Part shown: positions 1 through 64,000 of the stretch, in pieces
Layout of the letters: each line of letters starts with the position of its first letter
Position numbering within the stretch: position 1 is the stretch's first letter
Source of the DNA: an uncultured Chloroflexia bacterium
GTDB taxonomy: Bacteria; Chloroflexota; Limnocylindria; Limnocylindrales; CSP1-4
Direction of reading: 5' to 3'
Assembly: GCA_963707395.1 (NCBI GenBank)
Contig: CAVPPQ010000020.1
Span: forward strand, 262,021 to 326,020
Length of the DNA stretch: 64,000 nucleotides
Notes under the pieces: model-generated
Seen by the model: only the letters and a program-made list of their open reading frames with translations
Databases searched by the model: none
What the model was told of the DNA's origin: nothing
Program-made: the position numbers and the translations under genes

Positions 1-265
1 ACGTGCGCGCGGCTTCACTGCGGTCCTCGGGGTGGCTGGCCAACCTCGCCCAGGTCTCCGGGGTGTAGCTGAACCGGGTCAGGTAGAGCGCCATGGCAGA
101 ACCTCCATCGTTGCGTCCCCGCCATCACGATCCGCGGGCGCGCGACCGTGGACGCTAGGGTACCTGCGGCAGGCTTGTCAGGTTCCGGCGCGTCGTCGAC
201 ATCGTCGTCCACGGGCGAACGGTCGGCGCTGGCCGCCGGCGCGGCCTGCCGCCGTGATGGCGCGA

Positions 266-808
266 TCAGCCGTGGTCGTGCGCGGCCGCCTCGCCACCCC
301 CGTGCGCGCCGGCGGCCATCGCCCCGTACAGGTGGTGCGACCAGACCTGCAGCCCCAACGTGGCCTCGACGTGGTCGCGCACGGCCTCGACCGAGGCGCC
401 GGGGCCCGGTCGCAGGCGGACCACCTCCGCGAGGCGGAGTCGGATCTCGTGCTCGAGCTTCCTACCCAGCGTATCGAGCAGTCGGGTGGGGTCGCCGCTC
501 TCGACGGCCTGTTCCGCGACGGGGATGACGGGCCCGGTCGAGAGGCCCGCGGGCTTCAGCCCCGTGTACGGGGCTCCCTCGCCGGCGCGGTGCACACGCA
601 CGACCGTCTCGAAGAAGTACATCTCGGCGATCTCGTCGACGACCGGGTCGCCGCGGAGGGCGGCGGCCGCGAGCTCGTAGGCGGCGAGCACCTCGGCCTC
701 TCCGGAGGCCTGGACGTAGGGCAGCACGAGGTCGACGTCTCGGGCTTCGAGGGCCCGGCGGGCGGCGCTGACGACCGGACCGTCCATCGAATCGCAATGC
801 GGAGGCAT
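266..808 (-). CDS. hypothetical protein with His-rich C-terminus (possible metal-binding)
   Basis: Protein-like segment of the 266..1003 ORF beginning MPPHCDSMDG...; C-terminus HHLYGAMAAGAHGGGEAAAHDHG is His/Gly-rich; upstream part of the ORF is Arg/Gly junk. Start chosen at the internal Met. Confidence 0.45.
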   Translation of the reverse strand: MPPHCDSMDGPVVSAARRALEARDVDLVLPYVQASGEAEVLAAYELAAAALRGDPVVDEIAEMYFFETVVRVHRAGEGAPYTGLKPAGLSTGPVIPVAEQAVESGDPTRLLDTLGRKLEHEIRLRLAEVVRLRPGPGASVEAVRDHVEATLGLQVWSHHLYGAMAAGAHGGGEAAAHDHG

Positions 809-1376
809 CGTCTGGCTCCTCTCCGCCACGACCCTCACGCGGCTTCGAGCCGACGATCCCCCACGTTCGGGACCGGGCGCGCCTGCGCGGTCGCGGCGAC
901 CGCATCGATCGTGAACCGCCCGAAGACATCGCGGTAGAGCCAGGTGGACCAGGCCGCGCCGGTAGCCGGGAACGAGCCGGCCCACCCATCCATCAGTCTG
1001 CACGGAGGACCCTATCCATGAGCGAAGCCTTCAGCACGCTGGGTACGACCCTCTCGAGGGACGCCCAGGACATCGCGCAGGTCCACGCGAACCACGACAG
1101 CCCCGATGGGCTCGAGGGGTTCATCCCGAGGTCGGTGCCGACGACCACCGGCTTGAGCAGCTCTTGGCGCTCATCGCGAACGTCCGCCGCGACCCGCAAC
1201 GCAGGCGGCGTCCGTACTCGCCCGACGACTTCCAGCCCCAGCAGGGTTCACGGGCCGAGGTCGATCAGGCCTCGCTGCGGTCCGGGGTCGATGCCGCGAT
1301 GGCGGCCTTCGGCGGGGTCGCGAAGCGTGATGGACCGAGGCGATGGGTCGAAGCGGCCGGGGCGGGCCGCTCCTCC

Positions 1377-1739
1377 TCAGCGGTGGGTCAGGACGCCCGT
1401 GACCTCGAACCGGTCGCCGTTGCCGATCGTGAACGAGCAGACGACCTCATCGACCGCGTTGGCCATCCTCCCCACAGCGGCGGCGTCCCACGTGACGATG
1501 CCGTTGACCACGCGCTTGAGTTGCGTCAGCGTCCCACCCTCCTCGAAGAGGAGCACGTTGAAGACCGCCGGTGACTGGAAGCCCGCAGCATTCGGGGTGG
1601 CCCGTAGCGTGAGCGTGCCAGCCGCGCCGCAGTCGGCTTCGACGCCCATATGGGATGCGGCGGCGGGCTGCGCCAGCGCTCCGATCGTCGCGAGCGCGAC
1701 GGGCACCATGAAAGCGATCGTTCGTCGATGGATGGCCAC
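1377..1739 (-). CDS. small secreted hypothetical protein (N-terminal signal peptide)
   Basis: ORF with hydrophobic signal-like N-terminus MAIHRRTIAFMVPVALATIGALAQPAAAS followed by balanced composition; no recognisable domain. Confidence 0.5.
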   Translation of the reverse strand: MAIHRRTIAFMVPVALATIGALAQPAAASHMGVEADCGAAGTLTLRATPNAAGFQSPAVFNVLLFEEGGTLTQLKRVVNGIVTWDAAAVGRMANAVDEVVCSFTIGNGDRFEVTGVLTHR

Positions 1740-1991
1740 GACTCGTCCTCCTTTGTGCGCCCCCGCTTACGGGCGGGGGCCCCAAGGCCGCGGCCGTCGC
1801 GGGAGTCTACGCGTGGCTACCCGCCGTGACAAGGGAGCACCGGAAGGCTGATCCCGGTCCATCCGCCGACACGCGCTCAGGCCGCCGCTCCTGCGACGGG
1901 CCGTGGCAGAGGCCGGACACCACGGCCGCTTCTCGATGGCCGGCCGCTGGAGGCGGAGGCCGCGAAGGGGGTCGCGCCTCTTCTCGCGCCG

Positions 1992-2348
1992 TCAGCCTGC
2001 CGCTGGAGCAGTGCTGGCCGGTCCCCAGACGGTCATGGCCAGGTCGTGGTCGAAGAGGTACTCGCGGTAGTAGACGAGCTTCCGACGACGTAGCCGGTAG
2101 ACACCCGCCACCTCGGTGTGGAACGAGAGCCCGTCGGTGGTGACCTGGGCGGTGTCGAACTCGACGTACATCGTGTTTCCGAGGTCGAGGGCGAGGGGGT
2201 TGACGAAGGCGACGTGCCGGACCGTCAGCCGGATCGACGCCATGCGCTCGAACCAGCGGCGGAAGAAGGCCTCGATGGCAGCCTTGCCCTCATAGCGTCC
2301 GCTGAGCGAGGACCGACCGGGGAACTCCAGGGCCCCGTCGTGCCCCAC
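1992..2348 (-). CDS. SnoaL-like / NTF2-like (ketosteroid-isomerase fold) protein
   Basis: 118-aa ORF with GRYEGKAAIEAFFRRWFERM... pattern typical of SnoaL-like polyketide cyclase/NTF2 superfamily. Confidence 0.55.
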   Translation of the reverse strand: MGHDGALEFPGRSSLSGRYEGKAAIEAFFRRWFERMASIRLTVRHVAFVNPLALDLGNTMYVEFDTAQVTTDGLSFHTEVAGVYRLRRRKLVYYREYLFDHDLAMTVWGPASTAPAAG

Positions 2349-2353
2349 ACGAG

Positions 2354-2884
2354 CTACTCAGCGAGCAGCGGCACCGGGGGCAACTCGCCAGGGAAGATGG
2401 CCGCGATGCCAGATGGCGTCATCCCGAAGTCCAGGAAGACCAGCGCCGTCAGGCCCTCGTAGCCGCCCTCGCCGCTGAGCACGGCGCTGGCCATCCAATC
2501 CGAGCCGACCTTGCCCCGGGTCATCGGTCCGACCCAGCGACCGTCGTCGTTCGCCACCTCGAGCAGGACCGACTCGACCATGACAGCGGCACCCTGGTAG
2601 ATGTCCCGGTTGCCGGTGGTGGTCACCATCCCGGAGAGGCGAGGGTCGCTCGACTCCCAGGAGGATTCGGTGTGGTCGCCCTCGAAGTGGAGGACCCCGG
2701 GGTCGTCCGCCAGCCGCGTGCCATCCACCCAGGGAGGGTGCGCATCGAAGGCGATGGTCGCCGCCCTCGGGCGCATCAGGTCGGTCGGCTCGTCCGACTG
2801 GCCGACGGCGACGGCAGCAGCGAGCAGGGGGATCGCGACGAGCCCCAGGACGACGGAGAGGGAGAGACCGAGAACCTTGCGCAT
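2354..2884 (-). CDS. secreted hypothetical protein
   Basis: Internal Met start MRKVLGLSLSVVLGLVAIPLLAAAVAVG (signal peptide) inside 2354..2977 ORF; upstream residues Arg-rich junk. Confidence 0.5.
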   Translation of the reverse strand: MRKVLGLSLSVVLGLVAIPLLAAAVAVGQSDEPTDLMRPRAATIAFDAHPPWVDGTRLADDPGVLHFEGDHTESSWESSDPRLSGMVTTTGNRDIYQGAAVMVESVLLEVANDDGRWVGPMTRGKVGSDWMASAVLSGEGGYEGLTALVFLDFGMTPSGIAAIFPGELPPVPLLAE

Positions 2885-3573
2885 GTGCGCTTCCTCCCGC
2901 CCCCCGGCAGGTCGGCATCGGCGACTGTCTCGCCGCCCGGTGCGGCCGTGAGCGGCCGACACTACAGGGTGGGGCACCCGATGTCCACGCGCACGGCTGC
3001 GCCGCTATCCCCAGCCGATGACGGTCGCGACACCGAGATGGATGCCATCGTGGCAATGCTCTCCGAAGCGGCCGGTGCCAGCCGACCTGACACAGATGCC
3101 CCAGTACCGTCCATCCCATGAGATCGCCCGAGCCGCTCATCGTCTCCTGGCAGGGCCGCCAGCTCCGCATCCGCCACGACGACCCGCACCTGGGCCCGTA
3201 CACCCCGCGGGGCGCCGTCATCCGCTCCGCCATGGAGCTGGCGTCGGATGTCGAGGGCTTGTGGCTCTATCTCGTCTCGGCCATCGGGGACCGCTACCGC
3301 GTCAGGGTCAGCGACGACGGGACCGTGGTCGGGCTGTGGCGGCGGAGTTGAACCGCTCCTTGCCACCCTCCGTGAAGAGCAGCTCCCATCGGACGGGCTC
3401 ACAGCCACCACTCCCGGTGGTGAGCGTATCCATCGCTCGTGTTTCCCTTCGCGGTGATCGCCTCGCATCGTGGGGGCATCCCGATCCGGTGTGACGGACG
3501 CGGTGCGGCGGCCAGGGTGGCCGCCGGTCAGGCGCGACGACGGTCGGGATCACCGCTGATAGGAGGCGACCCC

Positions 3574-5035
3574 ATGAGCACGTTCCATCCCGATCCACGC
3601 CGCTGGTGGGCCCTCGTGCTCATCGCGGTGGCCCAGTTCCTCGTCATCATGGACACGTCGATCATCGGCGTGGCCCTGCCCGAGATCCAGGAGGCTCTCG
3701 GCTTCTCCCAGGCGCAGCTGTCCTGGGTCTTCAACGCGTACGTCATCGCCTTCGGCGGCCTGCTGCTACTGGGCGGGCGCCTGTCTGACATCCACGGGCC
3801 TCGGCGCATCTTCGCGCTCGGCTTCGCCATCCTCGGCGGGGCATCGCTGCTGACGGGCCTCGCCGGATCACCCGAGATCCTGCTCCTGGGCCGGGCGCTC
3901 CAGGGCGCTGGCTCGGCGCTCATCGCGCCTGCCGCGCTGACGCTCCTGATGACGCTCTTCGCCCATGATCCCAAGGAGCTCACGCGCGCCTTCGCGATCT
4001 ACGGCGCAGCCGCTCCTGCCGGCGGTACGGCCGGCGTCTTCCTGGGCGGCCTGCTCACCGACGCTCTTGACTGGCGCTGGGTCTTCCTTGTCAACGTGCC
4101 GGTAGCGATCGCGGTGCTGGCGCTCGTCCGGCGCCTGCTGCCAGAAGGCATGTCCAGCCGCCGCGGCCTGGATGTCCTGGGCGCGGTCTCCATCACCGGT
4201 GCCCTGTCGCTCGCGGTCCTGGGTATCGTCCGGGCTCCCGAGCTGGGCTGGACCTCGACGGAGACGCTCCTCACCCTGGGTGCGGCCGCCGTGCTCCTGG
4301 GCCTGTTCCTCGTGCTCCAGGCCGTCCGGCGTGAGCCGCTGATGCCGCTCGCCATCTGGCGAGCGCCGAATCTCGCGGTCGCGAACCTGGCGATGGCCCT
4401 GCTGGGTGCCGCCTGGGTCCCGGCCTGGTTCTTCCTCAACCTGTATCTCCAGCAGGTCATCGGCTTCGGCCCCTTCGAGGGCGGCGCGGCGCTGGTGCCG
4501 ATGACGCTCACGATCATGGTCCTGATGATCGGCGTGACCGCCCGGGTCGTCGCCCGCTTCGGCTTCCGGACCCCGCTGGTCGCGGGCATGGTCATCCTCG
4601 CAGCGGGCATCGCCTGGCTGGCGCTCCTGCCCGCCGGCGGGGACTTCGTCGCCAACGTGCTGCCGGCCAGCCTCGTGGCGGCGACCGGCATGGCGCTTCG
4701 CTTACATCCCGGCCATGCTCGCGGCACTCTCCGGTGCACGACCCGAGGAGGGCGGGCTGGCGTCGGGCATCGTCAACACCACGTACCAAGTTGGCTCGGC
4801 CCTGGGTCTCGCGGTCGTGGCGGCGATCGCCACCGCGAACGGTGCCGGCCAGGTCGACGACGTCGATGCCTTGGTGCGCGGGTTCGGCGCAGCCTTCACC
4901 GTCGCGGCGGCGGTCGCGTTGGGCGGGGCGATCATCGCTGCGGTCGGCCTCCGACGGCAGGCACCGGTGACCGATGTCGGGAACGCCGCCCCGGACACCA
5001 CGCCCACCTCGAGCTCGCCCATGCCGGCGGCATAG
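3574..5035 (+). CDS. MFS transporter, DHA2/EmrB-QacA-like (14-TM drug:H+ antiporter family); apparent frameshift near 4695-4715
   Basis: MSTFHPDPRRWWALVLIAVAQFLVIMDTSIIGVALPEIQ... is a classic DHA2 N-terminus. The reading frame breaks after ...VAATGMAL, and the conserved continuation AYIPAMLAALSGARPEEGGLASGIVNTTYQVGSALGLAVV... resumes in the +1 frame (ORF 4715..5035). Either a genuine pseudogene or a 1-nt assembly error. Confidence 0.6.
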
Positions 5036-5157
5036 TCCCGGTGAGCCGCAGCGAGCCCTCATCGCTGCGGCCCACCCTCCCGGTCCCGACCCTGCGACCC
5101 GCCGACGATGTTGGCGGGTCGCTCAGGTGCTAGGCGCCATTCGTACAATCGCGGCTG

Positions 5158-6081
5158 ATGGACGAGCGATCCGATCCCGTCCCCGGTCTGGACGTCCTCG
5201 AGCTCCGCCAGCTGCGTCACTTCCTGGCGGTCGCCGAGGAGCTCAACTTCACGCGCGCCGCCGAGCGGCTGCATCTCGCCCAGCAGGGTCTCTCGGCGTC
5301 CATCGGGCGCCTCGAGGACCAGTTGGGTGTGGCCCTGTTCTTGCGGAACACGCGCCGCGTCGAGCTGACCTCCGCGGGGGAGGTGCTCGTCGAGGGAGCG
5401 CGCGCGGTGGTCCAGGCGGCGTCAGACGCCCTGGAGCAGGTGCACCTCGTGGCGCAGGGTCGCAAGGGCCGTCTGAGCGTGGGGTTCTCGACCGCGGCCG
5501 GCGGTGTGGAGGTCGTGCGCGAGATCCTGCGGACGTTCGCCGAACGCGCACCGGACGTGGATCTCCGGACGAAGGAACACGACTTCTCCGATCCGTCGGC
5601 CGGGCTAGCGGACGGCAGCGTCCAGGTTGCCTTCATCTTCGGGCCGCTGCCCGTCGACGGCCTGTCCTCCATCACGCTGCTGGAGGAGCAGCGGCTGCTC
5701 GCGGTGCGGCCGGAGCACCCGCTCGCGTCCCGCTCATCCGTGAGGAGCGACGAGCTGCGGGCACTGCGGTGGTTGCAGGTACCGGGCCCGCGCGGTCCCT
5801 GGCCCGACTTCTGGTTCCCACGGCCTGTGACGGGTGGCCCCGGTCCAACGATCCGAACCGCCGACGAATGGGTCACGGCCATCGAATCGGGCCGCGGCGC
5901 CGCGTTCACGATGCCCACCGTGATGCGCAACTTCACGACCGCGCGGGTGTCCGTCCTGCCGATCGATGACCTGCCGCCGGCCGCTGTGCTCCTCGCATGG
6001 CGCACGGCGGATCCGGATCCGCTCGCACGTTCGCTCGTCGCGGTCGCGCTCGAGGTGATGGCTGCGGCGATGCGTCGCTGA
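5158..6081 (+). CDS. LysR-family transcriptional regulator
   Basis: N-terminal HTH LELRQLRHFLAVAEELNFTRAAERLHLAQQGLSASIGRLEDQLGVALFLRNTRRVELTSAGE plus LysR substrate-binding-type C-terminus. Confidence 0.85.
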   Translation: MDERSDPVPGLDVLELRQLRHFLAVAEELNFTRAAERLHLAQQGLSASIGRLEDQLGVALFLRNTRRVELTSAGEVLVEGARAVVQAASDALEQVHLVAQGRKGRLSVGFSTAAGGVEVVREILRTFAERAPDVDLRTKEHDFSDPSAGLADGSVQVAFIFGPLPVDGLSSITLLEEQRLLAVRPEHPLASRSSVRSDELRALRWLQVPGPRGPWPDFWFPRPVTGGPGPTIRTADEWVTAIESGRGAAFTMPTVMRNFTTARVSVLPIDDLPPAAVLLAWRTADPDPLARSLVAVALEVMAAAMRR

Positions 6082-6463
6082 GCGGCGGCACGCGGCACCT
6101 CGGTCCCGGGGAAGGGACACGGGGAGCCACTCAGCGGTGAGCCGGGGCCGACTCGCTCGCATCGGACGTTCGAAGCCCTCAGGGAAGCGGGTCGCCCCAC
6201 GGGATCCACAACGCACGCAGGTGACGCCGCCACGGACACGTGTTTCCCCCCGCGGCGCTGCCTCCATACGGTCGTGAGCAGTCGGTGACGGTCGGTCGTC
6301 GCCGGATCGACCCAGGAGGCGCCCTCGCCATGGCATCCGCATTCACACTGCCGGGCGCCCTGCTGGCGGCCAGGATCCTGTGCACCGGAGATGCGACCCT
6401 GGAGCGGGGGGTCCGCACATCGACGCCCCGGTCGATGTGCGGCTGCGTGGCGGGCGGCCGGTG

Positions 6464-7345
6464 ATGCGCCGCCTCCGGTCCAGCGGCGACCGCCCCGTGG
6501 TGATCATCGGCAGTGGCGTGGCCGGCGTGGCCACGGCCGCATCGTTGCGATCCAGCGGCTACGGGGCCCGGGTCATCCTGGTCTCCGAGGAGTGTGTGCT
6601 GCCGTATCGGAGGTCGCTCCTTCCCACGTCCTACCTGCGCGGCGAGGTGTCACGCGAAGAACTGCTCATCCATCCTGCCGAGTGGTATCGAGAGGCCCGC
6701 GTCGACCTCCTGCTGGGCGCTCGCGCGATACGCATCGACCGGCGAGAGCGCACCCTCGAAGTCCGCGGCCATGGCGCCATCCCCTACCGCCGGCTCGTCC
6801 TTGCCACGGGCGTGCGTGAAGACATCCCGTTGGGGATCCGGGCGGCGTACGGGGTCGGGTCGATCCGAGCGGTCGACGCCCTTCGAGCAGCGGCGGAGCG
6901 TGCCCGGTCAGCGATCGTGGTCGGTGTGGGCCGGATGGCGTCCGAGGTGACGTGCTCTCTCACCATGCTCGGACTCGGCGTGACGCTGCTCGCTCCGGAA
7001 GACCTCGTGGGTCCTGTAGCTCTGGGCGCCGGCCGCTGCAAGATCGCCGTCACGACCGCTGCGGGCGTCACGCTGCGGGCGGACCTCATCGTCCGAGCCC
7101 TCCGGGGGCGGCCCGACTCGGAGCTCGCATCAGACACCGGCCTGTCATCGACCGAGGGCGGGCCGATGGATCCGGTCGGCATGACGATCGACCCGGCCAT
7201 CTTCGCCACCGGCGGGCTGCTCGGCATCACGGATGAGACCACGGCGGAGGCGCACGCGAGGTCCGTCGCCTGCGCGCTCATGGGGATGGACGTCATGCCT
7301 GCGATCGATGGGTGGCCTCCGGACCCTGCCGGCGCCACCGGCTGA
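6464..7345 (+). CDS. FAD-dependent pyridine-nucleotide oxidoreductase, ferredoxin/rubredoxin-reductase-like, short (C-terminal domain missing)
   Basis: VVIIGSGVAGVATAASL Rossmann motif; ...EECVLPYRRSLLPTSYL resembles the LPYxRPxLSK motif of ferredoxin reductases; only ~294 aa versus ~400 typical. Confidence 0.55.
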   Translation: MRRLRSSGDRPVVIIGSGVAGVATAASLRSSGYGARVILVSEECVLPYRRSLLPTSYLRGEVSREELLIHPAEWYREARVDLLLGARAIRIDRRERTLEVRGHGAIPYRRLVLATGVREDIPLGIRAAYGVGSIRAVDALRAAAERARSAIVVGVGRMASEVTCSLTMLGLGVTLLAPEDLVGPVALGAGRCKIAVTTAAGVTLRADLIVRALRGRPDSELASDTGLSSTEGGPMDPVGMTIDPAIFATGGLLGITDETTAEAHARSVACALMGMDVMPAIDGWPPDPAGATG

Positions 7346-7468
7346 ACGGGATCCACAACGCCCGGTGGTGAGTCGCCCCCAGGCAGATGTTTCCCTCGCC
7401 GGAGTCGCCGACCTACCTTCGAGTCGACCGGCGACAGCCGCCGGATGAGACCAGGGAGGACCCAAGAG

Positions 7469-9745
7469 ATGCAGGACGCTCATGCGCATCACCCGATCGC
7501 CGCCGGCGGTCCGTTCATCCATGGCGCCGGTGCCGGTGGTGGCGGCAGCCACTCGGACCACGTGACACTCGATCCGCGGCACGCTGGCCACGACATGAGT
7601 AGCCCGGCCGCCGCACCCCGAGGCCACGACGGCCACGGGACGCAGTCAGCCACCCCGGATCACACGGGTGTTGCAGCCCACTCCGGCCACACTCCCGTGA
7701 CCGATCACGCCGGCCACGCGGTCGCCCCCGGCCACGCCGGCCACGACCGGCACGAGGGCCACTCGGTCGCGATGTTCCGAGACCGGTTCTGGCTGAGCCT
7801 GCTGCTCACGATCCCCATCGTGCTGCTCAGCCACGACGTGGCGATGTGGCTGGGCTACGAGGTGCCGGCACTGCTCGGCGCGGCCTGGCTGCCGGCGATC
7901 CTGGGCACGATCGTGTTCAGCTACGGCGGAACGGTCTTCCTGCGCGGTGGCGTGCAGGAGCTGCGAGACCGGCAGCCGGGGATGATGACGCTCATCTCCA
8001 TGGCCATCGTGGTCGCGTTCGTGACCAGCTGGGCGGGCACTCTCGGTCTGTTCGAGGTCGAGATCTGGTGGGAGCTGGCCACCCTCGTCACGATCATGCT
8101 CCTCGGTCACTGGCTGGAGATGCGCTCCATCGCCCAGGCCCGCGGCGCGCTGAGCGTGCTGGCGGAGCTGCTCCCGGACGAGGCGGAGCGGGTGACGAGC
8201 GATGGCATCGAGACCGTGGCGCTCGCTGCGCTCATGCCCGGCGACGTCGTCCTGGTCCGCCCGGGCGCCCGGATCCCCGCGGATGGCACCGTCGCGGAGG
8301 GTGGCGCGGAGGTGGACGAATCGATGATCACCGGCGAGTCCCGACCGGTCGCGAAGGGTCCGGGAGACCCGGTGGTCGCGGGCACCGTCGCGGCGGGCGG
8401 CTCGCTCCGCATCCGCGTCACGGCCACGGGCGAGGCCACCGCGCTGTCGGGGATCATGCGCCTCGTCGCCGCCGCCCAGGCATCCGCCTCACGTGCGCAG
8501 GCGCTGGCCGACCGCGCCGCCGCGCTCCTGTTCTACGTCGCACTCGGTGCCGGCGCCGTCACGCTCGCCTACTGGTGGCTCCAGGGCGACCAGGAGGGTG
8601 CCCTCATCCGCACAGCCACGGTGCTGGTCATCGCCTGCCCCCACGCGCTGGGTCTCGCCATCCCGCTGGTGATCGCGATCTCGACCTCGCTCGGCGCCCG
8701 GAACGGCCTGCTCGTGAAGGACCGGATCACGCTGGAGCGCGCTCGGGAGCTCGACGTCGTCATCTTTGACAAGACGGGCACCCTCACCAAGGGTCGACCA
8801 GTGCTCGCGGACATCGCCGTCGCGGATGGGATGGACGCCTCCGAGCTGCTCGCGCTCACCGCGTCGGTGGAGGCTGAATCGGAGCATCCCCTGGCGCGTG
8901 CGATCGTCGAGGGATCCCACCATCGGGGGATCCAGCCCTTCGCGGCCACCGGGTTCGAGGCGCTCACCGGGCGCGGGGCCCGGGCCCTGGTGAACGGCGA
9001 GATGGTCCACGTCGGCGGACCCCGTCTGCTCGAGGAGCTGGCCGTCACCCCCGAACGCGAGCTGGCCAGCGCGACTGCCGCATGGGACGCCGAGGGCCGG
9101 ACGGTCCTCCACGTGGTCCGCCAAGGACGCGTCCTGGGCGCGGTGGCGGTCGAGGACGAGATCCGGCCGGAGTCCGCGGAAGCCGTCGAGCAGCTCCACG
9201 CGATGGGCCTGCGGGTCGCGCTGATCACCGGCGATGCGCAGGCGGTCGCCGACTCGGTGGCGAGGCAGCTGGGGATCGACGAGGTGGCGGCGCAGGTGCT
9301 GCCCGCCGACAAGGCGGACGCGGTGCGACGCTTCCAGGCCGGAGGCCGCCGCGTCGCGATGGTCGGCGACGGCGTGAACGACGCTCCCGCCCTGGCGACC
9401 GCCGACGTGGGCATCGCGATCGGGGCAGGGACGGACGTGGCGGTGGAGTCGGCGGGCATCGTGCTGGTCGCCAGCGACCCGCGTGACGTCGTGGGGGCGA
9501 TCCGGCTCTCAGGCGCGACCTACCGGAAGATGCAGGAGAACCTGGTCTGGGCGGCCGGCTACAACGTCCTGGCCATTCCGGTGGCCGCCGGCCTGCTCAT
9601 CCCCTGGGGCATCGACCTGCCGATGGCTGTGGGCGCGATCGCCATGAGCGTCTCCACCATCGTCGTGGCCGCCAACGCCCAGCTTCTCCGACGGGTGCGG
9701 CTCCGGCCGTCTCCGCGGGAGGCGACACTCGGCGGGGCGCTCTGA
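7469..9745 (+). CDS. heavy-metal translocating P1B-type ATPase, CopB-like (CPH motif, His-rich N-terminus)
   Basis: His-rich N-terminal tail (HAHHP...GHDGHG...HSGH...GHAGHDRHEGH), transmembrane CPH motif (VIACPHALGLAIP), DKTGTLT phosphorylation motif and GDGVNDAPAL hinge motif. Confidence 0.9.
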   Translation: MQDAHAHHPIAAGGPFIHGAGAGGGGSHSDHVTLDPRHAGHDMSSPAAAPRGHDGHGTQSATPDHTGVAAHSGHTPVTDHAGHAVAPGHAGHDRHEGHSVAMFRDRFWLSLLLTIPIVLLSHDVAMWLGYEVPALLGAAWLPAILGTIVFSYGGTVFLRGGVQELRDRQPGMMTLISMAIVVAFVTSWAGTLGLFEVEIWWELATLVTIMLLGHWLEMRSIAQARGALSVLAELLPDEAERVTSDGIETVALAALMPGDVVLVRPGARIPADGTVAEGGAEVDESMITGESRPVAKGPGDPVVAGTVAAGGSLRIRVTATGEATALSGIMRLVAAAQASASRAQALADRAAALLFYVALGAGAVTLAYWWLQGDQEGALIRTATVLVIACPHALGLAIPLVIAISTSLGARNGLLVKDRITLERARELDVVIFDKTGTLTKGRPVLADIAVADGMDASELLALTASVEAESEHPLARAIVEGSHHRGIQPFAATGFEALTGRGARALVNGEMVHVGGPRLLEELAVTPERELASATAAWDAEGRTVLHVVRQGRVLGAVAVEDEIRPESAEAVEQLHAMGLRVALITGDAQAVADSVARQLGIDEVAAQVLPADKADAVRRFQAGGRRVAMVGDGVNDAPALATADVGIAIGAGTDVAVESAGIVLVASDPRDVVGAIRLSGATYRKMQENLVWAAGYNVLAIPVAAGLLIPWGIDLPMAVGAIAMSVSTIVVAANAQLLRRVRLRPSPREATLGGAL

Positions 9746-10257
9746 TCGAGCGCCGGTCCACGCCCGCCACTGGCGAGCCCGGACATGAACGCGGCCGGCG
9801 TGATGCCGGCCGCGTTCATCGTATCGCCACCGCGGATCCAGTCACCGGGCATCCGTGCGCCCCGGCGGACCGCTATCAGCGCGACCAGCGCGCCGACCAG
9901 GAGGACCACGACCGACCAGATGGGGGTGAGCACCGCCACCACCAGCCAGAGTCCGATCGAGAGGGCAGTCGTGAATGGTGGCCAGTGATATCTCCAGGCC
10001 ACCTCGAGTCCCACCGCCGCTCCAGCCAGGACCAGATAGGGCAGGAAGGCGACAAGCAAGCCGATGAGGACCTTCTCGGGGCCGGTGCCCTGCGCGATCG
10101 CCAGGGCCAATTCGACGTTGAAGCGGACCTCGATGAGCGCCTTGACGCTCAGCACGATGACCGCGATGACCGCCCACAGGATCACGGCATGCCGGCCGGC
10201 CAACGGAACGAGCGGATCCTGCTCGGCGACCGTGGGTCGCAGCGAGTCCTCCGTCAT
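9559..10257 (-). CDS. small polytopic membrane protein (hypothetical); 3' end of ORF probably not coding
   Basis: First ~150 aa (MTEDSLRPTV...ILWAVIAVIVLSV...LVALIAVRRG) form 4 plausible TM helices. The last ~80 aa are Arg/Ser/Ala junk and overlap the ATPase 3' end by 186 nt. A perfect hairpin (9785-9819) sits inside the ORF. Confidence 0.35.
   Translation of the reverse strand: MTEDSLRPTVAEQDPLVPLAGRHAVILWAVIAVIVLSVKALIEVRFNVELALAIAQGTGPEKVLIGLLVAFLPYLVLAGAAVGLEVAWRYHWPPFTTALSIGLWLVVAVLTPIWSVVVLLVGALVALIAVRRGARMPGDWIRGGDTMNAAGITPAAFMSGLASGGRGPALDQSAPPSVASRGDGRSRTRRRSWALAATTMVETLMAIAPTAIGRSMPQGMSRPAATGMARTL
9785..9819. terminator. 15-bp perfect inverted repeat (GC-rich hairpin, 5-nt loop), candidate bidirectional terminator between convergent genes
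   Basis: atgaacgcggccggc-gtgat-gccggccgcgttcat. It lies 40 nt after the ATPase stop. No U-tract, as is common in high-GC genomes. Confidence 0.45.
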
Positions 10258-10556
10258 GGCCGATGACGGGCTGGATCGCCCGCGTGTCTGCGGTGCGTCT
10301 GGTCCGGCCTGTGGGTCGATGGAACGGATAGAGTGATCGTTTCGAGCATCCGAGCTGCCACGATGTCGCGACTGCAGGTCCGCCGCGAGTCTAGCGGCCG
10401 TGCTGCCCGGAATCCAGCCGGCGCCCAGCGGAAGGATGACGCGGTGTCACTCGCCGACGAGGTTCGACCCAGATCCGACCTGGCGTGCCGACCGCAGAGG
10501 GACCACCAGCCAGACAGAGGCTGGCGATGAGGCGGAGACTCGGCGCGCCTCGACGC

Positions 10557-10946
10557 CTACGGTGTCGAGCCCGCCTGCATCGCCTGCATGTTCTTCATCA
10601 TGACCCCCTCGGCCGAGCGCAGCTCCTCGCTGGGGCTGAACCACAGGAACTCGGTGCCGGGCTCATTCTCAACCGGGATGTGACCGGGCGGGATGTAGAA
10701 CGCGTCGCCGGCCTCGTAGACCTCATCCCGGTCGGCGTACCGAGCGGTCATCTTGCCCTTGAAGACATAACCCCAATGCGGGCACTGGCAGCGGTCGTCC
10801 GGAAGCCCCTTCATGAAGGGCGTCGCGTCGACGTCCACGAGGAGCGACGTGAAACTCGCTGTGTAGCCGTCGAGCTCGTCGCGCAGATCCACCACGGGAC
10901 CAGCCTCCTGGCGTTGTGACGCGTCGTCCCTTGACACCTTCGGCAT
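10557..10946 (-). CDS. cupin-domain protein
   Basis: 129 aa; ...DAFYIPPGHIPVENEPGTEFLWFSP... matches the cupin 2 conserved barrel pattern. Confidence 0.7.
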   Translation of the reverse strand: MPKVSRDDASQRQEAGPVVDLRDELDGYTASFTSLLVDVDATPFMKGLPDDRCQCPHWGYVFKGKMTARYADRDEVYEAGDAFYIPPGHIPVENEPGTEFLWFSPSEELRSAEGVMMKNMQAMQAGSTP

Positions 10947-11163
10947 CTCCGCCGACTCCTTCCTCGTGGCAGCCCAGGTTCCGCGAGGCTATCACAGCGC
11001 CCCACGCCGACCGATGCGGCCGACCAAGAACGGGAGTGACCGGCCATGTGCGACTGGGCTCCGTCGGGGCTGCGCCTACACTTCCCTGATATCAACACGG
11101 GGAGACGCCAGGGACGGCCCCCAAGGACGACCGGACCGGTTCGATGCGAAGAGGGGATGGACG

Positions 11164-11668
11164 ATGAAGGTCCTCGTGGCATACGGCAGCCAGTTCGGCT
11201 CGACCGCCCAGATCGCGGAGCGCATCGCACAGGTCCTTCGCCAGGAGGGGCACGACAGCACCGTGGCCGCCGTCGACCAGGCGCCCGATCCAGCGGGCTT
11301 CGGTGCCACGGTCGTGGGCAGCGCCGTCCACGCCGGACACTGGCTCAAGGGCGCCGCCGCCTTCCTCGACCGCCATCGATCGAGCCTCGCCTCTCGGCCG
11401 GTATGGCTCTTCAGCAGCGGTCCGGTGGGTGATCGCGGCGTCGCGGCCCCGCAGCCGGACCCCAAGGAGGTGAGCCAAGGTCCGCCGCTCGATCGGCGCG
11501 AGGGACCATCGCGTGTTCGCCGGTTCCTTCGACCGGGCGACGGCCGACTTCAGCGGGCTCGGGTTGGTGGAGCGGACCGTCGTGCGGCGGTTCCTCTCCG
11601 ATGGCGACTGGCGCGACTGGGACGCCATCGAGGGCTGGGCACAGGGGATCGCTCGCGCCCTCCGCTGA
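11164..11668 (+). CDS. flavodoxin-domain protein (HemG/flavodoxin-like), frameshifted near 11480
   Basis: MKVLVAYGSQFGSTAQIAERIAQVLRQEGHDSTVAAVDQAPDP...VWLFSSGPVGD is a flavodoxin-like N-terminus. After PKEVSQ the frame breaks; the conserved C-terminus (RSIGAREHRVFAGSFDRATADFSGLGLVERTVVRRFLSDGDWRDWDAIEGWAQGIARALR*) is in the +1 frame. RBS-like GGGGATGG lies upstream. Confidence 0.6.
11180..11477 (+). repeat. segmental duplication copy A (~298 bp, ~97% identical to 14096-14393)
   Basis: Direct nucleotide comparison of the two flavodoxin-like segments; only a few substitutions. Confidence 0.85.
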
Positions 11669-12043
11669 CTTGGTCGTGAGCGCTCATCGGTGCCAGCGCG
11701 CTTCCGAGGGGCCCGTCGGCCCCGTTGACCGGGATCGCCAGCTACAACCATTCGATCTCACCCCGAGAATGAAGGGGTGAGGCGAGATCGCTCTGATAAG
11801 CCTTCGATATCAACCGAAGACCCAGGGGACCACCGCAGCGTCGGCGAGCTTCCGCAGGGTGATGGCCCGCGAGGATGGGCAGCCTGAAGCGCATCGCGGG
11901 CACGGCCCGCCACTTCAGCCGGTCCAGGTCGAGCACGCCCGCACCGACCCGGCCTTCCACGTGTACCGCTGTCGATCCTGCAACGCAGGGCGCGGTGCGG
12001 GTCGCGTTCCGGCCGTGCGGTCTCAGCGATTGGGTGGGTTCCG

Positions 12044-12763
12044 TCAGCCGCCCGAGGGCGCCCCATGCGCCGTCGCGACGTCGCCGATGAGGGCCGCGAG
12101 CTCGGTCGGTCGCGACCACATCGGCCAGTGGCTGGTGGGCAGGTCGATCCACGTGATGTCGCGCAGGTCCTTGACGCCCGCGAGCCACGACCAGTCGGCC
12201 TCCCGTGCGTAGCGCTGGTACGCCGCTGCAGGGTAGCTCGCGCAGATGATCGTGCTGGGGATCGCGGTGCGCGCCTCGTTGGTGAGCGGGAACGCATCCC
12301 GAATGACGCGACCGGGAACCGGAACGGCGCGCTCCCTGAAGGTGGCCTTCTGCTCCTCGCTGAGTCCGTCGAGGTTCTGCTGGGCCTCGATCTCCGACCA
12401 CACCATCGGCTTCTCGAGGGCCTCGAACGCCGGGTCCATCGGGGGGACGCCGGGCGCGCTGTCGACATAGACCATGGCCGCGATCCGCTCGGGCACGCGG
12501 TCGCTGGAGGCGTAGCCCGAGAAGCCGCTGGCGCTATGGACGGCGAGCACGACGGGCGTCGCCTTCGCATTTACCGCGTCGACGATCGCCTGGACGTGGT
12601 CGGCGAACGTGATCGAGGTGCGGTCGGCGGCGACCGAGTCAAGGCCGGGCAATGTGAGAGACGTCACCTCGTGGCCCGCGGAGCGGAGCGCGGCAGCGAC
12701 CTCGTCCCACGCCCAGGCGCCGAGCCAGAAGCCGGGGACGAGGATGATCGGGGCGGGGGGCAT
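12044..12763 (-). CDS. alpha/beta-hydrolase fold protein (esterase/lipase-like)
   Basis: 239 aa; PIILVPGFWLGAWAWDEV..., nucleophile elbow AVHSASG, HWPMWSRP near the C-terminus. Confidence 0.8.
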   Translation of the reverse strand: MPPAPIILVPGFWLGAWAWDEVAAALRSAGHEVTSLTLPGLDSVAADRTSITFADHVQAIVDAVNAKATPVVLAVHSASGFSGYASSDRVPERIAAMVYVDSAPGVPPMDPAFEALEKPMVWSEIEAQQNLDGLSEEQKATFRERAVPVPGRVIRDAFPLTNEARTAIPSTIICASYPAAAYQRYAREADWSWLAGVKDLRDITWIDLPTSHWPMWSRPTELAALIGDVATAHGAPSGG

Positions 12764-12950
12764 CGGTCCTCCTTGGTGTCACGGGCCGCTGGCTTCCGTA
12801 GGCGGTGACCAGTCGGACGACCGCCGAGCGAGGATACAGGGGCGCATGCTGGCCAGTGCCTGGACAGCATGACCGGCTCTCGAAGCGCGGTCGGTTCGGC
12901 ACTGTCCCTGGGTCCCCGACGCAGCGCACCGTAGCCTCGAAGGAGGCCGA

Positions 12951-13421
12951 GTGCGCAAGACCATCGCCATCATCGCCGTTGCCACGGAGGCCCTCGGTGC
13001 CGCCGTCTACCTCTGGCGCCGTGACCCGAGGATCGGCTCGGCGTTCGTGAACTCGGTCGTGAACCCTTGGCTGCTGCGTCGCGGGCTGGCGGGGGGCAGA
13101 CACTCCGAGATCGGTCCGCTCGAACACATCGGGCGGAAGTCCGGCATCCGACGACTGACCCCGGTGCATCCGGAACCGATCCCGGAGGGGTATCGCGTCA
13201 TGGTGCCGCTCGGCGCGCGGTCCGAATGGGCGCGCAACGTCATCGCCGCGGGGAGGTGCCGCCTCCAGCTGCACGGTCAGATCTACGAGCTCGCCGACCC
13301 GCGGCTCATCCCCGCGCGTGACGTGACGGACCGGCCACGGGTCGTCCGGGCCGTCATGGCGGCGCTCGGGTTCCAGTACCTCAGCCTGCGCATGGTGGGC
13401 GTAGAGCCCGGCACCCTCTAG
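12951..13421 (+). CDS. deazaflavin (F420)-dependent nitroreductase-family protein (DUF385-like)
   Basis: 156 aa; pattern ...IGRKSGIRRLTPVHPEPIPEGYRVMVPLGARSEWARNVIAAGRCRLQLHGQIYEL typical of PPOX-class F420H2-dependent reductases. Confidence 0.7.
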   Translation: MRKTIAIIAVATEALGAAVYLWRRDPRIGSAFVNSVVNPWLLRRGLAGGRHSEIGPLEHIGRKSGIRRLTPVHPEPIPEGYRVMVPLGARSEWARNVIAAGRCRLQLHGQIYELADPRLIPARDVTDRPRVVRAVMAALGFQYLSLRMVGVEPGTL

Positions 13422-14095
13422 CGGTCAGAGACCAGGAAGGTCGGGGCTCCACCGCGGTCGACTCGGTCCGGCCCGGGGGACCGCCGCTCCGCGCCGTCGT
13501 TCAGCGGTCCGTACCCCACGGTCACCGATCGAGTCGACGCTTGGCACTTGCCAAGCGTGGTAGCACGCGAGAACGTCCTGTCCCGGGTGGTCCGTCCGTG
13601 CGGACCGACACCGGGGGGAGACATCGTGCAGTACGACCTGGGGCTGATCGGCCTTGGCCTGTTGCTCCTGCTCTCGCTGGCCTTTGGGGGCCTGGCCCAG
13701 CTGCTGGGCCGCAACCGCATCCGCTGGCAGTGGCTCATGGCGGCCATCGGCTTCTTCATCGGGGGACTCATCGCGAGCGAGGCTCCTCTGGGCCGACCCG
13801 ACGCTGGACCTCGAGCCCATCATCGACGGGTTGTCGGTCGACGAGGCGCTCCTCGGCGGGCTCATCGGCGGCGTCAGTCGCCGACATCGCCACACGCTTC
13901 GCGACCCACTCCTGGCCGTTCGCCCGACGGTCGCCCGCCTGATCGCGACCCGGACGGATCGACGGAGCGGCCTCTCGCTCCGTCACATCGCCAAACTCGG
14001 ATCCGGCCGTACGGATAGTCGACGCTGGGTCGACATCGAGCTGGGAACAGGGGATCGCTGCGTCCAGACGACGAAGGTCACGGTGCGGCTCCGGG

Positions 14096-14400
14096 CATAC
14101 GGCAGCCAGTTCGGCTCGACCGCCCAGATCGCGGAGCGCATCGCAGCAGGTCCTCGCCAGGAGGGGCACGACAGCACCGTGGCCGCCGTCGACCAGGCGC
14201 CCGATCCGTCGGCCTTCGGTGCCACGGTCGTGGGCAGCGCCGTCCACGCCGGACACTGGCTCAAGGGCGCCGCCGCCTTCCTCGACCGACATCGATCGAG
14301 CCTCGCCTCTCGGCCGGTATGGCTCTTCAGCAGCGGTCCGGTGGGTGATCGCGGCGTCGCGGCCCCGCAGCCGGACCCCAAGGAGGTGAGCCAGGTCCGC
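14096..14400 (+). pseudogene. flavodoxin-like gene fragment (duplicate copy B, lacks start codon, degraded downstream)
   Basis: ...RAYGSQFGSTAQIAERIAAGPRQEGHDSTVAAVDQAPDPSAFGATVVGSAVHAGHWLKGAAAFLDRHRSSLASRPVWLFSSGPVGDRGVAAPQPDPKEVSQ matches copy A but has no MKVLV start. Weaker homology continues to ~14700 with indels. Confidence 0.6.
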
Positions 14401-15138
14401 GCGCTTCGTCGGCGCCACGAGGGACATCGCGGCCCGAAGGTTGATCGCCGTCGTGGATGCGCTTGTGCGGAGCGACGTCACGGGGGTGTGCCTCGGCGGA
14501 GAGGAGGACGGCATCCCGAGTGTTGACGGGCTCGAGTGGCGGCGGTTCACGGACCTGCCCCAGCGGTCCAGCGTGCGGGGTCGCAAGCATCCCGCGATCG
14601 CTCCCCACGACCCGACCGGGCTCTTCATCACAGGCCGGGGTTCGGAGGTTCCACCTTCGATCGGGCGACGGCCGACTTCAGTGGGCTCGAGGTCCGGTGG
14701 ATACGAGAACTGGTCGGCGTGCCGGTCGTCTTCTCCGAACATTCCTTCCTGGCGAGCTACCGGGCCGGCGCGACTTCTCGGACGGGGAAGTCCGGCACCT
14801 CGACCAGCTGGGACCTGTCGCGTCGCGCCTGCTGCGTCGGTCCACCGTCAGCACCCTCGCGGCGGCGTGGCGAGCGCTGGGGGGCACGGCACAACGACGG
14901 CCGGCCGCCAGAGATCCCAGAAGAGGGAGAACGGGTCGAGCCCGACCCGACGGCGGGACCCGGTGGCGGCGGAGGGACCACGGAGTGGGCGGGGAGGGTG
15001 AAGCACTACGAAGGTCGCCACGGGGACCGAGTCGCAAGCCCCAGATCACGTGAGCTCCTCGCCTTCGTCGGCGAACGACGGCCCTGAGGTGCATAGCGGG
15101 AGACCGCGCAGCTCATGGCACGTCGAAGGGACGAGCCG

Positions 15139-15654
15139 TCAGGACGCGGATCCGCGCCGACGGCGGGCCTTGTCGAAGAGCAGGTCATGTTGCTCTCGCA
15201 GGAGCTCGATCTGCTCCGTCACCTGGCGGGCTTCCTCGCTCTCAGGGTCCAGGTCGACGAGCTGTCGTTCCGCACTGCGCCACTCGGCGAGCACCTCGGA
15301 GATCCGGTAGACCTTGGCCGAGAGGTTCGTCGTCGGGCGCTCGATCGGGTAGAACAGCGCCCGATAGCGGTCCCCACCCTCATCGAGGATGGCGACCCGG
15401 ACACGGACGAGCTCGCCGTCCAGGCGCCGGAAGGCTGCCTCGGCCAGCACGCCCTCGGCCCGGGAGGCGAAGTACGCCTTCCGCCAGGCTTCCTGCTCGT
15501 CGGGGTCAGGCGGCAGGGCCGCGAAGGTCTCGGGCGGTGTCGCCCGCAGCTCCTCGACCGTACCCACGCCGAGCAGACCGAGCGCGGCCGCGTCCCCGTC
15601 GAGGTACCGACCATCGGCATCCAGGATGACCATCGCTGCGCGACGCCAGGGCAT
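15139..15654 (-). CDS. hypothetical protein (PAS-like N-terminus plus coiled-coil tail)
   Basis: 171 aa, balanced composition, ...MVILDADGRYLDGDAAALGLLGVGTVEEL..., acidic helical C-terminus. Confidence 0.5.
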   Translation of the reverse strand: MPWRRAAMVILDADGRYLDGDAAALGLLGVGTVEELRATPPETFAALPPDPDEQEAWRKAYFASRAEGVLAEAAFRRLDGELVRVRVAILDEGGDRYRALFYPIERPTTNLSAKVYRISEVLAEWRSAERQLVDLDPESEEARQVTEQIELLREQHDLLFDKARRRRGSAS

Positions 15655-16026
15655 CGGTCGGTGCCTCCCTCTCGGTCTCCCCGCAGGATGCTAGGTCATC
15701 GCCCGGATGAGAGCAACGGCCGGTCCGGGGGTCGGTCGGTCCACGGTCGTCGAGCGGCGATCGTCATGTGCGCGTGACATGGTCGGGGCGAGCGGGGTAG
15801 CGCCAGCTTGACCCACCTTAAGCCGGGCCAGAGCAGGTCCCTGAACGCTCCACGCAGCACCCGGTCGACTGATGCGAGCATCATGGCCCTGAGGCGTCTG
15901 GCGGGTCCTCGGCATCGCGCGCGGTGTGCTGGTACCGTGGAGGGGTCATGCAACGAGACGAGTCGATGGACGCGAGCCGGGTGCCGGCCGCGTCGCCGGT
16001 GGTGGCGGCCGGTCAGGGTCGCCCCG

Positions 16027-17403
16027 GTGGGCGGTGACCAGCACGACGTAGGCGCCGCTTCCGCCGCCGTCATCCCCGCCGAGCCCATAGATCGGATCCT
16101 GGCGCCCTTCCGCGAGTTCACGCGGAGCTCAGCTTCCGGCGGCCTGCTGCTCATGGCAGCCGCTGTGGTCGCCATGGTGCTGGCCAACTCGCCCTGGTCG
16201 GAGGCGTGGACAGCGCTCTGGGAGACCAAGCTCGAACTGTCGCTCGGATCGCTGAGCTTCTCGCAATCGCTGCTCCACTGGATCAATGACGGCCTCATGG
16301 CCATCTTCTTCCTGGTGGTCGGCCTCGAGATCAAGCGCGAGGTCCTGGTCGGTGAGCTGGCCTCGGTCCGCCGGGCCACGCTGCCCATCGTGGCAGCGAT
16401 CGGGGGCGCGATCGTGCCGGCCGTCATCTTCCTGGCGATCGCGGGGGGCGGCGAGGCAAGCCGCGGCTGGGGCATCCCCATGGCCACGGACATCGCGTTC
16501 GCCCTCGGGGTCCTCGCCATCCTCGGCTCGCGCATCCCCCTGGGCCTGCGCGTCTTCCTGGCCGCCCTGGCCATCGTGGACGACCTGCTCGCCGTGCTCG
16601 TCATCGCGCTCTTCTACACGTCCGACCTGTCGTTGCCTGCGCTCGCGGCTGCCGGCGTCATCCTGCTGGCGCTCATCGGGGCCAACGTCCTCGGTGTGCG
16701 CCGCCCACTCGTCTACGGCCTGCTTGGCGTCGCCCTCTGGGTGGCGGTCTTCCAGTCGGGCATCCACGCCACGGTCGCGGGCGTCCTGCTGGCCTTCACC
16801 ATCCCGGCTCGGACGCGCCTCGACTCCGACGCCTTCGTCGCGCGCGCGCGCCACATCGTGAACGACTTCGAAGGGCGCACGGTCGACGGTGAGGATGCCA
16901 GCACAGAGGAGCACCACGCGGCCCTCTGGGAACTGGAGGACGCCGCCGAGAAGGCGCAGGCCCCGATGCTCAGCATCGAGCACGCGCTGCAGCCCTGGAC
17001 GGCCTTCCTCATCGTGCCCCTCTTCGCCCTGGCCAACGCGGGCGTGGCCATCCGTGGCGAGCTGACCAGCATCGTCGTGGAGCCCGTGTTCCTGGGCGTC
17101 CTGCTCGGCCTCGTCATCGGCAAGCAGGTGGGCATCTCGCTCGCGGCCTACGCGGTCGTGCGCCTCGGGTTCGCCTCGCTGCCAGACGGTGTGCGCTGGC
17201 GCCACATCTACGGTGTGGCGTGGCTGGGCGGGATCGGCTTCACCATGAGCCTCTTCATCGCGGGGCTGGCGTTCGGCAACGGGCCGTCTCTGGATTTCGC
17301 CAAGGTCGGCATCCTGGCGGCCTCCATCGTGGCCGGCATCGGAGGCTATCTCGTACTCAGGCGGGGCACCATCGCGAGCTCACCCGGCTCCGACCCCGGC
17401 TAG
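16027..17403 (+). CDS. nhaA: Na+/H+ antiporter NhaA
   Basis: PIDRILAPFREFTRSSASGGLLL...WINDGLMAIFFLVVGLEIKRE...IPMATDIAFALGVLAILG are canonical NhaA motifs. The upstream part of the long ORF (from 15808) is non-coding-like; GTG at 16027 is taken as the start (approximate). Confidence 0.9.
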   Translation: MGGDQHDVGAASAAVIPAEPIDRILAPFREFTRSSASGGLLLMAAAVVAMVLANSPWSEAWTALWETKLELSLGSLSFSQSLLHWINDGLMAIFFLVVGLEIKREVLVGELASVRRATLPIVAAIGGAIVPAVIFLAIAGGGEASRGWGIPMATDIAFALGVLAILGSRIPLGLRVFLAALAIVDDLLAVLVIALFYTSDLSLPALAAAGVILLALIGANVLGVRRPLVYGLLGVALWVAVFQSGIHATVAGVLLAFTIPARTRLDSDAFVARARHIVNDFEGRTVDGEDASTEEHHAALWELEDAAEKAQAPMLSIEHALQPWTAFLIVPLFALANAGVAIRGELTSIVVEPVFLGVLLGLVIGKQVGISLAAYAVVRLGFASLPDGVRWRHIYGVAWLGGIGFTMSLFIAGLAFGNGPSLDFAKVGILAASIVAGIGGYLVLRRGTIASSPGSDPG

Positions 17404-17483
17404 GGTGACCCATCCTCACGTCGTGGCAGGTTCAGCGCGCTGCGGGACTCGACGACGGGACTCCTGGGCGCGACCAGGCTTCG

Positions 17484-17780
17484 CTACCGTCCGAAGATCC
17501 GGGTGAATGGCCGCCCGCGCGCGATCTCGATCGCTCCCACGATGCCTGCCGCGACACAGACCACCCCGAAGAAGGCGAAGAGGTCGAAGCCGGCCCCGGT
17601 GGTGCCGATCAGGAACAGCCCACCGAAGAAGATGATGGCGAAGAAGAGATAGCCGCGACTGCGGGGCACGCCCGGCTTGACCCACGTGCCGCCGATGCGG
17701 CTGAAGACGGTCTCACCGGTCGGCTCACCGTCCTCGTCCGTGAATTGAGGCGACTGGAGGTGCTCTCTGAGTGACGTCAT
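17484..17780 (-). CDS. small membrane protein (hypothetical)
   Basis: Internal Met start MTSLREHL...; two hydrophobic helices (YLFFAIIFFGGLFLIGTTGAGFDLFAFFGVVCVAAGIVGAI). Confidence 0.4.
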   Translation of the reverse strand: MTSLREHLQSPQFTDEDGEPTGETVFSRIGGTWVKPGVPRSRGYLFFAIIFFGGLFLIGTTGAGFDLFAFFGVVCVAAGIVGAIEIARGRPFTRIFGR

Positions 17781-18004
17781 CCGGGCCCTCTGCGTACGCG
17801 GTTCAGGGTAGCCGATGGCCGCGGGCCGGTGTTGCATGTCACCGAGAAGCGTGTCGAGCCCTCGGTCACGCGCCCTCGACGGTCAACCCCATCGCGCGCG
17901 TCGGCCTGGCGTCGGTCGAAGGTCAGCACCACCAACAGTGCCCTGCTCTGGGCGGAACGCCAGCGTGCGTGCGCCGTTCGAACCAGCCGGCCAGACGAGG
18001 CTGC

Positions 18005-18832
18005 CTACCCCACGTGAGCGTTCAGCGTCGCGACAGCCTGCTCCAGGCCGTCCCGGTCGGTGATGGGGCTCGACGTGGGGAAGCTGGTGGTCAGGTAGTG
18101 CTGCGCGTACGGGAAGCAGCAGGCCTCGAACGGCTCGCCCGCCAGGATCCCGTCTCCAAACGTCATGCGCTCGAGCGTGACCGCCTCCAGCGGGATGGAC
18201 AGTGCCTGCGCCACCTCCTGCGGGTCGAAGATGAGACCGAAGGGGACCGCGTCGGCGGCCTGCAGCGTGCCCCCGTAGTCGACTGAGAGGTTCCCCTCGA
18301 GCCAGAGGCGCTGGTCGAGCGGTCGCATCGTGCCCTGGTGCAGGTCGGCGACGCCTGCGATCTGGTTGCGGCCGTGCGCGCTCTGCACGTCGACGATCAG
18401 ATCGCCCGAATGACTGGTCGTGACCACGCAACGGCTCGTGCTCGTGCTCGAGAACCCCTGCCCGGGGTCGTAGCTGATGGTGTTCGACTCGTAGTCGCAG
18501 ATGATCCAGGACAGCATGCCGGTCGTCCTGTTCTCGGCGATGAGCGAGAGCTCGACGCGTGTGCCCCAGAACACCGAGGTGTGGACGTTGAACGCGCCGA
18601 TGACCCCGCAGGGCCTGGTCTCCGTGCCTTCGAAGATGGCCGTCGGCACGAGCTCGTAGCCGGGCGGCAGCAGCCCGCTGGCGGCTGCCTCGTCCCTGAT
18701 CTCGTACGCCAGGAAGAGGCTGTACGGCTCGACGATGAAACCGACGTGCTGGTCCTTGCCGCCTGCCCGACCCACGATCCACTTCTGCACGCTCACCGGC
18801 AGCCTCGTGAGCATCTCGGCTCGTCGGTGCAT
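18005..18832 (-). CDS. hypothetical protein (globular, ~275 aa)
   Basis: Protein-like part of ORF 18005..19138 starting MHRRAEMLTRLPVSVQKWIVGRAGGKDQHVGFIVEPYSLF...; the N-terminal 100 aa of the ORF are junk. Confidence 0.5.
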   Translation of the reverse strand: MHRRAEMLTRLPVSVQKWIVGRAGGKDQHVGFIVEPYSLFLAYEIRDEAAASGLLPPGYELVPTAIFEGTETRPCGVIGAFNVHTSVFWGTRVELSLIAENRTTGMLSWIICDYESNTISYDPGQGFSSTSTSRCVVTTSHSGDLIVDVQSAHGRNQIAGVADLHQGTMRPLDQRLWLEGNLSVDYGGTLQAADAVPFGLIFDPQEVAQALSIPLEAVTLERMTFGDGILAGEPFEACCFPYAQHYLTTSFPTSSPITDRDGLEQAVATLNAHVG

Positions 18833-18984
18833 CGTGGCGACGGCCTTGGGTGTCACCAGGTTCTCGGTGCGCTTGATGAAACGATGGGAGTCAGATCTGT
18901 CCACGAGACGTCCTTCCTGAGCGGTGTGATCTGCATGGCCACGATAGGGTGGCCGTGAGATAGCCGCTGGCGATACGCATGCGT

Positions 18985-19391
18985 CGGCCCAGGTTGCTCC
19001 TCGTCCACGCCGCGTGGCGGAGGCCGTGCGCGACGCGATCGCCGACGCCATCGGCACCCTGCCCGAGCAGCTCCAGCGGTCGCTGACCTGGGACCAGGGG
19101 TCGGAGATGGCGCAGCACGCCCGACTGAGGATCGACACCGGGGTGGAGATCTGATTCTGCGACCTGCACAGTCCCTAGCAGCGCGGCTCCAACGAGAGCA
19201 CCAACGGCCTGCTGCGGCAGTACTTCCCGAAGGGCACCGATCTCGCCGGGCATTCCCGAGTCGACCTCGAAGCCGTCGCCCTCGCGCTCAACACGCGGCC
19301 GCGCAAGACCCTCGACTGGAAGACACCCGCCGAGGCGCTCGGCGGACTCCTACACTCGACGGGACAAGGCAAAGTTGCGACGACTGGTTGA
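18985..19391 (+). pseudogene. IS30-family transposase, C-terminal fragment with two in-frame stop codons
   Basis: The hand-translated +strand reads ...[122 protein letters not shown], the conserved IS30 C-terminus (SLTWDxGxEM, [18 protein letters not shown], RPRKTLxWKTPAE). Conserved Tyr and Trp codons are replaced by TGA and TAG. The N-terminal two-thirds are absent. Confidence 0.7.
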
Positions 19392-19512
19392 GCCCGCCCA
19401 GTACCTCTCCATCTGCTACACCGGGCGGCTCCACTCGGCTTGCGACGACGTGCCGCCAGCCGAGTACGAGGCCGCATGCTGGGCAGACCAGCAGGTGGCG
19501 CCAGCCGCCTGA
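19392..19512 (+). pseudogene. second transposase remnant (IS3/IS481-like integrase C-terminal tail?)
   Basis: Translation RLVEPAQYLSICYTGRLHSACDDVPPAEYEAACWADQQVAPAA* resembles the ...SIRYTERL.../...PAEFEAA... tail of rve-integrase transposases; very short. Confidence 0.25.
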
Positions 19513-19588
19513 GCCCTATCGTCCGAGCCTCCACGAAACCAAGCGCGGTTCACGCACGCGGGACGGGCCTCGGCATGATGGGACGCTG

Positions 19589-20251
19589 CTACTTGCCTTT
19601 CTTCGTCGCGGCTTTGGTGACCTTACCGGCGAGGCTGAGGTTCCCCGCCGGCTCGGTCGAGAGGCAGATCGCGAAGGCTTGGGTCTGATAAGTTCCGCCG
19701 CTCCCGAGTTGCTTCCAGGCCCGTGCGAACCAGTTCCGCGGTCCACCCGGCTGGTTCGAGAGGAAGTGGGTCGTGTTCGCCGCACCCTGGTCGTTGCCCG
19801 TGTCGATGTCCGCCCCTCCTCCCACGAGGAGGGACCCTTCCGGGCAGTAGGCATAGGCGAACGTGACGCCATCGGCCTGGGGTGCCGACTTCGGACCTGA
19901 CACCCTTGTCACCTTGACGCCCGTGATGCCCTCGTTGTCAACCCCGTCCGCGAAGCCAGCGGGCTTGTTGGGGATAGCGTTCCAGTCGGCAGGGCCAGCG
20001 GGCCCCTGGGGACCCTGGGCGCCCGCCGGACCCTTGGCATTCCAAGCGATGAGCTTCTCGCCCTTGGGACAGGTGCTCACCTTGGGGTAGTTGATGAGCC
20101 GCACGGTCCCGGTGTTCTTGGCGAGGCACGCACGGTAGGTGCCAGTTCCGTTGGGGATGGCGGCATACACCGTGCCCACCCCCAGGGCGAGGACGATGAC
20201 GACCGCGACAAGGAGCGATCCGAGACCGAGGCTGGACCTGGGTGCCGACAT
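19589..20251 (-). CDS. secreted/anchored collagen-like (Gly-X-Y) repeat protein, paralog 1
   Basis: Signal/anchor MSAPRSSLGLGSLLVAVVIVLALGVG, short GPAGAQGPQGPAGP collagen-like tract, conserved PAGFADGVDNEGITG motif, 2-Cys C-terminal domain, Lys-rich tail KAATKKGK. Strong RBS GGGAGAGGGAG upstream. Confidence 0.8.
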   Translation of the reverse strand: MSAPRSSLGLGSLLVAVVIVLALGVGTVYAAIPNGTGTYRACLAKNTGTVRLINYPKVSTCPKGEKLIAWNAKGPAGAQGPQGPAGPADWNAIPNKPAGFADGVDNEGITGVKVTRVSGPKSAPQADGVTFAYAYCPEGSLLVGGGADIDTGNDQGAANTTHFLSNQPGGPRNWFARAWKQLGSGGTYQTQAFAICLSTEPAGNLSLAGKVTKAATKKGK

Positions 20252-20993
20252 GGGAGATCTCCCTCTCCCCCCGTGGGGTCGTCACCCGCGGCCATCGACG
20301 CCGCTCAGTGCGACCGTGCTGGCGCGGGATGATGAGGCCCGCGGGGCACGGTGTCTAGGTCTGGGCACCCGAGGTGGTTCTCGGCCCGCGTGCGTCGGTC
20401 TGGCCCGTGCCGCAGGCTGATGGCGAAGCGGCTCACGAGCAGCCTTCTCGTGGGCGCCGCGCTCGATGAGGCCGCTGTCCCCGGGGTAGTGCGGGGTGGC
20501 ACTACCTGGCCGGCGTCATCGCCCCTTGACGACATCGCCAGGCAGCCCCTGGGCGCCCCAGGCGCCCCGTGTCGGCCTTTCAGGGCCGGGCGTCGCGTGG
20601 TTGGCTAACCTGGCGTGCAGGTGCCGCCAGGAGCCGCGAGTCTGGCTCGCTGAGCCGATGGCAGGTCACCCGCGCCACGCTGGGCTTGCCATCAAAGCCG
20701 ATCTGTATGTCCACCTGGGTGAGCCGCTGCGCCAAGCCCCGAAGGCCACCCCATTCCTCAGCGTGGATGCGCGGCATGGAGTGGCGCTAAGCGGCGCTGA
20801 GCGGCCCGAGATCGCTGCGGAGATTGCTGCGCAGCCTCCACCACACGCTCACCAGCGTCCTCGGCGGCGCATCATGAGGACTGTCTGGACGCCACCCTGC
20901 GCAGGCGCCATCATCCCGCAGAAGCACGGTCGCACCGGAGCGGTGACGTGGCCGCCGGCGGACGATGCCAAAGGGGGAGAAGGAGTCCTCCTC

Positions 20994-21704
20994 ATGCAGG
21001 CACCACGCTTGAGCATCGGGCTCGGCTCGTTCCTCGTGGCCCTGGCGCTCGTCGTCGCGGTCGGCATCGGCTCGGCTATCGCGGTCATCCCCAACCAGGG
21101 CACCTACTACGCCTGCCTGACCAAGTCCAGCGGGGCCGTCAAGGTCATCAACTACCCCAAGGTGCAGTGCGCCACGGGCACCCGCCTCATCAAGTGGAAC
21201 ACCAAAGGCCCGGCCGGACTGCAGGGCCCACAGGGAGTCGAGGGTCCCAAGGGTGACCAGGGACCCAAGGGAGACCAGGGGCCCGCCGGTCCGGCCGACT
21301 GGAACGCCATCTCCAACAGACCCGCAGGCTTCGCCGACGGCGTGGATGACCAGGGCGTCACCGGACTGACCATCACCCGGGTACAGGGGCCCTACACGCA
21401 GGTCTACGCGAACGCGTCCGGCACGGCATGGGGACAAGCTCACGTCGACTGTCCGGCCGGGTCGCGTGTCGTGGGTGGCGGCTACTGGTCACCCACGAAT
21501 GCGTTCGCCGTCAACTCTTCGACGGCAACGGACGCAGACACGTGGACCGTCTTCGCCACCCTCCTCGGCAAGACGGGCGACGGGTGGGTCTCCGCCATCA
21601 TGAGAGCTGACGTCCTCTGCCTGAGGGTGGAGCCAGGCGGGGCGTTGACGGTCGCCGCCAAGACCAAGCACCCGAAGGGCGCGAACAAGGTACGTCGTCG
21701 GTAG
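20994..21704 (+). CDS. secreted/anchored collagen-like (Gly-X-Y) repeat protein, paralog 2
   Basis: MQAPRLSIGLGSFLVALALVVAVGIGS..., YYACLTKSSGAVKVINYPKVQC, GPAGLQGPQGVEGPKGDQGPKGDQGPAGP, PAGFADGVDDQGVTG, Cys-containing C-terminal domain, basic tail; RBS AAGGGGGAGAAGGA. Divergently oriented to paralog 1. Confidence 0.8.
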   Translation: MQAPRLSIGLGSFLVALALVVAVGIGSAIAVIPNQGTYYACLTKSSGAVKVINYPKVQCATGTRLIKWNTKGPAGLQGPQGVEGPKGDQGPKGDQGPAGPADWNAISNRPAGFADGVDDQGVTGLTITRVQGPYTQVYANASGTAWGQAHVDCPAGSRVVGGGYWSPTNAFAVNSSTATDADTWTVFATLLGKTGDGWVSAIMRADVLCLRVEPGGALTVAAKTKHPKGANKVRRR

Positions 21705-22095
21705 GAGGGCCCAGGGACCCCTGAGTCAGGCCCGCCCGTGTACCGCCCGGTGTCGGTGGCGAACCAGCGAGCCGCCCATTGGCTGGGCTGGCTGGTTGGC
21801 TACGAAGTGGCGGCCAGCGTCCAGACGGGACGAGGCCCGCCGACGACAGCGGCCCGCCCCGCCCCCGCGGGACGGGCCGGACTTCGTCGCACAGGGGGGC
21901 CGTGCGCCGCAGGCGCTGGACGATGGCCGCTCCTGGCCGCGAGCAATCGCCCTTGCGCGGAGTCGCGCGGAGGACATGCTGTCTCCGTTGGCGCCCGCCC
22001 CTCCGACGGCAAGGACGCGGCCATGACGGTGGCGTTGGCGATCTCGGTCGTGGTGAGGCGGACGGTCACCCGGGGTCTCGAGCCAAGGGGCGAGC

Positions 22096-22443
22096 TTAGC
22101 CAGAGTCCCAGCCCTCCAGCAGCCAGAACACGAGCCGATGGCCGGTCTCGGTCGGTTCGACGACGATCGATTCGATGACGGCTCGGGCCTCGTCCACGAG
22201 CGCCGGGTCGGTGTAAACGTATGAGTCCAGCACGATGGCGACCCTCGACCCTTCGACGTCGAGGAGCCACATCTCCGTGCTGCCCATCCGTGCCGGACGG
22301 TCGAACGGACCGTCTGCCCCCCATCCGCGGTTCACCCCATCGGTCCCGATGTCCAGGACATCGGAGAACGGTGTACCCGCGTAGAACGTGAGGTCGACCT
22401 CGGCACAACAGCCGCCCTCGTAACGTGTGGGGATCTTGTGCAT
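22096..22443 (-). CDS. hypothetical protein
   Basis: C-terminal 115 aa of ORF 22096..23073 (MHKIPTRYEGGCCAEVDLTFYAGTPFSDVLDIG...) has protein-like composition; the rest of the ORF is junk. Confidence 0.35.
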   Translation of the reverse strand: MHKIPTRYEGGCCAEVDLTFYAGTPFSDVLDIGTDGVNRGWGADGPFDRPARMGSTEMWLLDVEGSRVAIVLDSYVYTDPALVDEARAVIESIVVEPTETGHRLVFWLLEGWDSG

Positions 22444-22638
22444 CCAGTTGGTGCGGCTCCCGAAGGCGGACCTGCGCCTGTTCGCGTACCGTCCGCAACC
22501 TCCTCGTGCCCGACAAGCAGGACGAGTCGTGAGCGCCCGTCCCGTCTTCCGGAAACGGGACTCTGTCGCCGATGCGGCTCGGCGCTGTCGTGACATCTGG
22601 CCCTCACGGCGGTACAGGGTGCTTTCCACAATCTCGTC

Positions 22639-23037
22639 ATGCAGATCGTCGTCGGGGTGTTCATGGTCGTGATGGGAATCGGGATCGCTGGCGTCTGGAC
22701 GGTCGACATCGTCCGGAATCCATCGATCGACCGGACCCGAGGGCTCCTCCACGCGCGCGACAGCGCTGGAAGCGTGATGGTCCCTCACTGGATCGCCGAG
22801 TACGCCACGGCTCTCCTGTGCCTGGTCGGTGGACTGGGACTCGTGCTCGGCTGGACGTCCACGCCGTGGTCGTGGCTCGTTCCGATCGCGCTCGGGGCAC
22901 TGAGCTACACCTCGCTCAACAGCCTCAGCTGGGTGCTGGCCGACCGTTCGCGTCTGGCCTACGGTGTCCCGATGGCGATCGGCCTGATCGGGGCGCTGGT
23001 CGCGATCTTGCTGCTGCTCGCTGGTTCGCTCATCTGA
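22639..23037 (+). CDS. integral membrane protein (4 TM, hypothetical)
   Basis: 132 aa, MQIVVGVFMVVMGIGIAGVWTV..., hydrophobic helices separated by short loops. Confidence 0.5.
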   Translation: MQIVVGVFMVVMGIGIAGVWTVDIVRNPSIDRTRGLLHARDSAGSVMVPHWIAEYATALLCLVGGLGLVLGWTSTPWSWLVPIALGALSYTSLNSLSWVLADRSRLAYGVPMAIGLIGALVAILLLLAGSLI

Positions 23038-23085
23038 GCGTGCTTCCACGGTTGGCGCGAGGGCGCCGGGCACCGCGTCGTCGGG

Positions 23086-23330
23086 CCCCGAACGTCACCG
23101 ACGTCTGGTCGGTCAAGAAGGTGAACCCGCGGGCGATGGTCCACCTGACCGAGAAGTCCGCGGATCTCACGCGCCTCGCGATCGAGTACAGCTCACTGCC
23201 CGGTGAGGTGGTGCTCGACCTGTTCGGTGGCTCGGGGTCCGCGCTGATCGCCGCGGAGCAGACCGGCCGACGTGCCGGCCTCATGGAGATCGACCCGCTC
23301 TGCTGCGCGATATCTAGCCTCGCGTGGCTG
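23086..23330 (+). pseudogene. DNA (N6-adenine/N4-cytosine) methyltransferase fragment A (phage/plasmid type)
   Basis: ...MVHLTEKSADLTRLAIEYSSLPGEVVLDLFGGSGSALIAAEQTGRRAGLMEIDPLCC carries the HPTQKP-like and DPFxGSGTT SAM-binding motifs. The N-terminal DPPY region is absent and the frame degenerates at ~23320. Confidence 0.55.
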
Positions 23331-23339
23331 CCGACAGGC

Positions 23340-23807
23340 TCACCCCGACGCGGTCGCAGCCTCCTCCGCTGGCCGGGGCTGAGGCCCCAGCAGGAAGGCC
23401 TCCTCGGCGGCCGGGTCGAACATGTACGTGCGCTCAGCGACGACCTTACCGCGGCGCACCTCGGACACATCGATGCCACGCCCGACACGGGTCACGCCAG
23501 CCGCGTTCGTCTCGGTCACCTCGAACTCGCTGATGACGGTGTTCGTCAGCGTGAGCGCCCAAGGCTTGTCGAGAGCGGCATGGAGGATGCGGTAGTGGTA
23601 CACGGGGACCGCGTCGAACCACGCCTGCATCATCGCGCGCCAGGCAGCCTTGCCCTCGACCCGGCCACCGATGGGCGGGGGCCCCGGCTGCTCGAAGACC
23701 ACGTCGTCCGCGAGATACCGCTCGAAGTAGTCGAGGTCCCCGCGGTTGAGGGCATCCCAGCCGCGTCCCAGGCCGAGCTTGAGGATCAACGCTCCGATCA
23801 TCGTCAT
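23340..23807 (-). CDS. SnoaL-like / NTF2-like protein
   Basis: MTMIGALILKLGLGRGWDALNRGDLDYFERYLADDVVFEQPG... is a typical SnoaL_2-type sequence; it lies between the two methylase fragments. Confidence 0.55.
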   Translation of the reverse strand: MTMIGALILKLGLGRGWDALNRGDLDYFERYLADDVVFEQPGPPPIGGRVEGKAAWRAMMQAWFDAVPVYHYRILHAALDKPWALTLTNTVISEFEVTETNAAGVTRVGRGIDVSEVRRGKVVAERTYMFDPAAEEAFLLGPQPRPAEEAATASG

Positions 23808-23917
23808 CCCTCCTCCGTCACGGCCACGATGATCCCCGCTCGTGGGCGTGGGAAGGGCCATCGGTCGCGTGGTCCCTCTCGTCGCGGGACGCGCCACGGG
23901 GTGCGACCCACTCGGCA

Positions 23918-24343
23918 TCACTTGCCCTTGCGCACGTGCGCCTTCTTGGGCCCGTGGTCGCTGTTCTTCGCGGCGATCACGAGCCCCGCGGGCTCGGCGC
24001 GCGGGCAGGTGACCCAAGCGTAGAGTCCGACCTCTCCGACAGCACCTTCCCTGACGCCGGCCACGGGCCACGTGTTGCTGTCAAGGGGCAGTGAGGCCCA
24101 GACAGTCGCGTCGGCCATGCCTGTGGCAGTGCCCGACAGGTTGTACCCACCCCCCACGGCGAAGAAACCCGAGGGACAGTCAGCAGTGTCTTCCGCCTCG
24201 ATCAACTGAGTGAGGACCGCGGGTGTCTCGGACACAACCGTCTTGAACTTGACCGCCGTCATCCCCTCGTTGTCCACGTTGTCGGCGAAGTCAGCCGGCT
24301 TGTTGGCGATGTCGCCCCAGACGGGGCGGCGTGGCTTCGGCAT
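23918..24343 (-). CDS. collagen-like protein family, paralog 3 (C-terminal domain only; lacks signal peptide and Gly-X-Y tract)
   Basis: MPKPRRPVWGDIANKPADFADNVDNEGMTAVKF...VGGGYNLSG...KKAHVRKGK aligns with the PAGFADGVDxxGxTG motif and C-terminal domain of paralogs 1 and 2. Confidence 0.6.
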   Translation of the reverse strand: MPKPRRPVWGDIANKPADFADNVDNEGMTAVKFKTVVSETPAVLTQLIEAEDTADCPSGFFAVGGGYNLSGTATGMADATVWASLPLDSNTWPVAGVREGAVGEVGLYAWVTCPRAEPAGLVIAAKNSDHGPKKAHVRKGK

Positions 24344-24446
24344 GGAGCTGGACTCGCTGTACTGCGACACGATCATCGAGCGGTTCGAGCGGTTCACCGG
24401 CACGAAGGCCGAGCGCGTCCCGGCGCCCGCCGCGGCGGCAGCCTGA
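24342..24446 (+). pseudogene. DNA methyltransferase C-terminal tail fragment B
   Basis: MELDSLYCDTIIERFERFTGTKAERV... corresponds to the ...EIDPxYCDxxIxRWExFTG... C-terminal end of phage methylases. Its stop overlaps the start of the terminase small subunit (TGATG). Confidence 0.4.
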
Positions 24447-24883
24447 TGGGCCGCCGCGGACCAGCCCCCACACCGACCGGGGTGAAGCTCCACCAGGGCG
24501 AGACACGACCCTCGCGGATCAACCGCCTCGAGCCCCTCCCCCGCCGTGCCGCACCCCAGATGCCACGCGGCATGGACCGCGACGCGCAGAAGGTGTGGCG
24601 GCGGGTGGTCCGAGAGATGCGCGGCTCCGACGTCATCCTCGCCGCGGACGCCGACGTGCTGCGCTGCTATGTCGAGGCGGTCGCCCGCTACGCGCAGGCG
24701 GCGGAGCTGTACGCGAAGTCCTCGCCGCTGATGCGCCGCGACGGCGAACTCGTGAGAGCTCTTCGAAGGCACCGGCTCGGCCTGACGGGCCAGAGGCCGA
24801 CCTCTGGCACGGGCACGCAGGCTGGACGGCCCTGTGACCTCTCATCGCTCGATGACACACTTACTGGTGAGATATCACCCTGA
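24446..24883 (+). CDS. phage terminase small subunit, P27 family
   Basis: MGRRGPAPTPTGVKLHQGETRPSRINRLEPLP...AQKVWRRVVREM...LRCYVEAVARYAQAAELYAKSSPL matches the P27-family pattern (RGPKPTPTxLKxLxG...W..L...L..YC.A...Y). Confidence 0.75.
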   Translation: MGRRGPAPTPTGVKLHQGETRPSRINRLEPLPRRAAPQMPRGMDRDAQKVWRRVVREMRGSDVILAADADVLRCYVEAVARYAQAAELYAKSSPLMRRDGELVRALRRHRLGLTGQRPTSGTGTQAGRPCDLSSLDDTLTGEISP

Positions 24884-24895
24884 CGGAGGACCCGC

Positions 24896-25408
24896 GTGGA
24901 CCACGCTCCCGCCCGCATCGGTGCCGTGCGCCCCAAGCACCCGGCGCAGCCGGTGTACCTGCTGGACGTCCGCGCGGTCCGCGGCGAGCGGACGCGCGCT
25001 GACGGCGCTCTCTGGGACGGCGTCCTCAACGCCACCCCGGACGACACGAATGACGCGCCCTCGCCCATCGAGGCGCTCATGGCCGCGCTGGCCGGATGCC
25101 TCGTGCGCAACCTGCGGTCGATGGCGGATGGACGTCGTATCACCCTCGAGCGTGCCGACCTCCACATCGCCGCGACCCGCTCGGACGACCCGCCGGTCGT
25201 GACCTCGCTCATCGTGGACCTCGACGTCGTCGCGGACGCCGAGCCGGAACGCATCCATCGGATGGTCGAGCAGGCGCTCCGCTACGGGACCATCACGCGG
25301 ACGATCGCCCGGGCCTGCCCGCTCGTCATCAACCTGTCGATCGGCGGAGTGCCCACCGCACTCGATGTCGAGGCCATCCTGATACTTACCCCGGAGGAGG
25401 GACGATGA
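24896..25408 (+). CDS. OsmC/Ohr-family protein (peroxiredoxin-like)
   Basis: PSPIEALMAALAGCLVRNLRS... and ...VEQALRYGTITRTIARACPLVINL show the two conserved Cys regions of OsmC/Ohr. The stop overlaps the ACR3 start (ATGA). Confidence 0.75.
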   Translation: MDHAPARIGAVRPKHPAQPVYLLDVRAVRGERTRADGALWDGVLNATPDDTNDAPSPIEALMAALAGCLVRNLRSMADGRRITLERADLHIAATRSDDPPVVTSLIVDLDVVADAEPERIHRMVEQALRYGTITRTIARACPLVINLSIGGVPTALDVEAILILTPEEGR

Positions 25409-26517
25409 CCGCCAGCCGCCTGCTCGAGAAGCTCGAGGACTTCCGCTTGCTGCCGATCTTCGTCATCGTCAGCATGGCCATCGGCATCGCCATCGGCAAG
25501 GCGCTCTCGATCTCGGACTTCGAGCTGACCCCGCCCATCGATGCCATCAAGTCGATCGCGGCTGGCACGTTCGAGCTCTCAGTCCCGAGCGCCCTCAGCC
25601 TCGGGGTGCCCATCGGGCTCTTCCTGATGATGTACCCGGCCATGACCAACGTGCGCCTCGGCGAGGTCGGGTCGGCCTTCCGCTCCCCCCGGCAATTGGG
25701 CGTGGTCCTCCTCTTCAACTACCTCGTCGCACCCTTCCTCATGCTGCTGCTGGCGAACCTCTTCGTGAGCGACCCCGAGCTGCACACGGGCCTCGTGCTC
25801 TACGGCCTGGCCCCCTGTATCGCGATGGTCATCGTCTTCACGTACCTCGCCAAGGGCAACGTGCCCATGGCCCTCGTCTTCGTGGCCATCAACTCGGTGG
25901 CGCAGATGCTGCTCATCCCGGTCTATGCGCGCCTGCTCATCGGGAACGTCGACTTCGACGTCCTCGTGGTCGGCGAGAGCGTCCTCCTCTACCTCGGCTT
26001 GCCCTTGGTCGCGGGGGTGCTGACCCGGATGCTCGTCGTGCGGCGGGGTGGAGAGGCGGCCATGGAGCGGCTCAAGCCAGGTCTCAACGCGCTCTCGATC
26101 CTGGGGCTCCTGTTCACGCTCATCGTCATGTTCTCCCTCAAGGGCGACCTCATCCTCGAGCGGCCGGGCATCGTGGTCGAGATGGCCATCCCCATGACCA
26201 TCTTCTTCGCGGCCATGTTCTTCGTGGTCCTCTTCATCGGCTCGCGCCTGCACTTTTCCTACGAGGACGGCGTGGCGGTGGCCTTCAACACGACGGGGCG
26301 CGACTTCGAGATCGCCATCGCCATCGCCATCACCGCCTTCAGCCCGACCGTCGCCCTCGCCACCGTCGTGGGGCCGCTCATCGAGGTCCCGATCATGCTG
26401 TTCCTCGTGTGGGCTGCGATGCGTCTGCGGCCGCGCCTCTTCCCCGGCGCCGCGGGTGGCGCGGTCCGCGGTGAGCGGGATGCGCCCATCGCGAGCCCGG
26501 AGGGCGCCACGACATGA
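25405..26517 (+). CDS. acr3: ACR3-family arsenite efflux transporter
   Basis: MTASRLLEKLEDFRLLPIFVIVSMAIGIAIGK...LFLMMYPAMTNVRL...PCIAMVIVFTYLAKGN, ~370 aa, 10 TM; RBS GGAGGAGGGACG. Confidence 0.85.
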   Translation: MTASRLLEKLEDFRLLPIFVIVSMAIGIAIGKALSISDFELTPPIDAIKSIAAGTFELSVPSALSLGVPIGLFLMMYPAMTNVRLGEVGSAFRSPRQLGVVLLFNYLVAPFLMLLLANLFVSDPELHTGLVLYGLAPCIAMVIVFTYLAKGNVPMALVFVAINSVAQMLLIPVYARLLIGNVDFDVLVVGESVLLYLGLPLVAGVLTRMLVVRRGGEAAMERLKPGLNALSILGLLFTLIVMFSLKGDLILERPGIVVEMAIPMTIFFAAMFFVVLFIGSRLHFSYEDGVAVAFNTTGRDFEIAIAIAITAFSPTVALATVVGPLIEVPIMLFLVWAAMRLRPRLFPGAAGGAVRGERDAPIASPEGATT

Positions 26518-26852
26518 TCGACGAGCGCTCGACCCTGCCACTCGTGCCCGAGCTGCGCTTCGACCTGGAGCGGCCGGACGTACGCGACGCCGTGCGCCTC
26601 GGCGCCCTCGTCGGCGACCCCGTCCGGGCCGGCATCCTGGCCATCCTGCGTGACGGCCCCCATTGCGTCTGCGAGATGGCCGCCGCCCTCGGTGAGCGTC
26701 AGAACAACGTGAGCAACCACCTCGCCAAGCTGCGCGAGGCCGGCCTCGTCCGGGCCAGCCGTCACGGTGCCGATGCCCGCTGGGTCTATTACGAGCGGGA
26801 CGAGACTGCCATCGAGGTCGCCGCACAGGCCATGGCGGGGATCCTGCGATGA
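26514..26852 (+). CDS. arsR: ArsR/SmtB-family metalloregulator
   Basis: ...LGALVGDPVRAGILAILRDGPHCVCEMAAALGERQNNVSNHLAKLREAGLV gives an HTH plus a CVC metal(loid)-binding motif. Start overlaps the ACR3 stop. Confidence 0.85.
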   Translation: MIDERSTLPLVPELRFDLERPDVRDAVRLGALVGDPVRAGILAILRDGPHCVCEMAAALGERQNNVSNHLAKLREAGLVRASRHGADARWVYYERDETAIEVAAQAMAGILR

Positions 26853-27886
26853 CGACGGTCGTCGCGCATCGAGCGCACCTGCCGTTCTGGGTGGTGGCTG
26901 CCGGCGGCGTGGCGGCCTGGCTCGTGGCCTGGGTCCTCCTGGCCCCTGCCGTGGACTGGCTGACGACGGACGTGCTGGGGCTGGACACGAGCGAGGGCTT
27001 CGGAGCGTCGCTGGCCTTCTTCCTCTTCGACCTGCCCAAGGTGCTCTTGCTCCTCGTCGGGGTGGTCACGCTGGTGAGCTTCCTGCGCTCGTTCGTGTCA
27101 CCCGAGCGCGTGCGGCGCACGCTGGCGGGCCGCAACGTCGTCGTGGGCGCCGCGGCGGCGGCCGGCTTCGGGGTCATCACTCCCTTCTGCTCCTGTTCCG
27201 CGGTGCCGCTCTTCATCGGCTTCGTCGAGGCCGGGGTCCCACTGGGGGTCACGTTCGCCTTCCTCATCTCGGCACCGATGGTCAATGAGGTCGCGCTCGT
27301 GCTCCTCTGGGGTCTCTTCGGTCCGGGCATCGCGGTGGCCTACCTGGTCGCTGGCCTGCTCGTCGCCATCGGGGCCGGGCTGGTGGTCGGACGTCTCCGC
27401 CTGGAGCGCTTCGTGGAGCCCTACGTCTACGAGGTCCGCGCAGGTGCCGCCATCGAGTTCCGACCCACGATGGAGCAGCGCGTGCGCGACGCCTGGGATT
27501 CGACGCGCCAGTTGGTGCGGCGGATCGCTCCCTGGGTCGTCATCGGCATCGCGTTGGGATCGCTCATCCATGGCTATGCGCCGACCGACCTCGTGGCCTC
27601 CATCGGCGGCCGCGACAATCCGCTCGCGGTGCCGCTCGTGGTCATGCTGGGCGTGCCGCTCTACGCCAACGCGGCGGGCACCATCCCCATCGTCGAGGCG
27701 CTCCTGGGCAAGGGCGTGCCCATCGGCACGGTGCTCGCCTTCATGATGGCCGTCACGGCCCTCTCGCTGCCCGAGCTGCTCATCCTGCGGCGGGTCATGC
27801 GCCGGGAGCTCATCGCCACGTTCGTCATCGTGGTCGCGGGCGGCATCCTCGCCGTCGGCTACCTGTTCAACATCTTCGCCACCTGA
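26849..27886 (+). CDS. DUF318/ArsP-like permease (TPFCSCS motif)
   Basis: 345 aa polytopic membrane protein with ...GFGVITPFCSCSAVPLFIGFVEAGVPLG...; the TPFCSCS motif is characteristic of ArsP-type organoarsenical permeases and their partners of small thioredoxin-like proteins. Confidence 0.75.
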   Translation: MTTVVAHRAHLPFWVVAAGGVAAWLVAWVLLAPAVDWLTTDVLGLDTSEGFGASLAFFLFDLPKVLLLLVGVVTLVSFLRSFVSPERVRRTLAGRNVVVGAAAAAGFGVITPFCSCSAVPLFIGFVEAGVPLGVTFAFLISAPMVNEVALVLLWGLFGPGIAVAYLVAGLLVAIGAGLVVGRLRLERFVEPYVYEVRAGAAIEFRPTMEQRVRDAWDSTRQLVRRIAPWVVIGIALGSLIHGYAPTDLVASIGGRDNPLAVPLVVMLGVPLYANAAGTIPIVEALLGKGVPIGTVLAFMMAVTALSLPELLILRRVMRRELIATFVIVVAGGILAVGYLFNIFAT

Positions 27887-27897
27887 AGGGGGAACAC

Positions 27898-28155
27898 ATG
27901 GTCAGTATCGAGATCCTCGGTCACGGCTGCGATAACTGCCGACGCCTGGAGCAGAACGCCCGCGACGCGGCGGCCATGGCCGGCGTCGAGGCCGACATCG
28001 TCAAGGTTGCCGACGACCGCGAGATCGCCGCCCGGGGCGTCCTGCGCACCCCCGGTCTCGTCATCGACGGGAAGGTCATGAGCGCCGGCCGCGTGCCATC
28101 GGCCGGGGACATCGCGGAGTGGCTGAGCCAGACGGGTGTGCCACGCCCCGCGTAG
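27898..28155 (+). CDS. small thioredoxin-fold protein (redox-active disulfide protein, CxxC)
   Basis: MVSIEILGHGCDNCRRLEQNARDAA... is the 85-aa family usually encoded next to DUF318 permeases. Confidence 0.75.
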   Translation: MVSIEILGHGCDNCRRLEQNARDAAAMAGVEADIVKVADDREIAARGVLRTPGLVIDGKVMSAGRVPSAGDIAEWLSQTGVPRPA

Positions 28156-28731
28156 TGGTTCCGGTCGGCTTCCCGCACACCCGTACGGTCCCTCGCTTGA
28201 CGCCCGCCTGACCGCCCCGTAGACCGGAGGGCGTGCACGCACGTCTTCCCCTCCTCCTCGCGCGTCGGGCCGGGTCGGTGCCCCCAGCCCGGCCGACGCG
28301 CTAAGCCTCGTGAGCCCCGTCGAGCTCGTCCTCTTCGGGGCCCTGTGCTACGTCTTCGGCCTGGTCAGTGGTGCTGTCCTCATCCCCTGGCTCGTGGACC
28401 GGGGCCAACCCGCCCGTGCTCGTGCCGTTGCTCCTCACCGCTGCTGGCCTGCTCTCGGTCGACCTGCCTGGCGTGCGCCACTGTGGCCCGACAGCCACGC
28501 CATCAACGGAGACTGGAGCCGGCGGAGGTCGTCGCGTACCTGCGCTCGCTGCCGTCGCTCTGGACCGATGCAGGACCCGAAGGACGCCAGGCGCTGGCCG
28601 TGGCGCTGTTCGCCAAGCTCGAAGTGGAGGAGTACCAGAAGATGACCTACGAACTCACATCCGATGCCGTGGAACTCGGTCTCAGCGCGGCACTACCCGC
28701 GGTGCTGGAGACCGGTGGTCAGATCGGTGAG

Positions 28732-28810
<79 letters not shown>

Positions 28811-28937
28811 ACCGAGGAGCCCGCGGCGTCACGCGCCTGCGGGGACTGTGGAGTATAGGACACGGAACCATCGCAGCGCGCCGGACAGACCGACCGGCCC
28901 GGATTACATCATATCCACCACGTTGTATCATCCGAGG

Positions 28938-29180
28938 GTGGAACGCACGCAGATATCCCTGACGCCGCGCCAAGCCCGCCGGCTGCGCCAGCTTGCCAGG
29001 CACCGCGGGACGTCCATGGCATCGCTCATCCGCGACGCAGTGGAGCGCGTCTATCCGGAACCCCGCGACCGTGCGGATCCGTGGGATCGTGCCCTGCAGT
29101 CGGTCGGCCGTTTCCGGTCGGGGCAAGTGGACGTCAGCGCGGAGCACGACCGCGACTTGGCAGACGCCTTCGGCGAGTGA
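28938..29180 (+). CDS. vapB: ribbon-helix-helix (CopG-family) antitoxin, VapB-like
   Basis: [39 protein letters not shown] is an RHH fold; GTG start; stop overlaps the vapC start (GTGA). Confidence 0.7.
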
Positions 29181-29578
29181 GTGTCTTCGTCGATACCTCG
29201 GCCCTCTACGCGCTCCTCGACGCGGACGACGCGAGCCACGCGGCTGCCCGGCGGACGTTCGAGGGTCTCCGGGGCGGCGTGCTGACGACTCACGCCTATG
29301 TGGTCGTGGAGTCGCTGGCGCTGGTCTCGCGGCGCCTCGGTCGAGCGGCCGCCCTGCACCTGATGGATGGCCTGCTGCCGGTCATCGACGTCCTGCCCGT
29401 CGATGCCGCACTCCACGCCCTGGCCATGACTGCCTATCGGGAGTCGAGCGACATTCGCCTCAGCTTCGTCGACCGGACCAGCTTCGCGTTCATGCGCCTC
29501 CATGGCATCGAGACCGCCTTCGCCTTCGATGCGGACTTCGCCCGTGCAGGGCTGTTGACCATCCCGGGCGAGGCCTGA
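29177..29578 (+). CDS. vapC: PIN-domain ribonuclease toxin VapC
   Basis: [24 protein letters not shown]...[15 protein letters not shown]...[26 protein letters not shown] supplies the conserved PIN acidic residues. Confidence 0.85.
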
Positions 29579-29584
29579 TCCCCG

Positions 29585-30766
29585 TCAGTCGGCCGTGCCG
29601 GCCCCTGCATGGTCCGCGACCCCGGCGGCCGCGAACCGGGGATTGGTCTCCGCCGACCGGACGCGAGGCACGACGGCAGCCACCACGACCGAGGCCACGG
29701 CGAAGAGTCCCATGGCCATCGAGATGCCAGCCGAGTCCGAGGTCAGGCCGATGAGCGGCGGCCCGACCATGAAGGTCAGGGTCAGGAACGTGAAGGCTGC
29801 CGATAGCGACGGCCCGGCGGGCCTGATGCGCGCGGCCGCGCCGAAGAGCTGCGGGATGGCGTTGGCGACACCGATCCCAGCGACCACCATGCCCACGAGG
29901 GCCACGACCGCGCTGCCCACCACCAGGAAGGCCGTGATGGCCGCCGCGGTCAGGAGCATGCCCCACTGGATGAGGCGGATGGAGCCGACGCGGTCCTTGA
30001 CCCAGTCGCCGCCGACGCGCCCGAGGAAGAGCCCCAGCGAAAGCGCCGCGTAGGCGAAGGCCGCCACCTCGCCGGAGGTGCCGATGCCCTGCCGCAGGTA
30101 GATGCCGCCCCAGTCGGTCAGCCCGCCCTCCACGAAGGCGAGCAGGATGATGAGCAGGCAGATGGGCAGCACCGCCCGCGCAGGGAGGTGGATGCCGCTG
30201 GCGCCCTCCGTGCGCAGGGAGCCCTGCCCCAACGACCGTCCCGCGACCAGCACCACCAGCCACAGCAGCAGGCTGGCCAGCAGCGCCTCGACGACCACGT
30301 CCACGCCCAGGGACACGGCCACGCCCACGCCCACCGCGCCGATGATGCCGCCCAACGACCAGCCCGCGTGGAGGCCGGAGAAGATGGACGTGCCGCCCTG
30401 CGTCTCAAGGGCCACGCCGTGCGCGTTCATGGAGACGTCCATGGCCGTGTTGAACGCGCCGAAGACGATCATGACGCCGGCCAGGACCAGGGGGTCGGGG
30501 GCCAGCATGGGCAGCACCGTGAGCAGCGGGAAGACCAGCCCGGCCGCCATGACCATGCGGCGGCTGGAAACGCGCACGAGCAGCTGGCCGGTGACCTGCT
30601 GGGAGATGAGAGCGCCGAGCGCGGCGCAGAAGAGGACCAGGCCCATCTCCGTCGCGGTGGCCCCAAGGTCCGTCTTGATGCCCGGGATGGCAGCCACCCA
30701 GGTGCCCACCACGGCGCCGTTGACGACGAAGACGAGGAAGGTGGCGAGGCGCGGCGACATCGTCAT
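29585..30766 (-). CDS. MFS transporter (12 TM)
   Basis: 393 aa; MSPRLATFLVFVVNGAVVGTWVAAIPGIKTDLGATATEMGLVLF...; paralog of the next gene. Confidence 0.85.
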   Translation of the reverse strand: MTMSPRLATFLVFVVNGAVVGTWVAAIPGIKTDLGATATEMGLVLFCAALGALISQQVTGQLLVRVSSRRMVMAAGLVFPLLTVLPMLAPDPLVLAGVMIVFGAFNTAMDVSMNAHGVALETQGGTSIFSGLHAGWSLGGIIGAVGVGVAVSLGVDVVVEALLASLLLWLVVLVAGRSLGQGSLRTEGASGIHLPARAVLPICLLIILLAFVEGGLTDWGGIYLRQGIGTSGEVAAFAYAALSLGLFLGRVGGDWVKDRVGSIRLIQWGMLLTAAAITAFLVVGSAVVALVGMVVAGIGVANAIPQLFGAAARIRPAGPSLSAAFTFLTLTFMVGPPLIGLTSDSAGISMAMGLFAVASVVVAAVVPRVRSAETNPRFAAAGVADHAGAGTAD

Positions 30767-30775
30767 CGCGGGCCC

Positions 30776-31936
30776 CTAGACCAACGGCTCCGTGGCCACG
30801 GGCGGGGCGAAGCGCGCGTTGGTCTCGATGGAGGGCACGCGTCCGACCCCGACGGCGATGAGCAGGACGGCCACGACCGGGAGCCACATCGCGACCCGGA
30901 TGCCGACCGCATCCGAGACGACGCCCATGATGGCCGGCTCGACCATGAAGGTCAGCGTGGAGAAGGCGAAGACGGCCGAGAGCGAGGGGCCCACGGGTCT
31001 GATGCGCCCGGCCGCGCCATACATCTGCGGGTAATTGTTGGCCAGGCCGATGCCGGTGATGGTCATGCCGATGAGGGCCAGGTAGGGGTTGCCGACGACG
31101 AGGAACGTGGTCATGGCGACGGCCGCCACGAGCGTGCCGGCCTGCATGAGGCGCACCGACCCGACGCGGTCCTTGAGCGCGTCGCCCGTCGAACGGCCCA
31201 ACAGCAGGCCCAGGGAGTACGCGGCGAAGGCGAAGGCCGCCAGCTGCGCGCTCGCGCCCAGGCCCTGCCGCAGGTAGACGCCGCCCCAATCGCCCATGCC
31301 GCCCGCGGCGAAGGCCACGGGGATGATGAGGAGGGCGAGAGGCAGTGCTCGCCGCGAGGGCAGGTGGATGCCGCTGGCGCCCTCCGTGCGCCGCGAACCG
31401 GTGCCGATGCGCCGGATGACGAGCGCGACCACGAGCCAGAGGATCGCACCGATCACGACAGCCTCCAGGGCGCCGTCGACCCCGAAGCTGGTGGCCAGGG
31501 CCACGGCCATGGCGCCGCCGAAGGCACCCAGCGACCAGCCCGCGTGCAGGGTGGAGACGATCGAGCGTCCATCCTTGGTCTCGATGGCCACGCCGTGCGC
31601 GTTCATGGAGAGATCCATGGTGGCGTTGACGTAGCCGAAGGCGAACATGACGGCCGCCAGGATGAGGGGCTCCGGAGCCAGTCGGAAGAGGGGCACCATG
31701 AGGGGAAAGAGCAGCGCGCCCACCATGGCGATGCGCCGGCTGGAGTAGCGCACCAGGAGCTGTCCCGTCACCTGCTGGCCGATGAGCGACCCCAGGGCCG
31801 CGACGAGCAGCACGAGGCCGAGCTCCGTGGCGGACATGCCCAGCCGGGCCTGCACGCCGGGGATGGATGACACCCAGGTGCCCAGCACGACGCCGTTCAC
31901 GAAGAAGATGACGAGGGTGGCGAGCCGCGGGGTCAT
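30776..31936 (-). CDS. MFS transporter (12 TM), tandem paralog
   Basis: MTPRLATLVIFFVNGVVLGTWVSSIPGVQARLGMSATELGLVLL... is about 55-60% identical to the preceding MFS gene. Confidence 0.85.
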   Translation of the reverse strand: MTPRLATLVIFFVNGVVLGTWVSSIPGVQARLGMSATELGLVLLVAALGSLIGQQVTGQLLVRYSSRRIAMVGALLFPLMVPLFRLAPEPLILAAVMFAFGYVNATMDLSMNAHGVAIETKDGRSIVSTLHAGWSLGAFGGAMAVALATSFGVDGALEAVVIGAILWLVVALVIRRIGTGSRRTEGASGIHLPSRRALPLALLIIPVAFAAGGMGDWGGVYLRQGLGASAQLAAFAFAAYSLGLLLGRSTGDALKDRVGSVRLMQAGTLVAAVAMTTFLVVGNPYLALIGMTITGIGLANNYPQMYGAAGRIRPVGPSLSAVFAFSTLTFMVEPAIMGVVSDAVGIRVAMWLPVVAVLLIAVGVGRVPSIETNARFAPPVATEPLV

Positions 31937-32055
31937 GGACGGTTCCGGGTCGCGGTCAGGGGGCGGTACGACGCCGCGGGCCACGCGCGCCTGCCGCTGG
32001 CCTGCGCCCGACAGCCGCTCGTCTCCGGCTCGGCGTCACGGCCGGCCATCCGGTA

Positions 32056-32523
32056 TCACTTGCCGGCCTTGAAGGGGTAGACGACCCAGGCGTCCGTCTC
32101 CACCACGAAGTGGTCGGGCACGAGGTCGACGCGCGATCGACTGGGCTTGTAGTGCAGGACCGCCGTGATGGGCTGGCCGCCGGCTGCCCGGATGCGCTCG
32201 CTCACGGCGGCGATGGTGGTGCCGGAATCCCAGACCTCGTCGATGATGACGACGCGCTTTCCGCGCAGGAGGTCGTCAGCCGGGAACTGCAGGAACTCCG
32301 CGTGACCGCGGAAGCCCTGCTCGTCGTCGTAGACGACCACGGCTGCCAGCAGCATGTCCCGCCAGCCGAGCCGGTAGCCGAGCATGCCCGCCGGCACGAG
32401 GCCCCCGCGCGAGATCGCCAGCACCACGTCCGGCTGCGGCCCCGCGGTGAGCTGCTCGGCCAGCGCGGCCACGAGGCGCTCCAGATCTTCCCAGCTGACG
32501 ATGTCCTTCGCGGGTTCGGTCAT
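32056..32523 (-). CDS. phosphoribosyltransferase (xanthine/guanine PRTase-like)
   Basis: 155 aa; ...VVLAISRGGLVPAGMLGYRLG...GKRVVIIDEVWDSGTTIAAV is the PRPP-binding motif. Confidence 0.75.
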   Translation of the reverse strand: MTEPAKDIVSWEDLERLVAALAEQLTAGPQPDVVLAISRGGLVPAGMLGYRLGWRDMLLAAVVVYDDEQGFRGHAEFLQFPADDLLRGKRVVIIDEVWDSGTTIAAVSERIRAAGGQPITAVLHYKPSRSRVDLVPDHFVVETDAWVVYPFKAGK

Positions 32524-32659
32524 GCGTTGCAGACTACACGCCGACCGGCAGGTCCGGGCGGCCGATGCCCTACCATGACGAGGTCGCCGGCGACCTCGGC
32601 GCGAGCCCGCCCGCGATGGACCACCCTCCCCCACGACAGCGAACCACGAGGAGCACACC

Positions 32660-33181
32660 ATGGCCTTCGGCCCCATCCAGATCTTCGCCTTCGGCTTCCC
32701 CTCCACGGACCGCTTCGAGGGCCGCATCGCGGAGGAACTCGTCAAGCTCAGCGACGCCGGCATCATCCGCATCATCGATGCCCTGGCCGTCGTGGCCGAC
32801 GGCGACGAGGTGGAGATCCTGCGCGTCTCGGACCTGGACGACGAGCAGCGCGAGGCGCTCGGTGCCCACATCGGCTCGCTGATCGGCCTCGGTGCCGCCG
32901 GCCTGGAGGGCTTCATCGCTGGCGCCGAGGCGGGCGCGGAAGTGGCAGACGAGGGCGGCTTCGGCCTCGTCGAGGACATCACCGAGGACCTCATCGACGA
33001 GCTGCCGGACGGCAGCGCCGGCGTGCTGCTCATCATCGAGCATGCCTGGGCCGTGCCCTTCCGGGATGCGGTCGTGGATGCCGGCGGCATCCTGATGGCC
33101 AACGAATGGATCGGCGCCCAGGATCTCGTGAGCCTGGGCATGGCCATGCGCGACGCGGAGCTGGCCGGAGACGACGACTGA
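32660..33181 (+). CDS. hypothetical acidic protein (DUF-type)
   Basis: 173 aa; MAFGPIQIFAFGFPSTDRFEGRIAEELVKLSDAGIIRIIDALAVV...; protein-like composition, no recognisable catalytic motif. Confidence 0.55.
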   Translation: MAFGPIQIFAFGFPSTDRFEGRIAEELVKLSDAGIIRIIDALAVVADGDEVEILRVSDLDDEQREALGAHIGSLIGLGAAGLEGFIAGAEAGAEVADEGGFGLVEDITEDLIDELPDGSAGVLLIIEHAWAVPFRDAVVDAGGILMANEWIGAQDLVSLGMAMRDAELAGDDD

Positions 33182-33263
33182 CCCACCTGACACTGTCAGG
33201 CCGCTGTCCGACAGGGCGCCCCGCTCATCCGTTGACGGGGCGCCGGTACACTGCGGCGGGGAG

Positions 33264-34115
33264 GTGCTCATGACGTTGAAGTGGGATGGCCGTGAGTGCT
33301 GGGCGCTCGTGCTGGGTGCCAGCAGCGGGTTCGGTGCGGCCACGGCCCGGGCCTGGGCGCGCGCCGGGTTCAGCATCATCGGGGTCCACCTCGACCTGCG
33401 CAGCTCCATCGCCGCTGCCGACGCGGTCCGCGAGGACATCGAGGCGATGGGCGTGCCCGTCGTCTTCCACAACGTGAACGCCGCGGACGACCAGAAGCGT
33501 GCCGCCGTGGTGTCCGCCATCGGTGAGCTCTTCGCGGAGCGCCGGTCGGCAGGCGAGACGCCCTTCATCGGCGCCATGCTGCACTCGCTCGCCTTCGGTA
33601 CCACGCTCCACTACGTCACCGACGACCCCGGCCGCAAGGAGCTCTCCCGAAAACAGATGGAGATGACGGCTGACGTCATGGCCCACTCGCTCCTCTACTG
33701 GACGCGGGACCTCTACCACGCCGGCCTGCTGGGTCGGGGCAGCCGGGTCTACGCCATGTCCAGCGAGGGCGCCATCCTGGCCGTGCCCACCTACGGCGCC
33801 GTGAGCGCCGCCAAGGCCGCGCTGGAAGCGCACGTCCGCCAGCTGGCCCTGGAGCTGGCGCATGCCGGCATCACCGTCAACGCCATCCGCGCCGGTGTCA
33901 CGGACACGCCCGCCCTGCGCCGCATCCCGGGATGGCAACAGCTCGTCGAAGCCGCGATGACACGCAACCCGCACGGCCGGCTGGGCCGCCCGGAGGATGT
34001 CGCCGATGCGCTGGTGGCCCTGGCCAGCCCGCAGACCCGCTGGATGACCGGCAACGTCATCGGCATCGATGGGGGCGAGATCATGGGCTCCCGGGAATCG
34101 GCGGACATCCCCTGA
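33264..34115 (+). CDS. SDR-family oxidoreductase (enoyl-ACP reductase-like)
   Basis: ALVLGASSGFGAATARAWARAG Rossmann motif; MSSEGAILAVPTYGAVSAAKAALEAHVRQLALELA supplies the S-Y-K catalytic triad region. Confidence 0.8.
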   Translation: MLMTLKWDGRECWALVLGASSGFGAATARAWARAGFSIIGVHLDLRSSIAAADAVREDIEAMGVPVVFHNVNAADDQKRAAVVSAIGELFAERRSAGETPFIGAMLHSLAFGTTLHYVTDDPGRKELSRKQMEMTADVMAHSLLYWTRDLYHAGLLGRGSRVYAMSSEGAILAVPTYGAVSAAKAALEAHVRQLALELAHAGITVNAIRAGVTDTPALRRIPGWQQLVEAAMTRNPHGRLGRPEDVADALVALASPQTRWMTGNVIGIDGGEIMGSRESADIP

Positions 34116-34132
34116 CCGACCGTCGCAGGGTC

Positions 34133-36910
34133 ATGACCAACCCCGCCGTCCGTGCCGAGCCGGCCGGGATCGGATCCTCGCGAGCCCGTGACCCACTCTC
34201 GCGTGAGGTCAAGCTGCTCGGCTCGCTGCTGGGCCAGGTCATCGCCGAGCAGGCCGGCGATGAGCTGCTGCACCTCGTCGAGCGGGTGCGGCGCCTGACG
34301 ATCGAGATCCGCAGCACGGGCGGCCTGAGCCGGCAGCGTTGCCTGCGTGACATCCTCGAGGGGCTGTCCGACGACCAGGTCGAGGACCTCGTCAAGGCCT
34401 TCAGCCTCTACTTCCACCTGACCAACCTGGCCGAGGAGAAGCAGCGTGTGCGACGCGTGCGCAAGCGCGCCCGGACGGTCAGCGCCGGTGGCCCGGACGG
34501 CTCCGTCCAGGAAGCCGTGCGCCGACTCCTGCGCGAGGACACGCCGCAGCGCACCCAGGCGCTCATCGGCGACCTCTCGGTCGGTCTCGTGCTCACGGCG
34601 CACCCCACGGAGGCGCGGCGACGCACGATGCTCGTGGCCCTGAGACGCGTCTTCGCCCTCCTCGACCGGCTCGACGACCAGCGCATCACCCCCGATGAGG
34701 ACGCCGAGATCCGCCGCCGGCTTCGCGAGGAGATCTCGCTGCTGTGGCGCACCTCCGCCCTGCGCATGGAGCGTCCGTCGCCGCTGGACGAGGTCCGCAA
34801 CGCACTCCTCTTCTTCGACGAATCGCTCTTCGTGGTCACACCGCGCCTCTATCGGGCGCTCGACCGAGCCTTGGACCGCGCACCGTGGATCGCAGACGAG
34901 CACGCCGGCGCGATCCGTGGCGCCGCTGCCACCGACAGCGGCCGCACGGGGACTCGCCCTCCGGCCACGCACGCCTTCCTGCGCTGGGGCTCCTGGGTCG
35001 GCTCTGACCGCGACGGACACCCGCGCGTGACGGCCGACACCACCCGCCAGGCGGCTGCCATCGGCGCCGACCATGTGCTGCGTGGATTGGAGGCCGTGAC
35101 CACGCGCCTCATGCACACGGTGGCTCCGACCCATCTCGACAGCGACCTCGAGCCGCACCTGGCCGCACGGCTGGAGCAGGACCGGCGCGACCTGGGGGCC
35201 GTCTACGAGGAGCTCACCCGCCACTTCCCCAACGAGCCCTATCGCCGCCGCCTGGGCTCCATGGCCGAGCGCCTGCGGCAGACTCGCCATCACCTCGTGG
35301 ACGGGCGCGGGCCAGGGGCGGGCTATGGCTCGCCCGCGGAGCTGCTCGTGGAGGTGGGGGAGCTGCAAGCGTCGCTCGTGACCGACCACATGGAGCGCGT
35401 CGCCTACGGGGAGGTCCAGGGCCTGCGCTGGCAGGTGGAGACCTTCGGCTTCCACGCCCTGTCTTTGGAGGTTCGTCAGCACAGCGAGGTCCACGCCGCG
35501 ACGCTCGCCGCGCTGGCCGCGGAGCAGGACCTGGAGGCCACCCAGGCGACCGACGGTGTGACCGCCGCCGAGGTGCTCGAGACGTTCCGTGCCATCGCGG
35601 ACATCCAGGCGCGCTTCGGCCCGGAGGCCTGCCAGCGCTATGTCATCAGCTTCACGCGCGGCCCGCAGGACGTCTTCGACGTGCTGGCCCTGGCGGATCG
35701 GGCCGGGCTCGCGCAGGCGACCTTCGACGTCGTGCCGCTCCTCGAATCGGCGGATGCGCTGGAAGGCGCCGAACACCTGCTCGACGCGCTCCTGACGAAC
35801 GCGGCCTATCGCGACCACGTCCGTCAACGCGGAGACCACCAGGAGGTCATGCTGGGCTACTCCGATTCCACGAAGGAGTCGGGCGCGCTCGCAGCCGCCT
35901 GGCTGCTCCACGGCGCCGAGTCGCAACTGGCCCGGGTCGCGGAGCGGCACGAGGTACGGCTGACGCTGTTCCACGGGCGTGGCGGAGCCATCGGTCGCGG
36001 CGGTGGGCCGATGAACCGCGCCATCCTGGCCAGCGCACCGCATTCGCTGGGCGGGCACATCAAGATCACCGAGCAGGGCGAGGTCGTGGCTGATCGCTAC
36101 GCCAACCGCGACATCGCGCTGCGGCACCTCGAGCAGCTCACCAACGCCGTGCTCATGGCCTCCTCCAGCGGCCACGAGCGCATGGTGCAGTCCGCGCGAC
36201 AGGGCGCCAACGCCATCATCGAGGAGCTCGCGCATCGGTCGGCGCGGGCGTACCGCTCGCTGGTCTGGGAGGACCCTGCCTTCGAGTCGTTCTACGCGGC
36301 GGCGACGCCCATCGCGGAGCTCTCTGAGCTGACCCTCGGCTCACGGCCGGCAGCGCGCGGGGGCGGGGGCATCTCGCTGCCGAAGCTGCGCGCCATCCCC
36401 TGGGTCTTCTCGTGGGCCCAGGCGCGGGCCTTCCTGCCGGCCTGGTACGGCCTGGGCACGGTCGTGGAGGCCTACGAGGCCGACCACGGTCCAGGCGCCA
36501 CCGGGCAGCTGCAGGCGCTCTACCGCGACATGCCCTTCTTCACGGGCGTCATCGACGTCGTGGAGATGGCCCTGGCCAAGGTGGACATGGCCGTGGCCGG
36601 CCTCTACGCCAGCCTGGCTGCCACGCCCGATGGGGAGCGCATCTGGGCCACCATCCGCACGGAGTACGAGCGTTCCGTCGCCGCCGTGCTGCGCATCACC
36701 GGGCGCACGAACCTGCTGGATGCCGCTCCGTCGTTGCAGCGCTCCATCCAGCTGCGCAACCCCTACGTCGACTCACTGTCGGAGATCCAGGTCATGCTCC
36801 TGGGTCGGCTGCGCGCCATGGGTCCGGACGACCCGGCCCGCCCGCGCCTGCGTCGACTCGTGCAGCTGACCGTGAGCGGTGTCGCCGCAGGGCTGCAGAA
36901 CACCGGGTAG
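34133..36910 (+). CDS. ppc: phosphoenolpyruvate carboxylase
   Basis: 925 aa; VLTAHPTEARRRT motif, ...FHGRGGAIGRGGGP..., C-terminal ...LQNTG; RBS-like upstream. Confidence 0.95.
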   Translation: MTNPAVRAEPAGIGSSRARDPLSREVKLLGSLLGQVIAEQAGDELLHLVERVRRLTIEIRSTGGLSRQRCLRDILEGLSDDQVEDLVKAFSLYFHLTNLAEEKQRVRRVRKRARTVSAGGPDGSVQEAVRRLLREDTPQRTQALIGDLSVGLVLTAHPTEARRRTMLVALRRVFALLDRLDDQRITPDEDAEIRRRLREEISLLWRTSALRMERPSPLDEVRNALLFFDESLFVVTPRLYRALDRALDRAPWIADEHAGAIRGAAATDSGRTGTRPPATHAFLRWGSWVGSDRDGHPRVTADTTRQAAAIGADHVLRGLEAVTTRLMHTVAPTHLDSDLEPHLAARLEQDRRDLGAVYEELTRHFPNEPYRRRLGSMAERLRQTRHHLVDGRGPGAGYGSPAELLVEVGELQASLVTDHMERVAYGEVQGLRWQVETFGFHALSLEVRQHSEVHAATLAALAAEQDLEATQATDGVTAAEVLETFRAIADIQARFGPEACQRYVISFTRGPQDVFDVLALADRAGLAQATFDVVPLLESADALEGAEHLLDALLTNAAYRDHVRQRGDHQEVMLGYSDSTKESGALAAAWLLHGAESQLARVAERHEVRLTLFHGRGGAIGRGGGPMNRAILASAPHSLGGHIKITEQGEVVADRYANRDIALRHLEQLTNAVLMASSSGHERMVQSARQGANAIIEELAHRSARAYRSLVWEDPAFESFYAAATPIAELSELTLGSRPAARGGGGISLPKLRAIPWVFSWAQARAFLPAWYGLGTVVEAYEADHGPGATGQLQALYRDMPFFTGVIDVVEMALAKVDMAVAGLYASLAATPDGERIWATIRTEYERSVAAVLRITGRTNLLDAAPSLQRSIQLRNPYVDSLSEIQVMLLGRLRAMGPDDPARPRLRRLVQLTVSGVAAGLQNTG

Positions 36911-37164
36911 TCGCCCACGGGGTCGCCCCGCGGCTTCAGTGCCAGATGTCCAGCGTCGCGAGCCTTCGCCACTCGACGCTTTGGAGCGGCACCCATGCCC
37001 CCGGATGACTCGATCATGCCCGTAGTCGACTCGCAGGCTGGGGGACGTCCCCCGGCTGACGCCCGGCCAGCTCTCTGCCGCCGCACCGGCACCCCGCCCG
37101 GCTCGACGACCTGCCGAACGGACCGCTCTAAGCTGACCTCCGCGACGGCCCGGGGAGCCCCCAG

Positions 37165-38415
37165 ATGGCTAGACTCGGCGGTGTGATCAGCCCGACCCTG
37201 AGCGGTCGTCTCCCGGTGGAGGAGCGACCCGCCTTCAACACCCACGTCCACCTGCCGCCCAACTTCTCGGCCTTCGAGACCGTCGAGGACGCCGTGGCCA
37301 CCGCGGCCCGCGAGGGCGCCCGCGTCATCGGCTCCTCCAACTTCCACGACTTCGGTGTCTACGACCGCTTCGCCGCCGCCGCGAAGGCGCACGGCGTAGC
37401 CGCCCTCTTCGGCCTGGAGTTCATCTCCGTCCTGGCGGAGGAGCAGCGCCGTGGCGTCAAGATCAACGACCCCGCCAACCCCGGCCGCGCCTACATCTGC
37501 GGCAAGGGCATCCCGGCACCCACCGCCCCCAGCGTCCAGACCCGCCAGTTCATGGACACCGCCAAGGCCTCCAACGAGGCGCGCACGCGCCAGATGGTGG
37601 ACGTCATCGGCAGCATCTTCAGGGCAGCCGGTCTGGCGCTCGAGGTCGGCTACGAATCGATCCTGGCGGACGTGGCCGCGCGCGCCCAGGTCCCGGAGGC
37701 GTGGGTCGTGCTGCAGGAGCGCCACGTGGCCCTGGGCTTCCAGCTGGGCCTCTTCGCGCAGGTCCCGGTCGAGCGCCGCGCCGCGCTGCTCGAGAAGGTC
37801 TACGGCAAGCCCCCCACGGCCTCCCCGGACGACGCCGTCGCGACCCAGGGCGAGCTGCGCTCCCGGCTCATGAAGGCCGGCTGCCCGGCCTTCGTGGAGG
37901 AGACGCCCATCCCCTTCACGGAGGGCCTCGCCTTCGTGCTCGGCCTGGACGCCATCCCGGTGTATCCCACGCTGGCTGATGGCGTCATCCCCATCTGCGG
38001 CTTCGAGGACCCGGTGGAGGATCTCATCGAGCGCATCCTGGGCTACGGCATCCACGGCGCGGAGCTCATCCCCATCCGCAACACGCCGGCGGTCGTTGAG
38101 CGCTACATCCGCGCCTGGCGCGACGCCGGCATCTTCGCCATGGTGGGCACGGAGCACAACACCCAGGAGCGCATCCCGGTCGGCCCCACCTGCCTGCAGG
38201 GCGTGCCGCTCTCCACGGAGGTCCTGGACATCTGCTGGGAGGGCACCTGCATCGTGGCCGCCCACCAGCACCTGCGCGCCGCGGGCGAGCCCGGCTACGT
38301 CGACCGCCAGGGCGCCCTGAACCCTGGCTTCCCGGATGGCGAGTCCCGCATCCGCTATTTCGCGCAGCTCGGCGAGCACGTGCTCGTCGAGGCCATCTCG
38401 GAGGCATCTCGATGA
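37165..38415 (+). CDS. PHP-domain-like (polymerase/histidinol-phosphatase fold) protein of unknown function
   Basis: 416 aa; NTHVHLPPNFSAFETVEDAVATAAREGARVIGSSNFHDFGVYDRFAAAAKAHGVAALFGLEFI fits the PHP HxH...DH...E metal-ligand pattern. Stop overlaps the start of the aldolase/SDR fusion gene (ATGA). Confidence 0.55.
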   Translation: MARLGGVISPTLSGRLPVEERPAFNTHVHLPPNFSAFETVEDAVATAAREGARVIGSSNFHDFGVYDRFAAAAKAHGVAALFGLEFISVLAEEQRRGVKINDPANPGRAYICGKGIPAPTAPSVQTRQFMDTAKASNEARTRQMVDVIGSIFRAAGLALEVGYESILADVAARAQVPEAWVVLQERHVALGFQLGLFAQVPVERRAALLEKVYGKPPTASPDDAVATQGELRSRLMKAGCPAFVEETPIPFTEGLAFVLGLDAIPVYPTLADGVIPICGFEDPVEDLIERILGYGIHGAELIPIRNTPAVVERYIRAWRDAGIFAMVGTEHNTQERIPVGPTCLQGVPLSTEVLDICWEGTCIVAAHQHLRAAGEPGYVDRQGALNPGFPDGESRIRYFAQLGEHVLVEAISEASR

Positions 38416-40493
38416 CCGAACCCGGCCGGGAGTCCCGGCACCTGCTCGACCTCTCCGACGAGGTCATCGTCCACGCCGTCAAGATGTCGCAGCGCTTCGG
38501 GCAGGACACGGAGTACTCGCGGGGCGGCGGCGGCAACTCCTCGGTGAAGGCCGATGGCGTCGTCTACATCAAGCCCAGCGGCGTGCCCCTGGCCACCCTC
38601 AACGCGGACGACCTGGTGCCGCTTGAGATGGCGCCGCTGCTGGACCTCCTCCATGGCCGCGCCGGCGCGGACGCCGAGGCCCGCCTGGAGGGTCAGCCCG
38701 ACCCGGTCATGCGCATGGCCGCAAGGGCCCGCCTGGCCGAGGCCAAGGGCCGCCGCCCCTCCGTGGAGCTGCTCTTCCACTCGCTCCTGCCCGAGCGCTT
38801 CGTTCTGCACACGCACCCCATCGTGCCCAACAGCGTGACCTGCAACCGGGATGGTGAGTCCATCGCGGCGCGCATCTTCGGCGATGAAGCGCTGTGGGTG
38901 CCCTACACGGACCCGGGGCTGCCCCTGGCGCGCGCCATCCGCGACCTGCGGGCGGCCTTCGAGGCACGCACCGGCACGCCTGCCCCCCGCGTCACGCTCA
39001 TGGGCAACCACGGCATCATCGTCACCGGTGACACGATCGACGAGGTCGCCGACCGCTGCCAGTTCGTCATGTCCACCGTGAGCGCGGAGCTGTCGCGCAA
39101 GGGCATCCTCGTGGACGGCCTGGGCCGAGCCCCGCGGCGCGTGGCCGACGACCCGGCCGCCGCTGCCGAGCTCGTGGCCACCGTCGCCCCGACGCTGCGC
39201 GGCCTGCTGGCCGGCGAGGGGCCGCTCAAGGTCGTGACCTACGACCAGGCGGCCCGGGCCGCCGACTACCTCGAATCGGACGCCGGCAAGGCGGCCGTGA
39301 GAGGCGGACCCCTCTCGCCCGACCAGATCGTCTATGCCGGCAGCTTCCCGCTGCTCTTCGAGCCACCAGCCGATGCGCCGGCGGAGGCCATCCCGGCGCT
39401 GCTACGCGAGGATCTCGCCCAGAACGTCGCCGACCACGGCACGCCGCCCATCATCACCGTCGTGCCCGGCCTGGGCATCTTCGCCGCGGGTGACACCTCC
39501 AAGGAGGCCGACCTCGCTCGCGGCATCTACCTGGACGCCATGCGCGTCTCGCAGGGTGCCGACGCCATCGGCCAGGTCCGCGCCCTGAGCGACGCGGAGC
39601 GCGGCTTCATCGAGACGTGGGAGGTGGAAGCCTACCGGCGCAACGCCGCCGCCTTCAGCCGTGACCGCGGCCGCTTCGGGGGTCGCATCGCACTCGTCAC
39701 CGGGGCCGCCCAGGGCTTCGGCCTGGAGATCGCCCGGGGCCTCGTGGTCGCCGGCGGGCACGTCATCCTGGGCGACGTCAACGCCACGCTGGCAGCCGAG
39801 CGGGCCGCCGAGCTGGAAGCCGCCCACGGCATCGGCCGCGCCTGGTCGGTGGCCATGGACGTCACGGATGAAGCCTCCGTGACCGCCGCGGTGCGCGCGA
39901 CCCTGGAGCGCTACGGCGGCCTCGACCTGCTCGTCTCCAACGCCGGCGTGCTGCGGGCGGGCTCGGTGACGGGTCAGTCCCTGGCCGACTTCGACCTCGT
40001 CACGCAGGTCAACTACCGCGGCTACTTCCTGGCCGTGCGGGCCGTGGCGCCCATCATGGCCCGTCAGCACGACGCGCGGCCAGACGTCCTGGCCGACATC
40101 ATCGAGATCAACTCCAAGTCGGGCCTGGAGGGCTCCAAGCGCAACTTCGCCTACGCCGGCTCCAAGTTCGGGGGCATCGGCCTGACCCAGTCCTTCGCCC
40201 TCGAGCTCATCGAGGACGGCATCAAGGTCAACGCCATCTGTCCCGGCAACTACCTCGACGGGCCGCTCTGGTCGGACCCGCAGAACGGGCTCTTCAGGCA
40301 ATACCTGCGCGAAGGCAAGGTGCCCGGCGCCCAGACCATCGACGATGTCCGTCACGCGTATGAGGCCAAGGTCCCCATGGGCCGTGGCTGCACCCCGGCG
40401 GACGTGCTGGAGGCCATCTACTACCTCGTCGCCCAGCAGTACGAGACCGGGCAGGCCCTGCCGGTCACAGGAGGCCAGGTGATGCTTTCGTGA
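38412..40493 (+). CDS. bifunctional class-II aldolase (rhamnulose-1-phosphate aldolase-like) / short-chain dehydrogenase (RhaEW-type)
   Basis: 693 aa; N-terminal class II aldolase/adducin domain (...LFHSLLPERFVLHTHP...). C-terminal SDR (IALVTGAAQGFGLEIARGL...YAGSKFGG...). Confidence 0.85.
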   Translation: MTEPGRESRHLLDLSDEVIVHAVKMSQRFGQDTEYSRGGGGNSSVKADGVVYIKPSGVPLATLNADDLVPLEMAPLLDLLHGRAGADAEARLEGQPDPVMRMAARARLAEAKGRRPSVELLFHSLLPERFVLHTHPIVPNSVTCNRDGESIAARIFGDEALWVPYTDPGLPLARAIRDLRAAFEARTGTPAPRVTLMGNHGIIVTGDTIDEVADRCQFVMSTVSAELSRKGILVDGLGRAPRRVADDPAAAAELVATVAPTLRGLLAGEGPLKVVTYDQAARAADYLESDAGKAAVRGGPLSPDQIVYAGSFPLLFEPPADAPAEAIPALLREDLAQNVADHGTPPIITVVPGLGIFAAGDTSKEADLARGIYLDAMRVSQGADAIGQVRALSDAERGFIETWEVEAYRRNAAAFSRDRGRFGGRIALVTGAAQGFGLEIARGLVVAGGHVILGDVNATLAAERAAELEAAHGIGRAWSVAMDVTDEASVTAAVRATLERYGGLDLLVSNAGVLRAGSVTGQSLADFDLVTQVNYRGYFLAVRAVAPIMARQHDARPDVLADIIEINSKSGLEGSKRNFAYAGSKFGGIGLTQSFALELIEDGIKVNAICPGNYLDGPLWSDPQNGLFRQYLREGKVPGAQTIDDVRHAYEAKVPMGRGCTPADVLEAIYYLVAQQYETGQALPVTGGQVMLS

Positions 40494-42268
40494 CGACGAC
40501 CGAGCCGTCGGCGCCCCTCCCGGCCACCCAGCGCGCCATCCAGTTCGTGGCCGCGGACACCGTCATCCTCAACCCGGCCAAGGGGGTCCCGGAGCTGCGG
40601 CCCTCGCAGGTCCTGGTCAAGGTGGAGGCGGTGGGCATCTGCTTCTCCGACACGAAGCTGCTGCACGCCTTCACGGACCATCCCCGCAAGGGCGAGGTGC
40701 AGGCTGGCCTGGACCCGGAGGTCCTGGCCGAGATCCCCAGCTACGTGCCCGGCGAGCTGCCCACGGTGCCCGGCCACGAGTGCTGCGGGCGCATCGTGGC
40801 CGTCGGTTCCGCGGTGCAGCACCACCGGGTGGGCGAGCGCGTCCTCGTGCAGACCGACTACCGGCACCTGCCCACGGCCACCTCCAATGCCTCCTTCGGC
40901 TACGACTTCGAGGGCGGGCTGCAGGAGTACGTGGTCATGGACGAGCGCGTCATCATGGACCCCGACACGGGCGAGCGCTTCCTCATCCCGGTGGCAGAGG
41001 CGCCCAGCGCTTCGGCAGTCGCGCTGCTGGAGCCGTGGGCCTGCGTGGAGCGCGCCTACGCCACCGAGGAGCGTGCCGCGCTGACGGCTGGTGGCCGCCT
41101 GCTGGTCGTGGCCGACGCCGGCCACGCCATCGACGGCCTGGCCGAGCTGATCGCCGAGTCTGCCCCGCAGGCGGTGGCCGCGCTGCTGGCAGAGAGCGCG
41201 CAGCGTGAGGCCCTCGTTGCCGAGCTTGGATCCGGCCTGGCCGCTGGATCCGGGATCGGCGGCATCGTCGAGACGGCCGACCTGGCGAGCCTGCCCGCCG
41301 GTTCATTCGATGACATCGTCTACTTCGGCGCGGACGCGTCCCGCGTGGAGACGCTGCAGGCGCTGCTGGCGCCCAAGGGCGTCATCGACCTCGTCCTCGG
41401 CGGCCAGCGCCTGGGCCGACCGGTCGAAGTCGACGTGGGGCGCATCCACTACGACCTCACCCGCTGGGTCGGCACGACCGGCACACTCGCTGCCGACGGC
41501 TACGCCATGGCGCCCGGCAGCGGGGAGCTGCGCGACGGCGAGCGCGTGGGCATCATCGGGGCCGCCGGTCCGATGGGCTTCATGCACGTCATCCGCGCCC
41601 TCGCTTCTGGCCGGCCGGGGCTGGCCGTGACCGCGGTCGACATCGACGACGCACGCCTGGCCCACCTCGCGGAGGTGGCCACCCCCCTGGCCGAGGCCCG
41701 CGGCGTCTCGTTCGCCTGGCTCAACAGCCGGGTGGCGCAGCCCGATCCCGGCTTCACCCGGGTCGGCGTCATGGTGCCCTCCCCCGCCCTCGCGGCGGAG
41801 GCCGTGCAGCTCGCCGGCCAGGGCGCCATCGTCGACCTCTTCGCCGGCTTCGCCATCGGCACGCGCGCCCCGCTGGACATGGACGAGATGGTGCGCAAGG
41901 GCGTCTATCTCATCGGCACCAGCGGCTCGATGATCAGCGACATGAAGGCCGTGCTGGCCAAGCTGGAGGCGGGGGCGCTGGACACGAACATCAGCGTCGA
42001 CGCCGTCTCCGGCCTGGATGGCGTGGCCGATGCGCTGGCAGCGGTCCAGGCGCGCACCTCCGGGGGCAAGATCGTCATCTACCCGATGCTCTCAGGCGTC
42101 GGCATGCTGAAGCTGCCGGAGTTGGCCTCGAGCCTCCCGGACGTGGCCGCGGCGCTCGATCGCGGGCTCTGGACGCGCGCCGCCGAGGAAGCGCTGCTGG
42201 CGGTCGCCGGGCCGGGAGCGGGCGATGCCGCGGGCACACCAGGGGCCGGGCGGACCCAGGAGGACTGA
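40490..42268 (+). CDS. medium-chain (Zn) dehydrogenase/reductase with duplicated nucleotide-binding region (592 aa)
   Basis: GICFSDTK...GHECCGRIVAVG is a Zn-ADH catalytic domain. Two Rossmann-like segments follow (GGRLLVVADAGHAIDGL... and GERVGIIGAAGPMGFMHVIRAL...). GTG start overlaps the upstream stop. Confidence 0.7.
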   Translation: MTTTEPSAPLPATQRAIQFVAADTVILNPAKGVPELRPSQVLVKVEAVGICFSDTKLLHAFTDHPRKGEVQAGLDPEVLAEIPSYVPGELPTVPGHECCGRIVAVGSAVQHHRVGERVLVQTDYRHLPTATSNASFGYDFEGGLQEYVVMDERVIMDPDTGERFLIPVAEAPSASAVALLEPWACVERAYATEERAALTAGGRLLVVADAGHAIDGLAELIAESAPQAVAALLAESAQREALVAELGSGLAAGSGIGGIVETADLASLPAGSFDDIVYFGADASRVETLQALLAPKGVIDLVLGGQRLGRPVEVDVGRIHYDLTRWVGTTGTLAADGYAMAPGSGELRDGERVGIIGAAGPMGFMHVIRALASGRPGLAVTAVDIDDARLAHLAEVATPLAEARGVSFAWLNSRVAQPDPGFTRVGVMVPSPALAAEAVQLAGQGAIVDLFAGFAIGTRAPLDMDEMVRKGVYLIGTSGSMISDMKAVLAKLEAGALDTNISVDAVSGLDGVADALAAVQARTSGGKIVIYPMLSGVGMLKLPELASSLPDVAAALDRGLWTRAAEEALLAVAGPGAGDAAGTPGAGRTQED

Positions 42269-42269
42269 C

Positions 42270-43757
42270 ATGACCGACCGACGGGGGCTCCGCTACGTGG
42301 CGCTCGACTTCGGGGCTGAAAGTGGCCGCACGATCGTGGGTCGCTTCGACGGGGACCAGCTCTCCATCGAGCCCGTGCATCGCTACCCCAACGTCCCGGT
42401 GCGCATGGGCGGCACGCTCTACTGGGACTTCCCCCGCCAGTTCGGGGACATCCTGGGTGGGCTGGAGCGGGCCGCCGTGGACGGGCCGGTGGCCTCGGTG
42501 GCGGTGGACACCTGGGGCGTCGACTACGGCTTCATCGACGCCAGGGGGCGCCTGCTGGGCAACCCCGTCCACTACCGCGACACGCGTCACGAGAAGATGC
42601 CGGAGGTCGCCTTCGGGATCGTCCCGCGGGAGGAGGTCTACGCGGCCACGGGCATCCAGTTCATGTCCATCAACACGCTCTTCCAGCTGCTCAGCGAGGT
42701 GCAGGCGGGCGATCCCCTCCTCGACCAGGCGGACCGGCTGCTGATGATGCCGGACCTCTTCAACCACTTCCTCTGCGGCAGCGACGTGGCCGAGTACACC
42801 GAGGCCACCACGAGCCAGTGCCTGGACCCCTGGACGCGCGACTGGGCCCGTCCGCTCCTCGATCGTCTCGGCATCCCTACCGGCTTCCTGCCGGAGGTCG
42901 TACCGCCGGGCACCATCCTCGGCGAGCTGCTGCCCGACGTCGCCGGGCAGGTCGGCCTCTCCGGCACGAAGGTCGTGGCCGCGGCGGCCCACGACACCGC
43001 CTCTGCCGTGGCCGGCACGCCGCTGGCGGGCCCATCGACCGCCTACATCTCGTCCGGCACCTGGTCGCTGGTAGGCCTGGAGGTGCCTGGGCCGGTGGTG
43101 GACGAGCGCGCCCTGGCCGCCAACGTCACCAACGAGGGCGGCTACGGCGGCACCATCACGCTGCTCAAGAACGTCATGGGCCTCTGGTTCGTGCAGCAGT
43201 GCCGCAGCGCACTCTGGGCACCAGACGCAAGGCCCTCCTACGAGGAGCTCTCCGCGATGGCGGCGAGCGGGCCCACCGGCACGGCCTTCGTGGACCCCAC
43301 GGACGGCCGCTTCCTATGGCCCGGTGACATGCCCGCCCGGGTTCGAGAGTTCTGCGCGGAGACCGGGCAGCCCGTGCCCCAGGACACGCCCACCCTGCTG
43401 CGGGTCATCCTCGAATCGCTGGCCCTGCGCTATGCCGTCGTCTTCGACGAGCTGGAGGCCGTCACCGGCCAGCCCATCGACCAGATCCACATCGTCGGTG
43501 GCGGTGTCCACAACACCCTGCTCTGCCAGCTGACCGCCGACGCCAGCGGCCGGCAGGTGGTGGCCGGGCCGGTGGAGGCCACGGCCATCGGCAACATCGC
43601 CACCCAGGCCATCGCGGCAGGAGAGCTGCGGGACATCGGCCAGGCGCGCGAGCTCATCGCGCGCTCGTTCCCGACCACGACCTACGATCCGTCGGGCGAC
43701 TGGTCGCAGGCGCGGGCACGGTATGCGGTCATGCAGGCGTCGCGCTCGCAGGCCTGA
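42270..43757 (+). CDS. rhaB: rhamnulokinase (FGGY family)
   Basis: YVALDFGAESGRTIVGRFDGDQLSIEPVHRYPNVPVRMGGTLYWDF...; C-terminal ...IHIVGGGVHNTLLCQLTADASGRQVVAGPVEATAIGN is the FGGY ATP-binding region. Confidence 0.8.
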   Translation: MTDRRGLRYVALDFGAESGRTIVGRFDGDQLSIEPVHRYPNVPVRMGGTLYWDFPRQFGDILGGLERAAVDGPVASVAVDTWGVDYGFIDARGRLLGNPVHYRDTRHEKMPEVAFGIVPREEVYAATGIQFMSINTLFQLLSEVQAGDPLLDQADRLLMMPDLFNHFLCGSDVAEYTEATTSQCLDPWTRDWARPLLDRLGIPTGFLPEVVPPGTILGELLPDVAGQVGLSGTKVVAAAAHDTASAVAGTPLAGPSTAYISSGTWSLVGLEVPGPVVDERALAANVTNEGGYGGTITLLKNVMGLWFVQQCRSALWAPDARPSYEELSAMAASGPTGTAFVDPTDGRFLWPGDMPARVREFCAETGQPVPQDTPTLLRVILESLALRYAVVFDELEAVTGQPIDQIHIVGGGVHNTLLCQLTADASGRQVVAGPVEATAIGNIATQAIAAGELRDIGQARELIARSFPTTTYDPSGDWSQARARYAVMQASRSQA

Positions 43758-43826
43758 GGCGCGCGTAGACTCGAGGGGAGTGATAGCTCCCGGCCCGCGG
43801 GGCCGAGGAGGGGAAGGAGCGGTCGA

Positions 43827-44690
43827 ATGAACAAGATCGGGATCCATGCTCTGGTGTGGGCCGGCAGCTGGGGCGCCAAGGAGTGCGAGTACAGCGTCGC
43901 CAGCAGCAAGGAGGCGGGCTACGACCTGGTCGAGTTCCCCGTCTTCCAGCCGGCGGCCATGGACATCGAGGCCATCCAGCGGGCCCTCTCGGCCAACGGC
44001 ATGACGGCCACCTGCTCGATCGGCCTCTCGTTCGACAAGGACATCAACAGCGAGGACCCGGAGGTGGTGGCACGCGGTGAGGCGCTCCTCCACGACGCCC
44101 TCATGGCCGCCCGCGACCTGGGCTCGCCGTACCTCGGCGGTGTCATCTTCAGCGCTCTCGGGCCCTACTCATCCATGCCCACGGAGCGCAGCCGACGCAA
44201 CTCCATCGACGCCATCCGCCGTCTCGCGGAGAAGGCCGCGCCGCTGGACATCACCCTGGGCCTGGAGTTCGTGAATCGCTACGAATCCAACCTTCTCAAC
44301 ACGACCGCCCAGACGCTCGACTTCATCGAGGAGGTCGGCCTGCCCAACGTGGTCGTGCACGCCGACTCGTACCACATGAACATCGAGGAGAACGACTTCC
44401 GCTCGCCCATCGTGGCCGGTGGCGACAAGATCGGCTACGTCCACATCGGCGAGAACCACCGCGGCTACCTGGGCTCCGGGCACATCGACTTCCCGCAGCT
44501 CTTCGGGGCGCTCGTGGAGATCGGCTACGAGGGTGTCATCACCTTCGAGTCCTTCTCTTCGGCGGTCGTGGACGAGGATCTCTCCACCATCCTGCGCATC
44601 TGGCGCAACGTCTGGAGCGACGGCATGGATCTCGCCAAGCAGGCCCGCGGCTTCATCCGCGAGCAGATGGCGGCCGCCACACAGGGCTGA
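43827..44690 (+). CDS. xylose-isomerase-like TIM-barrel protein, ketose 3-epimerase (D-tagatose/D-psicose epimerase) family
   Basis: GIHALVWAGSWGAKECEYSVASSKEAGYDLVE... and LEFVNRYESNLLNTTAQTLDFIEEVGLPNVVVHADSYHMNIEE match the DTE/DPE family block for block (metal ligands E/D/H/E). Confidence 0.75.
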   Translation: MNKIGIHALVWAGSWGAKECEYSVASSKEAGYDLVEFPVFQPAAMDIEAIQRALSANGMTATCSIGLSFDKDINSEDPEVVARGEALLHDALMAARDLGSPYLGGVIFSALGPYSSMPTERSRRNSIDAIRRLAEKAAPLDITLGLEFVNRYESNLLNTTAQTLDFIEEVGLPNVVVHADSYHMNIEENDFRSPIVAGGDKIGYVHIGENHRGYLGSGHIDFPQLFGALVEIGYEGVITFESFSSAVVDEDLSTILRIWRNVWSDGMDLAKQARGFIREQMAAATQG

Positions 44691-44700
44691 CGGGCCGGGG

Positions 44701-46086
44701 TCAGCTGTTGGCCCCGACGCGCCATCGCTCCACGTAGCGAACCAAGCCGTCTCGATAGGCGCCCTCCGGTGACGGATGCGGGCTGTGGTCCAAGAGGGGC
44801 CGCGCACTATCGGCGGCCAGCAGCGCTGCGCCGATCGACGTGCCGGTAGCCGAGCCGACCGACGACATCACCGGCCTGCCACTCGCCGCGGCGACGAGAT
44901 CGAGGAACAGCGTGTTCCTGGCGAATGGCCCCTCGGTCAGGATCGGACCTTCAGCACCGGTCAGCTCGAGACACGTCAGGGCCATCATCGCCAGATAGAG
45001 CGAGGCGACTGCCGTCCGCTCACCATCGCTCAGCTCGAGTGCCGGCACCGACCAGGTGGATCGTCGCCCCTGGAACGGGCCGGACGTTGAGACGACGGCG
45101 GGGCTGAGCGTCACGCACTGGTCCAGGACGGCCGTGATATCAGCCCTGGTCGGGGTCACCGGCGCGCCGGAGGTGAGCATCTCGAACTCGCGGCCGCCCA
45201 TGAAGCGGGCCGATGGCACCGGGTCACCGAAGGCGTTCACGTTCATCAGCGTGTCTCGCGCCGGGTCGAGCGGCCGCGGCGTTCCGCCGATGGCCATGGT
45301 GATCACCCATGTCCCGGTCGAGATGACGGAGAACGGCGCGCTTCGCCCCATCAGGTGCGGGTAGAGCGAGGCGTTGCTGTCGTGGATGCCACAGGTGACC
45401 GGCGTGGACTGCGGCAGACCCGTTGCCTGTGCCACATCAGGCAAGAGGTTTCCGACGAGGTCCCACGCCTTGCGGATCGGCGGGAACCTGCCATCCAGGC
45501 CGAGCTTATCGACCAGGTCAGAGAAGTTGCGTTCTCGCGGCAGCCACAGGTCGGTGTGGCATCCCAACGATGCGACCTCCGTGCACCACGTGCCCGTGAG
45601 GCGGCCCACCCAGTACTGGGGATAGGTGACCACGTTGGCGATACGAGCGCGTAGCTCCGGACGGGTGCTGAGCAGCCAGTGCAGCTGCGCCCCCAGGTTG
45701 AAGCCGTGCGGCAGACGAGGGGACCCGCTCTTCGCGAAGCTGGGGCGAAGCGAGTCGTATTCGTCGGCCAGATCGTCTGGCCCGTCGTGCTCGTAGTCGA
45801 GCAGCGGAAGGACCGGCGTTCCCTCCTCATCAAGGAGCATCGCCGCCGCGCCGTGGGTCGTCGCGGTGATGGCGTCCACCCCGTGTCGGACCTGGAACCT
45901 GCTCAAGGCGTCGATGAGGAAGCGCCAGAGGGCCTCGGTGTCGTGATGCGGGAAGGGGTCATCGCGGAGAACGGCGTTCGGTGTCTCGCGCACGTCGATC
46001 TCGCGCAGATCCAGCAGGTCCACCAGGGCGACCTTCGCATGGGTCTTGCCGATGTCGATGACCGCCACGTTCCGGGCTCGGGTCAT
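44701..46086 (-). CDS. FGGY-family carbohydrate kinase (second kinase of locus)
   Basis: 461 aa; VAVIDIGKTHAKVALV..., ...GIHDSNASL...VISTGTWVI..., C-terminal ...GSATGTSIGAALLA. Confidence 0.75.
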   Translation of the reverse strand: MTRARNVAVIDIGKTHAKVALVDLLDLREIDVRETPNAVLRDDPFPHHDTEALWRFLIDALSRFQVRHGVDAITATTHGAAAMLLDEEGTPVLPLLDYEHDGPDDLADEYDSLRPSFAKSGSPRLPHGFNLGAQLHWLLSTRPELRARIANVVTYPQYWVGRLTGTWCTEVASLGCHTDLWLPRERNFSDLVDKLGLDGRFPPIRKAWDLVGNLLPDVAQATGLPQSTPVTCGIHDSNASLYPHLMGRSAPFSVISTGTWVITMAIGGTPRPLDPARDTLMNVNAFGDPVPSARFMGGREFEMLTSGAPVTPTRADITAVLDQCVTLSPAVVSTSGPFQGRRSTWSVPALELSDGERTAVASLYLAMMALTCLELTGAEGPILTEGPFARNTLFLDLVAAASGRPVMSSVGSATGTSIGAALLAADSARPLLDHSPHPSPEGAYRDGLVRYVERWRVGANS

Positions 46087-46116
46087 GGCCGATGGATCCT
46101 GGTCCGCGGGTCCGTC

Positions 46117-47127
46117 TCAGTCACCTTCGATCCGGAGGGTCTCGACCAGGGTCCGGATGTTCGCGATCGGGATGTCCGGCGGCAACCGGTGGGTTGGCCC
46201 GGCGATGTACCCACCGGACGCTCCCAGGAGCGCCACCGTGTCTTCGATCTTCTTCCGAAGCACCTCGGGCGGATCGAACGGCAGGTCGCGCTGCGTGCTG
46301 ATGCCACCCCAGAAGGTCAACCGATCCCCGAACTCGGCCTTCAGCCTCCTGAGGTCGTAGATCTCCGGCTGGACCGTCTGATAGATGTCCAGGCCGATGT
46401 CGATGAACTCCGGCAGGAGGTCGGTGATGTTGCCGCAGGAGTGCAGCGCGACGATCTTGCCCCTCGACTTGACCCGCGAGAACATCGTGGCCCAGCCTTC
46501 CTTGAAGAACGTGCGCCACATCCGCGGGCTCATCAGCAACCCGTTCTGCTGACCGTAGTCGTCGCCGAAGTAGAAGCCGTCGATCCCGGAGTCGATGACC
46601 GAGTCGATGATCTTCAGGTTGTAGCTGAGCACCTTGGCGAGGATCTCCTTCACGAAGTCCTCGTCTGCCGCCAGGTACATGAGCATGTTCTGGAACCCAC
46701 ACAGGCTCCACGCTCGCTCGAAGTAGGTCGTGCCGATCTTCCCGAACAGCACCGCGTCACCACGAGTGGCGAGAGCGCGATCGACCGACCGCACCATCTC
46801 GTCCAGGTCGGGCTCCGGGAAGACGTACGAGTCGTCGTGGGGGCTCACGAGCTCGGCGGTCGGGATGCCGATGTCCTTGTCATCCCCGGTGCGGTCCCAC
46901 TCCACCCCGAACTCGTCCGTGAAGTAGCCCTCGCGTTCCGACCTGCCGCCGATGTTGAAGCCCACCTTCTGGCAGTGGTTGCCCAGGTACGCCTCGAACT
47001 CCGCAGGGTCCATCGCGTAGGCAGCGCAGGTCTTCGCCAGCTGAGCGCTGGTGAACTCGATGGCGTAGGGAACCCGATCCGGCTGGCTGTGCCCGATCGC
47101 TGTCAGCGTGCGCTCTCGTCGTGACAT
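46117..47127 (-). CDS. uroporphyrinogen-decarboxylase (URO-D/MtaA-like) family protein
   Basis: MSRRERTLTAIGHSQPDRVPYAIEFTSAQLAKT... and ...IVALHSCGNITDLLPEFIDIGLDIY... resemble the URO-D/methyltransferase MtaA family fold. Confidence 0.65.
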   Translation of the reverse strand: MSRRERTLTAIGHSQPDRVPYAIEFTSAQLAKTCAAYAMDPAEFEAYLGNHCQKVGFNIGGRSEREGYFTDEFGVEWDRTGDDKDIGIPTAELVSPHDDSYVFPEPDLDEMVRSVDRALATRGDAVLFGKIGTTYFERAWSLCGFQNMLMYLAADEDFVKEILAKVLSYNLKIIDSVIDSGIDGFYFGDDYGQQNGLLMSPRMWRTFFKEGWATMFSRVKSRGKIVALHSCGNITDLLPEFIDIGLDIYQTVQPEIYDLRRLKAEFGDRLTFWGGISTQRDLPFDPPEVLRKKIEDTVALLGASGGYIAGPTHRLPPDIPIANIRTLVETLRIEGD

Positions 47128-47304
47128 GGGACTCCTTGCGATGCGCGCAGCCTGGCCGGATCCCGGCCCAGGCTCAAGAAGGGGTTCTGCCGCCGTCGCC
47201 GAGCGATGCGCCATGAACGAAGAAGCCGGGGCGCCACGTGGGCACCCCGGCGCTGGTGGCTCGGTCAGGCCCGGTCCTGGATGGACCGAGCATGGACCCC
47301 CAGA

Positions 47305-48423
47305 CTAGAAGTCGAAGTCGTTGATGTTGTCAGGGCCGTAGATGAAGGGTGGGCCAAGCAGCACTTCGCTGCCGTTCACGACCTGGAGGTCGCCGAGGCG
47401 GCCCGCCGCGACACTGGTGTCACCGGGCTTGAAGGTGCCATCCACGACGGCACGCATGACGTAGGTGGCGGCATAGCCGAGGTCCACCGGGTTCCACAGC
47501 ACGACCGACTTGACGCAACCGTCCTGGACGTACGGCTTCATCGCGTTGGGGGTGGCCAGGCCGATGACCGAGACCTTGCCGCAGGCCTCTGCCTGGGTCA
47601 CGGCATCAGCGGCGGCCGGGGTGGCCACGCTGGTCATGCCGAAGATGCCCTGGATGCCATCGCCGTACTTGTTGAGGAGCGTCTGGGCCTGGCTGAAGGA
47701 CAGCGGGCCGTCCTCCTGGGCCTCAAGCGTCTCCAGCCACTTCAGGTTGGGGTAGCACTTCATGGCATAGGCTTCCATCTCGGCGATCCAGCGCGCCTGG
47801 TTCGGCGTGGTGAACGTGCTGGTCACGATGCCGAAGGCAGCGGAGTCGCCCTGCTCGGCGACGAGGCTGTCGATCATGGCCTTGCCGATGCCGTTGAACT
47901 CGGCCTGGTTGACGAACCACTCGCGTGCCTCAGGCACGGAGTTGGCGTCGTAGCCGACGACATGGATGCCGGCCTCAAGGGCCTTGGTCAGGACCGGGCC
48001 GATGGCCACCGGATCGTTGGCGGCGAAGAGGACGCCGTCCACACCCTGGGTGATGTAGTTGTCGATGAAGGTGATCTGCTCATCGATGTTGGCGTTCGTG
48101 GGACCGTCGTTGATGACTTCCACGTTGCCTAGCTCAGCAGCAGCTTCCTGCATGCCCTTGGCGGTGGCATTGAAGTAGCCGATGCCGATGAGCTTGGGGA
48201 TGTCGACGACGGTGATCGGCTGGCCGGCCTTGTCAGGCGGGTTGACAGCCATGCCACCGTTGAAGTCCATGGCCGCCGGCGCGGGCGCCGCCTCGTCAGG
48301 CGTGCACGGCAGCGGGTTGGTCGGCAGGTCGTCGCCGCCGGCCCAGCGGTCCTGGGCTGCGACGCTGGCGAACGAGCCGAACGTCAGGCCGATGACCGCG
48401 GTCAGGGTGATGATCTTGCGCAT
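47305..48423 (-). CDS. sugar ABC transporter substrate-binding protein (RbsB/RhaS-like periplasmic binding protein)
   Basis: Signal peptide MRKIITLTAVIGLTFGSFASVAA; ...ITVVDIPKLIGIGYFNATAKGMQEAAAELG... is a type I PBP fold; RBS GGAG upstream of the 48423 start. Confidence 0.85.
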   Translation of the reverse strand: MRKIITLTAVIGLTFGSFASVAAQDRWAGGDDLPTNPLPCTPDEAAPAPAAMDFNGGMAVNPPDKAGQPITVVDIPKLIGIGYFNATAKGMQEAAAELGNVEVINDGPTNANIDEQITFIDNYITQGVDGVLFAANDPVAIGPVLTKALEAGIHVVGYDANSVPEAREWFVNQAEFNGIGKAMIDSLVAEQGDSAAFGIVTSTFTTPNQARWIAEMEAYAMKCYPNLKWLETLEAQEDGPLSFSQAQTLLNKYGDGIQGIFGMTSVATPAAADAVTQAEACGKVSVIGLATPNAMKPYVQDGCVKSVVLWNPVDLGYAATYVMRAVVDGTFKPGDTSVAAGRLGDLQVVNGSEVLLGPPFIYGPDNINDFDF

Positions 48424-48536
48424 CTTGACAGTCCATCTCCTCATGTGGTCGAACTGGACATTGCGTGCCGGTCCAACGGGGACCGACGGATCCGATGGGA
48501 CTCCCGAGTCACCTCCTCTCGACGGGCATGGTAGCC

Positions 48537-49568
48537 CTAGCGTGCTCCGGGGAGAAGCCGTTTCAGCCTCGCCGGCGGGTTCTGGATGAACTGGTTGAGG
48601 AGCACGGCGCCGATGAGGATGACACCCACGACGATGGTCGTCGAGTCACCCTTGGCGCCGGACAGCGCCAAGCCGTTCTTCATGAGCTGGATGAGCGCCA
48701 GGCCCAGCACGGTGCCCAGGATCGTGCCGCTGCCGCCGAAGATGCTGGTGCCACCCACGACCACGGCGGTGATGGCAGTGAGCTCGATGCCGTTGCCGAA
48801 GTCCGAGCGGGTGGTGCTCACGCGCGAGACGTAGACCCACGCCGCCACACCGGACATGAACCCGGACAGCGTGTAGATGATGAGCTTGTTGCGCTGCACG
48901 GGAAGGCCGCTGAAGCGCGCCCCCGTCTCGTTGTTGCCGATGGCGTACAGGGAGCGGCCAAAGGGCGTCCAGGCCAGGGCGGCGCCGATGGCGATGACCG
49001 CCAGGACCACGATGAGGAGCTGGTTCGGGATGCTCGTCAGGTCGCCCAGGAAGTCCTTCTGGCCCAGGATGTAGAACCACTCCGGGTAGCCGCGCACGGA
49101 TCGCGCCTGCGCGATGCCCTCCGCGAGTCCGCGGAAGAGCGCCAGCGTGGCCAGGGTGGTGATGAGCGGCGGCAGGCCGACCCTCGTGATGAAGAGGCCG
49201 TTGAAGAGGCCGCAGGCGGTGCCGATGAGCAGGGCCACGACGATGGCCAGCTCGAGGGGCAGGCCCCAGTTGTACCAGGCCACCCCGAGCATGATGGACG
49301 CCAGCCCCATGATGGAGCCGACGGACAGGTCGATGCCGCCCGTGATGATGATGAGCGTCATGGGCAGGGCGATGAGCGCGACCTCGCCTGCCAGGCGACT
49401 CTGATTGAGAAGGTTCTCCGGGGTCAGGAAGACGTCCGACTGCAGCGAGAGCAGCAGTACGCCGGCGACCAGGAGGATGAAGAGGATCGATTCCTGGCGC
49501 AGCAGGATGCGCTGCAGGCGGCTGGGCTCTGAGGAGCTGGGCTGGGTAGCGGGGTTCACGGTCGTCAT
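48537..49568 (-). CDS. sugar ABC transporter permease (RbsC/AraH family)
   Basis: Polytopic membrane protein; ...LSVGSIMGLASIMLGV..., typical branched-chain/ribose-type permease. Confidence 0.8.
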   Translation of the reverse strand: MTTVNPATQPSSSEPSRLQRILLRQESILFILLVAGVLLLSLQSDVFLTPENLLNQSRLAGEVALIALPMTLIIITGGIDLSVGSIMGLASIMLGVAWYNWGLPLELAIVVALLIGTACGLFNGLFITRVGLPPLITTLATLALFRGLAEGIAQARSVRGYPEWFYILGQKDFLGDLTSIPNQLLIVVLAVIAIGAALAWTPFGRSLYAIGNNETGARFSGLPVQRNKLIIYTLSGFMSGVAAWVYVSRVSTTRSDFGNGIELTAITAVVVGGTSIFGGSGTILGTVLGLALIQLMKNGLALSGAKGDSTTIVVGVILIGAVLLNQFIQNPPARLKRLLPGAR

Positions 49569-49578
49569 CTCGGCCTGC

Positions 49579-50610
49579 CTACTGCCGTTCCTGGCGCCGG
49601 CGGCGCACGACATCGGAGAGCACGGTCACCAGGATCAGGATGCCCAGGATGGCCTTCACCCAGAAGGGCGAGATGTTCACGAAGACCAGCGCCGAGCCGA
49701 TGAAGCGGATGAGGATGGCCGCCAACGTGGAGCCGATGACCGTGCCCACGCCGCCCAGGATGGAGACACCGCCCACCACGGAGGCCGTGATGACCTGCAG
49801 TTCCAGGCCCGGGGTCACGACCGCCTGGATGGTCTGGAACTGCGTCGCGTACATGACGCTGGCGATGCCCGCGAAGACGCCGCTCAGGATGAACGTGGTC
49901 ATCAGGATGCGCCGCGTGTCCAGGCCGGAGAGACGGGCTGCCTCCGCGTTGCCACCGACCGCGTATTGGGAGCGGCCGGTCCGGCTGTAGCGCATCCACA
50001 GGAAGGCCACGGCAGTCAGGACGATCATGATCCAGACCGGGATCGGGATGCCCAGGAAGGACTCCATGGCGAAGCTGTAGCCCTCGGGCAAGTCGTAGAG
50101 CGTGTTGCCTCCCGCTACGAGGATGAGGCCACCCTTGAGGATGCTGAACATGCCCAGCGTGACGACGATGGCAGGGATCTTCAGGTAGGCCACGAAGAAG
50201 CCGTTGATGGCGCCGATGAGCATGCCGCCGAAGATGGGTACGATCCAGGCCGCCACGTTCACGAGGGGCAGCGGCAAGCCCGCGTCGCGCAAGCCGAGCG
50301 CCACGTAGCCGGAGAGCGTCACCAGCACGCCGATGGCGGCGCCCACGGAGATGTCGATGTTGCCGGTGATGATGATCATCGACATGCCGATGGCGGCCAC
50401 GGCGATGTAGGCGTTGACGTTGAAGAGGTCGCTGACGTTGTTCCAGGCCAGGAACTGGTTGTTGTACAGCCCCACGCCGAAGAAGAGACCCACCAGCAGG
50501 ATGAGCAGCAGGCCCTCCTGGGTGCCCAGCGCCCGACGGACGAAGCCCAGGAGCTGGCGGCCCTGGGACGTGCGTTGCGAGGTGGGCTGGGCTGGAGCTG
50601 CCGCGCTCAT
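49579..50610 (-). CDS. sugar ABC transporter permease (RbsC/AraH family), second
   Basis: 343 aa paralog of the upstream permease; overlaps neighbours by 4 nt (operon). Confidence 0.8.
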   Translation of the reverse strand: MSAAAPAQPTSQRTSQGRQLLGFVRRALGTQEGLLLILLVGLFFGVGLYNNQFLAWNNVSDLFNVNAYIAVAAIGMSMIIITGNIDISVGAAIGVLVTLSGYVALGLRDAGLPLPLVNVAAWIVPIFGGMLIGAINGFFVAYLKIPAIVVTLGMFSILKGGLILVAGGNTLYDLPEGYSFAMESFLGIPIPVWIMIVLTAVAFLWMRYSRTGRSQYAVGGNAEAARLSGLDTRRILMTTFILSGVFAGIASVMYATQFQTIQAVVTPGLELQVITASVVGGVSILGGVGTVIGSTLAAILIRFIGSALVFVNISPFWVKAILGILILVTVLSDVVRRRRQERQ

Positions 50611-52157
50611 GCGGCCGCTCCGGCCACCGGATCCGCAGGCGGCGTGTCCGGGAGGATGACCTGGTCGCTCATCATGGCCGCACCGACGTTGTGCTGGTCG
50701 GCGTCCGCCCGATCGAACTCCGCCACCAGGCGACCCTGGCGCATGACCAGGACGCGGTCGCTCATGCCCAGCACCTCCGGCAGCTCGCTGGAGATCATGA
50801 GGATGCCCAGGCCCTGCTGGGCCAGCTCGCTCATGAGCCGGTGGATCTCCGCCTTGGCACCCACGTCAACGCCGCGGGTGGGCTCGTCCACGATGAGCAG
50901 CTTGGGCTTGCTGGCCAGCCACTTGCCCACGACGACCTTCTGCTGGTTGCCGCCGGAGAGCTTGTTGACGACCTGCTCCCCGCTCGTGGCGATGATGTTG
51001 AGCTGGGCGATCATGTCGTTCCCGACGCGGCGCTCGGCGGACTTGTCCACCATGCCCACGCGGGTCAGCGAGCCCAGGATGGCCATCGAGATGTTCTCGC
51101 GGATGCGCATCTCCCTGACCAGCCCCTGGCTGCCGCGATCCTCTGGCACGTAGGCGATGCCCAGCTTCATGGCCTGACCCGGTGAGCGGATGTCCACCTT
51201 CTGGCCCTCGATGAGGATCTCGCCCGAGTCGGGGGCCAGGATGCCGAAGACGAGCTGCGCCGTCTCGCTGCGACCGGAGCCCACGAGGCCCGCCATGCCC
51301 ACGATCTCGCCACCGCGGACCGTGAAGCTGACGTCCTGCGTGGTCGGCTTGCGCGTCAGGTTGCGGACCTCCAGCACGTCACCGCGGACCTCCGTGGGGA
51401 GCTTGGGGAAGAGCTCCGTGATGGTCCGACCGACCATCATGCGGATGAGCTCGCCCTCGCTCACCTCAGCCACGGGCTTCGAGCCGACGAAGTGCCCGTC
51501 GCGCAGGACGGTGACCCGATCGGCCAGCTGGAAGACCTCCTGCAGGCGGTGGCTGATGTAGATGACGGCCACGCCGCGCTCCTTGAGCAGGCGCACGATC
51601 TCGAAGAGGCGCTCGACGTCCGATTCGGTGAGCGCGGCCGTAGGCTCGTCCATGATGAGCACTCGGGCGTTGATGGAGAGGGCCTTGGCGATCTCGACGC
51701 GCTGACGGTTGCCCACGTTCAACGTGCCGACCTTGCGCTGGACGTCCATGTCCTGGATGTTGAGCGAGGCCAGGATCTCGCGGGCGCGGTCGTTCATGGC
51801 ACCCCAGTCCACGACGCCGATGCGGCCGACCTCGCGCCGGGGGGCATGGCCCATGAAGATGTTCTCCGCCACGGACAGCTCCGGGTAGAGGCTCAGCTCC
51901 TGGTACATCGTGGCCACGCCAGCCGCCTGTGCCTCATGCGGGCTGCCGAAGGCGACTTCCTGGCCCTCCATGCGAATGACGCCCGCGTCCGGTTGGTGGA
52001 CGCCGGAGATGACCTTGATGAGCGTGGACTTGCCGGCACCGTTCTCACCCACCAGGGCATGGATCTCGCCAGCCGCCACCGTGAATGAGACGTCCTCCAG
52101 GGCGCGGACACCCGGGAACTGCTTGCTGATGCCCTCGAGTTCAAGCAGCGCGGTCAT
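50607..52157 (-). CDS. sugar ABC transporter ATP-binding protein (duplicated NBD, RbsA/RhaT-like)
   Basis: 516 aa; two Walker A motifs (GENGAGKST... and GLVGSGRSE), LSGGNQQKV signature. Confidence 0.9.
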   Translation of the reverse strand: MTALLELEGISKQFPGVRALEDVSFTVAAGEIHALVGENGAGKSTLIKVISGVHQPDAGVIRMEGQEVAFGSPHEAQAAGVATMYQELSLYPELSVAENIFMGHAPRREVGRIGVVDWGAMNDRAREILASLNIQDMDVQRKVGTLNVGNRQRVEIAKALSINARVLIMDEPTAALTESDVERLFEIVRLLKERGVAVIYISHRLQEVFQLADRVTVLRDGHFVGSKPVAEVSEGELIRMMVGRTITELFPKLPTEVRGDVLEVRNLTRKPTTQDVSFTVRGGEIVGMAGLVGSGRSETAQLVFGILAPDSGEILIEGQKVDIRSPGQAMKLGIAYVPEDRGSQGLVREMRIRENISMAILGSLTRVGMVDKSAERRVGNDMIAQLNIIATSGEQVVNKLSGGNQQKVVVGKWLASKPKLLIVDEPTRGVDVGAKAEIHRLMSELAQQGLGILMISSELPEVLGMSDRVLVMRQGRLVAEFDRADADQHNVGAAMMSDQVILPDTPPADPVAGAAA

Positions 52158-52239
52158 GCGGCCTCGGTCCTACCCCCTGGGTCGACGCTCCACCGGAGCC
52201 GAATGTGCGGTCCGGTCCAGGCGACGACGTGACACCTAC

Positions 52240-52398
52240 CATACCAATCCCCGCACGCCCGGGAGCATTCGTTTGCACAGCCGTCGAAGGCACGCCGATG
52301 TTGACCGGCTGACCCTCGGTGAGGATGTCACTGATGTCCGGCTGCACCACGCCGGTCATGACCTTGATCGGCATGGAGCTGCCCGCGCCGTCGTCCAT
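52240..52398 (-). pseudogene. decayed duplicate of ABC ATPase N-terminus (remnant)
   Basis: Minus-strand translation MDDGAGSSMPIKVMTGVVQPDISDILTEGQPVNIGVPSTAVQTNAPGRAGIGMV parallels GENGAGKSTLIKVISGVHQPDAGVIRMEGQEVAFGSPHEAQAAGVATMYQ of the adjacent ATPase. No start; lies in the 680-bp intergenic gap. Confidence 0.45.
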
Positions 52399-52837
52399 CT
52401 CCGGGCGGACAGGCGCGACCGACGGGGACCATCGACCGGGCCAGCGGCGCTCCCGCCCTCCGAGCCTGGATGGGGTCCCTGGGTGGCCTGCGCGTCTCGC
52501 CCAGTCATTCGCCGGAGGATAGCCGAGCGCCGGACCGCGCGAGAGGGGGTCAGGCGGCCCGAGCTGGCGGGTCGCACGCTCCCAACCTCGCCCCTGGGCG
52601 ATGCCCCAAACCGTGACCCGGTGGAGCGATGTGGCGCTACCGAGGCCCGGGGGACGCCTTCCGCGTCCCGCTGGATGCCGATGCCGGCCACGATGACTGC
52701 CTCGGCGCCTGATGGACGAGACGCGCCGCGACGTGTCAGGGTCGCGGAGGCTATCCTGCGCTGCGAACGGAGAGCGGTCCTCGGCTCGTCGAACGGACGA
52801 CGGGGCCGACCGTCTCGCCTGCCGCCCGGAGGAGCCC

Positions 52838-53800
52838 ATGCCTGAGACCGACGAGCGCCGCCTGGCCTGGTATCGGCGGATGCTGCTGATCAGGGTCTTC
52901 GAGGACAAGGTGCAGCAGCTCTTCATGGGCGGTCGTATCGAGGGCACGACGCACCTCTGCCAAGGCCAGGAGGCGGTCTCCGTGGGAGCCATCGCGGCCA
53001 TGGGCCCGCATGACGTGCAGACGAACACGTACCGCGGCCACGGCGAGGCCCTGGCCCTGGGCATGACCCCCGACGTCGCCATGGCCGAGCTGATGGGCCG
53101 CAGCAGCGGCGGCTCGAAAGGCCTGGGTGGCTCGATGCACCTCATCGACACGGCCAAGGGCAACATCGGCGCCAATGCCATCGTCGGCGCCGGCCTGCCC
53201 ATCGCCGTGGGGGCCGCCATGGCTTTCAAGCTGCGACGGGAGCCGCGCGTGGCGCTCACCTTCGTGGGTGACGGTGCCACCAACATCGGCACCTTCCACG
53301 AGTCGCTGAACATGGCCGCGGTGTGGCAAGCACCGGTCGTCTTCGTCGTCGTCAACAACCTCTACGGCGAGTACTCACCGGTGCGCATGACAACGCCCAT
53401 CGACGACCTGGCGCGGCGTGCCGACCCGTACGCCATGCCCGGCGTCATCGTCGACGGCCAGGACGTGGAGGCCGTCCATGCCGCCGCGTCCGAGGCGGTC
53501 GCCCGAGCCCGCGCGGGGGATGGTCCCAGCCTGCTGGAGATGAAGACCTACCGCTACCGGGGGCATTCGCGCTCGGACCCGGCCAAGTACCGACCTGGTG
53601 GGGAGCTCGAGGCCTGGAAGGCGCGCGACCCGCTCGTGATCCTGGGGACGCGGCTGGCGAACGAGGGCCTGCTGTCGCCCGCAGCCCAGGCGGCGCTGGA
53701 GTCGGACGTCACGGCCGAGGTCGAGGCCGCTGTCGCGCGTGCCGAGTCCGCACCCTACCTGTCCATCGAGGAGGCCCGTCGCCATGTCTACGCTGGCTGA
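52838..53800 (+). CDS. TPP-dependent 2-oxoacid dehydrogenase E1 alpha subunit (pyruvate/acetoin dehydrogenase-like)
   Basis: ...YRGHGEALALG...GDGATNIGTFHESLNMAAVW...YRYRGHSRSDP; RBS GGAGG. Confidence 0.85.
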   Translation: MPETDERRLAWYRRMLLIRVFEDKVQQLFMGGRIEGTTHLCQGQEAVSVGAIAAMGPHDVQTNTYRGHGEALALGMTPDVAMAELMGRSSGGSKGLGGSMHLIDTAKGNIGANAIVGAGLPIAVGAAMAFKLRREPRVALTFVGDGATNIGTFHESLNMAAVWQAPVVFVVVNNLYGEYSPVRMTTPIDDLARRADPYAMPGVIVDGQDVEAVHAAASEAVARARAGDGPSLLEMKTYRYRGHSRSDPAKYRPGGELEAWKARDPLVILGTRLANEGLLSPAAQAALESDVTAEVEAAVARAESAPYLSIEEARRHVYAG

Positions 53801-54797
53801 GCTGCCCGGCGGCAGGGCCGCCGACACGGTCGTGATGACCTACCGGGAGGCGGTCACGGCCGCCATGGACGACGCCATGGCAGCCGATCCGACAGTGCTG
53901 CTGCTGGGCGAGGACGTGGCCAATGAGGGCGGCGTCTTCAAGACCAACGCGGGCCTCGCCGAGACGTATGGCGAGCGCGTCATCAACACGCCCATCTGCG
54001 AGAACGGCTTCACCGGGGTGGCCCTGGGCATGGCCGTGATGGGCATGCGCCCCATCGTCGAGTTCATGTTCGCCGACTTCCTGCCCAGCGCCGGCGACGC
54101 GCTCGTCAACCAGCTGCCCAAGTACCGCTTCATGAGCGGCGGCCAGCTGGCGGTCCCGGTGACCATCCGGGCCATCTCCGGCGGCGGTGGCCGCTTCGGG
54201 ACCCAGCACAGCGCCACCGGCAAATCGTGGTTCATGGCGCAGCCGGGCATGCGCGTCGCGGCTGCGGGGACACCGGCGGCTGCCTACGAGCTGCTGCGTG
54301 CCGCGATCATCGCGGACGACCCCGTCATCGTCCACGAGCACAAGCTGCTCTATATCCGCAAGGGTCCCGTGCGACGGGGGGCCGTGGCCGCCATCGGCAA
54401 GGCCTCGGTCGAACGCGATGGCGCGGACGTGACCATCGTGGCCACGCTGCTCATGGTGGAGCGGGCCCTGCAAGCCGCAGAGACGCTTGCCGCCGAGGGC
54501 ATCGATGCCGAGGTCATCGACCTGCGCTGGGTGCACCCGCTGGACCTCGAGACCGTGGCCGCGTCCGTGGCGCGCACGGGCCGGCTCGTCGTGGCCGAGG
54601 AGCAGTGGCACGATGCCGGTTGGGGTGCCACGCTCATCAGCCGCCTGGCCATGGCCGGGGTGGCCATGACCGCGCCGCCCCGGAACGTGTCCCTGCCCGA
54701 CGAGACCCTCATCGCCTACCCGCCCCAGCTCGAGGATGCCATCCTCCCGTCCGCGGAGCGCATCGCGGCGGCGGCGCGCGCAAGCCTCCGCGCGTAG
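53784..54797 (+). CDS. 2-oxoacid dehydrogenase E1 beta subunit (transketolase-like)
   Basis: MTYREAVTAAMDDAMAADPTVLLLGEDV...INTPICENGFTGVALGMAVMGMRPIVEFMF...; overlaps the alpha-subunit stop by 17 nt. Confidence 0.85.
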   Translation: MSTLAELPGGRAADTVVMTYREAVTAAMDDAMAADPTVLLLGEDVANEGGVFKTNAGLAETYGERVINTPICENGFTGVALGMAVMGMRPIVEFMFADFLPSAGDALVNQLPKYRFMSGGQLAVPVTIRAISGGGGRFGTQHSATGKSWFMAQPGMRVAAAGTPAAAYELLRAAIIADDPVIVHEHKLLYIRKGPVRRGAVAAIGKASVERDGADVTIVATLLMVERALQAAETLAAEGIDAEVIDLRWVHPLDLETVAASVARTGRLVVAEEQWHDAGWGATLISRLAMAGVAMTAPPRNVSLPDETLIAYPPQLEDAILPSAERIAAAARASLRA

Positions 54798-54930
54798 ACA
54801 AGGCAGGCGCACCTGACGCGCGTCCGGGCCGGTGGCAGTGCCGACTCGATGGTGGACCGGGCGACCGTCGTCACTCGGCTGTAGAGCAGCCGGCCGCCCC
54901 GGCATGGATCAGCCGGGCGTCCCAGCAGGA

Positions 54931-56214
54931 TCAGCCGGCCGCCCCGGCGGGCACCAGCCGCCAGGTGACCCGGCGGATGGCCACCAGCGCGACGAGGCCG
55001 ATGATCGCCAGGGCGAGCGCGCCCGTCAGCATGGCGGGCCGCACCCCGAGGATGTCCGCCAGCCAGCCGGAGAGCAGGGCGCCGACCAAGCCCGAGCCCT
55101 GGAAGATCGTGACCCAAAGGCCCATCACCCGGCCGCGCAGGAGGTCGGGCGTGGCCGAGTGCACGGACACCAGGGCGTTCTGGGCGAGCGTGATCTGGGC
55201 GGCCCCGAGCAGGAAGGCGAGGGCGAAGACCACGCCCACCGAACCCGCCAGGGCGATCCCGCCCACCATCGCGGCCATGCCCAGCACGCCGAGGATGAGC
55301 CAGGGTCGGCGGTCGCCGTGGGCGAACGTCGTCACCAGCAACGCTGCCGTCAGGGCCCCGGCACCCGCCGCGCCCAGGAAGGCGCCATAGCCCTCCGCGC
55401 CCACACCCAGCTCGTCACGGGCGTAGATGGGCGCCAGCGTGGAGAAGGTGGCCGTGGCGAACACACCGCCAGCCAGGATGAGCAGCAGGCACCAGCGCAC
55501 CACGGGCTCACCGAGGGCGAAGGCGGCGCCAGCGCGCAGGTCGGCCAGGATCGGGTGGCTGCGGTCCACGCGCTGCCGGCCCTGCTCCCGGTAGCGATCC
55601 ATCCACAGGAACGAGAGCGACACGACCAGCGATGCGAAGCCGGCGAAGACGAACGGCGAGGCCGGACCGATGGCAGCGATCATGACGCCGGCCACCACCG
55701 GACCCACGAAGCGGGTCGTGTTCCAGGCCGTGGCGTGCAGTGAGGCCGCGCTGCTGATGTCCCCGACAGGTACCAGCTCCGTCATGTAGGCCTGTCGCAC
55801 CGGGACCTCCACCGCGATGACCAGCCCCAGGCCGAAGGAGGCGGCAGCCACGATGGGCAGCGTCTGCAGGTCCAGCACGACGAGGACGGCGACCAGTCCC
55901 GCCAGCGCCGCCGCGAAGAGCTGCGCAGCGACGAGCACGTTCCGGCGGTCCACGCGGTCGGCCATGACGCCGCCCAGGGGGCCCACGAAGATGGTGGGCA
56001 GGTAGAAGGCACCCGTGACGAGGCCGACCTCAGCCGCGGTGGCACCGAGCTCCACGGCCAGCCAGGGGATGGCCACCAGCGGCATCCACATGGCCAGGCC
56101 GCGTACCAGCATGCCCACGAAGTAGATGCGAAAGCCCGGCGAGCGGAGCGCCCGAAAGCCACGCAGGCGTCCACCCGGCGGGCGACGAGCGGGGGTCTCG
56201 GGCGTGTTCGACAT
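54931..56214 (-). CDS. MFS transporter (EntS/enterobactin-exporter-like)
   Basis: 427 aa, 12 TM; ...FRIYFVGMLVRGLAMWMPLVAIPWLAVELGA... Confidence 0.85.
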   Translation of the reverse strand: MSNTPETPARRPPGGRLRGFRALRSPGFRIYFVGMLVRGLAMWMPLVAIPWLAVELGATAAEVGLVTGAFYLPTIFVGPLGGVMADRVDRRNVLVAAQLFAAALAGLVAVLVVLDLQTLPIVAAASFGLGLVIAVEVPVRQAYMTELVPVGDISSAASLHATAWNTTRFVGPVVAGVMIAAIGPASPFVFAGFASLVVSLSFLWMDRYREQGRQRVDRSHPILADLRAGAAFALGEPVVRWCLLLILAGGVFATATFSTLAPIYARDELGVGAEGYGAFLGAAGAGALTAALLVTTFAHGDRRPWLILGVLGMAAMVGGIALAGSVGVVFALAFLLGAAQITLAQNALVSVHSATPDLLRGRVMGLWVTIFQGSGLVGALLSGWLADILGVRPAMLTGALALAIIGLVALVAIRRVTWRLVPAGAAG

Positions 56215-56281
56215 CTGACCGCCGACTGTACGCCGATGCAGCGGACTTCAGCGTGAGCCGACCGGCCCGCACCGCGTGGGT

Positions 56282-57419
56282 CTACGTGCCCACGTCAGCC
56301 TGCGCCCCCGCGGTGCCAGGCGAGACCTCGACCGTGGCCTTGATGGCGCCGGCGCGGTTCGCAAGGTGCCGGGAGATGGCATCGGCATCCAGGCCGGCGA
56401 TGCGGTGCGTGATGAGCTGCGCCAGCCAGCCCCGCGTGGCAGCCTCCGCCTCCGCCCGACCGATGGTCGCCACGGCCGCCGCGTAGTCATCCCATGAGGC
56501 GGCAGCGCTGCCCACGATGACGCGGTTGTAGAGCACGATCGACTGGTTGAGGCGGGCCGCGTCGATGATCAGGGGGTCGCTTCCGGGTGTCACGCTGAAG
56601 AGTGCCAGCGCACCGTTGGGGGCCAGGGCGGCGACCGCCGCCGCCAGCAGCGTCGCCGCGCCGGAGCCCTCGAAGACGATATCGAAGGGGCCGTGGCGCC
56701 GGGTCACCTCGGACAGGTCGGCGTCAGCGGCGCTGACGTAGCGGGCACCGATGCCTTCCAGCAGCTCGCTGTTGCGATACGGACCCGGCCGCCGGCCGAC
56801 GGTGGTCACGTCCAGGCCGCGCAGGCGCAGGGCCAGCGTCGCCAGCAGGCCGATCGTGCCGGCGCCCGTCACCAGCGCCCGCCGTGGCTCCCAGAGCTCG
56901 AGTCGGGCCTGGACCTGGTCGGCCTGGCGCAGCGACTTGGTGATGCACGCCAACGGCTCGGCCAGGATCCCGACCGGCTCCAGCTGATCCGGGACGGGGA
57001 CGAGGGCGCCGACGTCCGCCACCACCTCCTCGGTCATGAAGCCGTGGGCCCGGCTGATGCCGGTCTCGATGAAGGTGTCGTCGGTCGAGAGGTCCGGACG
57101 GCCGATGCGGTCGTAGGGGCTGCCACCTGGCCGGCGGATGGTGACCACCACGAGCCGACCGGGCTCGATGCCGTCGACACCGGGGCCGACCTCCAGGACC
57201 CGGCCCAGCGATTCGTGGCCCAGCACCAGGAAGTCGGCACCGTCCGGCACGCGGCCGTAGTGGCCCCCGATGAGGTCTGCGTCCGTGCCACAGAGGCCGG
57301 CACGGATGATGCCGACCCGCACGCCGCGGCCGCCAGGGACCTCGTCGATCGACGGTCGGGGGACATCGCGCAGGTGGAGAGAGCCGGGCGTGCCCGGACG
57401 GATGGCGATGGCCTTCATC
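56282..57419 (-). CDS. Zn-dependent alcohol/polyol dehydrogenase (MDR family, threonine/glucose dehydrogenase-like)
   Basis: MKAIAIRPGTPGSLHLRDVPRP...CGTDADLIGGHYG...GHESLGRVLEVG...LVTGAGTIGLLATLAL; real C-terminal third of the 815-aa composite ORF. Confidence 0.8.
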
Positions 57420-57422
57420 TCC

Positions 57423-58487
57423 TCACTCCAGGCGGGCATGGCCGGCAGAAGCCGGCGTCGCCGCCAGGGCGGCGCGGTAGTCGGCCCCCGTGGCCGCCTC
57501 GGAGACAGCCCAGAGGCGCTCGAGCTTCTCGCGCCCCAGCCATGGACTGAGGGTCGGGAGCCGGACCGGCGGGCCCGCCATGACCCAGCGCGGCCCGTAG
57601 GACTCGCCATTGCGGGCACCTGGATCGGTCGCAGCTCGCAAGGCGGACAGCGCACCATCCGACGCCGACATCCCGAACCGCTGGGCAGCCAGCATCCCGA
57701 CCCGGCCCAGTGGACCGGCCCCGCCGGCGCGCACGCTGGCGGGCTGCAGGTCGGTGTCGGCAAGGCCCGGATGGACGGCGAAGCTGGCGACAGGGGCGCC
57801 CGCCAATGCCAGGCGGCGAGCCAACTCGAGGGCGAATCGGTATCCGGCCAGCTTGGAATCTCCGTAGGCACGCCAGGCGTGGAGCTCGGCCCCGGGGCAG
57901 CGTAGAGGCAGCTTGGAATCTCCGTAGGCACGCCAGGCGTGGTAGCTCGGCCCCGGGGCGAGTCGCTCCTGGCGCAGGGACCGTCCGATGAGCCCGACCG
58001 CGCTGCTGACCGTGACGACTCGCGCGGCGTGGGAGCGCAGGAGCGCCGGCAGGAGGGCCGCCGTGAGCGCGAAGTGGCCAAGGTGGTTGACGCCCACCTG
58101 CCACTCGAAGCCATCGTCGGTCTGACGGGGAGGCGTGGCCATGACCCCGGCATTGTTGACGAGCAGGTCGATGTGAGGACGGTCACGAATGGCGTCGACC
58201 GCGAAGGCACGGACCGAGACCAGCGACGACAGGTCCAGCTGCCTGACCTCGAGGCCCGCGAGCGGGATCTGCGCCAGGATGGCGCCGCGGACGCGCTCAC
58301 CCTTGGCCGGGTCGCGCACAGCCATGATGACGTGCGCACCTCGTCGTGCCAGCTCGCGGGCCGCCTCCAGGCCCAGGCCACTGCTGGCGCCGGTGACCAC
58401 GGCCACACGACCCGCCTGAGCCGGGATGTCGTTCGCCTGCCAGCCCATGCCCACCATCCCCCTGTCGCGCGCAACCCTGGCCGGCAC
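57423..58487 (-). CDS. SDR-family oxidoreductase (retinol-dehydrogenase-like) carrying an internal 20-aa tandem duplication
   Basis: VAVVTGASSGLGLEAARELARRGAHVIM...NNAG...; sequence ...SYHAWRAYGDSKLPLRCPGAELHAWRAYGDSKLAGY shows the catalytic YxxxK segment duplicated. Confidence 0.75.
   Translation of the reverse strand: MPARVARDRGMVGMGWQANDIPAQAGRVAVVTGASSGLGLEAARELARRGAHVIMAVRDPAKGERVRGAILAQIPLAGLEVRQLDLSSLVSVRAFAVDAIRDRPHIDLLVNNAGVMATPPRQTDDGFEWQVGVNHLGHFALTAALLPALLRSHAARVVTVSSAVGLIGRSLRQERLAPGPSYHAWRAYGDSKLPLRCPGAELHAWRAYGDSKLAGYRFALELARRLALAGAPVASFAVHPGLADTDLQPASVRAGGAGPLGRVGMLAAQRFGMSASDGALSALRAATDPGARNGESYGPRWVMAGPPVRLPTLSPWLGREKLERLWAVSEAATGADYRAALAATPASAGHARLE
57849..57969. repeat. 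60-nt period direct tandem repeat (2 units, core ~50 nt identical apart from a 1-nt indel)
   Basis: cagcttggaatctccgtaggcacgccaggcgtgg(t)agctcggccccggggc occurs twice, at 57849 and 57909, inside the SDR CDS. Confidence 0.85.
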
Positions 58488-58762
58488 GACCGTGTTGCCG
58501 GCACGACCTTTGGCCGGCTCGACCCTGCGGCCGGCTCGACGCGAGTATGGAGGAACGCCGCGCGCGCTCCGCGGCGGGACAGTGGACTGCCCGGGCCGGC
58601 CGTGTTCGTGTCAACGGCGTGGAGCCGCGCGTGCGACCGCTGCCGTAGCCACGACGTCCCGACCAGGGGACCCCGCACGGGCGGTGGAGTCATCCGCCGC
58701 CCAGCCACGCCGTTTTGACTGACAGTCATGGCCCGCGCGTGGGCTCCGCCCGTGCGGCCTGG

Positions 58763-60265
58763 TCAGCCTTCGCCGGTGCGGCCCCCGGTCCGCTGCACGA
58801 CTTCGTCGCGGAGCTGGCCGAACTCGCGATCCTTGTCCACGTAGCGGTCGGCCAGGAAAGCCAGGCCGATGCGGCCGCCCTCGATGCGCGCCCAGGCCCG
58901 CCGCCGCGGGAAGTAGAAGGTCAGCACCAGCCCCACGATGAGCAGCGTGAAGGCCACCCAGATGAGTGGCTGCCCGGGATCGCGGCGCACGACGATGCCG
59001 CTCCAGGCGCCGATGCCGTCCCAGCGGATGCGCTGCCCGGCGGTCACCTCCGGGTCGGTGGCCACGCCGACGGGGATCGTCACGAGGAAAAGGGTCTCGT
59101 TCTCGCCCGTCGACGGGTCGGCCGGACCAACGCCCTGCATGACGAGCTGGGGAACGCCATCGGCGCCCTGGCTGAGCACGGCCACCAGGCCCACGTCGGC
59201 CCCCGGGATGGTCATGAAGCCCTCCGGCCGGCCGGCCAGCATGTCGTCGAGAAGCAGCGGCCCGGCCCAGACGAGGCCCCCGGTGGCGTCTTCGATGGTC
59301 AGCTCGGCGGTCGGGCCAAAGGTGTTCTGGTGGATGGCGTAGCCCTCCACCAGCAGCGGATCGTTGACGCGGATCGTCTTGCGCACGACTTGCTCACCGT
59401 CGCGATACACGGACAGGTCGGTGCTGTAGTCGATGAAGGAGCCGTCAGCCCGGCGTGGCGACGCGAAGTCGTGGACCTTGAGAAGCAGGTTGTCCGGCGT
59501 CCCGATGGGCCGCACCGGGGCCGTCTGCCCTTCACCCACGAAGACGACGGCCTGGAAGCTGGCGGCGGTCGTCACGGCCCCGGCCACGAGGAACAGCACC
59601 AGGCCGGCGTGCGTGAGCAGCGTGGCCAGCTTCTGGAACTGATTGCGATCGCCGTAGACGAAGGTCGCGGCGGCCGTCGTCGTGACCCGCTGGCGCCGCA
59701 AGCCGCGGGCCCGGAAGGCTGCCTGGACGGCGCCGATCGCGGACGCAGGGTGGGCATCGACCGGCCCCGAGCCGCCGCCTGCCAGTCCCGACCGCCCAGC
59801 CAGCTGGATGACCGCGCGCTGCCCGCGACCCGGGTCGAAGAACGCCTCCGCCTGCTCGACGCGGACCTCCCGCGCCCCCCGCCAGAGGCGCGGCGTGCGG
59901 TTCAGCGTGCAGCACACGATGCTGAGGGTGAGGGTCGCCATGAGCAGCAGGAACCACGGCGCCGAGAAGACCCGGAAGAGGCCGAGCAGGTCGAAGGCAC
60001 CGACCAGCAGGGAGCCCAGGGGCAGGCCGAGCGGCGCGATGGGATCCCAGGCCTGGTGCACGGCCGCCAGCTCGGCAGCGTAGCGAGCCGGGTCCTCGGC
60101 GGCGCTGATGGGGAACTGCCGCAGCAGCGTGGCCACGAGGCCGGACAGCGCGAGCAGGAGGATCAGCACGACCGCGAAGCGCACGTCCGTCAGCAGGCGC
60201 CAGGCCGCGGCGCCCAGTCCCGCCAGCGCCCGCCCAGCCGCCACGCCAGGGTGTGCCCGCGGCAC
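58763..60265 (-). CDS. resB: cytochrome c biogenesis protein ResB/Ccs1 (system II)
   Basis: 500 aa; N-terminal TM ...FAVVLILLLALSGLVATLL..., large periplasmic domain, C-terminal TM IWVAFTLLIVGLVLTFYF; the ResB architecture. Confidence 0.75.
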   Translation of the reverse strand: MPRAHPGVAAGRALAGLGAAAWRLLTDVRFAVVLILLLALSGLVATLLRQFPISAAEDPARYAAELAAVHQAWDPIAPLGLPLGSLLVGAFDLLGLFRVFSAPWFLLLMATLTLSIVCCTLNRTPRLWRGAREVRVEQAEAFFDPGRGQRAVIQLAGRSGLAGGGSGPVDAHPASAIGAVQAAFRARGLRRQRVTTTAAATFVYGDRNQFQKLATLLTHAGLVLFLVAGAVTTAASFQAVVFVGEGQTAPVRPIGTPDNLLLKVHDFASPRRADGSFIDYSTDLSVYRDGEQVVRKTIRVNDPLLVEGYAIHQNTFGPTAELTIEDATGGLVWAGPLLLDDMLAGRPEGFMTIPGADVGLVAVLSQGADGVPQLVMQGVGPADPSTGENETLFLVTIPVGVATDPEVTAGQRIRWDGIGAWSGIVVRRDPGQPLIWVAFTLLIVGLVLTFYFPRRRAWARIEGGRIGLAFLADRYVDKDREFGQLRDEVVQRTGGRTGEG

Positions 60266-60297
60266 GGTTCAGACCGCGCCTTCCAGCCGCCTGGGGG

Positions 60298-61533
60298 TCA
60301 TGCCTCGTCGCGGAGGCCTGCCCCCGTGGCGGCAGCGAGCGCCTGGTCCATGTCGGCGAGGAGGTCGTCGACATCCTCCAGGCCCACCGAGATGCGCACC
60401 AGCCCGGGCGGGATGCCGGTCGCGGCCAGCTGATCCGGGCTGAGCTGCCGATGGGTGGCCGTGGGCGGATGCACGGCGTAGGTGACGACGCTGCCCAGCG
60501 TGGCCGTGACGGGCGGCAGGCGGAGGGCGTCGATGAAACCAGCCGCCACGTCCCGGCCGCCGAGGTCGATGGCCAGCATGCCGCCGCCGGCGCGGAGCTG
60601 CCGTTGGGCCACATCCGCCTGGGGATGGCTGGGCAGGCCCGGCCAGGCCACCGAGTGAACGGCCGGGTGGGCTTCCAGGTGGGCGGCCAGCACACCCGCC
60701 GACTGCGTGTGGCGGTCCATGCGCACGTGCAGCGTCTGCATGCCTCGCAGCACGAGGAAAGCGCTGAAGGGCGCCACGATGCCGCCCGTGTCGATGCTCA
60801 CCCGACGGACGGCCTCGATGCGTTCGCGGCTGCCGGCCACGACCCCGGCCAGGACGTCGGAGTGGCCGCTCAGCCACTTGGTGGCAGATTCGACGACGAG
60901 GTCCGCACCCAGCGCCGATGCTCGGCAGAGATAGGGTGAGGCGAAGGTGTTGTCAACGACCACGGTGGCCCCATGGGCGTGGCCGAGCTCCGCCAGTCGA
61001 GCCAGGTCCGCGACGACGATCGTGGGGTTGGAGATGGTCTCGGCATAGAGCAGGCGCGTGGGGGCCGACCCTAGCGCGGTCTCGACGGCCGCCAGGTCGG
61101 TCGGATCGACGTAGTCGACCTGCACCCCGAGACGTCCGAAGACGTTGTCCATGAGGGCACGCGTGCTGCCGTAGACGGCACGCGTGGAGACGATGCGGTC
61201 ACCGGCGCTCACGAGCGACAGGATCGCAGCGTGGATGGCGGCCATGCCGGAGCCGAAGGCAAAGCCCGCCTGCGCGCCGTGCAGCTCGGCGAAGGCGGCG
61301 GCCAGGGCGTCCGCGGTGGGGTTCTCGATGCGGGCGTACGTGTAGCCGGGTCGACCGAAGCCGATGAGGTCCGCGTAGTCGTCCACATCGCGAGCGTGGA
61401 AGGTGGCCGACTGGTAGATGGGCACGGCCGCGGGGCCCTGCTCCAGGCGCGGGGCTCGCGTGGCGGCCTTGATGGCGCGCGTGCCGAAGCCGAGGTTGGC
61501 GCGGCCGTCGGGCGTGTCAGCGTCGTGGGGCAT
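60298..61533 (-). CDS. PLP-dependent trans-sulfuration enzyme (cystathionine gamma-synthase/beta-lyase / methionine gamma-lyase family)
   Basis: ...YARIENPTADALAAAFAELHGA...; SATKWLSGHSDVLAGVV supplies the PLP-lysine motif. Confidence 0.85.
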   Translation of the reverse strand: MPHDADTPDGRANLGFGTRAIKAATRAPRLEQGPAAVPIYQSATFHARDVDDYADLIGFGRPGYTYARIENPTADALAAAFAELHGAQAGFAFGSGMAAIHAAILSLVSAGDRIVSTRAVYGSTRALMDNVFGRLGVQVDYVDPTDLAAVETALGSAPTRLLYAETISNPTIVVADLARLAELGHAHGATVVVDNTFASPYLCRASALGADLVVESATKWLSGHSDVLAGVVAGSRERIEAVRRVSIDTGGIVAPFSAFLVLRGMQTLHVRMDRHTQSAGVLAAHLEAHPAVHSVAWPGLPSHPQADVAQRQLRAGGGMLAIDLGGRDVAAGFIDALRLPPVTATLGSVVTYAVHPPTATHRQLSPDQLAATGIPPGLVRISVGLEDVDDLLADMDQALAAATGAGLRDEA

Positions 61534-61593
61534 GGCCAGACTCTACATCGGCGCAGGCGTTGGGCCGGCCCGCGGCGCCGGGTGGCAGCGAGC

Positions 61594-63354
61594 TCAGCCC
61601 TTGGGGCGCTCGGGCGGCTCCCAGGGCTCGATGGGCAGGGCGATCCAGGGGCGCTCGGTGGACTCGCGGGGCCCGCCGTAAAGATCCGACCTTGACTGGC
61701 CCGACGGTCGACCTGGGGCTGTGCCCCCGATGGAGCGCAGGTCGGCGGCTGGCCGCTGCGTGGAGACATCCGGCGGGGGCGGGGGCGGGGCCGCGGGCGG
61801 AAGCGGCGTCGGATGCGTGTCATCGACTCGAGTCAGCCATGGCGCGTCGGCGACGGCAGCAGTTCCCGGCGCAGGACCTGTGCCGGCCGGGCTCGTCACG
61901 CCGGGCTCGACGGCGATGGCAGCGGGCTCCGGCGGCTGGGCGGCCGGACCGGGGTCGAACTCGGTGAGGGACGGCCGAGAGCGCGACGATGAGGCGCTCC
62001 CGGGGGCCTGGCCCCAGGGTGCTGGGTCACCGCCGGTGCGCACGTCAGCGGAGAGTCCCGGCGGGTCGGCATCAGTGGCACCGCGTTCGTCAGCCACCTC
62101 GATGTCAACGGCCGTGACGATCCGCTCGGTCCGCGCCTGGTACCCCACGATGCGGTTCTTGCCGCGCCGCTTCGACTCGTACATGGCCACGTCGGCGGCT
62201 GCCACCAGCTGCTCGATGGTGGCGCCGTCATGCGGGTAGGTCACGAGTCCCACGGAAACGGACGATCGCACGGTGCGGTCGGCAGCCCGCAGGGTCAGCG
62301 CGGCGACATCCCGGCGCAGCTTCTCGGCCACCACGTAGCCGCCGGCGGCGTCGGTCTCCGGCAGCAGCACGACGAACTCGTCACCGCCGTAGCGCGCCGC
62401 AGCATCCGTGAAGCGGATGGTGTGGCGGATGGCATCCGCCACGGACTTCAGGAGTCGGTCGCCCCACTGGTGGCCGAACGTATCGTTGACGGGCTTGAGG
62501 TCGTCGAGGTCGAGCATGAGCATCGTGAAGTCGCGGCCCATGCGGTCGGAGCGACGGATCTCCTGCTCCATGGTCGTGAAGAAGAAGGCCCGGTTGTAGA
62601 GTCCCGTCAGGGAGTCGAAGCGCGACGCCCGCAGCGCCTCATCGCGCGAGTGCCGCTGCGCGCGAGCCGCCGCCGTGGCGATGTCCGCGAGCAGGATGAG
62701 CGCCACCGCGGTGAAGCCCACCCAGGCCAGTGCCTCCGGCGCCAGGGGCGCGTCCAGTGCGTCCAGCACCCCCACGAGCACCACGCTGGCACCTGCCAGC
62801 AGCGCGATGGCCAGCGGCGCGCGCCCCTCCGTGGAGAGGGAGGTGCCAGCGACCACGAGGAAGAAGCCGACGAAGAAGGGGCTGCTGGCTCCGCCGGACA
62901 GGGCCGTCAGGAGGGCCAGGAAGATGACCGCCCCGATGCCCTCGGCGGGTCGCCGCCAGCGGCCAAGGGTGGCCGGGGGCACGAGGTCCATGAACAGCAC
63001 CACGAGCAGGGTGCCAAGCGCGAGCAGCGTGAAGACGGCTGCCTGCGTGTCCGGCCAGGCACCCGTGATGGCCACGATGACGGCCGCGCTGGCGAGGTAC
63101 AGCAGCGCCACCGCGCGCGCCACCTGGCGCGTACTGGTGGGCGCGATGAAGGTCCGGTTGCCGCGTGGGGCGGCAGTTCGGGGAAGGTCGGGGACGCCGT
63201 CGCTGTGGTCCCGAAGGGTCGTCATGGCTGGCTCGGGGGAGCCCGCCACGGGGTCCCGGCGCGCGGTGTAGGCGGTCGCCCAGGCCACCGTCACGGCCAC
63301 GGCCGCGATGACGATGAGCCCGAGGGCGAGCAGGACGATCTGGTCTGCGGACAC
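61594..63354 (-). CDS. membrane-anchored GGDEF diguanylate cyclase with Pro-rich C-terminal tail
   Basis: 6 N-terminal TM helices, then FDSLTGLYNRAFF...LMLDLDDLKPVNDTFGHQWGDRLL...RYGGDEFVVLL (GGDEF active site). It ends with ~150 aa of Pro/Ala-rich low complexity. Confidence 0.85.
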   Translation of the reverse strand: MSADQIVLLALGLIVIAAVAVTVAWATAYTARRDPVAGSPEPAMTTLRDHSDGVPDLPRTAAPRGNRTFIAPTSTRQVARAVALLYLASAAVIVAITGAWPDTQAAVFTLLALGTLLVVLFMDLVPPATLGRWRRPAEGIGAVIFLALLTALSGGASSPFFVGFFLVVAGTSLSTEGRAPLAIALLAGASVVLVGVLDALDAPLAPEALAWVGFTAVALILLADIATAAARAQRHSRDEALRASRFDSLTGLYNRAFFFTTMEQEIRRSDRMGRDFTMLMLDLDDLKPVNDTFGHQWGDRLLKSVADAIRHTIRFTDAAARYGGDEFVVLLPETDAAGGYVVAEKLRRDVAALTLRAADRTVRSSVSVGLVTYPHDGATIEQLVAAADVAMYESKRRGKNRIVGYQARTERIVTAVDIEVADERGATDADPPGLSADVRTGGDPAPWGQAPGSASSSRSRPSLTEFDPGPAAQPPEPAAIAVEPGVTSPAGTGPAPGTAAVADAPWLTRVDDTHPTPLPPAAPPPPPPDVSTQRPAADLRSIGGTAPGRPSGQSRSDLYGGPRESTERPWIALPIEPWEPPERPKG

Positions 63355-63521
63355 GCGCTACCCCATGGACCCGCGCCGGCGGGTGCGGTCGTGGTACGGC
63401 AGGCGGTGCACCACGAGTACTACCTTCACGCTGGCCGAATGGTACTGCCCTGCCCGCTCCCGACGCGGGCCTTCCGGGCTGCTAGTGTGGACGGCAGGCA
63501 ACGTCACGCGCAGAGGGAGCC

Positions 63522-63857
63522 ATGAGCGACACGACCCGGTCCGCACAGGCCTGTCCGGCCTGCGGACAGCACAGCCTGGCCGTCGACGAGCCGCCCCAGA
63601 TCGACGTGATGGGCATCCAGGCCTACTCGGACATGCTGGGCATGGGCGACGTCCGGCCGGAGGCGATGCCGGGCATCATCTGCCTGTCCTGCGGCACCCG
63701 CTGGCGGGATCGGGCTGCCTTCGACCGGAACGAGCCGGAGCCGGAGGAACCGCCCGCGGAACAGCCCGAGGAGGTCCCGGCCGAGGACGCCTGGGCCGAC
63801 GGCGAGGGCGAGGGGGATGGGGACGCCGATGGCGAGGGGTTGAGCCGACCCCGATAG
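63522..63857 (+). CDS. small zinc-ribbon protein with acidic (Glu/Asp/Gly) tail
   Basis: CPACGQHS...(32 aa)...CLSCGTRW is a CxxC...CxxC arrangement; C-terminus EPEPEEPPAEQPEEVPAEDAWADGEGEGDGDADGEG. Confidence 0.45.
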   Translation: MSDTTRSAQACPACGQHSLAVDEPPQIDVMGIQAYSDMLGMGDVRPEAMPGIICLSCGTRWRDRAAFDRNEPEPEEPPAEQPEEVPAEDAWADGEGEGDGDADGEGLSRPR

Positions 63858-64000
63858 GCACGCTGGTCGCGGTGGCTCAGGCTCGATCTGTGCGCTGACC
63901 CCACGACCACATGAGGAAGAGGCTCAGGGTCGCGGACGCGGCCAGCAGGAGGCCCGGCACGAGCCTTCCGGAGGCCAGGAAGGCCAGGACCCCGGCGCCG

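Follow-up and report, generated by a model that had tools for sequence, protein, structure and literature searches.

An arsenic-type gene cassette in the 64-kb window (the whole stretch of Chloroflexota DNA analysed here) raises the question of what is achieved by an operon that combines an ACR3-like carrier and an ArsR repressor with an OsmC-like protein, but without the arsenate reductase ArsC. Five intact open reading frames on the + strand occupy positions 24896-28155, in agreement with the coordinates given in the earlier note. ATGA start/stop overlaps at 25405-25408, 26514-26517 and 26849-26852, read from the sequence, join the first four genes, and an 11-nt gap with a AAGGGGGAA ribosome-binding site precedes the fifth, a thioredoxin gene. 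Relatives contain the same block as a unit, with 75-89% nucleotide identity, and homology with the relatives that have all five genes (L001, L010 and L013) ends at the cassette edges. All five genes are under purifying selection, with dN/dS values of 0.09-0.25 against their nearest relatives; this and the recurrence of the block show that the gene order is no chance arrangement. The proposal of a single operon of co-directional, overlapping genes is borne out by the reading frames, the overlaps and dyads upstream of the first gene, and the cassette is a real, intact five-gene operon, probably for metalloid resistance and most likely against arsenic. Protein families were assigned by profile searches against Pfam and NCBIfam.

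The first gene (24896-25408, + strand) starts with GTG and is preceded by a GGAGGA ribosome-binding site (24885-24890). It encodes a one-Cys OsmC-like protein of 170 amino acids (PF02566, 55.8 bits). Alignments of 20 and 116 sequences revealed that Cys68, Glu59, Arg71, Asn72 and Arg95 are invariant and that an RSDDPP motif is present; Arg32 is near-invariant in the larger alignment. The protein had been described as OsmC/Ohr thiol peroxidase-like, a label that has to be given up, and its identity as a 2-Cys OsmC/Ohr peroxidase was rejected: the canonical resolving position is occupied by Cys in 0 of 116 relatives, and the second Cys of the window protein, C141, is not conserved. The top Foldseek matches of the AF2 model (pLDDT 84.9) are OsmC-fold structures; in the PDB profile search, the lowest E-value was 5e-5. 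The protein therefore resembles the OsmC/Ohr thiol peroxidases (PF02566) in its fold, and it also shares with them the Cys on a long helix, the Glu nine residues before it and a near-invariant upstream Arg. In contrast to these peroxidases, its clade lacks the resolving Cys, possesses additional Arg, Asn and Asp residues that are invariant, is only 12-20% identical to any solved structure and has its genes in metal(loid) efflux operons, not under control of the OhrR or sigma-S type. With 12 matches below 1e-30 among 1.84e9 representatives, it is, judged by sequence, a small and discrete clade that is nearly confined to Chloroflexota. The gene (dN/dS 0.19-0.25) is dispensable, since the near relative L038 has kept the operon and lost the OsmC gene by deletion.

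The second gene (25405-26517, + strand) encodes a divergent ACR3-like transporter of the SBF fold with 370 amino acids (PF01758, 150.7 bits). It had been called a canonical ACR3, which is not tenable: its score of 245.8 bits for TIGR00832 (acr3) lies below the NCBI equivalog cut-off of 282.8, whereas the true ACR3s of sister loci score 446-459 and are 33-37% identical to it. Nevertheless, GLAPCIAMV with Cys138 (present in 14/14) and DFEIAIAIA with its Glu are retained, the residues required in C. glutamicum Acr3, and the gene has a dN/dS of 0.09. Members of this clade are numerous and are encoded in ArsR-ACR3 and MerR-ArsC-ACR3 operons, including simple arsenic-style ones (MerR-LMWPc-ACR3 in L039-41, ArsR-ACR3 in L042); L038 carries the window-type ACR3 in the arrangement MerR-ArsC / ACR3-ArsR-ArsP-Trx. 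Since this clade pairs with ArsR or MerR-ArsC fusions in relatives, arsenite export is still likely, and the protein is a probable As(III) exporter. The cassette thus resembles arsR-acr3(-arsC) operons in the residues and the partners of its carrier and in a CVC-pair repressor whose gene lies within the operon that it probably regulates. It differs from them in the divergence of the carrier, the lack of ArsC and the order OsmC-ACR3-ArsR.

The repressor gene (26514-26852, + strand) encodes an ArsR/SmtB protein of 112 amino acids (HTH_5, 54 bits; NF033788, 71.2 bits, cut-off 55). The CVC site noted earlier is present as an alpha3 HCVCE motif in a protein with no further Cys, and CVC is invariant in all aligned full-length ArsR copies adjoining an OsmC gene. 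It aligns with the alpha3 position of SmtB/CadC, and the alpha4 ligand cysteines of CmtR are missing; the closest solved relative is nevertheless the Cd/Pb sensor CmtR, which counts against an arsenic function. A putative operator/promoter region (24833-24879, + strand) with two inverted repeats, dyad 1 (TGTGAC..TCATCG-ct-CGATGA-CACA, 24833-24859) and dyad 2 (GGTGAgATaTCACC, 24866-24879), is located immediately 5' of the GGAGGA site. It can be aligned with the DNA upstream of the operons in L009, L010, L013, L036 and L038, and dyad 2 shows compensatory changes in L010 (TTGATGAGACATCAA versus GTGATGAGACATCAC in L009). The generalised pattern TCA[GT]N5-8TGA[GC]A[CT] was counted 30 times across 28 loci, compared to 4.45 +/- 2 times in shuffles, and mostly lies immediately 5' of the module's first gene. 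These conserved dyads are the presumed ArsR binding site. Of the two places where an operator had been suspected, the one upstream of 24896 thus contains a conserved dyad; a second operator upstream of 26849 is impossible, as there is no intergenic DNA at that place. Downstream of the operon lies a conserved non-coding segment (28159-28301, + strand), of which 28159-28274 is common to L009 with about 81-83% identity (blastn and alignment). A G+C-rich hairpin at its end with arms of 19 nt each (28260-28278 and 28283-28301) was found by an inverted-repeat search. This hairpin may be the operon terminator; no T-run terminator was detected.

The last two genes encode an ArsP_1 (former DUF318) permease of 345 amino acids (26849-27886, + strand; PF03773, 224 bits, full length) and an MTH895/ArsE-family thioredoxin-like protein of 85 amino acids (27898-28155, + strand; Thioredoxin_3 PF13192, 83.7 bits; TIGR00412, 85.7 bits, cut-off 62). 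Both motifs reported for this pair were found: the permease (dN/dS 0.11) carries TPFCSCS with Cys114 and Cys116, its CSC being conserved in 15/15 orthologues, and the thioredoxin site is GCDNC, whose CxxC is kept in 19/20 aligned orthologues, the lone exception being a degenerate duplicate copy in L015. Throughout 28 non-redundant loci, ArsP_1 is always followed by Thioredoxin_3. To our knowledge, C. jejuni ArsP is the sole characterised MAs(III) exporter. The presence of the ArsP motif was confirmed, its specificity for organoarsenical exporters was not, as CSC is also found in SO_0444 Cu/Zn exporters and in SaoE (Haft preprint). Nor is the pair, which had been called functionally undefined, still without a name: its thioredoxin family is named MTH895/ArsE by NCBI, and both As(III) and As(V) induce the ArsR-ArsP-ArsE operon of Pseudodesulfovibrio mercurii ND132 (preprint 10.1101/2022.10.17.512643). 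The window shares with such operons (e.g., ArsR5-ArsP-ArsE of that strain; ArsP_1 is TC 2.A.119) the three families, their order, the CSC permease and the CxxC thioredoxin; however, its trio is fused to ACR3-like and one-Cys OsmC-like genes. The SAO system of Clostridia (SaoE and SaoT; Haft preprint) also pairs a CSC ArsP-family permease with a small thioredoxin-like protein, but the permease of the window reaches 130 bits, compared with a SaoE cut-off of 325, other SAO genes and selenoproteins are missing, and phylum and context differ.

The gene neighbourhoods bear on the substrate. In the 28 non-redundant loci, ArsR (23), ArsP_1 and Thioredoxin_3 (15 each), TauE (13) and FmdE (8) accompany the OsmC-like gene, followed by window-type ACR3 (8), ArsM and LMWP ArsC (4 each) and canonical ACR3 (2); the identities of the ArsM, MerR-ArsC, ArsR-ArsC and canonical ACR3 neighbours were confirmed. 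OsmC occurs without Thioredoxin_3 in L009, L017, L027, L030 and L036. In the wider one-Cys OsmC clade, alphaproteobacterial plasmids carry ArsR(HCVCE)-permease(TPFCSCS)-thioredoxin-OsmC operons, of which two lie within or next to arsenic gene clusters. On a Neotabrizicola plasmid, ArsR(HCVCEL)-permease(TPFCSCS)-thioredoxin-OsmC-CDF is flanked by arsJ/GAPDH and arsH/ACR3, a Loktanella plasmid has the same operon, and on the plasmid of the arsenite oxidiser NT-26, permease-thioredoxin-rhodanese-OsmC adjoins ArsR-ArsC-ArsC-ACR3. These OsmC copies show the same linkage at 25% protein identity. ArsR(HCVCE), ArsP_1(TPFCSCS), Thioredoxin_3(CxxC) and one-Cys OsmC thus form a recurrent cross-phylum linkage, to which the ACR3-like gene is an add-on.

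This core might not be specific for arsenic, a reading that we consider rather unlikely: it could respond to other thiophilic stress (Cd/Zn/Cu/Hg-type cations, Se/Te oxyanions or reactive sulfur species) and occur in arsenic islands through clustering of resistance genes. ArsC, ArsM and true ACR3 are indeed a minority of the neighbours, and TauE and FmdE, the commonest other partners, have no established arsenic role; both also accompany a sister OsmC clade, together with a Pyr_redox_2 disulfide reductase. The ArsR-family protein BigR controls a sulfide-detoxification operon which includes a TauE-like exporter. The top NCBIfam matches of the permease are SaoE (130 bits versus 325) and the Cu/Zn efflux family SO_0444 (114 versus 300), both below cut-off. 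Moreover, metal transporters lie beside the module: CDF (L038, Neotabrizicola), P-type ATPase (NT-26), RND/CcdA (Sulfuricella) and VIT/DmeF/RcnR-like genes (Agrobacterium); further neighbours are a TehB-like methyltransferase, a chromate transporter, the TauE 'sulfite exporter', a rhodanese and an MBL-fold hydrolase. On the other hand, in the window an ACR3-like gene from a clade that pairs with ArsC fusions is translationally fused to the module; ArsM, ArsC, canonical ACR3, arsH and arsJ are recurrent neighbours, the alpha3 CVC repressor lacks the N-terminal, alpha4 or alpha5 ligands of Cd/Zn/Ni sensors or BigR, and the P. mercurii trio is induced by arsenic.

As the earlier note had stated, ArsC is absent from the cassette; tblastn with R773- and pI258-type queries (approximate sequences) and a same-lineage LMWP ArsC detected none in the whole 64-kb window. 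In L036 and L037, no ArsC was present within about 6-10 kb either. In L010 and L038, which share the operon core, a divergent MerR-LMWP ArsC fusion is located directly upstream, at a place taken in the window by a truncated phage terminase gene; the lack of ArsC therefore looks secondary and is probably a local feature. An improbable alternative is that the OsmC-like protein fills the ArsC slot: it would reduce As(V) or MAs(V) with its one Cys in a thiol-dependent manner, would be regenerated by ArsE or by a low-molecular-weight thiol, and would represent a further convergent arsenate-reductase fold. R773 ArsC and Acr2p use one Cys plus Arg residues, and the OsmC-like protein combines its single invariant Cys with Arg71, Arg95 and Arg32 and has no resolving Cys. 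ArsRBC-like trios with OsmC in place of ArsC (ACR3-ArsR-OsmC in L016, L017 and L027; DUF2180-ArsR-OsmC-canonical ACR3 in L030; and the cassette of the window) and the loci devoid of ArsC fit this idea. In addition, some of the 'ArsC' neighbours carry a fused MerR or ArsR DNA-binding domain and may be regulators instead of enzymes. However, OsmC and LMWP ArsC co-occur in L010, L011, L016, L026 and on the NT-26 plasmid and are thus not mutually exclusive, L038 retained the remaining operon after losing OsmC, the wider one-Cys clade is also found in metal clusters unrelated to arsenic, with VIT, CDF or RND transporters, and the protein keeps the Glu-Cys pair that is typical of the peroxidatic site in OsmC/Ohr proteins. 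That OsmC is an unrelated stress gene placed upstream by chance is very unlikely despite its loss in L038 and its separation from ArsR in L018, L020, L022, L024, L025 and L032, as ArsR adjoins it in 23 of the 28 loci in varied gene orders, the operator motif precedes the OsmC-containing operons, a 4-nt overlap couples it to the ACR3-like gene and Alphaproteobacteria repeat the linkage.

The explanation we favour, with a likelihood somewhat better than even, is that the operon is repressed by ArsR and confers resistance to a metalloid, most likely arsenic, on a Limnocylindria-type Chloroflexota, and that it is the cargo of a decayed element, phage-like or integrated, adjoining tRNA-Pro. An ArsR dimer would occupy the dyad operator and be released when its CVC pair binds As(III) or a thiophilic species related to it. 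Judged by family and context, the ACR3-like carrier would extrude As(III), and the ArsP_1 permease, through its membrane-embedded Cys-Ser-Cys pair, would extrude a second thiol-reactive trivalent species, either an organoarsenical or a soft metal. In the least certain step, ArsE, the CxxC protein of the cytoplasm, might form a thiol redox pair with the one-Cys OsmC-like protein and provide the resolving thiol that the latter lacks; this pair could clear metalloid-induced peroxide or sulfenate damage and/or keep the permease cysteines reduced.

The metalloid/thiol theme proposed at the outset is upheld, and the unusual member of the operon is the one-Cys OsmC-like protein, which shares its regulator, permease and small thioredoxin partners across distant phyla. 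It may cooperate with ArsE in thiol redox reactions or have arsenicals as its direct targets.

The five co-directional genes of the cassette encode an OsmC-like protein (24896-25408), an ACR3-like carrier (25405-26517), an ArsR regulator (26514-26852), an ArsP_1 permease (26849-27886) and a small thioredoxin (27898-28155), all on the forward strand, and searches with Pfam and NCBIfam profiles confirmed the five families. The OsmC-like gene opens with GTG, with GGAGGA ahead of it at 24885-24890; each of the next three genes overlaps its predecessor by an ATGA (start/stop), at 25405, 26514 and 26849, and an 11-nt gap with a ribosome-binding site lies ahead of the thioredoxin gene. The positions of the reading frames agree exactly with what an earlier note on this DNA had read from the sequence. 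All five genes are full length in comparison with their homologues, and dN/dS values of 0.09-0.25 against the nearest relatives indicate that they are functional. We consider it rather probable that they form an operon that is repressed by ArsR, serves metalloid (most likely arsenic) resistance and combines two exporters with two cytoplasmic thiol proteins. A scan of 24600-28800 for sigma-70 promoters and T-run terminators gave no match, which is expected at the G+C content of the window (~70%) in a non-model host and does not speak against a promoter; an Rfam search detected no riboswitch or leader, a tRNA being the sole match. In the region 28159-28301, a non-coding stretch of 116 nt located 3' of the thioredoxin gene shares ~81-83% identity with the stretch that follows the TauE gene of the related locus L009, despite the different genes that precede it; this region holds a promoter-like pair, TTGACG...TAGACC, and ends in a G+C hairpin with 19-nt arms.

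The product of the first gene belongs to the OsmC family (PF02566, 55.8 bits vs a cut-off of 27.5), and Foldseek searches with its AF2 model (pLDDT 84.9) returned only OsmC/Ohr structures as top matches, at 12-20% identity. Alignments of 20 and 116 relatives revealed that Cys68 is the sole invariant cysteine; Glu59 is conserved in 116/116 sequences, Thr33, Gly37, Asp50, Arg71 and Asn72 are likewise invariant, and Arg95, Asp97 and Arg32 (112/116) nearly so. The protein possesses a peroxidatic-type cysteine with a conserved Glu and Arg; the earlier note had proposed a thiol peroxidase-like OsmC/Ohr protein, and the fold is confirmed, but the protein is not a 2-Cys enzyme. The position of the resolving cysteine, which in 2-Cys enzymes opens the helix that follows (the 'KRCP' Cys of 1LQL), is occupied by Tyr130 in the window protein and by Y, T, S, D or M, never by Cys, across the 116 sequences, and Cys141 of the window protein is a cysteine in only 30 of them. 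Among 1.84 billion representative proteins searched with a profile, only 12 matched below 1e-30, four of them full-length clusters, and beyond these the scores fall into generic OsmC; judged by such scores, the clade is small and discrete. Assignment to the OsmC-related (seleno)protein family NF041052 was rejected (36.1 bits vs a cut-off of 95), and three long 'fusion' relatives (P0138, P0142 and P0144) proved to be artefacts of frameshifts or of low-complexity read-through rather than domain fusions.

The second gene had been taken for a canonical ACR3, a view that did not survive the profile comparison: its product scores 245.8 bits with TIGR00832, under the equivalog cut-off of 282.8, the same-clade protein of locus L016 scores 241.4 bits, and the window protein is only 33-37% identical to the true ACR3s of loci L030 and L028 (458.9 and 446.1 bits). 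Conserved transport residues of Acr3 are the cysteine of (R/P)C(I/T)AMV and the glutamate of FE(L/I)AIA, the roles of which are known from the C. glutamicum and A. metalliredigens proteins. The carrier keeps the cysteine in GLAPCIAMV, found in 14/14 aligned ACR3-like sequences, and the glutamate in DFEIAIAIA. Its clade is abundant (>120 clusters at 80-95% identity), its members are named 'arsenic resistance protein' or 'bile acid:sodium symporter' by NCBI, and it is also found in minimal ArsR-ACR3 and MerR-LMWP-ArsC-ACR3 operons; with the retained residues and these operons, arsenite export is still the best guess for its function.

The permease matches PF03773 over its full length (224 bits, profile positions 6-293 of 294) and carries, as had been noted before, a TPFCSCS motif, whose Cys114 and Cys116 are present in 15/15 orthologues and correspond to the vicinal Cys pair that ArsP-type permeases have in a transmembrane segment. 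The CSC motif is common to the whole family of ArsP-type permeases, Cu/Zn exporters included, so the substrate is not identified by it. In ArsP, the named cysteines are Cys65/Cys67. Membership in the SaoE or SO_0444 families was rejected, since the scores of 130 and 114.2 bits are below the NCBIfam cut-offs of 325 and 300, respectively. The small CxxC thioredoxin encoded next to the permease, also recognized earlier, belongs to the MTH895/ArsE family (TIGR00412, 85.7 bits vs a cut-off of 62); it has the sequence GCDNC, and its CxxC motif is present in 19/20 aligned orthologues, the exception being a degenerate duplicate in locus L015. The name ArsE is in use for MTH895-type thioredoxins and is also part of the NCBIfam family name.

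ArsR contains a winged-helix domain (PF01022, 54 bits; NF033788, 71.2 bits with a cut-off of 55) and an HCVCE sequence in helix alpha3, and lacks a third cysteine. In the ArsR of R773, the CxC pair of helix alpha3 consists of Cys32/Cys34. The CVC site, which the earlier note had pointed out, is invariant in each full-length OsmC-linked copy that was aligned, and it aligns with the alpha3 Cys of SmtB. Among solved relatives, the Cd/Pb sensor CmtR ranks best; a CmtR-type metal site is ruled out, as the alpha4 ligand cysteines of CmtR are replaced here. Ahead of the OsmC start codon, at a distance of 17-63 nt, lies a conserved element; it contains two dyads, TGTGAC..TCATCG-ct-CGATGA-CACA at 24833-24859 and GGTGAGATATCACC at 24866-24879, and aligns with the upstream regions of loci L009, L010, L013, L036 and L038, the second dyad showing compensatory changes in L010. 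The derived pattern TCA[GT]N5-8TGA[GC]A[CT] occurs 30 times in 28 loci vs 4.45 +/- 2 times in shuffled sequences, a ~7-fold enrichment, and most copies closely precede the leading gene of the module, whichever gene that is. These operator-like dyads fit autoregulation by the CVC-type ArsR, whose binding to them we infer. An operator had been suspected ahead of 24896 and of 26849: putative dyads are present at the first site, and a second operator is impossible at the other because the genes overlap there. A further copy of the pattern (TCATGTGCGCGTGACAT, 15764-15780, forward strand) overlaps the start of the reading frame 15778-17403, whose product contains an NhaA Na+/H+ antiporter domain from residue 113 on; this copy is probably a coincidence, as about one chance match is expected in the window.

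Gene neighbourhoods were counted in 28 non-redundant loci, the window included. The OsmC gene adjoins a CVC-type ArsR in 23/28 loci; ArsP_1 and Thioredoxin_3 are found in 15 loci, always as a couple, TauE in 13 and an FmdE-like zinc-ribbon protein in eight, mostly as an FmdE-TauE pair. Less frequent are the window-type ACR3 (eight loci), a third SBF type (six), a TehB-like methyltransferase (five), ArsM and LMWP ArsC (four each) and canonical ACR3 (two); identities of neighbouring genes were verified separately. Gene orders include OsmC-ACR3-ArsR-ArsP-Trx, TauE-OsmC-ArsR-ArsP-Trx-Trx, ArsP-Trx-ArsR-OsmC-methyltransferase and ACR3-ArsR-OsmC, and in L009, L036 and L037 the place of ArsP-Trx is taken by the FmdE-TauE pair. 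FmdE-like and TauE/SafE genes are paired at L009:7973-9360, L036:8379-9766, L016:6686-8046, L027:7741-9077, L035:6403-7797 and L048:4400-5794, and such a pair is also located beside one-Cys OsmC genes on a betaproteobacterial plasmid. Six of the 28 loci, not including the window, encode a small Cys-rich DUF2180 protein, which is the operon leader in several of them. This protein of ~75 amino acids (M.CHECAR..CR.C.V.LCK.HLV...PQY.CDHHP.RPF) is encoded at L010:3463-3684, L013:5753-5974, L016:4348-4512, L027:4321-4485 and L030:5415-5576, and degenerate copies are present in L001 and L009.

A tblastn search of plasmids identified a distant clade of OsmC proteins with ~25% identity and a single Cys, which has the motifs E-x8-C, R-x-D-x-PP and YGTI in common with the window clade; NCBI labels the proteins on alphaproteobacterial plasmids only as 'OsmC family protein'. 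On a plasmid of Neotabrizicola shimadae, the order ArsR (HCVCEL)-permease (TPFCSCS)-thioredoxin (GCKKC)-OsmC-CDF is located between arsJ/GAPDH and arsH/ACR3, and a Loktanella plasmid carries ArsR-permease-thioredoxin-hypothetical-OsmC. In Pseudorhizobium banfieldiae NT-26, a model arsenite oxidiser, plasmid-borne permease-thioredoxin-rhodanese-OsmC-P-type ATPase genes (permease to OsmC, NT26_RS20940-20925) are found beside ArsR-ArsC-ArsC-ACR3. Of the three permease-thioredoxin-OsmC copies in Alphaproteobacteria, those of Neotabrizicola and NT-26 are in or beside explicit arsenic gene clusters. Further plasmid copies are thioredoxin-CcdA-OsmC-TauE-FmdE after an RND pump in Sulfuricella and RcnR-like-DUF1289-OsmC-VIT with CDF genes nearby in Agrobacterium. 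The linkage of one-Cys OsmC with ArsR(CVC)-ArsP-ArsE and with TauE-FmdE recurs in Proteobacteria and is therefore ancient or repeatedly selected, always within metal(loid) resistance islands.

Among the other readings, the one that survives best is that the core module answers a different thiophilic stress (soft metal cations, Se/Te or reactive sulfur, for example), to which its CDF, P-type ATPase, RND, VIT, TauE, rhodanese and MBL-fold neighbours would point, as would a CSC motif that is not specific. However, this is at odds with the contexts that contain ACR3, ArsC, ArsM, arsH or arsJ, with the CVC site of ArsR, and with the induction of the ArsR-ArsP-ArsE operon of P. mercurii ND132 by As(III) and As(V) (preprint 10.1101/2022.10.17.512643), and we regard it as unlikely, while giving it some weight.

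The lack of ArsC that the earlier note reported for the cassette extends to the whole 64-kb window and to both main types of the enzyme: tblastn with approximate R773 and pI258 ArsC queries gave nothing better than E = 1.5, and the LMWP ArsC of L011 had no match. Genes for ArsM, TauE, FmdE and DUF2180 proteins are also missing from the window. An ArsC homologue is present in the relatives L010, L011, L016, L026 and L038-L041, and in L010 and L038 a divergent MerR-ArsC gene is located just upstream of the operon (in L010, upstream of the DUF2180 leader gene). In the window, this site is occupied by a truncated terminase gene, and the lack of ArsC therefore looks secondary. In several relatives, an LMWP-type ArsC is fused to a MerR-type DNA-binding domain (L011:4219-5055, L038:6954-7796, L039/L040:~7141-7965, and L010:1956-3293, a misjoined ORF call with its ArsC match at 2574-2909), directly ahead of the ACR3-like gene in L039-41, or to an ArsR-type domain (L016:8344-9033); such fusions may act as regulators that sense arsenate, as bifunctional proteins, or in both ways. 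In L038, the divergent MerR-ArsC is followed by ACR3-ArsR-ArsP-Trx genes with 86% nucleotide identity to the window, and the stretch ahead of the ACR3-like gene (7930-8003) has kept the operator and the last ~10 OsmC codons (MDFLAPTPEERP*), the rest of OsmC being gone. L038 is a clean OsmC deletion derivative, so OsmC is dispensable.

The gene trios resemble arsRBC, and the OsmC-like protein has a Cys-plus-Arg signature, both of which would suit an arsenical reductase or oxidase in the slot of ArsC. However, OsmC and ArsC co-occur in several loci and OsmC was lost in L038, which weakens a simple replacement of ArsC and makes this role of the OsmC-like protein quite improbable. That its gene is a mere hitch-hiker seems hardly credible. 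The variation in gene order suggests that the linkage as such is under selection.

The cassette genes have their nearest relatives in metagenome-assembled genomes that bear the labels Chloroflexia, Limnocylindria or Limnocylindrales, so that the host is probably a Chloroflexota member of Limnocylindria type. Nucleotide homology ends near the cassette edges: L001, L010 and L013 match from ~24895/24914 to 28125, L036 matches 24769-26833 and L038 matches 25377-28125. The 5' part is closest to the OsmC-ACR3-ArsR-FmdE-TauE operon of L036 and the 3' part to the ACR3-ArsR-ArsP-Trx operon of L038. The cassette has the appearance of a mosaic, the cargo of an integrated element that has since decayed. 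Neither direct nor inverted repeats were found to flank it, and hence there is no sign of a discrete transposon. The terminase gene (24446-24883, forward strand) encodes only the N-terminal half of the phage small-terminase domain Terminase_4 (profile positions 1-50 of 98), and its reading frame extends into the operator region of the operon. Further upstream, ORFs at 22572-24446 read like C-terminal fragments of DNA methylases, and a SnoaL-like gene is also present; terminase remnant and methylase-like fragments look like a decayed prophage that abuts the cassette. A tRNA-Pro(CGG) gene is encoded 580 nt downstream on the reverse strand (28734-28810). An ORF fragment without Pfam match (28345-28755, forward strand) runs into it, the end of which we take to resemble the C-terminus of a large serine recombinase, as would fit an integration site. 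Beyond, a PIN-domain (VapC-like) toxin gene (29081-29578, forward strand) directly follows a short ORF (about 28900-29084) whose product resembles a ribbon-helix-helix antitoxin. The two are probably a toxin-antitoxin pair; they separate the tRNA gene from two MFS transporter paralogues in tandem on the reverse strand (29585-30766 and 30776-31984).

In the favoured arsenic resistance operon, the ACR3-like carrier would export As(III) and ArsP_1 a second thiol-reactive trivalent species. ArsE, with its CxxC motif, could supply the resolving thiol that is missing from the one-Cys OsmC-like protein, and together they might limit peroxide or sulfenate damage or hold the permease cysteines in the reduced state. 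A bolder proposal, which we regard as improbable, is that the OsmC-like protein is a new arsenical-transforming enzyme with ArsE as its dedicated redox partner. Arsenite is a classical selective reductant of sulfenic acids, and in an oxidase form a Cys68 sulfenate made by peroxide would be reduced by As(III) or MAs(III), which would detoxify peroxide and trivalent arsenical in one step. In a reductase form, the protein would catalyse the thiol-dependent reduction of As(V) or MAs(V); to our knowledge, no bacterial methylarsenate reductase has yet been identified.

Few detoxification systems are catalogued as well as arsenic resistance operons, and yet time and again new accessory genes, such as arsH, arsI, arsJ, arsN and arsP, have brought new arsenic chemistry to light. 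ArsR, the ACR3-like carrier, ArsP and ArsE are of known kinds; for an OsmC-family gene linked to ars operons, ACR3, ArsR or NT-26, no description was found in the searchable full-text literature. A discrete one-cysteine OsmC-like clade is now defined, which is tied to a CVC-type ArsR, an ArsP-type permease and an ArsE-type thioredoxin in Chloroflexota and on alphaproteobacterial plasmids, including that of NT-26. If the protein is only a stress peroxidase, the gain is a modest one in annotation; if it acts on arsenicals directly, the interest rises sharply. Work on the operon might also reveal what the widespread permease/thioredoxin pair does. Under the oxidase as under the reductase proposal, ArsR, ArsP, ArsE and OsmC would make up a machine of four parts for arsenical redox chemistry and export, shared across phyla, and an ars gene name of its own would be due to the OsmC-like gene.

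Follow-up and report, generated by a model that had tools for sequence, protein, structure and literature searches.

A phosphorylated pathway for L-rhamnose with RhaEW has been described in Chloroflexus aurantiacus and Bacillus subtilis, and canonical RhaEW loci extend it to pyruvate via LutABC (Rodionova et al. 2013, PMC3870299). The annotated plasmid locus of Deinococcus deserti carries RhaS-ABC, RhaM, DeoR, RhaI, RhaEW, RhaB and LutABC. In the L-sorbose pathway, the MDR protein SorE serves as L-sorbose-1-phosphate reductase, and the SDR protein SorD as glucitol-6-phosphate dehydrogenase.

Here we compare with these systems a locus found in a 64-kb stretch of DNA (hereafter the window) from a soil Chloroflexota. 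The locus resembles canonical RhaEW loci in its RhaS-family ABC importer, in an FGGY kinase 49% identical to that of D. deserti, and in a fusion of aldolase and SDR with the same domain order and active-site motifs; its relatives also have a DeoR regulator, RhaI, RhaM and an extension towards pyruvate. It differs from them in having a ketose 3-epimerase and a divergent binding protein in place of RhaI, RhaM and RhaS, in lacking a regulator, and in the company of the fusion, which in loci of the window type always occurs with a PHP-fold protein and a long MDR, both missing from canonical loci.

Results

Gene content of the locus

The initial annotation had listed eleven genes, and GC3-based gene calling together with Pfam and NCBIfam scans recovered all of them at the same coordinates (Table 1). 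The locus is flanked by a PEP carboxylase gene upstream and by genes for PDH-like E1 alpha and beta downstream, and a terminator-like stem-loop lies immediately downstream of the binding-protein gene. Overlapping stop and start codons had been proposed at three junctions. Those at 38412 (ATGA, between the PHP and fusion genes) and 40490 (GTGA, between the fusion and the MDR, which starts with GTG) are true 4-nt overlaps, whereas the ATG at 42270 sits 1 nt past the MDR stop and has a Shine-Dalgarno sequence, GGAGGA, upstream. The PHP, fusion and MDR genes appear to be translationally coupled.

Table 1. Features of the locus and its downstream flank (positions within the window)
Feature	Coordinates	Strand	Remarks
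PHP-fold protein	37165-38415	+	416 aa; no Pfam or NCBIfam match
Aldolase_II + adh_short fusion	38412-40493	+	Pfam
Long MDR	40490-42268	+	592 aa; ADH_N match alone
FGGY kinase	42270-43757	+	top match rhamnulokinase
TIM-barrel ketose 3-epimerase relative	43827-44690	+	AP_endonuc_2
Second FGGY kinase	44701-46086	-	FGGY_C_2
URO-D family protein	46117-47127	-	336 aa; PF01208
GC-rich stem-loop, then T-rich tail	47225-47251	-	terminator-like; 11 pairs, 10 of them G-C
Sugar-binding protein	47305-48444	-	Peripla_BP_4
ABC permeases (two)	48537-49613 and 49579-50610	-	BPD_transp_2
Double-cassette ABC ATPase	50607-52157	-	two ABC_tran domains
PDH-like E1 alpha	52712-53800	+	E1 pair: E1_dh, Transket_pyr, Transketolase_C
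PDH-like E1 beta	53739-54797	+	E1 pair: E1_dh, Transket_pyr, Transketolase_C

Searches with representative proteins (tblastn) retrieved no RhaI, RhaA, RhaM, RhaD, DeoR, LacI, E2 or E3 homologue within the 64-kb window, and Pfam detected no sugar regulator among the other window genes. The reported absence of an L-rhamnose isomerase, a mutarotase and a DeoR or LacI regulator therefore holds across the window, and the description of the locus as non-canonical is borne out.

A conserved triad of genes

In genome-context comparison, three genes proved to be conserved as a triad: those encoding the PHP protein, the aldolase-SDR fusion and the 592-aa MDR. Among loci taken from one genome per species, over six phyla, 66 of 73 have the fusion directly 3' of the PHP gene, and in 58 of 61 the MDR lies no more than 5 kb downstream of that gene. 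Carriers belong to the Chloroflexota, Actinomycetota, Acidimicrobiia, Planctomycetota, Fibrobacteria and Acidobacteriota. In an independent, MDR-centred set of 80 metagenome loci, many on contigs that end early, at least 52 contain the fusion and at least 35 contain the PHP gene. A natural PHP-Aldolase_II fusion and a Mannitol_dh-PHP fusion are further signs of a physical connection. The suspicion that the extra genes are more than an accidental neighbourhood was thus well founded: their conservation is not sporadic. What changes is the assignment of roles, since PHP and MDR, initially regarded as additions to a RhaEW chassis, themselves form the conserved core together with the fusion.

This core is not peculiar to the window. 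Elsewhere it mostly lies among bona fide rhamnose genes, namely RhaI or RhaA, RhaM, RhaB, a RhaS-type ABC importer or RhaT, and DeoR, and complete L-rhamnose loci around the triad comprise DeoR, ABC importer, RhaM, RhaB, RhaI and a RhaD-like gene. In relatives outside the window's subclade RhaI scores 565 bits (TIGR02635, cutoff 531); RhaA and RhaT accompany triad-type genes in low-GC bacteria, and orthologues of the long MDR in bacteria of about 51% GC are 48% identical over the full length.

Across phyla, a PDH-like E1/E2/E3 complex is encoded next to the triad (17 of 80 genome loci, about 20 of 80 metagenome loci); in Actinomycetota, Acidimicrobiia and Planctomycetota its genes share operons with the triad. 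The complex stands where canonical loci have LutABC or LldD. All these proteins score under the PDH equivalog cutoffs, including those of the window (E1 alpha 349 against 394, E1 beta 276 against 321); the window thus holds neither an equivalog-level PDH E1 nor E2 and E3 partners, which related loci do carry. The window E1 alpha and beta are probable members of the triad system, and the locus boundary drawn initially, which left them out, was too narrow.

Some triad loci point away from rhamnose. Compact units of the form [E1 beta, E1 alpha, DeoR] / [E2, E3, PHP, fusion, MDR] have neither a kinase nor an isomerase or transporter up to 10 kb away, and in one locus (L089), which has no rha genes, the triad is accompanied by DUF6807, a 2-hydroxyacid dehydrogenase and an oxidoreductase of the GFO_IDH_MocA type. 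These loci would fit a triad that serves a rare ketose or polyol (an L-ketohexose, L-xylulose/L-ribulose or a hexitol) rather than a deoxy-sugar, its association with rhamnose genes reflecting shared intermediates or regulation and the window being a rare-ketose or polyol operon. Mannitol_dh neighbours and Mannitol_dh-PHP fusions, a second polyol-type MDR ("ADH336") in 18 of 80 loci, the distance of the window binding protein from RhaS, and ketose 3-epimerase relatives that, by their PDB entry names, work on non-deoxy ketoses agree with it. We nevertheless judge this reading unlikely, given that 39 of the 80 genome loci have a RhaB-like kinase next to the triad, that RhaI, RhaM and RhaS-like importers, or RhaA, RhaM and RhaT, occur with it in distant phyla, and that the window RhaB is as near the canonical rhamnulokinase as the kinases of RhaI-containing loci are.

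The proteins of the triad

The first triad gene encodes a predicted PHP-fold metalloenzyme of an unannotated family. The protein, probably 399 aa long from a GTG at 37216 (a length typical among homologues), adopts the PHP (beta/alpha)7 barrel fold; PF02811 does not match it, and matches a few homologues, weakly and below the cutoff. It shares with TrpH/YciV-type PHP phosphoesterases (3O0F, BAD_1165; RNase AM, 9ETK; and the pAp phosphatase Cv1693) the N-terminal HxH, the strand-3 Glu and the last-strand His, but is only about 15% identical to them and has a larger insert. By motif reading, not superposition, H27, H29, E85, E330 and H331 are conserved, whereas several canonical His and Asp ligands appear to be replaced, with N33, Y110 and Y267 at ligand positions; H61 is Tyr in distant members. 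The gene context also differs, being sugar catabolism here and RNA or nucleotide metabolism for the TrpH/YciV type. Homologues from Armatimonadota (45-49% identical) lie in unrelated contexts, one of them within a trp operon.

The fusion had been called RhaEW-type. It does have this architecture, retaining the aldolase metal and catalytic motifs GGGNSS, PSVE, HTHP and NHG as well as TGxxxGxG and YxxxK in the SDR half. It is not an ordinary RhaEW, however: it scores 309 bits against TIGR02632 (cutoff 568), reaches the cutoff of none of the ten PRK08324 subfamily models of NCBIfam, and shares 27-30% identity with RhaEW from the canonical D. deserti locus, to which its neighbours RhaB and the ATPase show 49-55%. 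Since it is this far from the validated type, the fusion represents a subfamily of its own, and its aldolase and lactaldehyde dehydrogenase activities are an assumption, the identity being so low and the scores lying well under every NCBIfam cutoff. Seven relatives have a separate RhaD-like aldolase beside the triad, which would be redundant if the fusion were a plain aldolase.

The long MDR is a predicted Zn-dependent dehydrogenase with C51, H96, E97, E181, C185 and a GAAGPMG motif invariant in the alignment. Its structure model has two Rossmann-like domains, the extra one inserted at about residues 190-345, which makes it some 150-180 aa longer than SorE. Zn-MDRs are not known to act as lactate dehydrogenases. 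Many homologues carry the JGI annotation "L-sorbose 1-phosphate reductase", an automatic label based on weak similarity; NCBIfam gives no SorE-type match for the window protein, and the similarity to SorE/YggP amounts to 26% across half of the protein, E. coli YggP matching the C-terminal half. The nearest relative of the SDR half of the fusion is sorbitol-6-phosphate dehydrogenase (5O3Z, 180 bits; NF009050, 230 bits). As with SorE and SorD, an MDR and an SrlD-like SDR occur together downstream of a step forming a ketose 1-phosphate; here, however, the SDR shares its polypeptide with a class II aldolase domain, and the locus has no PTS.

This likeness raises the possibility of a new pathway of carbonyl shift and thiamine-dependent cleavage. 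The long MDR would reduce the ketose 1-phosphate at C2, like SorE; the SDR would re-oxidise the alditol phosphate at the far end to a 1-deoxy-ketose 6-phosphate, an acetoin-like methyl ketone; and E1/E2/E3 would cleave the latter, releasing a tetrose 4-phosphate and acetyl-CoA. Instead of a simple aldol cleavage, the task of the aldolase-like domain and the PHP protein would then be an epimerisation, a dehydration or phosphate chemistry. Besides the sorbose-type labels and the SDR affinity, such a route would accommodate the sub-cutoff E1/E2/E3 proteins in triad operons, the RhaD-like aldolases that coexist with the triad in some loci, and a Deinococcus sugar locus with an SDR, long MDR and FGGY kinase but no aldolase. 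A natural PHP-Aldolase_II fusion would parallel MtnB-MtnC, the dehydratase/phosphatase fusion of methionine salvage. On the other hand, the aldolase domain retains every motif common to canonical RhaEW, the SorE naming is the automatic one discussed above, the scheme predicts no specific reaction for PHP, and the tetrose phosphate would require further isomerases, of which none was seen. We therefore regard it as quite improbable.

The front end of the locus

The kinase downstream of the triad scores 432 bits against TIGR02627 (cutoff 528) and lies in the same range of identity to the rhamnulokinase-family gene of the D. deserti locus as the kinases of RhaI-containing triad loci; it is probably a rhamnulokinase or a close relative, an FGGY ketose kinase. 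The TIM-barrel protein had been placed in the epimerase family, and it is a genuine ketose 3-epimerase relative, matching solved ketose, D-allulose and L-ribulose 3-epimerases over the full length (290 bits to 8YEB and 5ZFS, 263 bits to 3VYL; 179 against NF051856, D-psicose 3-epimerase, cutoff 300). This homology rules out a bona fide L-rhamnose isomerase. In fold and length it equals the D-allulose 3-epimerase of Arthrobacter globiformis (5ZFS) and the L-ribulose 3-epimerase of Mesorhizobium loti (3VYL), from which it differs in lying in a defined catabolic operon beside RhaB. The gene is limited to close relatives, which have no RhaI or RhaM at the locus.

The periplasmic binding protein is a divergent member of the RhaS/LsrB family. 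It scores 239 bits against TIGR02637 (RhaS, cutoff 342), so that the window locus has no transporter of the rhamnose-specific RhaS or RhaT type, and it is 32% identical to the RhaS of D. deserti (30-32% in its clade), compared with 46-57% for binding proteins of RhaI-containing triad loci; the ABC ATPase is 55% identical to that of the D. deserti locus. The window clade has thus kept RhaB and the triad, whereas the epimerase and the divergent binding protein have taken over from RhaI, RhaM and a RhaS-type protein. This exchange points to an entry sugar other than L-rhamnose on a rhamnose-type chassis. In this respect the initial proposal of a different substrate fits well, although the chassis is the triad core and not RhaEW. 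As for the missing regulator, slightly more distant relatives have a DeoR gene between the MDR and RhaB, and its absence from the window is a recent loss.

The two remaining genes, for a second FGGY kinase (PF21546, 213 bits; 254 bits to the uncharacterised FGGY kinase 3H6E) and a URO-D protein, occur as a pair only in the window and one other locus (L007) of the genome set. The URO-D protein scores 78.1 bits against PF01208 (gathering score 23.9), a family shared with MtaA/CmuA methyltransferases and uroporphyrinogen decarboxylase (4AY7), and far below the HemE (19.9 against 303) and MtaA (50.9 against 400) equivalogs. Its invariant H228, C230 and H312 form an HxC...H motif in which HxC and a third ligand position about 82 residues on resemble the Zn site of MtaA; the third ligand is His here and Cys in MtaA. 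Unlike MtaA/CmuA, it has no corrinoid protein nearby and lies in a sugar-catabolic context. In unrelated bacteria, homologues about 50% identical adjoin RhaB-like, PHP-like, long-MDR, RhaM, RhaA and RhaT genes.

An ordinary L-rhamnose operon, with isomerase, mutarotase and regulator elsewhere in the genome and with PHP, MDR, URO-D, second kinase and epimerase as passengers, would account for the RhaB-like, RhaS-like and RhaEW-like best matches, and the part of the genome inspected is 64 kb. It is strongly disfavoured, and in our view very improbable, as the three triad genes are translationally coupled and their adjacency extends across phyla (58-66 of 61-73 species), URO-D-like genes turn up again in unrelated bacteria next to distant PHP and long-MDR genes, a whole subclade has the epimerase instead of RhaI and RhaM, and the binding protein has diverged with it.

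Discussion

We consider it about an even chance (roughly 0.5) that the window carries one lineage's variant of a widespread, undescribed rhamnose-type catabolic system. The core of this system would consist of a PHP metalloenzyme, a divergent RhaEW-like fusion and a long Zn-MDR, commonly with DeoR and PDH-like E1/E2/E3 alongside; elsewhere, L-rhamnulose 1-phosphate would reach it from a canonical front end of RhaS-type ABC importer or RhaT, RhaM, RhaI/RhaA and RhaB. The reactions of the triad have apparently been described by nobody so far.

From the gene content, folds, family assignments and conserved neighbourhoods we infer a substrate, an order of steps and individual roles, including those of the PHP protein, the long MDR, the URO-D protein and the second kinase. 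The divergent RhaS/LsrB-family importer may bring in a sugar other than L-rhamnose, most likely a ketose or deoxy-ketose such as a 3-epimer of L-rhamnulose, or a derivative on which the URO-D and FGGY pair acts. The ketose 3-epimerase would convert it to the substrate of RhaB, which would form a ketose 1-phosphate; the triad would split and oxidise this to DHAP and a C3 unit ending as pyruvate; and the PDH-like E1, whose E2 and E3 partners would be encoded elsewhere, would yield acetyl-CoA. Several points speak against this scheme: the low similarity of the fusion to RhaEW, the RhaD-like aldolase beside the triad in seven relatives, the compact triad units that have no kinase, isomerase or transporter nearby, the lack of E2 and E3 in the window, the unrelated contexts of the Armatimonadota PHP homologues, and a simple C3-to-pyruvate role that leaves the PHP protein no obvious job and would ask of a Zn-MDR an activity for which such enzymes are not known.

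A bolder version of the rhamnose-type reading is tentative, and we think it unlikely: the triad with E1/E2/E3 may be an undescribed route for 6-deoxy-ketohexose 1-phosphates, in which the PHP and URO-D folds perform new sugar chemistry and which is fed by an epimerase in the window's clade. One possible form, by analogy, would be a SorE/SorD-like carbonyl transposition followed by acetoin-dehydrogenase-like cleavage to acetyl-CoA and tetrose phosphate. The ketose 3-epimerase family is so far known mainly from rare-sugar biotechnology, and the position of the window gene beside RhaB suggests a possible physiological role; if this route is real, the family would gain its first defined one.

Gene content and layout of the locus

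Calling genes by third-position GC in the window (GC ~70%) and assigning families by profile searches (Pfam, NCBIfam) recovered exactly the two convergent blocks of the initial annotation (see table). The overlapping stop and start codons that it had placed at 38412, 40490 and 42270 are real at the first two positions (ATGA and GTGA, respectively) but not at the third: the ATG at 42270 lies one base past the stop of the medium-chain dehydrogenase (MDR) gene, with a GGAGGA Shine-Dalgarno sequence upstream. The reported absence of an isomerase, a mutarotase and a regulator held for the whole 64 kb, where representatives of the L-rhamnose isomerase RhaI, the mutarotase RhaM, DeoR and LacI had no match; nor did those of RhaD, E2 and E3, and the window contains no sugar regulator of another kind.

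Features of the locus and its upstream flank (window positions)
Feature	Position	Strand	Assignment
PEP carboxylase	33932-36910		
416-aa protein	37165-38415	+	No match in Pfam/NCBIfam; PHP-fold
Class II aldolase-SDR fusion	38412-40493	+	
592-aa MDR	40490-42268	+	Sole match ADH_N
FGGY kinase	42270-43757	+	Best match rhamnulokinase, 432 bits vs cutoff 528
TIM-barrel protein	43827-44690	+	AP_endonuc_2
Second FGGY kinase	44701-46086	-	FGGY_C_2 domain
URO-D family protein	46117-47127	-	
GC-rich hairpin	47225-47251	-	
Binding protein, two permeases, double ABC ATPase	47305-52157	-	Peripla_BP_4 (binding protein)

The locus is flanked upstream by PEP carboxylase and downstream by genes for pyruvate dehydrogenase (PDH)-like E1 alpha and beta subunits. 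The PEP carboxylase gene, itself preceded by SDR and MFS transporter genes, directly adjoins the PHP gene on its upstream side in the window and in its relatives (L001-L020; 17 of 80 loci), an adjacency that seems to reflect lineage synteny and not a functional link. The minus-strand block (44000-52000) has a GC content of 0.65-0.67 as compared to 0.70-0.73 around it, consistent with the importer, URO-D and kinase genes having been acquired separately and more recently. Between the binding-protein and URO-D genes we found a strong hairpin, rich in GC and trailed by a T-rich stretch. It may serve to terminate transcription or to stabilise the mRNA, and would separate expression of the binding protein from that of URO-D and the kinase. 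No motif of at least 11 nt was common to the two promoter regions of the locus, no sigma-70-like promoters were found in it, and Rfam gave no credible match.

A conserved three-gene module

We scanned one genome per species, 185,579 in all, and found the PHP protein to have relatives in 534; the 80 loci that we fetched cover at least six phyla. The closest relatives belong to uncultured soil Chloroflexota ("Limnocylindrales"), with further ones in Actinomycetota, Acidimicrobiia, Planctomycetota, Fibrobacteria, Acidobacteriota and Armatimonadota. The fetched carriers of the triad described below are all MAGs, with Propionibacteriales/Propionicimonas, Acidimicrobiales and Phycisphaerae as the closest named lineages. 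In 66 of the 73 loci with enough sequence the gene next downstream of PHP encodes the aldolase-SDR fusion, and in 58/61 the long MDR is encoded within 5 kb of PHP. Clustering of all neighbour genes in the fetched loci retrieved as recurrent partners of this triad a DeoR regulator (34 loci), a RhaB-like kinase (36 loci by clustering and 39 by tblastn), sugar ABC importers, a second, polyol-type MDR (18), a bona fide L-rhamnose isomerase (17; TIGR02635, 565 > 531), RhaM (11), a RhaD-like aldolase (7) and a PDH-like complex (E1, E2 and E3 in 17, 11 and 7 loci, respectively). One called locus reads DeoR, ABC, RhaM, RhaB, RhaI, RhaD, PHP, fusion, MDR, ADH. An independent metagenome scan centred on the long MDR agreed with the genome set, and revealed a compact recurrent unit in which [E1 beta, E1 alpha, DeoR] diverge from [E2, E3, PHP, fusion, MDR], followed in one case by a mannitol-dehydrogenase-family gene. 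These conservation data speak strongly against the reading of the locus as an ordinary rhamnose operon whose extra genes are passengers.

The fusion retains motifs common to the canonical RhaEW aldolase-dehydrogenase (GGGNSS, PSVE, HTHP, NHG), yet reaches only 309 bits against the TIGR02632 cutoff of 568, and falls under the cutoffs of all ten PRK08324 subfamily models. Its identity to the fusion of the canonical rhamnose locus (D. deserti plasmid) is merely 27-30%, whereas RhaB and the ABC ATPase of that locus share 49-55% identity with those of the window. A different subfamily of "bifunctional aldolase/short-chain dehydrogenase" is found on Rhizobium etli p42a (L173, 30219-32267), where its neighbours are an FGGY kinase, a SorC-type regulator, an iron alcohol dehydrogenase and an SDR, with no rhamnose genes among them; clearly, this fusion architecture works in several different sugar pathways.

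The long MDR carries a Cys/His/Glu zinc site, the nucleotide-binding motif GAAGPMG, and an additional Rossmann-like domain inserted at residues ~190-345. Its structure model is moderate (pLDDT 67), with generic alcohol dehydrogenases as the Foldseek matches. A 30% identical protein of the same length class is encoded in a cultured organism, on plasmid p380k of Deinococcus sp. AJ005 (L174, 314515-319269), together with a stand-alone SDR, an FGGY kinase and a GntR regulator, adjoining a sugar ABC importer and genes for mannose-6-phosphate isomerase, an AGE epimerase and a ROK kinase. This Deinococcus may be a tractable system for the long MDR family.

No Pfam or NCBIfam model exists for the PHP-fold family, and a PDB sequence search with its profile gave zero matches. 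Conserved H27, H29, E85, D272, E330, H331 and H367 mark the C-terminal end of each of the seven strands, alongside several conserved Arg and Lys residues, a pattern that suggests an intact metal site that binds an anionic substrate; by motif reading, several canonical PHP ligands appear replaced (N33, Y110, Y267). We rejected the idea that this protein replaces RhaI, since its gene and a bona fide RhaI are found together in many loci. Natural fusions in metagenomes join a PHP-like domain to a Mannitol_dh-family domain (P0122, L084, 886 aa) or, with no SDR, to a class II aldolase domain (P0161, L083, 842 aa), both in uninformative genomic contexts. The exceptions to the triad are mainly Armatimonadota, where the PHP homologue occurs in unrelated contexts. 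In one such MAG (L076:9297-10595; 47% identity) it sits within a tryptophan operon ordered trpE, DUF1963, trpG, trpD, trpC, PHP, trpF, which shows that the family is not bound to sugar loci in all phyla, and echoes the historical name "trpH" of the E. coli PHP protein.

The URO-D protein and the second kinase

The URO-D protein has an invariant HxC...H motif and scores far under the HemE and MtaA cutoffs. In a first screen URO-D appeared in only 6 of the 80 loci and the second kinase, which resembles the uncharacterised FGGY kinase of PDB entry 3H6E, in one. We nevertheless rejected URO-D as an accidental neighbour: homologues of ~50% identity adjoin RhaB-like, PHP-like, long-MDR, RhaM, RhaA (isomerase) and RhaT (transporter) genes in unrelated bacteria (~51-54% GC; long MDR 48% identical to the window's), in the order URO-D, FGGY, (FGGY), PHP-like, long MDR, RhaM, second URO-D, RhaA, RhaT. 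The URO-D gene is therefore a recurrent member too; only the 3H6E-like kinase still looks sporadic, and it may be an accidental neighbour.

In two Chloroflexota relatives (L013 and L020, ~17.2-18.2 kb), the slot after RhaB that other relatives fill with the ketose 3-epimerase is taken by a URO-D paralogue with 30% identity to the window's protein, a hint that either protein may serve as the front-end enzyme. Another sugar cluster around URO-D-fold proteins lies on a Treponema MAG contig (L087): downstream of a GH2 glycosidase, two genes of the URO-D family are interleaved with two MDR genes and with genes for an AP_endonuc_2 barrel and a ribulose-phosphate 3-epimerase.

Exchange of the front end

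The TIM-barrel protein matches 8YEB and 5ZFS at 290 bits and the L-ribulose 3-epimerase 3VYL at 263 bits. By these matches it is a genuine ketose 3-epimerase relative and not an isomerase, in line with its initial family assignment. In close relatives (L002-L020) the genes run PHP, fusion, MDR, (DeoR), RhaB, epimerase. RhaI and RhaM are absent from all of these loci, and DeoR has been lost as well in the innermost subclade, to which the window belongs. Where triad loci contain RhaI, their binding proteins share 46-57% identity with RhaS of the canonical rhamnose locus, but those of the window and its relative L009 share only 30-32%, while RhaB identity stays at 44-52% throughout. Since the binding protein, RhaI and RhaM changed and RhaB remained constant, the front end was swapped as a set, with kinase and triad retained. 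This swap supports the central idea of the initial annotation, a different substrate, and is the best evidence that the locus imports a sugar other than L-rhamnose. That sugar would enter at the ketose level via the 3-epimerase.

A proposed pathway

The established parts are the sugar ABC importer, the ketose 3-epimerase relative, the rhamnulokinase-like kinase, the conserved triad, whose class II aldolase site is intact, and the adjacent PDH-like E1. In our best model, to which we assign a probability of about one half, a ketose or deoxy-ketose would be imported, 3-epimerised to yield the kinase substrate, and phosphorylated at position 1; the triad would then cleave and oxidise the product to DHAP and a C3 unit, finally pyruvate, which a PDH-like complex would convert to acetyl-CoA. 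Canonical RhaEW loci offer a parallel, reaching pyruvate via LutABC (PMC3870299). Against this model, it leaves the PHP protein without an obvious task, and a separate RhaD-like aldolase accompanies the triad in some loci. Another weak point is that we know of no Zn-MDR acting as a lactate dehydrogenase.

Three features together suggest a more novel rival, a SorE/SorD-like carbonyl shift giving an acetoin-like 1-deoxy-ketose phosphate that a thiamine-dependent complex would cleave: homologues of the long MDR carry the automatic annotation L-sorbose-1-phosphate reductase, the SDR half of the fusion has sorbitol-6-phosphate dehydrogenase as its nearest match, and E1/E2/E3 are located in the operon. 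Alternatively, the system may serve a rare ketose or polyol instead of a deoxy sugar.

Discussion

L-rhamnose catabolism is regarded as well mapped. We rate the window locus as a rhamnose-type catabolic locus with three enzyme families of unassigned reaction, and see a real, though unproven, possibility of the pathway itself being new. Literature searches on PHP with rhamnose, URO-D with rhamnulokinase, aldolase/SDR, ketose 3-epimerase gene clusters and sorbose-1-phosphate reductase retrieved no description of the module in searchable full texts, and the key comparative study of rhamnose regulons covers RhaEW but not the triad partner genes. The long MDR and URO-D-like Zn proteins have no annotation beyond fold. 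A module of three to seven genes without assigned reactions leaves a gap in a well-studied pathway.

Solving the PHP, long MDR and URO-D reactions would give three large superfamilies new reaction types, and thousands of genes now labelled "bifunctional aldolase/short-chain dehydrogenase" would receive a corrected annotation. The presence of a ketose 3-epimerase within a defined catabolic operon in the window suggests a natural role for such enzymes. Ecologically, the locus suggests that abundant uncultured Chloroflexota use a rare or deoxy ketose as a soil substrate.

Follow-up and report, generated by a model that had tools for sequence, protein, structure and literature searches.

The question raised by this locus is what a PHP-like protein does at the head of an operon whose other genes are devoted to phosphorylated sugars. 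The protein (PHPl) is encoded in a window of 64,000 nucleotides, the whole stretch of DNA that was analysed, from an uncultured Chloroflexia bacterium, and the features discussed below are collected in Table 1. We argue that PHPl is probably a metalloenzyme that acts together with dehydrogenases on a phosphorylated deoxy-sugar intermediate, and not a classical trinuclear phosphatase, and that the presence of its module in rhamnose- and fucose-type operons points to an undescribed step of deoxy-sugar breakdown. Rhamnose and fucose are major sugars of plant and microbial cell walls and their catabolism is regarded as well mapped; what we describe is a three-gene module without an assigned role inside such operons, mostly those of uncultured soil and freshwater bacteria.

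PHPl is a real gene, beyond chance, as its homologues, their clusters, the AF2 scores, the gene call and a recurring overlap with the next gene all attest. The same 416 residues were predicted by an independent gene call on the source contig, and the peptides HVHLPPNFSAF, VIGSSNFHDF, GLEFI and GTEHNTQERIPVGPTCLQGVPL are all present in the translation, although the first 20 or so residues are unconserved and modelled with low confidence. There are 1177 homologues at E<=1e-3, and an exhaustive HMM search places the family in 612 clusters at 50% identity, with relatives present in 540 genome stretches and no annotation attached to any of them. PHPl is a cytoplasmic enzyme of about 400 residues from an uncharacterised family, and we regard the assignments of family, fold and module as firm. 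All of the carriers found are metagenome-assembled genomes, and tblastn gave no matches on plasmids. The PHPl family was not found in the literature on PHP domains in rhamnose/lactaldehyde metabolism, on RhaEW, or on IolM/IolN.

Table 1. Features of the PHPl gene, its predicted metal site and lid, and the surrounding operon (positions in the window; fractions are counts among 99 family sequences)
Feature	Position	Strand	Remarks
Intergenic region 5' of the operon	36911..37164	.	254 nt
PHP-like (PHPl) CDS	37165..38415	+	416 aa, ATG to TGA; ORF, contig gene call, homologues, AF2 pLDDT 91.4
Motif I, His27-x-His29, putative alpha-metal ligands, end of strand 1	37243..37251	+	H27 96/99, H29 94/99; align with RNase AM H13/H15
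S58-N-F-H61-D62, counterpart of PHP motif II (TDHD)	37336..37350	+	Gamma-site His position is F60
Glu85, putative bridging carboxylate, strand 3	37417..37419	+	E in 95/99; aligns with RNase AM E72
Family signature NDPANPGRAYICGKG	37465..37509	+	Tyr110 in place of RNase AM beta-site His83; Lys114 conserved
Helical lid, insertion domain, residues ~120-260	37522..37944	+	Between barrel strands 4 and 5; from model secondary structure and COG0613 architecture
Strand 5 and loop, IPVYPTLADG	37954..37983	+	Tyr267 97/99; Asp272 88/99, aligned with beta-site His198
Strand 6 segment, E300-L-I-P-I-R305-N306	38062..38082	+	Glu, Arg and Asn conserved
GTEHNT, degenerate motif IV (GSDxH)	38146..38163	+	Glu330 for alpha-site Asp, Asn332 for gamma-site His; His331 conserved
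His367-Gln368, C-terminal helix	38263..38268	+	H 93/99, Q 92/99
ATGA stop/start overlap, PHPl and aldolase-SDR	38412..38415	+	TGA 38413-38415, ATG 38412-38414
Class II aldolase + SDR fusion, RhaEW-like	38412..40493	+	693 aa; catalytic motifs intact; no NCBIfam bifunctional model reached at its cut-off
Long Zn-dependent MDR dehydrogenase	40490..42268	+	592 aa; ~170-aa insert between catalytic and Rossmann domains; tightest PHPl partner
Rhamnulokinase-like FGGY kinase	42270..43757	+	495 aa by gene call
Xylose-isomerase-like TIM-barrel protein, resembling ketose 3-epimerases	43827..44690	+	Last gene of the + operon
Convergent set	44701..52157	-	Second FGGY kinase (FGGY_C_2), URO-D-like protein, sugar-binding protein, two permeases, ABC ATPase (CUT2-type importer)
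E1 alpha and E1 beta, thiamine-diphosphate 2-oxoacid/acetoin-type dehydrogenase	52712..54797	+	

PHPl opens a module that is both conserved and translationally coupled; a (class II aldolase-)SDR protein comes second and a long Zn-dependent MDR third. The earlier note had described a 416-residue ORF whose stop overlaps the start of a RhaEW-like aldolase-dehydrogenase fusion, and both the ORF and the coupling are confirmed, with a 4-nt stop/start overlap seen in 52 of 73 related loci. It had also made its reading depend on a PHP-like fold and on orthologues lying near sugar genes; the fold is recovered, as set out below, and sugar genes nearly always adjoin the orthologues. In the 55 loci that span 18 kb or more, the MDR accompanies PHPl in 50, the aldolase-SDR in 46, a DeoR regulator in 42 and a RhaB-like kinase in 34. 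Unbiased clustering of the remaining ORFs of these 55 loci gave no further partner in more than 15 of them. The module spans at least seven bacterial phyla, and its sugar-gene neighbourhood is kept in Chloroflexota, Planctomycetota, Armatimonadota, Fibrobacteria, Acidobacteriota and Actinomycetota.

The company that the module keeps is that of 6-deoxyhexose catabolism. Module loci carry DeoR-type regulators, FGGY ketose kinases and CUT2 ABC importers, many of the related loci are complete rhamnose operons, and unmistakable rhamnose (RhaM, RhaI/RhaA, RhaB, RhaD) or fucose (FucI, FucU) genes are found in many module genomes; one locus (L082) has DeoR, an ABC importer, RhaM, RhaB, RhaI and RhaD, another (L083) has FucI and FucU, and a third (L086) has RhaA. 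The window itself shows the aldolase-SDR, RhaB-like kinase, TIM-barrel epimerase-like protein and ABC importer of a 6-deoxyhexose cluster, and a fused version of its E1 recurs near PHPl modules in other phyla. The aldolase domain is missing from some module loci, and in some a separate RhaD is added. Natural fusions join PHPl to a class II aldolase, to an SDR, or to an MtlD-like polyol-phosphate dehydrogenase (P0122), and a distant PHPl paralogue likewise comes after an MDR dehydrogenase. Upstream of the operon, scans with Rfam and for promoters and terminators found no riboswitch or sigma-70 consensus in the intergenic region, and those of the operon were also empty.

The downstream neighbour of PHPl has the same two-domain architecture as RhaEW (L-rhamnulose-1-phosphate aldolase/L-lactaldehyde dehydrogenase). 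Its best NCBIfam match is TIGR02632, but at 308.9 bits it does not reach the cut-off of that model (567.75), nor that of any of the 11 bifunctional models. The SDR has its closest relative in sorbitol-6-phosphate dehydrogenase, which makes phosphorylated substrates likely. The catalytic motifs of the partners are conserved across 56-58 homologues and, as judged by sequence, all three module proteins retain their predicted catalytic motifs. The C. aurantiacus RhaEW pathway consists of RhaA, RhaB and RhaEW, and the relevant part of its description makes no mention of a PHP-like or long-MDR gene (Rodionova et al. 2013, PMC3870299).

The AF2 model of PHPl (pLDDT 91.4, pTM 0.90) has seven strands alternating with helices, and its predicted fold is the PHP (beta/alpha)7 barrel of COG0613 type, as in TrpH/RNase AM, Cv1693 and BAD_1165. 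The best Foldseek matches are 3e0f/3o0f, 9etk and 2yb1 (E ~1e-9, target TM 0.71-0.74; whole-chain comparison with 2yb1 and 3o0f gives 0.72-0.74), with a probability of 1.00 to four PHP structures. The PHP domains of Pol III and PolC rank next, among them 4jom, which we take to be that of E. coli Pol III, whereas HPP structures are matched only at E ~1. At the sequence level the Pfam PHP model (PF02811) matches PHPl weakly, over residues 27-87 (E 0.0085; 16.9 bits, below the gathering score of 26.4), but it is found in 51 of 62 diverse family members at E<=0.1, the best at 3.2e-10. The homology is solid by virtue of these family-level matches and the fold, not of the Pfam score of this single protein. 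No PDB PHP chain was matched at E<=10 by either phmmer or the family profile, and an NCBIfam scan of PHPl gave no matches. A first, shallow PHPl alignment found nothing against RNase AM with hhalign and a more diverse one was required; the hhalign probabilities lay at 0.5-16%. A PDB match to cytochrome c'' (E 5e-4, residues 98-150) is attributed to chance, as the family profile gives an E value of 1.2. Querying the database with RNase AM of E. coli, so as to build a profile of COG0613, brought back nothing but near-identical sequences from E. coli.

Nine metal ligands and the pocket residues have been defined in E. coli RNase AM, where Arg201 holds the scissile phosphate and Arg107, Arg110 and Arg141 form the pocket for the distal phosphate (PMC9410882). 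Our ligand map between PHPl and RNase AM is identical in local and global hhalign, and at a probability of about 15% it is tentative. Residue conservation, scored over 99 family sequences with identities down to 24%, picks out polar residues at the strand ends (H27, H29, E85, Y110, K114, Y267, D272, E300, R305, N306, E330, H331, N332 and H367). On this map, PHPl has in common with COG0613 the HxH, the bridging Glu and an acidic motif IV residue: of the nine RNase AM ligands H13, H15 and E72 are retained, D255 becomes Glu, and the other five are replaced. In place of the COG0613 beta-site histidines PHPl has Tyr110 (kept in 94/99) and Asp272, and the gamma-site Asp, His and His align with F34, F60 and N332, that is with Phe, Phe (or His) and Asn. 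The Asp-x-His of motif IV is likewise replaced, E330, H331 and N332 each being kept at 92% or above, and the position of Arg201 falls, in this low-confidence alignment, at the variable I275, and this Arg appears to be absent. K114, E300, R305, N306, H331 and H367 are conserved in PHPl and new relative to COG0613. We infer from this pattern that only the alpha-metal ligands H27, H29, E85 and E330 survive, that a second site may have been rebuilt with the conserved Tyr110 and Asp272 (plus Tyr267), and that the gamma site and the scissile-phosphate Arg have probably been lost.

These results bear unevenly on what had been read from the N-terminus. The assignment to the PHP fold stands, as structure prediction recovers the barrel. 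Of the His/Asp/Glu ligands placed there, the HxH and the bridging Glu are present, but the motif-I Asp is absent and H61 is not conserved, varying across the wider family as Y (43), H (36), F (7) and N (7) among the 99 sequences. The claim of a trinuclear phosphoesterase ligand set is not supported: on the tentative alignment equivalents of H13, H15 and E72 alone are kept, with Glu for D255. What was described as a C-terminal extension with no motif comprises the lid, which interrupts the barrel, and then strands 5-7, and GTEHN is a degenerate GSDxH.

In the AF2 model the lid helices (residues 124-260) sit between the strand at 108-114 and that at 264-269, with strands 5-7 coming after. This post-strand-4 helical insertion and the distorted (beta/alpha)7 barrel are common to PHPl and the COG0613 proteins of known structure, namely E. 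coli RNase AM (YciV/TrpH, 7ug9), its V. cholerae counterpart (9etk), Cv1693 (2yb1) and BAD_1165 (3e0f/3o0f); Cv1693, from Chromobacterium violaceum, is a 3',5'-nucleotide bisphosphate phosphatase, and BAD_1165 comes from Bifidobacterium. The lid of PHPl, with about 140 residues, is about 40 residues longer than that of COG0613, and it has conserved E185, R186, H187, R232 and K237, and also carries R140. In the tentative, low-confidence alignment R140 (R in 46 of 62) lies opposite RNase AM R110, R141 corresponds to E185 with R186 adjacent, H143 to H187, and R107 to a variable position. One Arg and one Arg/His of the COG0613 phosphate pocket may thus be shared, and part of the lid pocket for the distal 5'-phosphate may be kept (R140, R186/H187). 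Nonetheless, the identity between PHPl and COG0613 is only about 11-16%, with no match at the HMMER or BLAST level, and the genomic settings differ, being sugar catabolism for PHPl and RNA or sulfur metabolism for COG0613. With the wider PF02811 superfamily (L-histidinol phosphate phosphatase, YcdX, CpsB, and the PHP domains of Pol X and Pol III alpha) PHPl shares the fold and the N-terminal motifs, but the trinuclear ligand set is absent and the Pfam match is confined to its N-terminal third.

A putative alpha-only site, a second site that may have been rebuilt, the probable loss of the gamma site and Arg, and a lid pocket that may be kept in part are together the grounds on which we propose a reaction at a carbon centre. 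PHPl would grip a phosphorylated 6-deoxy-ketose, or a polyol or keto intermediate derived from it, by its phosphate, and water activated by a mono- or binuclear metal site would attack a carbon centre oxidised by the partner NAD-dependent dehydrogenases. The logic would be that of a dehydrogenase followed by a hydrolase, with the phosphate staying on, and we consider this type of reaction a good possibility, if somewhat short of an even chance. Were PHPl a phosphatase, it would counteract the pathway, since its operon also encodes the kinase and a DHAP-dependent aldolase comes after it; this speaks for a non-phosphatase reading. Against the proposal, purple acid phosphatases hydrolyse phosphate esters at a binuclear site that uses Tyr, Asp and Asn as ligands, and such a site in PHPl could still do so; the MtlD-like fusion, which resembles the mannitol-1-phosphate dehydrogenase/phosphatases, also counts against it.

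The most serious competitor is accordingly a classical phosphoesterase acting on a sugar, polyol or bisphosphate ester, for example as a polyol-phosphate phosphatase after a dehydrogenase (as in bifunctional MtlD) or in relief of sugar-phosphate stress. To our knowledge all characterised PHP-fold enzymes are phosphoesterases, a prior that favours phosphate ester hydrolysis; the nearest folds to PHPl are pAp phosphatase and RNase AM, the alpha site looks whole, there are many conserved Arg and Lys residues, and all of the neighbours use phosphorylated sugars. The P0122 fusion has a precedent in the bifunctional mannitol-1-phosphate dehydrogenase/phosphatase (NF046057), likewise a dehydrogenase-hydrolase fusion, although in P0122 the MtlD-like part scores well short of the cut-off (105 vs 356 bits), and the phosphatase domain of the known enzyme has a HAD fold. 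However, five of the nine canonical ligands and the Arg201 equivalent are replaced, and by residues that are themselves conserved, and the PHP domain of E. coli Pol III, with its degenerate ligand set, is inactive. Such an activity would moreover oppose the kinase of the operon and take away the phosphate group on which the class II aldolase depends, and we regard it as possible but rather unlikely. The closely related idea of a nucleotide or RNA phosphoesterase, resembling pAp phosphatase or RNase AM and lying beside sugar genes by chance, is extremely improbable: the nearest solved structures are of that type, but there is no sequence-level match to either enzyme, the ligand set is changed, and the sugar neighbourhood is conserved over the six groups named above.

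Retention of a metal site with altered surroundings could also suit an isomerase, epimerase or lyase, by analogy with uronate isomerase; the single metal would polarise the carbonyl of a phosphorylated deoxy-ketose, with Tyr, Asp and Lys as acid/base. Two His have become Tyr and Asp, K114, R305, D272, Y110 and Y267 are conserved around the alpha-only site, and the dehydrogenases to which PHPl is fused or paired could use a ketose or polyol product. But we know of no PHP-fold isomerase, uronate isomerase, in the related amidohydrolase superfamily, belongs to a different fold subgroup with no such structure among the fold matches, and RhaI, RhaA or FucI fill the role of aldose-ketose isomerase in operons that they share with PHPl, which rejects it as the missing enzyme for that step; we think this family of reactions unlikely. 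The loss of canonical ligands, with coupling and natural fusions that suggest physical association, could instead mean that PHPl is a degenerate, non-catalytic PHP domain serving the aldolase-SDR and MDR as a scaffold or regulator, comparable to the inactive one of E. coli Pol III alpha. About 30 polar residues of the barrel mouth and lid, including HxH, E85, E330, H331 and N332, are nevertheless at least 90% conserved down to 24% identity, which is the pattern of an active site and not of a scaffold, and makes this very improbable. A lactonase following an aldose 1-dehydrogenase is not favoured because the module has neither a sugar-acid dehydratase nor a keto-deoxy aldolase. Of the alternatives in the earlier note, given the ligand losses, a new type of metal-dependent hydrolase or isomerase fits at least as well as a phosphatase.

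The carbon-centre reaction that we prefer has a parallel in pairs of a dehydrogenase and a diketone hydrolase, LRA5/LRA6 for L-rhamnose with an L-fucose counterpart, and IolM/IolN in Thermotoga, all of them in non-phosphorylative routes for deoxy-sugars and inositol. A Zn-MDR or SDR is coupled there to a hydrolase in rhamnose or fucose catabolism with the same logic as in the module, but this is pure analogy: NCBIfam found no sequence kinship of PHPl with the LRA6/IolN-type hydrolases, and the module substrates would be phosphorylated. IolM is among the best, though weak, NCBIfam matches of the long MDR and of ADH344, and the TIM-barrel gene matches IolO. A more specific and doubtful version sees in the module a phosphorylative equivalent, free of lactaldehyde, of the branch of rhamnose/fucose catabolism that uses a diketo-hydrolase; in it a partner dehydrogenase would oxidise C4 of L-rhamnulose-1-phosphate or L-fuculose-1-phosphate and PHPl, holding the 1-phosphate, would hydrolyse the 2,4-diketone to DHAP and L-lactate, or would ready an acyloin for the co-located thiamine-dependent E1. 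If either the diketone or the acyloin form were true, PHPl would be the first enzyme of the PHP fold with an activity other than that of a phosphoesterase, in a new deoxy-sugar route.

Whatever its reaction, PHPl keeps a hydrolase scaffold in which half of the metal ligands appear to be swapped for other conserved residues; ligand exchange on a kept scaffold has been an origin of new chemistry in related superfamilies. Once solved, the reaction would close an annotation gap in carbon cycling in Chloroflexota, Planctomycetota, Armatimonadota and other groups, allow over 1000 hypothetical proteins to be named, probe the limits to which the PHP fold can move away from phosphoester hydrolysis, and possibly show how deoxy-sugar phosphates are processed without release of toxic lactaldehyde.

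Some further observations concern the surroundings of the module. A PEP carboxylase gene lies upstream in 14 of the 55 loci, all of them close relatives, and is put down to lineage synteny and not to membership of the module. An 815-residue ORF in the window (56282-58729), considered as a second aldolase-MDR fusion, was set aside, as its N-terminal half is out-of-frame junk. At the aldolase-free fucose locus L083 an extra 1.8 kb of upstream sequence holds no aldolase either; it contains the remainder of the kinase gene and a divergently oriented ORF, which we read as a PadR-like regulator by eye from its sequence rather than from a family scan.

The open reading frame that begins the plus-strand operon of the window encodes a 416-residue PHP-like protein and is a real gene, as database homologues, profile-search clusters, an independent gene call and close relatives show. 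A database search returned 1177 homologues at E<=1e-3, every one unnamed or a "hypothetical protein", and an exhaustive profile search with the family gave 612 clusters at 50% identity. An independent gene call on the source contig, an ENA metagenome assembly, gives the identical 416-aa gene, and its nearest relatives in the genome collection are Chloroflexota MAGs at 92-93% identity. The earlier note was essentially right here: the peptides it quoted are present, and the stop overlaps the downstream start, an ATGA being shared with the ATG of the 693-aa frame. A longer antisense frame (36763..38379) is rejected as a by-product of high G+C. NCBIfam gave no match and PDB sequence searches no true one; a cytochrome c'' hit (PDB 1e8e, phmmer E 5e-4) to residues 98-150 (window 37456-37614, NDPANPGRAYICGKGIP) is due to chance, since with the family profile its E rises to 1.2. 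Neither the literature nor NCBIfam nor the names of its homologues yielded a paper, model or name that covers the protein.

Features of the operon and its surroundings in the window
Feature	Position	Strand	Remarks
Enoyl-ACP-reductase-like SDR and PEP carboxylase	33264-36910	+	directly upstream of operon
PHP-like protein	37165..38415	+	ATG-to-TGA ORF, 416 aa
Aldolase-SDR, 693 aa	38412-40493	+	class II aldolase domain, then short-chain dehydrogenase domain
Zn-dependent MDR dehydrogenase, 592 aa	40490-42268	+	start overlaps aldolase-SDR stop
Rhamnulokinase-like FGGY kinase	42270-43757	+	
TIM-barrel protein resembling ketose 3-epimerases	43827-44690	+	
Second FGGY kinase, URO-D-like protein and CUT2-type ABC importer	44701-52157		convergent with operon
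Second FGGY kinase	44701-46086	-	FGGY_C_2 C-terminal domain
URO-D (uroporphyrinogen decarboxylase/methyltransferase-like) gene	46117-47214	-	between kinase and sugar-binding protein
E1 alpha and E1 beta, thiamine-dependent dehydrogenase	52712-54797	+	beyond importer set

Homology to the PHP superfamily is established by structure comparison and by the family as a whole. Pfam PHP matches the protein itself weakly (residues 27-87, E 0.0085; 16.9 bits where the gathering score is 26.4), and 51 of 62 diverse family members at E<=0.1, the best at 3.2e-10. The AlphaFold2 model, for which 35 homologues were used, is of high confidence (pLDDT 91.4, pTM 0.90), and Foldseek aligns it with COG0613 PHP phosphoesterases (E ~1e-9, 71-74% of targets by TM-score), namely Bifidobacterium BAD_1165 (3e0f/3o0f), Vibrio RNase AM (9etk) and Chromobacterium Cv1693 (2yb1), with the PHP domains of replicative polymerases next. 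In the model, strand 4 (residues 108-114) leads into about 140 residues that are entirely helical (124-260), after which come strands 5-7 (264-269, 298-301 and 324-327) with their helices. By this secondary structure, the supposed long, motif-less C-terminal extension consists of the lid together with the barrel's second half.

E. coli RNase AM binds three Mn ions, at an alpha site (His13, (His15), Glu72, Asp255), a beta site (Glu72, His83, His198) and a gamma site (Asp20, His45, His257); Arg201 holds a sulfate that mimics the phosphate, and in the lid the pocket for the distal 5'-phosphate is made up of Arg107, Arg110 and Arg141 (PMC9410882). Aligning 62 family sequences with RNase AM by hhalign, local and global, gave an identical register, although the map is tentative because the hhalign probability is only ~15%; it is consistent with the strand order of the model. 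On this map H13, H15, E72 and D255 correspond to H27, H29, E85 and E330, H83 to Y110, and H198 to D272, with the invariant Y267 five residues before it. D20 falls on F34 (flanked by N33 and S35), H45 on F60, H257 on N332, R201 on a variable position, R110 on R140, and R141-G-H143 on E185-R186-H187. Over 99 sequences, down to 24% identity, the counts are H27 96, H29 94, E85 95, Y110 94, Y267 97, D272 88, E330 92, H331 95 and N332 93, so that the replacement residues are as conserved as the retained ligands; K114, E300, R305, N306, H367, Q368, R186, H187, R232 and K237 each reach at least 90. H61, put forward earlier as a metal ligand, is at a variable position (Y in 43, H in 36, F in 7 and N in 7 of the 99).

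From the map and these counts, we infer that the alpha site is kept, that different conserved residues now make up the beta site, and that the gamma site and the phosphate-clamping arginine are lost; the whole would thus differ from the classical trinuclear PHP site without having decayed. The earlier label of PHP trinuclear phosphoesterase therefore holds for the fold, given the model and Foldseek, but not for the site, which appears remodelled. A more distant paralogue at the related locus L086 keeps HxH, Glu, PG..Y.C, ERH, LDG, RN and GTE.N and not Y267 or H331, which narrows the core catalytic set. The protein is like the COG0613 enzymes in fold, with a predicted barrel-plus-lid architecture in common, but fails their defining sequence and ligand features; for this reason we place it outside COG0613, in an uncharacterised family of its own in the PHP superfamily.

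Among 185,579 species genomes scanned, relatives are encoded in 540 stretches. The 80 best of these, all MAGs, belong to Chloroflexota, Planctomycetota/Phycisphaerae, Armatimonadota (Chthonomonadaceae), Fibrobacteria, Acidobacteriota, Acidimicrobiia and Propionibacteriales. In 52/73 loci the stop of the PHP-like gene overlaps the next start codon by 4 nt. Among the 55 loci of at least 18 kb, the most constant partner is the long MDR (50), followed by aldolase-SDR (46), a DeoR regulator (42), a RhaB-like kinase (34), ABC importer components (30-38), a second MDR of ~344 aa, ADH344 (26-29), RhaI (20), RhaM (17), fused E1 (15) and a separate RhaD-like aldolase (14); no further gene family common to more than 15 was found. 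The SDR and PEP carboxylase upstream of the operon are not module members but lineage synteny, their order being kept only in the closest Chloroflexota relatives (14/55), and the FGGY_C_2 kinase, found in 1/55, is specific to this lineage's cluster.

Annotated loci make the assignment to rhamnose and fucose pathways concrete. L082 has a complete rhamnose operon (DeoR, ABC importer, RhaM, RhaB, RhaI, RhaD) directly followed by the PHP-like gene, aldolase-SDR, long MDR and ADH344. The fucose-type L083 carries a kinase, FucU, LacI, FucI, importer, aldo-keto reductase, ADH344, the PHP-like gene and long MDR, then SorC, E2, E3 and fused E1, with no aldolase and no SDR between its boundaries. These boundaries, with L083 and L092 (Ga0335074_10000101) taken together, are a divergent ORF upstream, which we read from its sequence as a PadR-like regulator, and SorC downstream. 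L086 has AraC, the PHP-like gene, aldolase-SDR, kinase, RhaA and the paralogue (20175-21245, 457 aa, cut by the contig end), which follows the MDR dehydrogenase ADH345. In L088, fused E1 and DeoR face the PHP-like gene, followed by an SDR without aldolase domain, closest to sorbitol-6-phosphate dehydrogenase, then long MDR and a KpsF/GutQ-type sugar-phosphate isomerase. The PHP-like domain also occurs naturally fused with a class II aldolase (P0159), with an SDR (P0239) and with a domain whose closest resemblance is to mannitol-1-phosphate 5-dehydrogenase (P0122).

The fold, the conserved residues, the module and its sugar setting are shown; the mode of action proposed here is inferred. The substrates of the neighbours and fusion partners are all sugar phosphates, DeoR regulators commonly respond to such compounds, and part of the distal phosphate pocket of the lid seems to be kept; together these favour a phosphorylated substrate. 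The prevalence of the long MDR, the MDR beside the paralogue and the SDR and MtlD-like fusions suggest that the protein's step immediately precedes or follows an NAD-dependent oxidation. Our best, though tentative, reading is a hydrolase-type enzyme, dependent on a mono- or binuclear metal site, that would bind a phosphorylated, 6-deoxy-ketose-derived intermediate at the phosphate group and work on a carbon that the partner dehydrogenases have oxidised.

A true phosphoesterase, for instance a polyol-phosphate phosphatase as in bifunctional MtlD, is a rather unlikely but serious alternative. However, the ligands and arginine that act on the scissile phosphate in the closest structural relatives are those replaced here, the kinase that makes the sugar phosphate is encoded in the same operon, and the next enzyme is a DHAP-dependent aldolase that requires that phosphate. 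A non-hydrolytic isomerase, epimerase or lyase we regard as improbable; as the missing aldose-ketose isomerase the protein is rejected, because it shares operons with RhaI, RhaA and FucI. That it is a non-catalytic subunit is very improbable, and an unrelated nucleotide phosphoesterase is scarcely credible.

Thiamine-dependent E1 genes recur beside the module, split into alpha and beta in the window and fused (~820 aa) elsewhere (L083, L087, L088, L069, L072, L049 and L067). Fused E1 is present in 6/7 loci without any class II aldolase homologue, the seventh being cut short, as against 12/52 with aldolase (Fisher's exact test, p = 0.002, uncorrected for relatedness), and the order in Fibrobacteria and L087/L088 is E1, DeoR, then the divergent PHP-like gene. 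This association and order hint that some lineages may use a different C-C cleavage in place of the aldol step. They also leave room for a route by which the module would bypass free lactaldehyde, though we consider that improbable.

The partner enzymes look catalytically competent: among 56-58 homologues the MDR keeps its catalytic Cys, His-Glu pair and GAAGPMG nucleotide loop, the aldolase PSVE, HTH and NHG, and the SDR TGAAQGFG, NSKSG and YAGSK. The 592-aa MDR, for which no NCBIfam model comes near its cut-off, carries a ~170-aa insert (residues ~190-355) that separates its catalytic domain from the GAAGPMG Rossmann domain and shows weak similarity to a second cofactor-binding domain (25% over 103 aa, E 0.12). 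The aldolase-SDR resembles RhaEW (Rodionova et al. 2013) but does not reach the curated cut-off of any of the 11 NCBIfam models for bifunctional aldolase/SDR proteins (best TIGR02632, 308.9 versus 567.75 bits) with its catalytic motifs all conserved, and is probably a distinct subfamily co-evolving with the PHP-like gene. The RhaEW pathway comprises RhaA, RhaB and RhaEW, and a PHP-like or long-MDR gene goes unmentioned in the available portions of that paper (PMC3870299). The module, conserved inside rhamnose and fucose operons across phyla, exposes a real hole in a pathway considered well known.

Two further URO-D-like genes adjoin the PHP-like gene at L086 (4189-6381). The 815-aa frame at 56282-58729 (minus strand) is rejected as one gene, its first ~460 residues being an R/S/P/W-rich out-of-frame translation; within it the real glucose-dehydrogenase-like MDR begins near 57328 (MKAIAIRPG...), and an SDR-like segment lies at 57978-58481 in a different frame.
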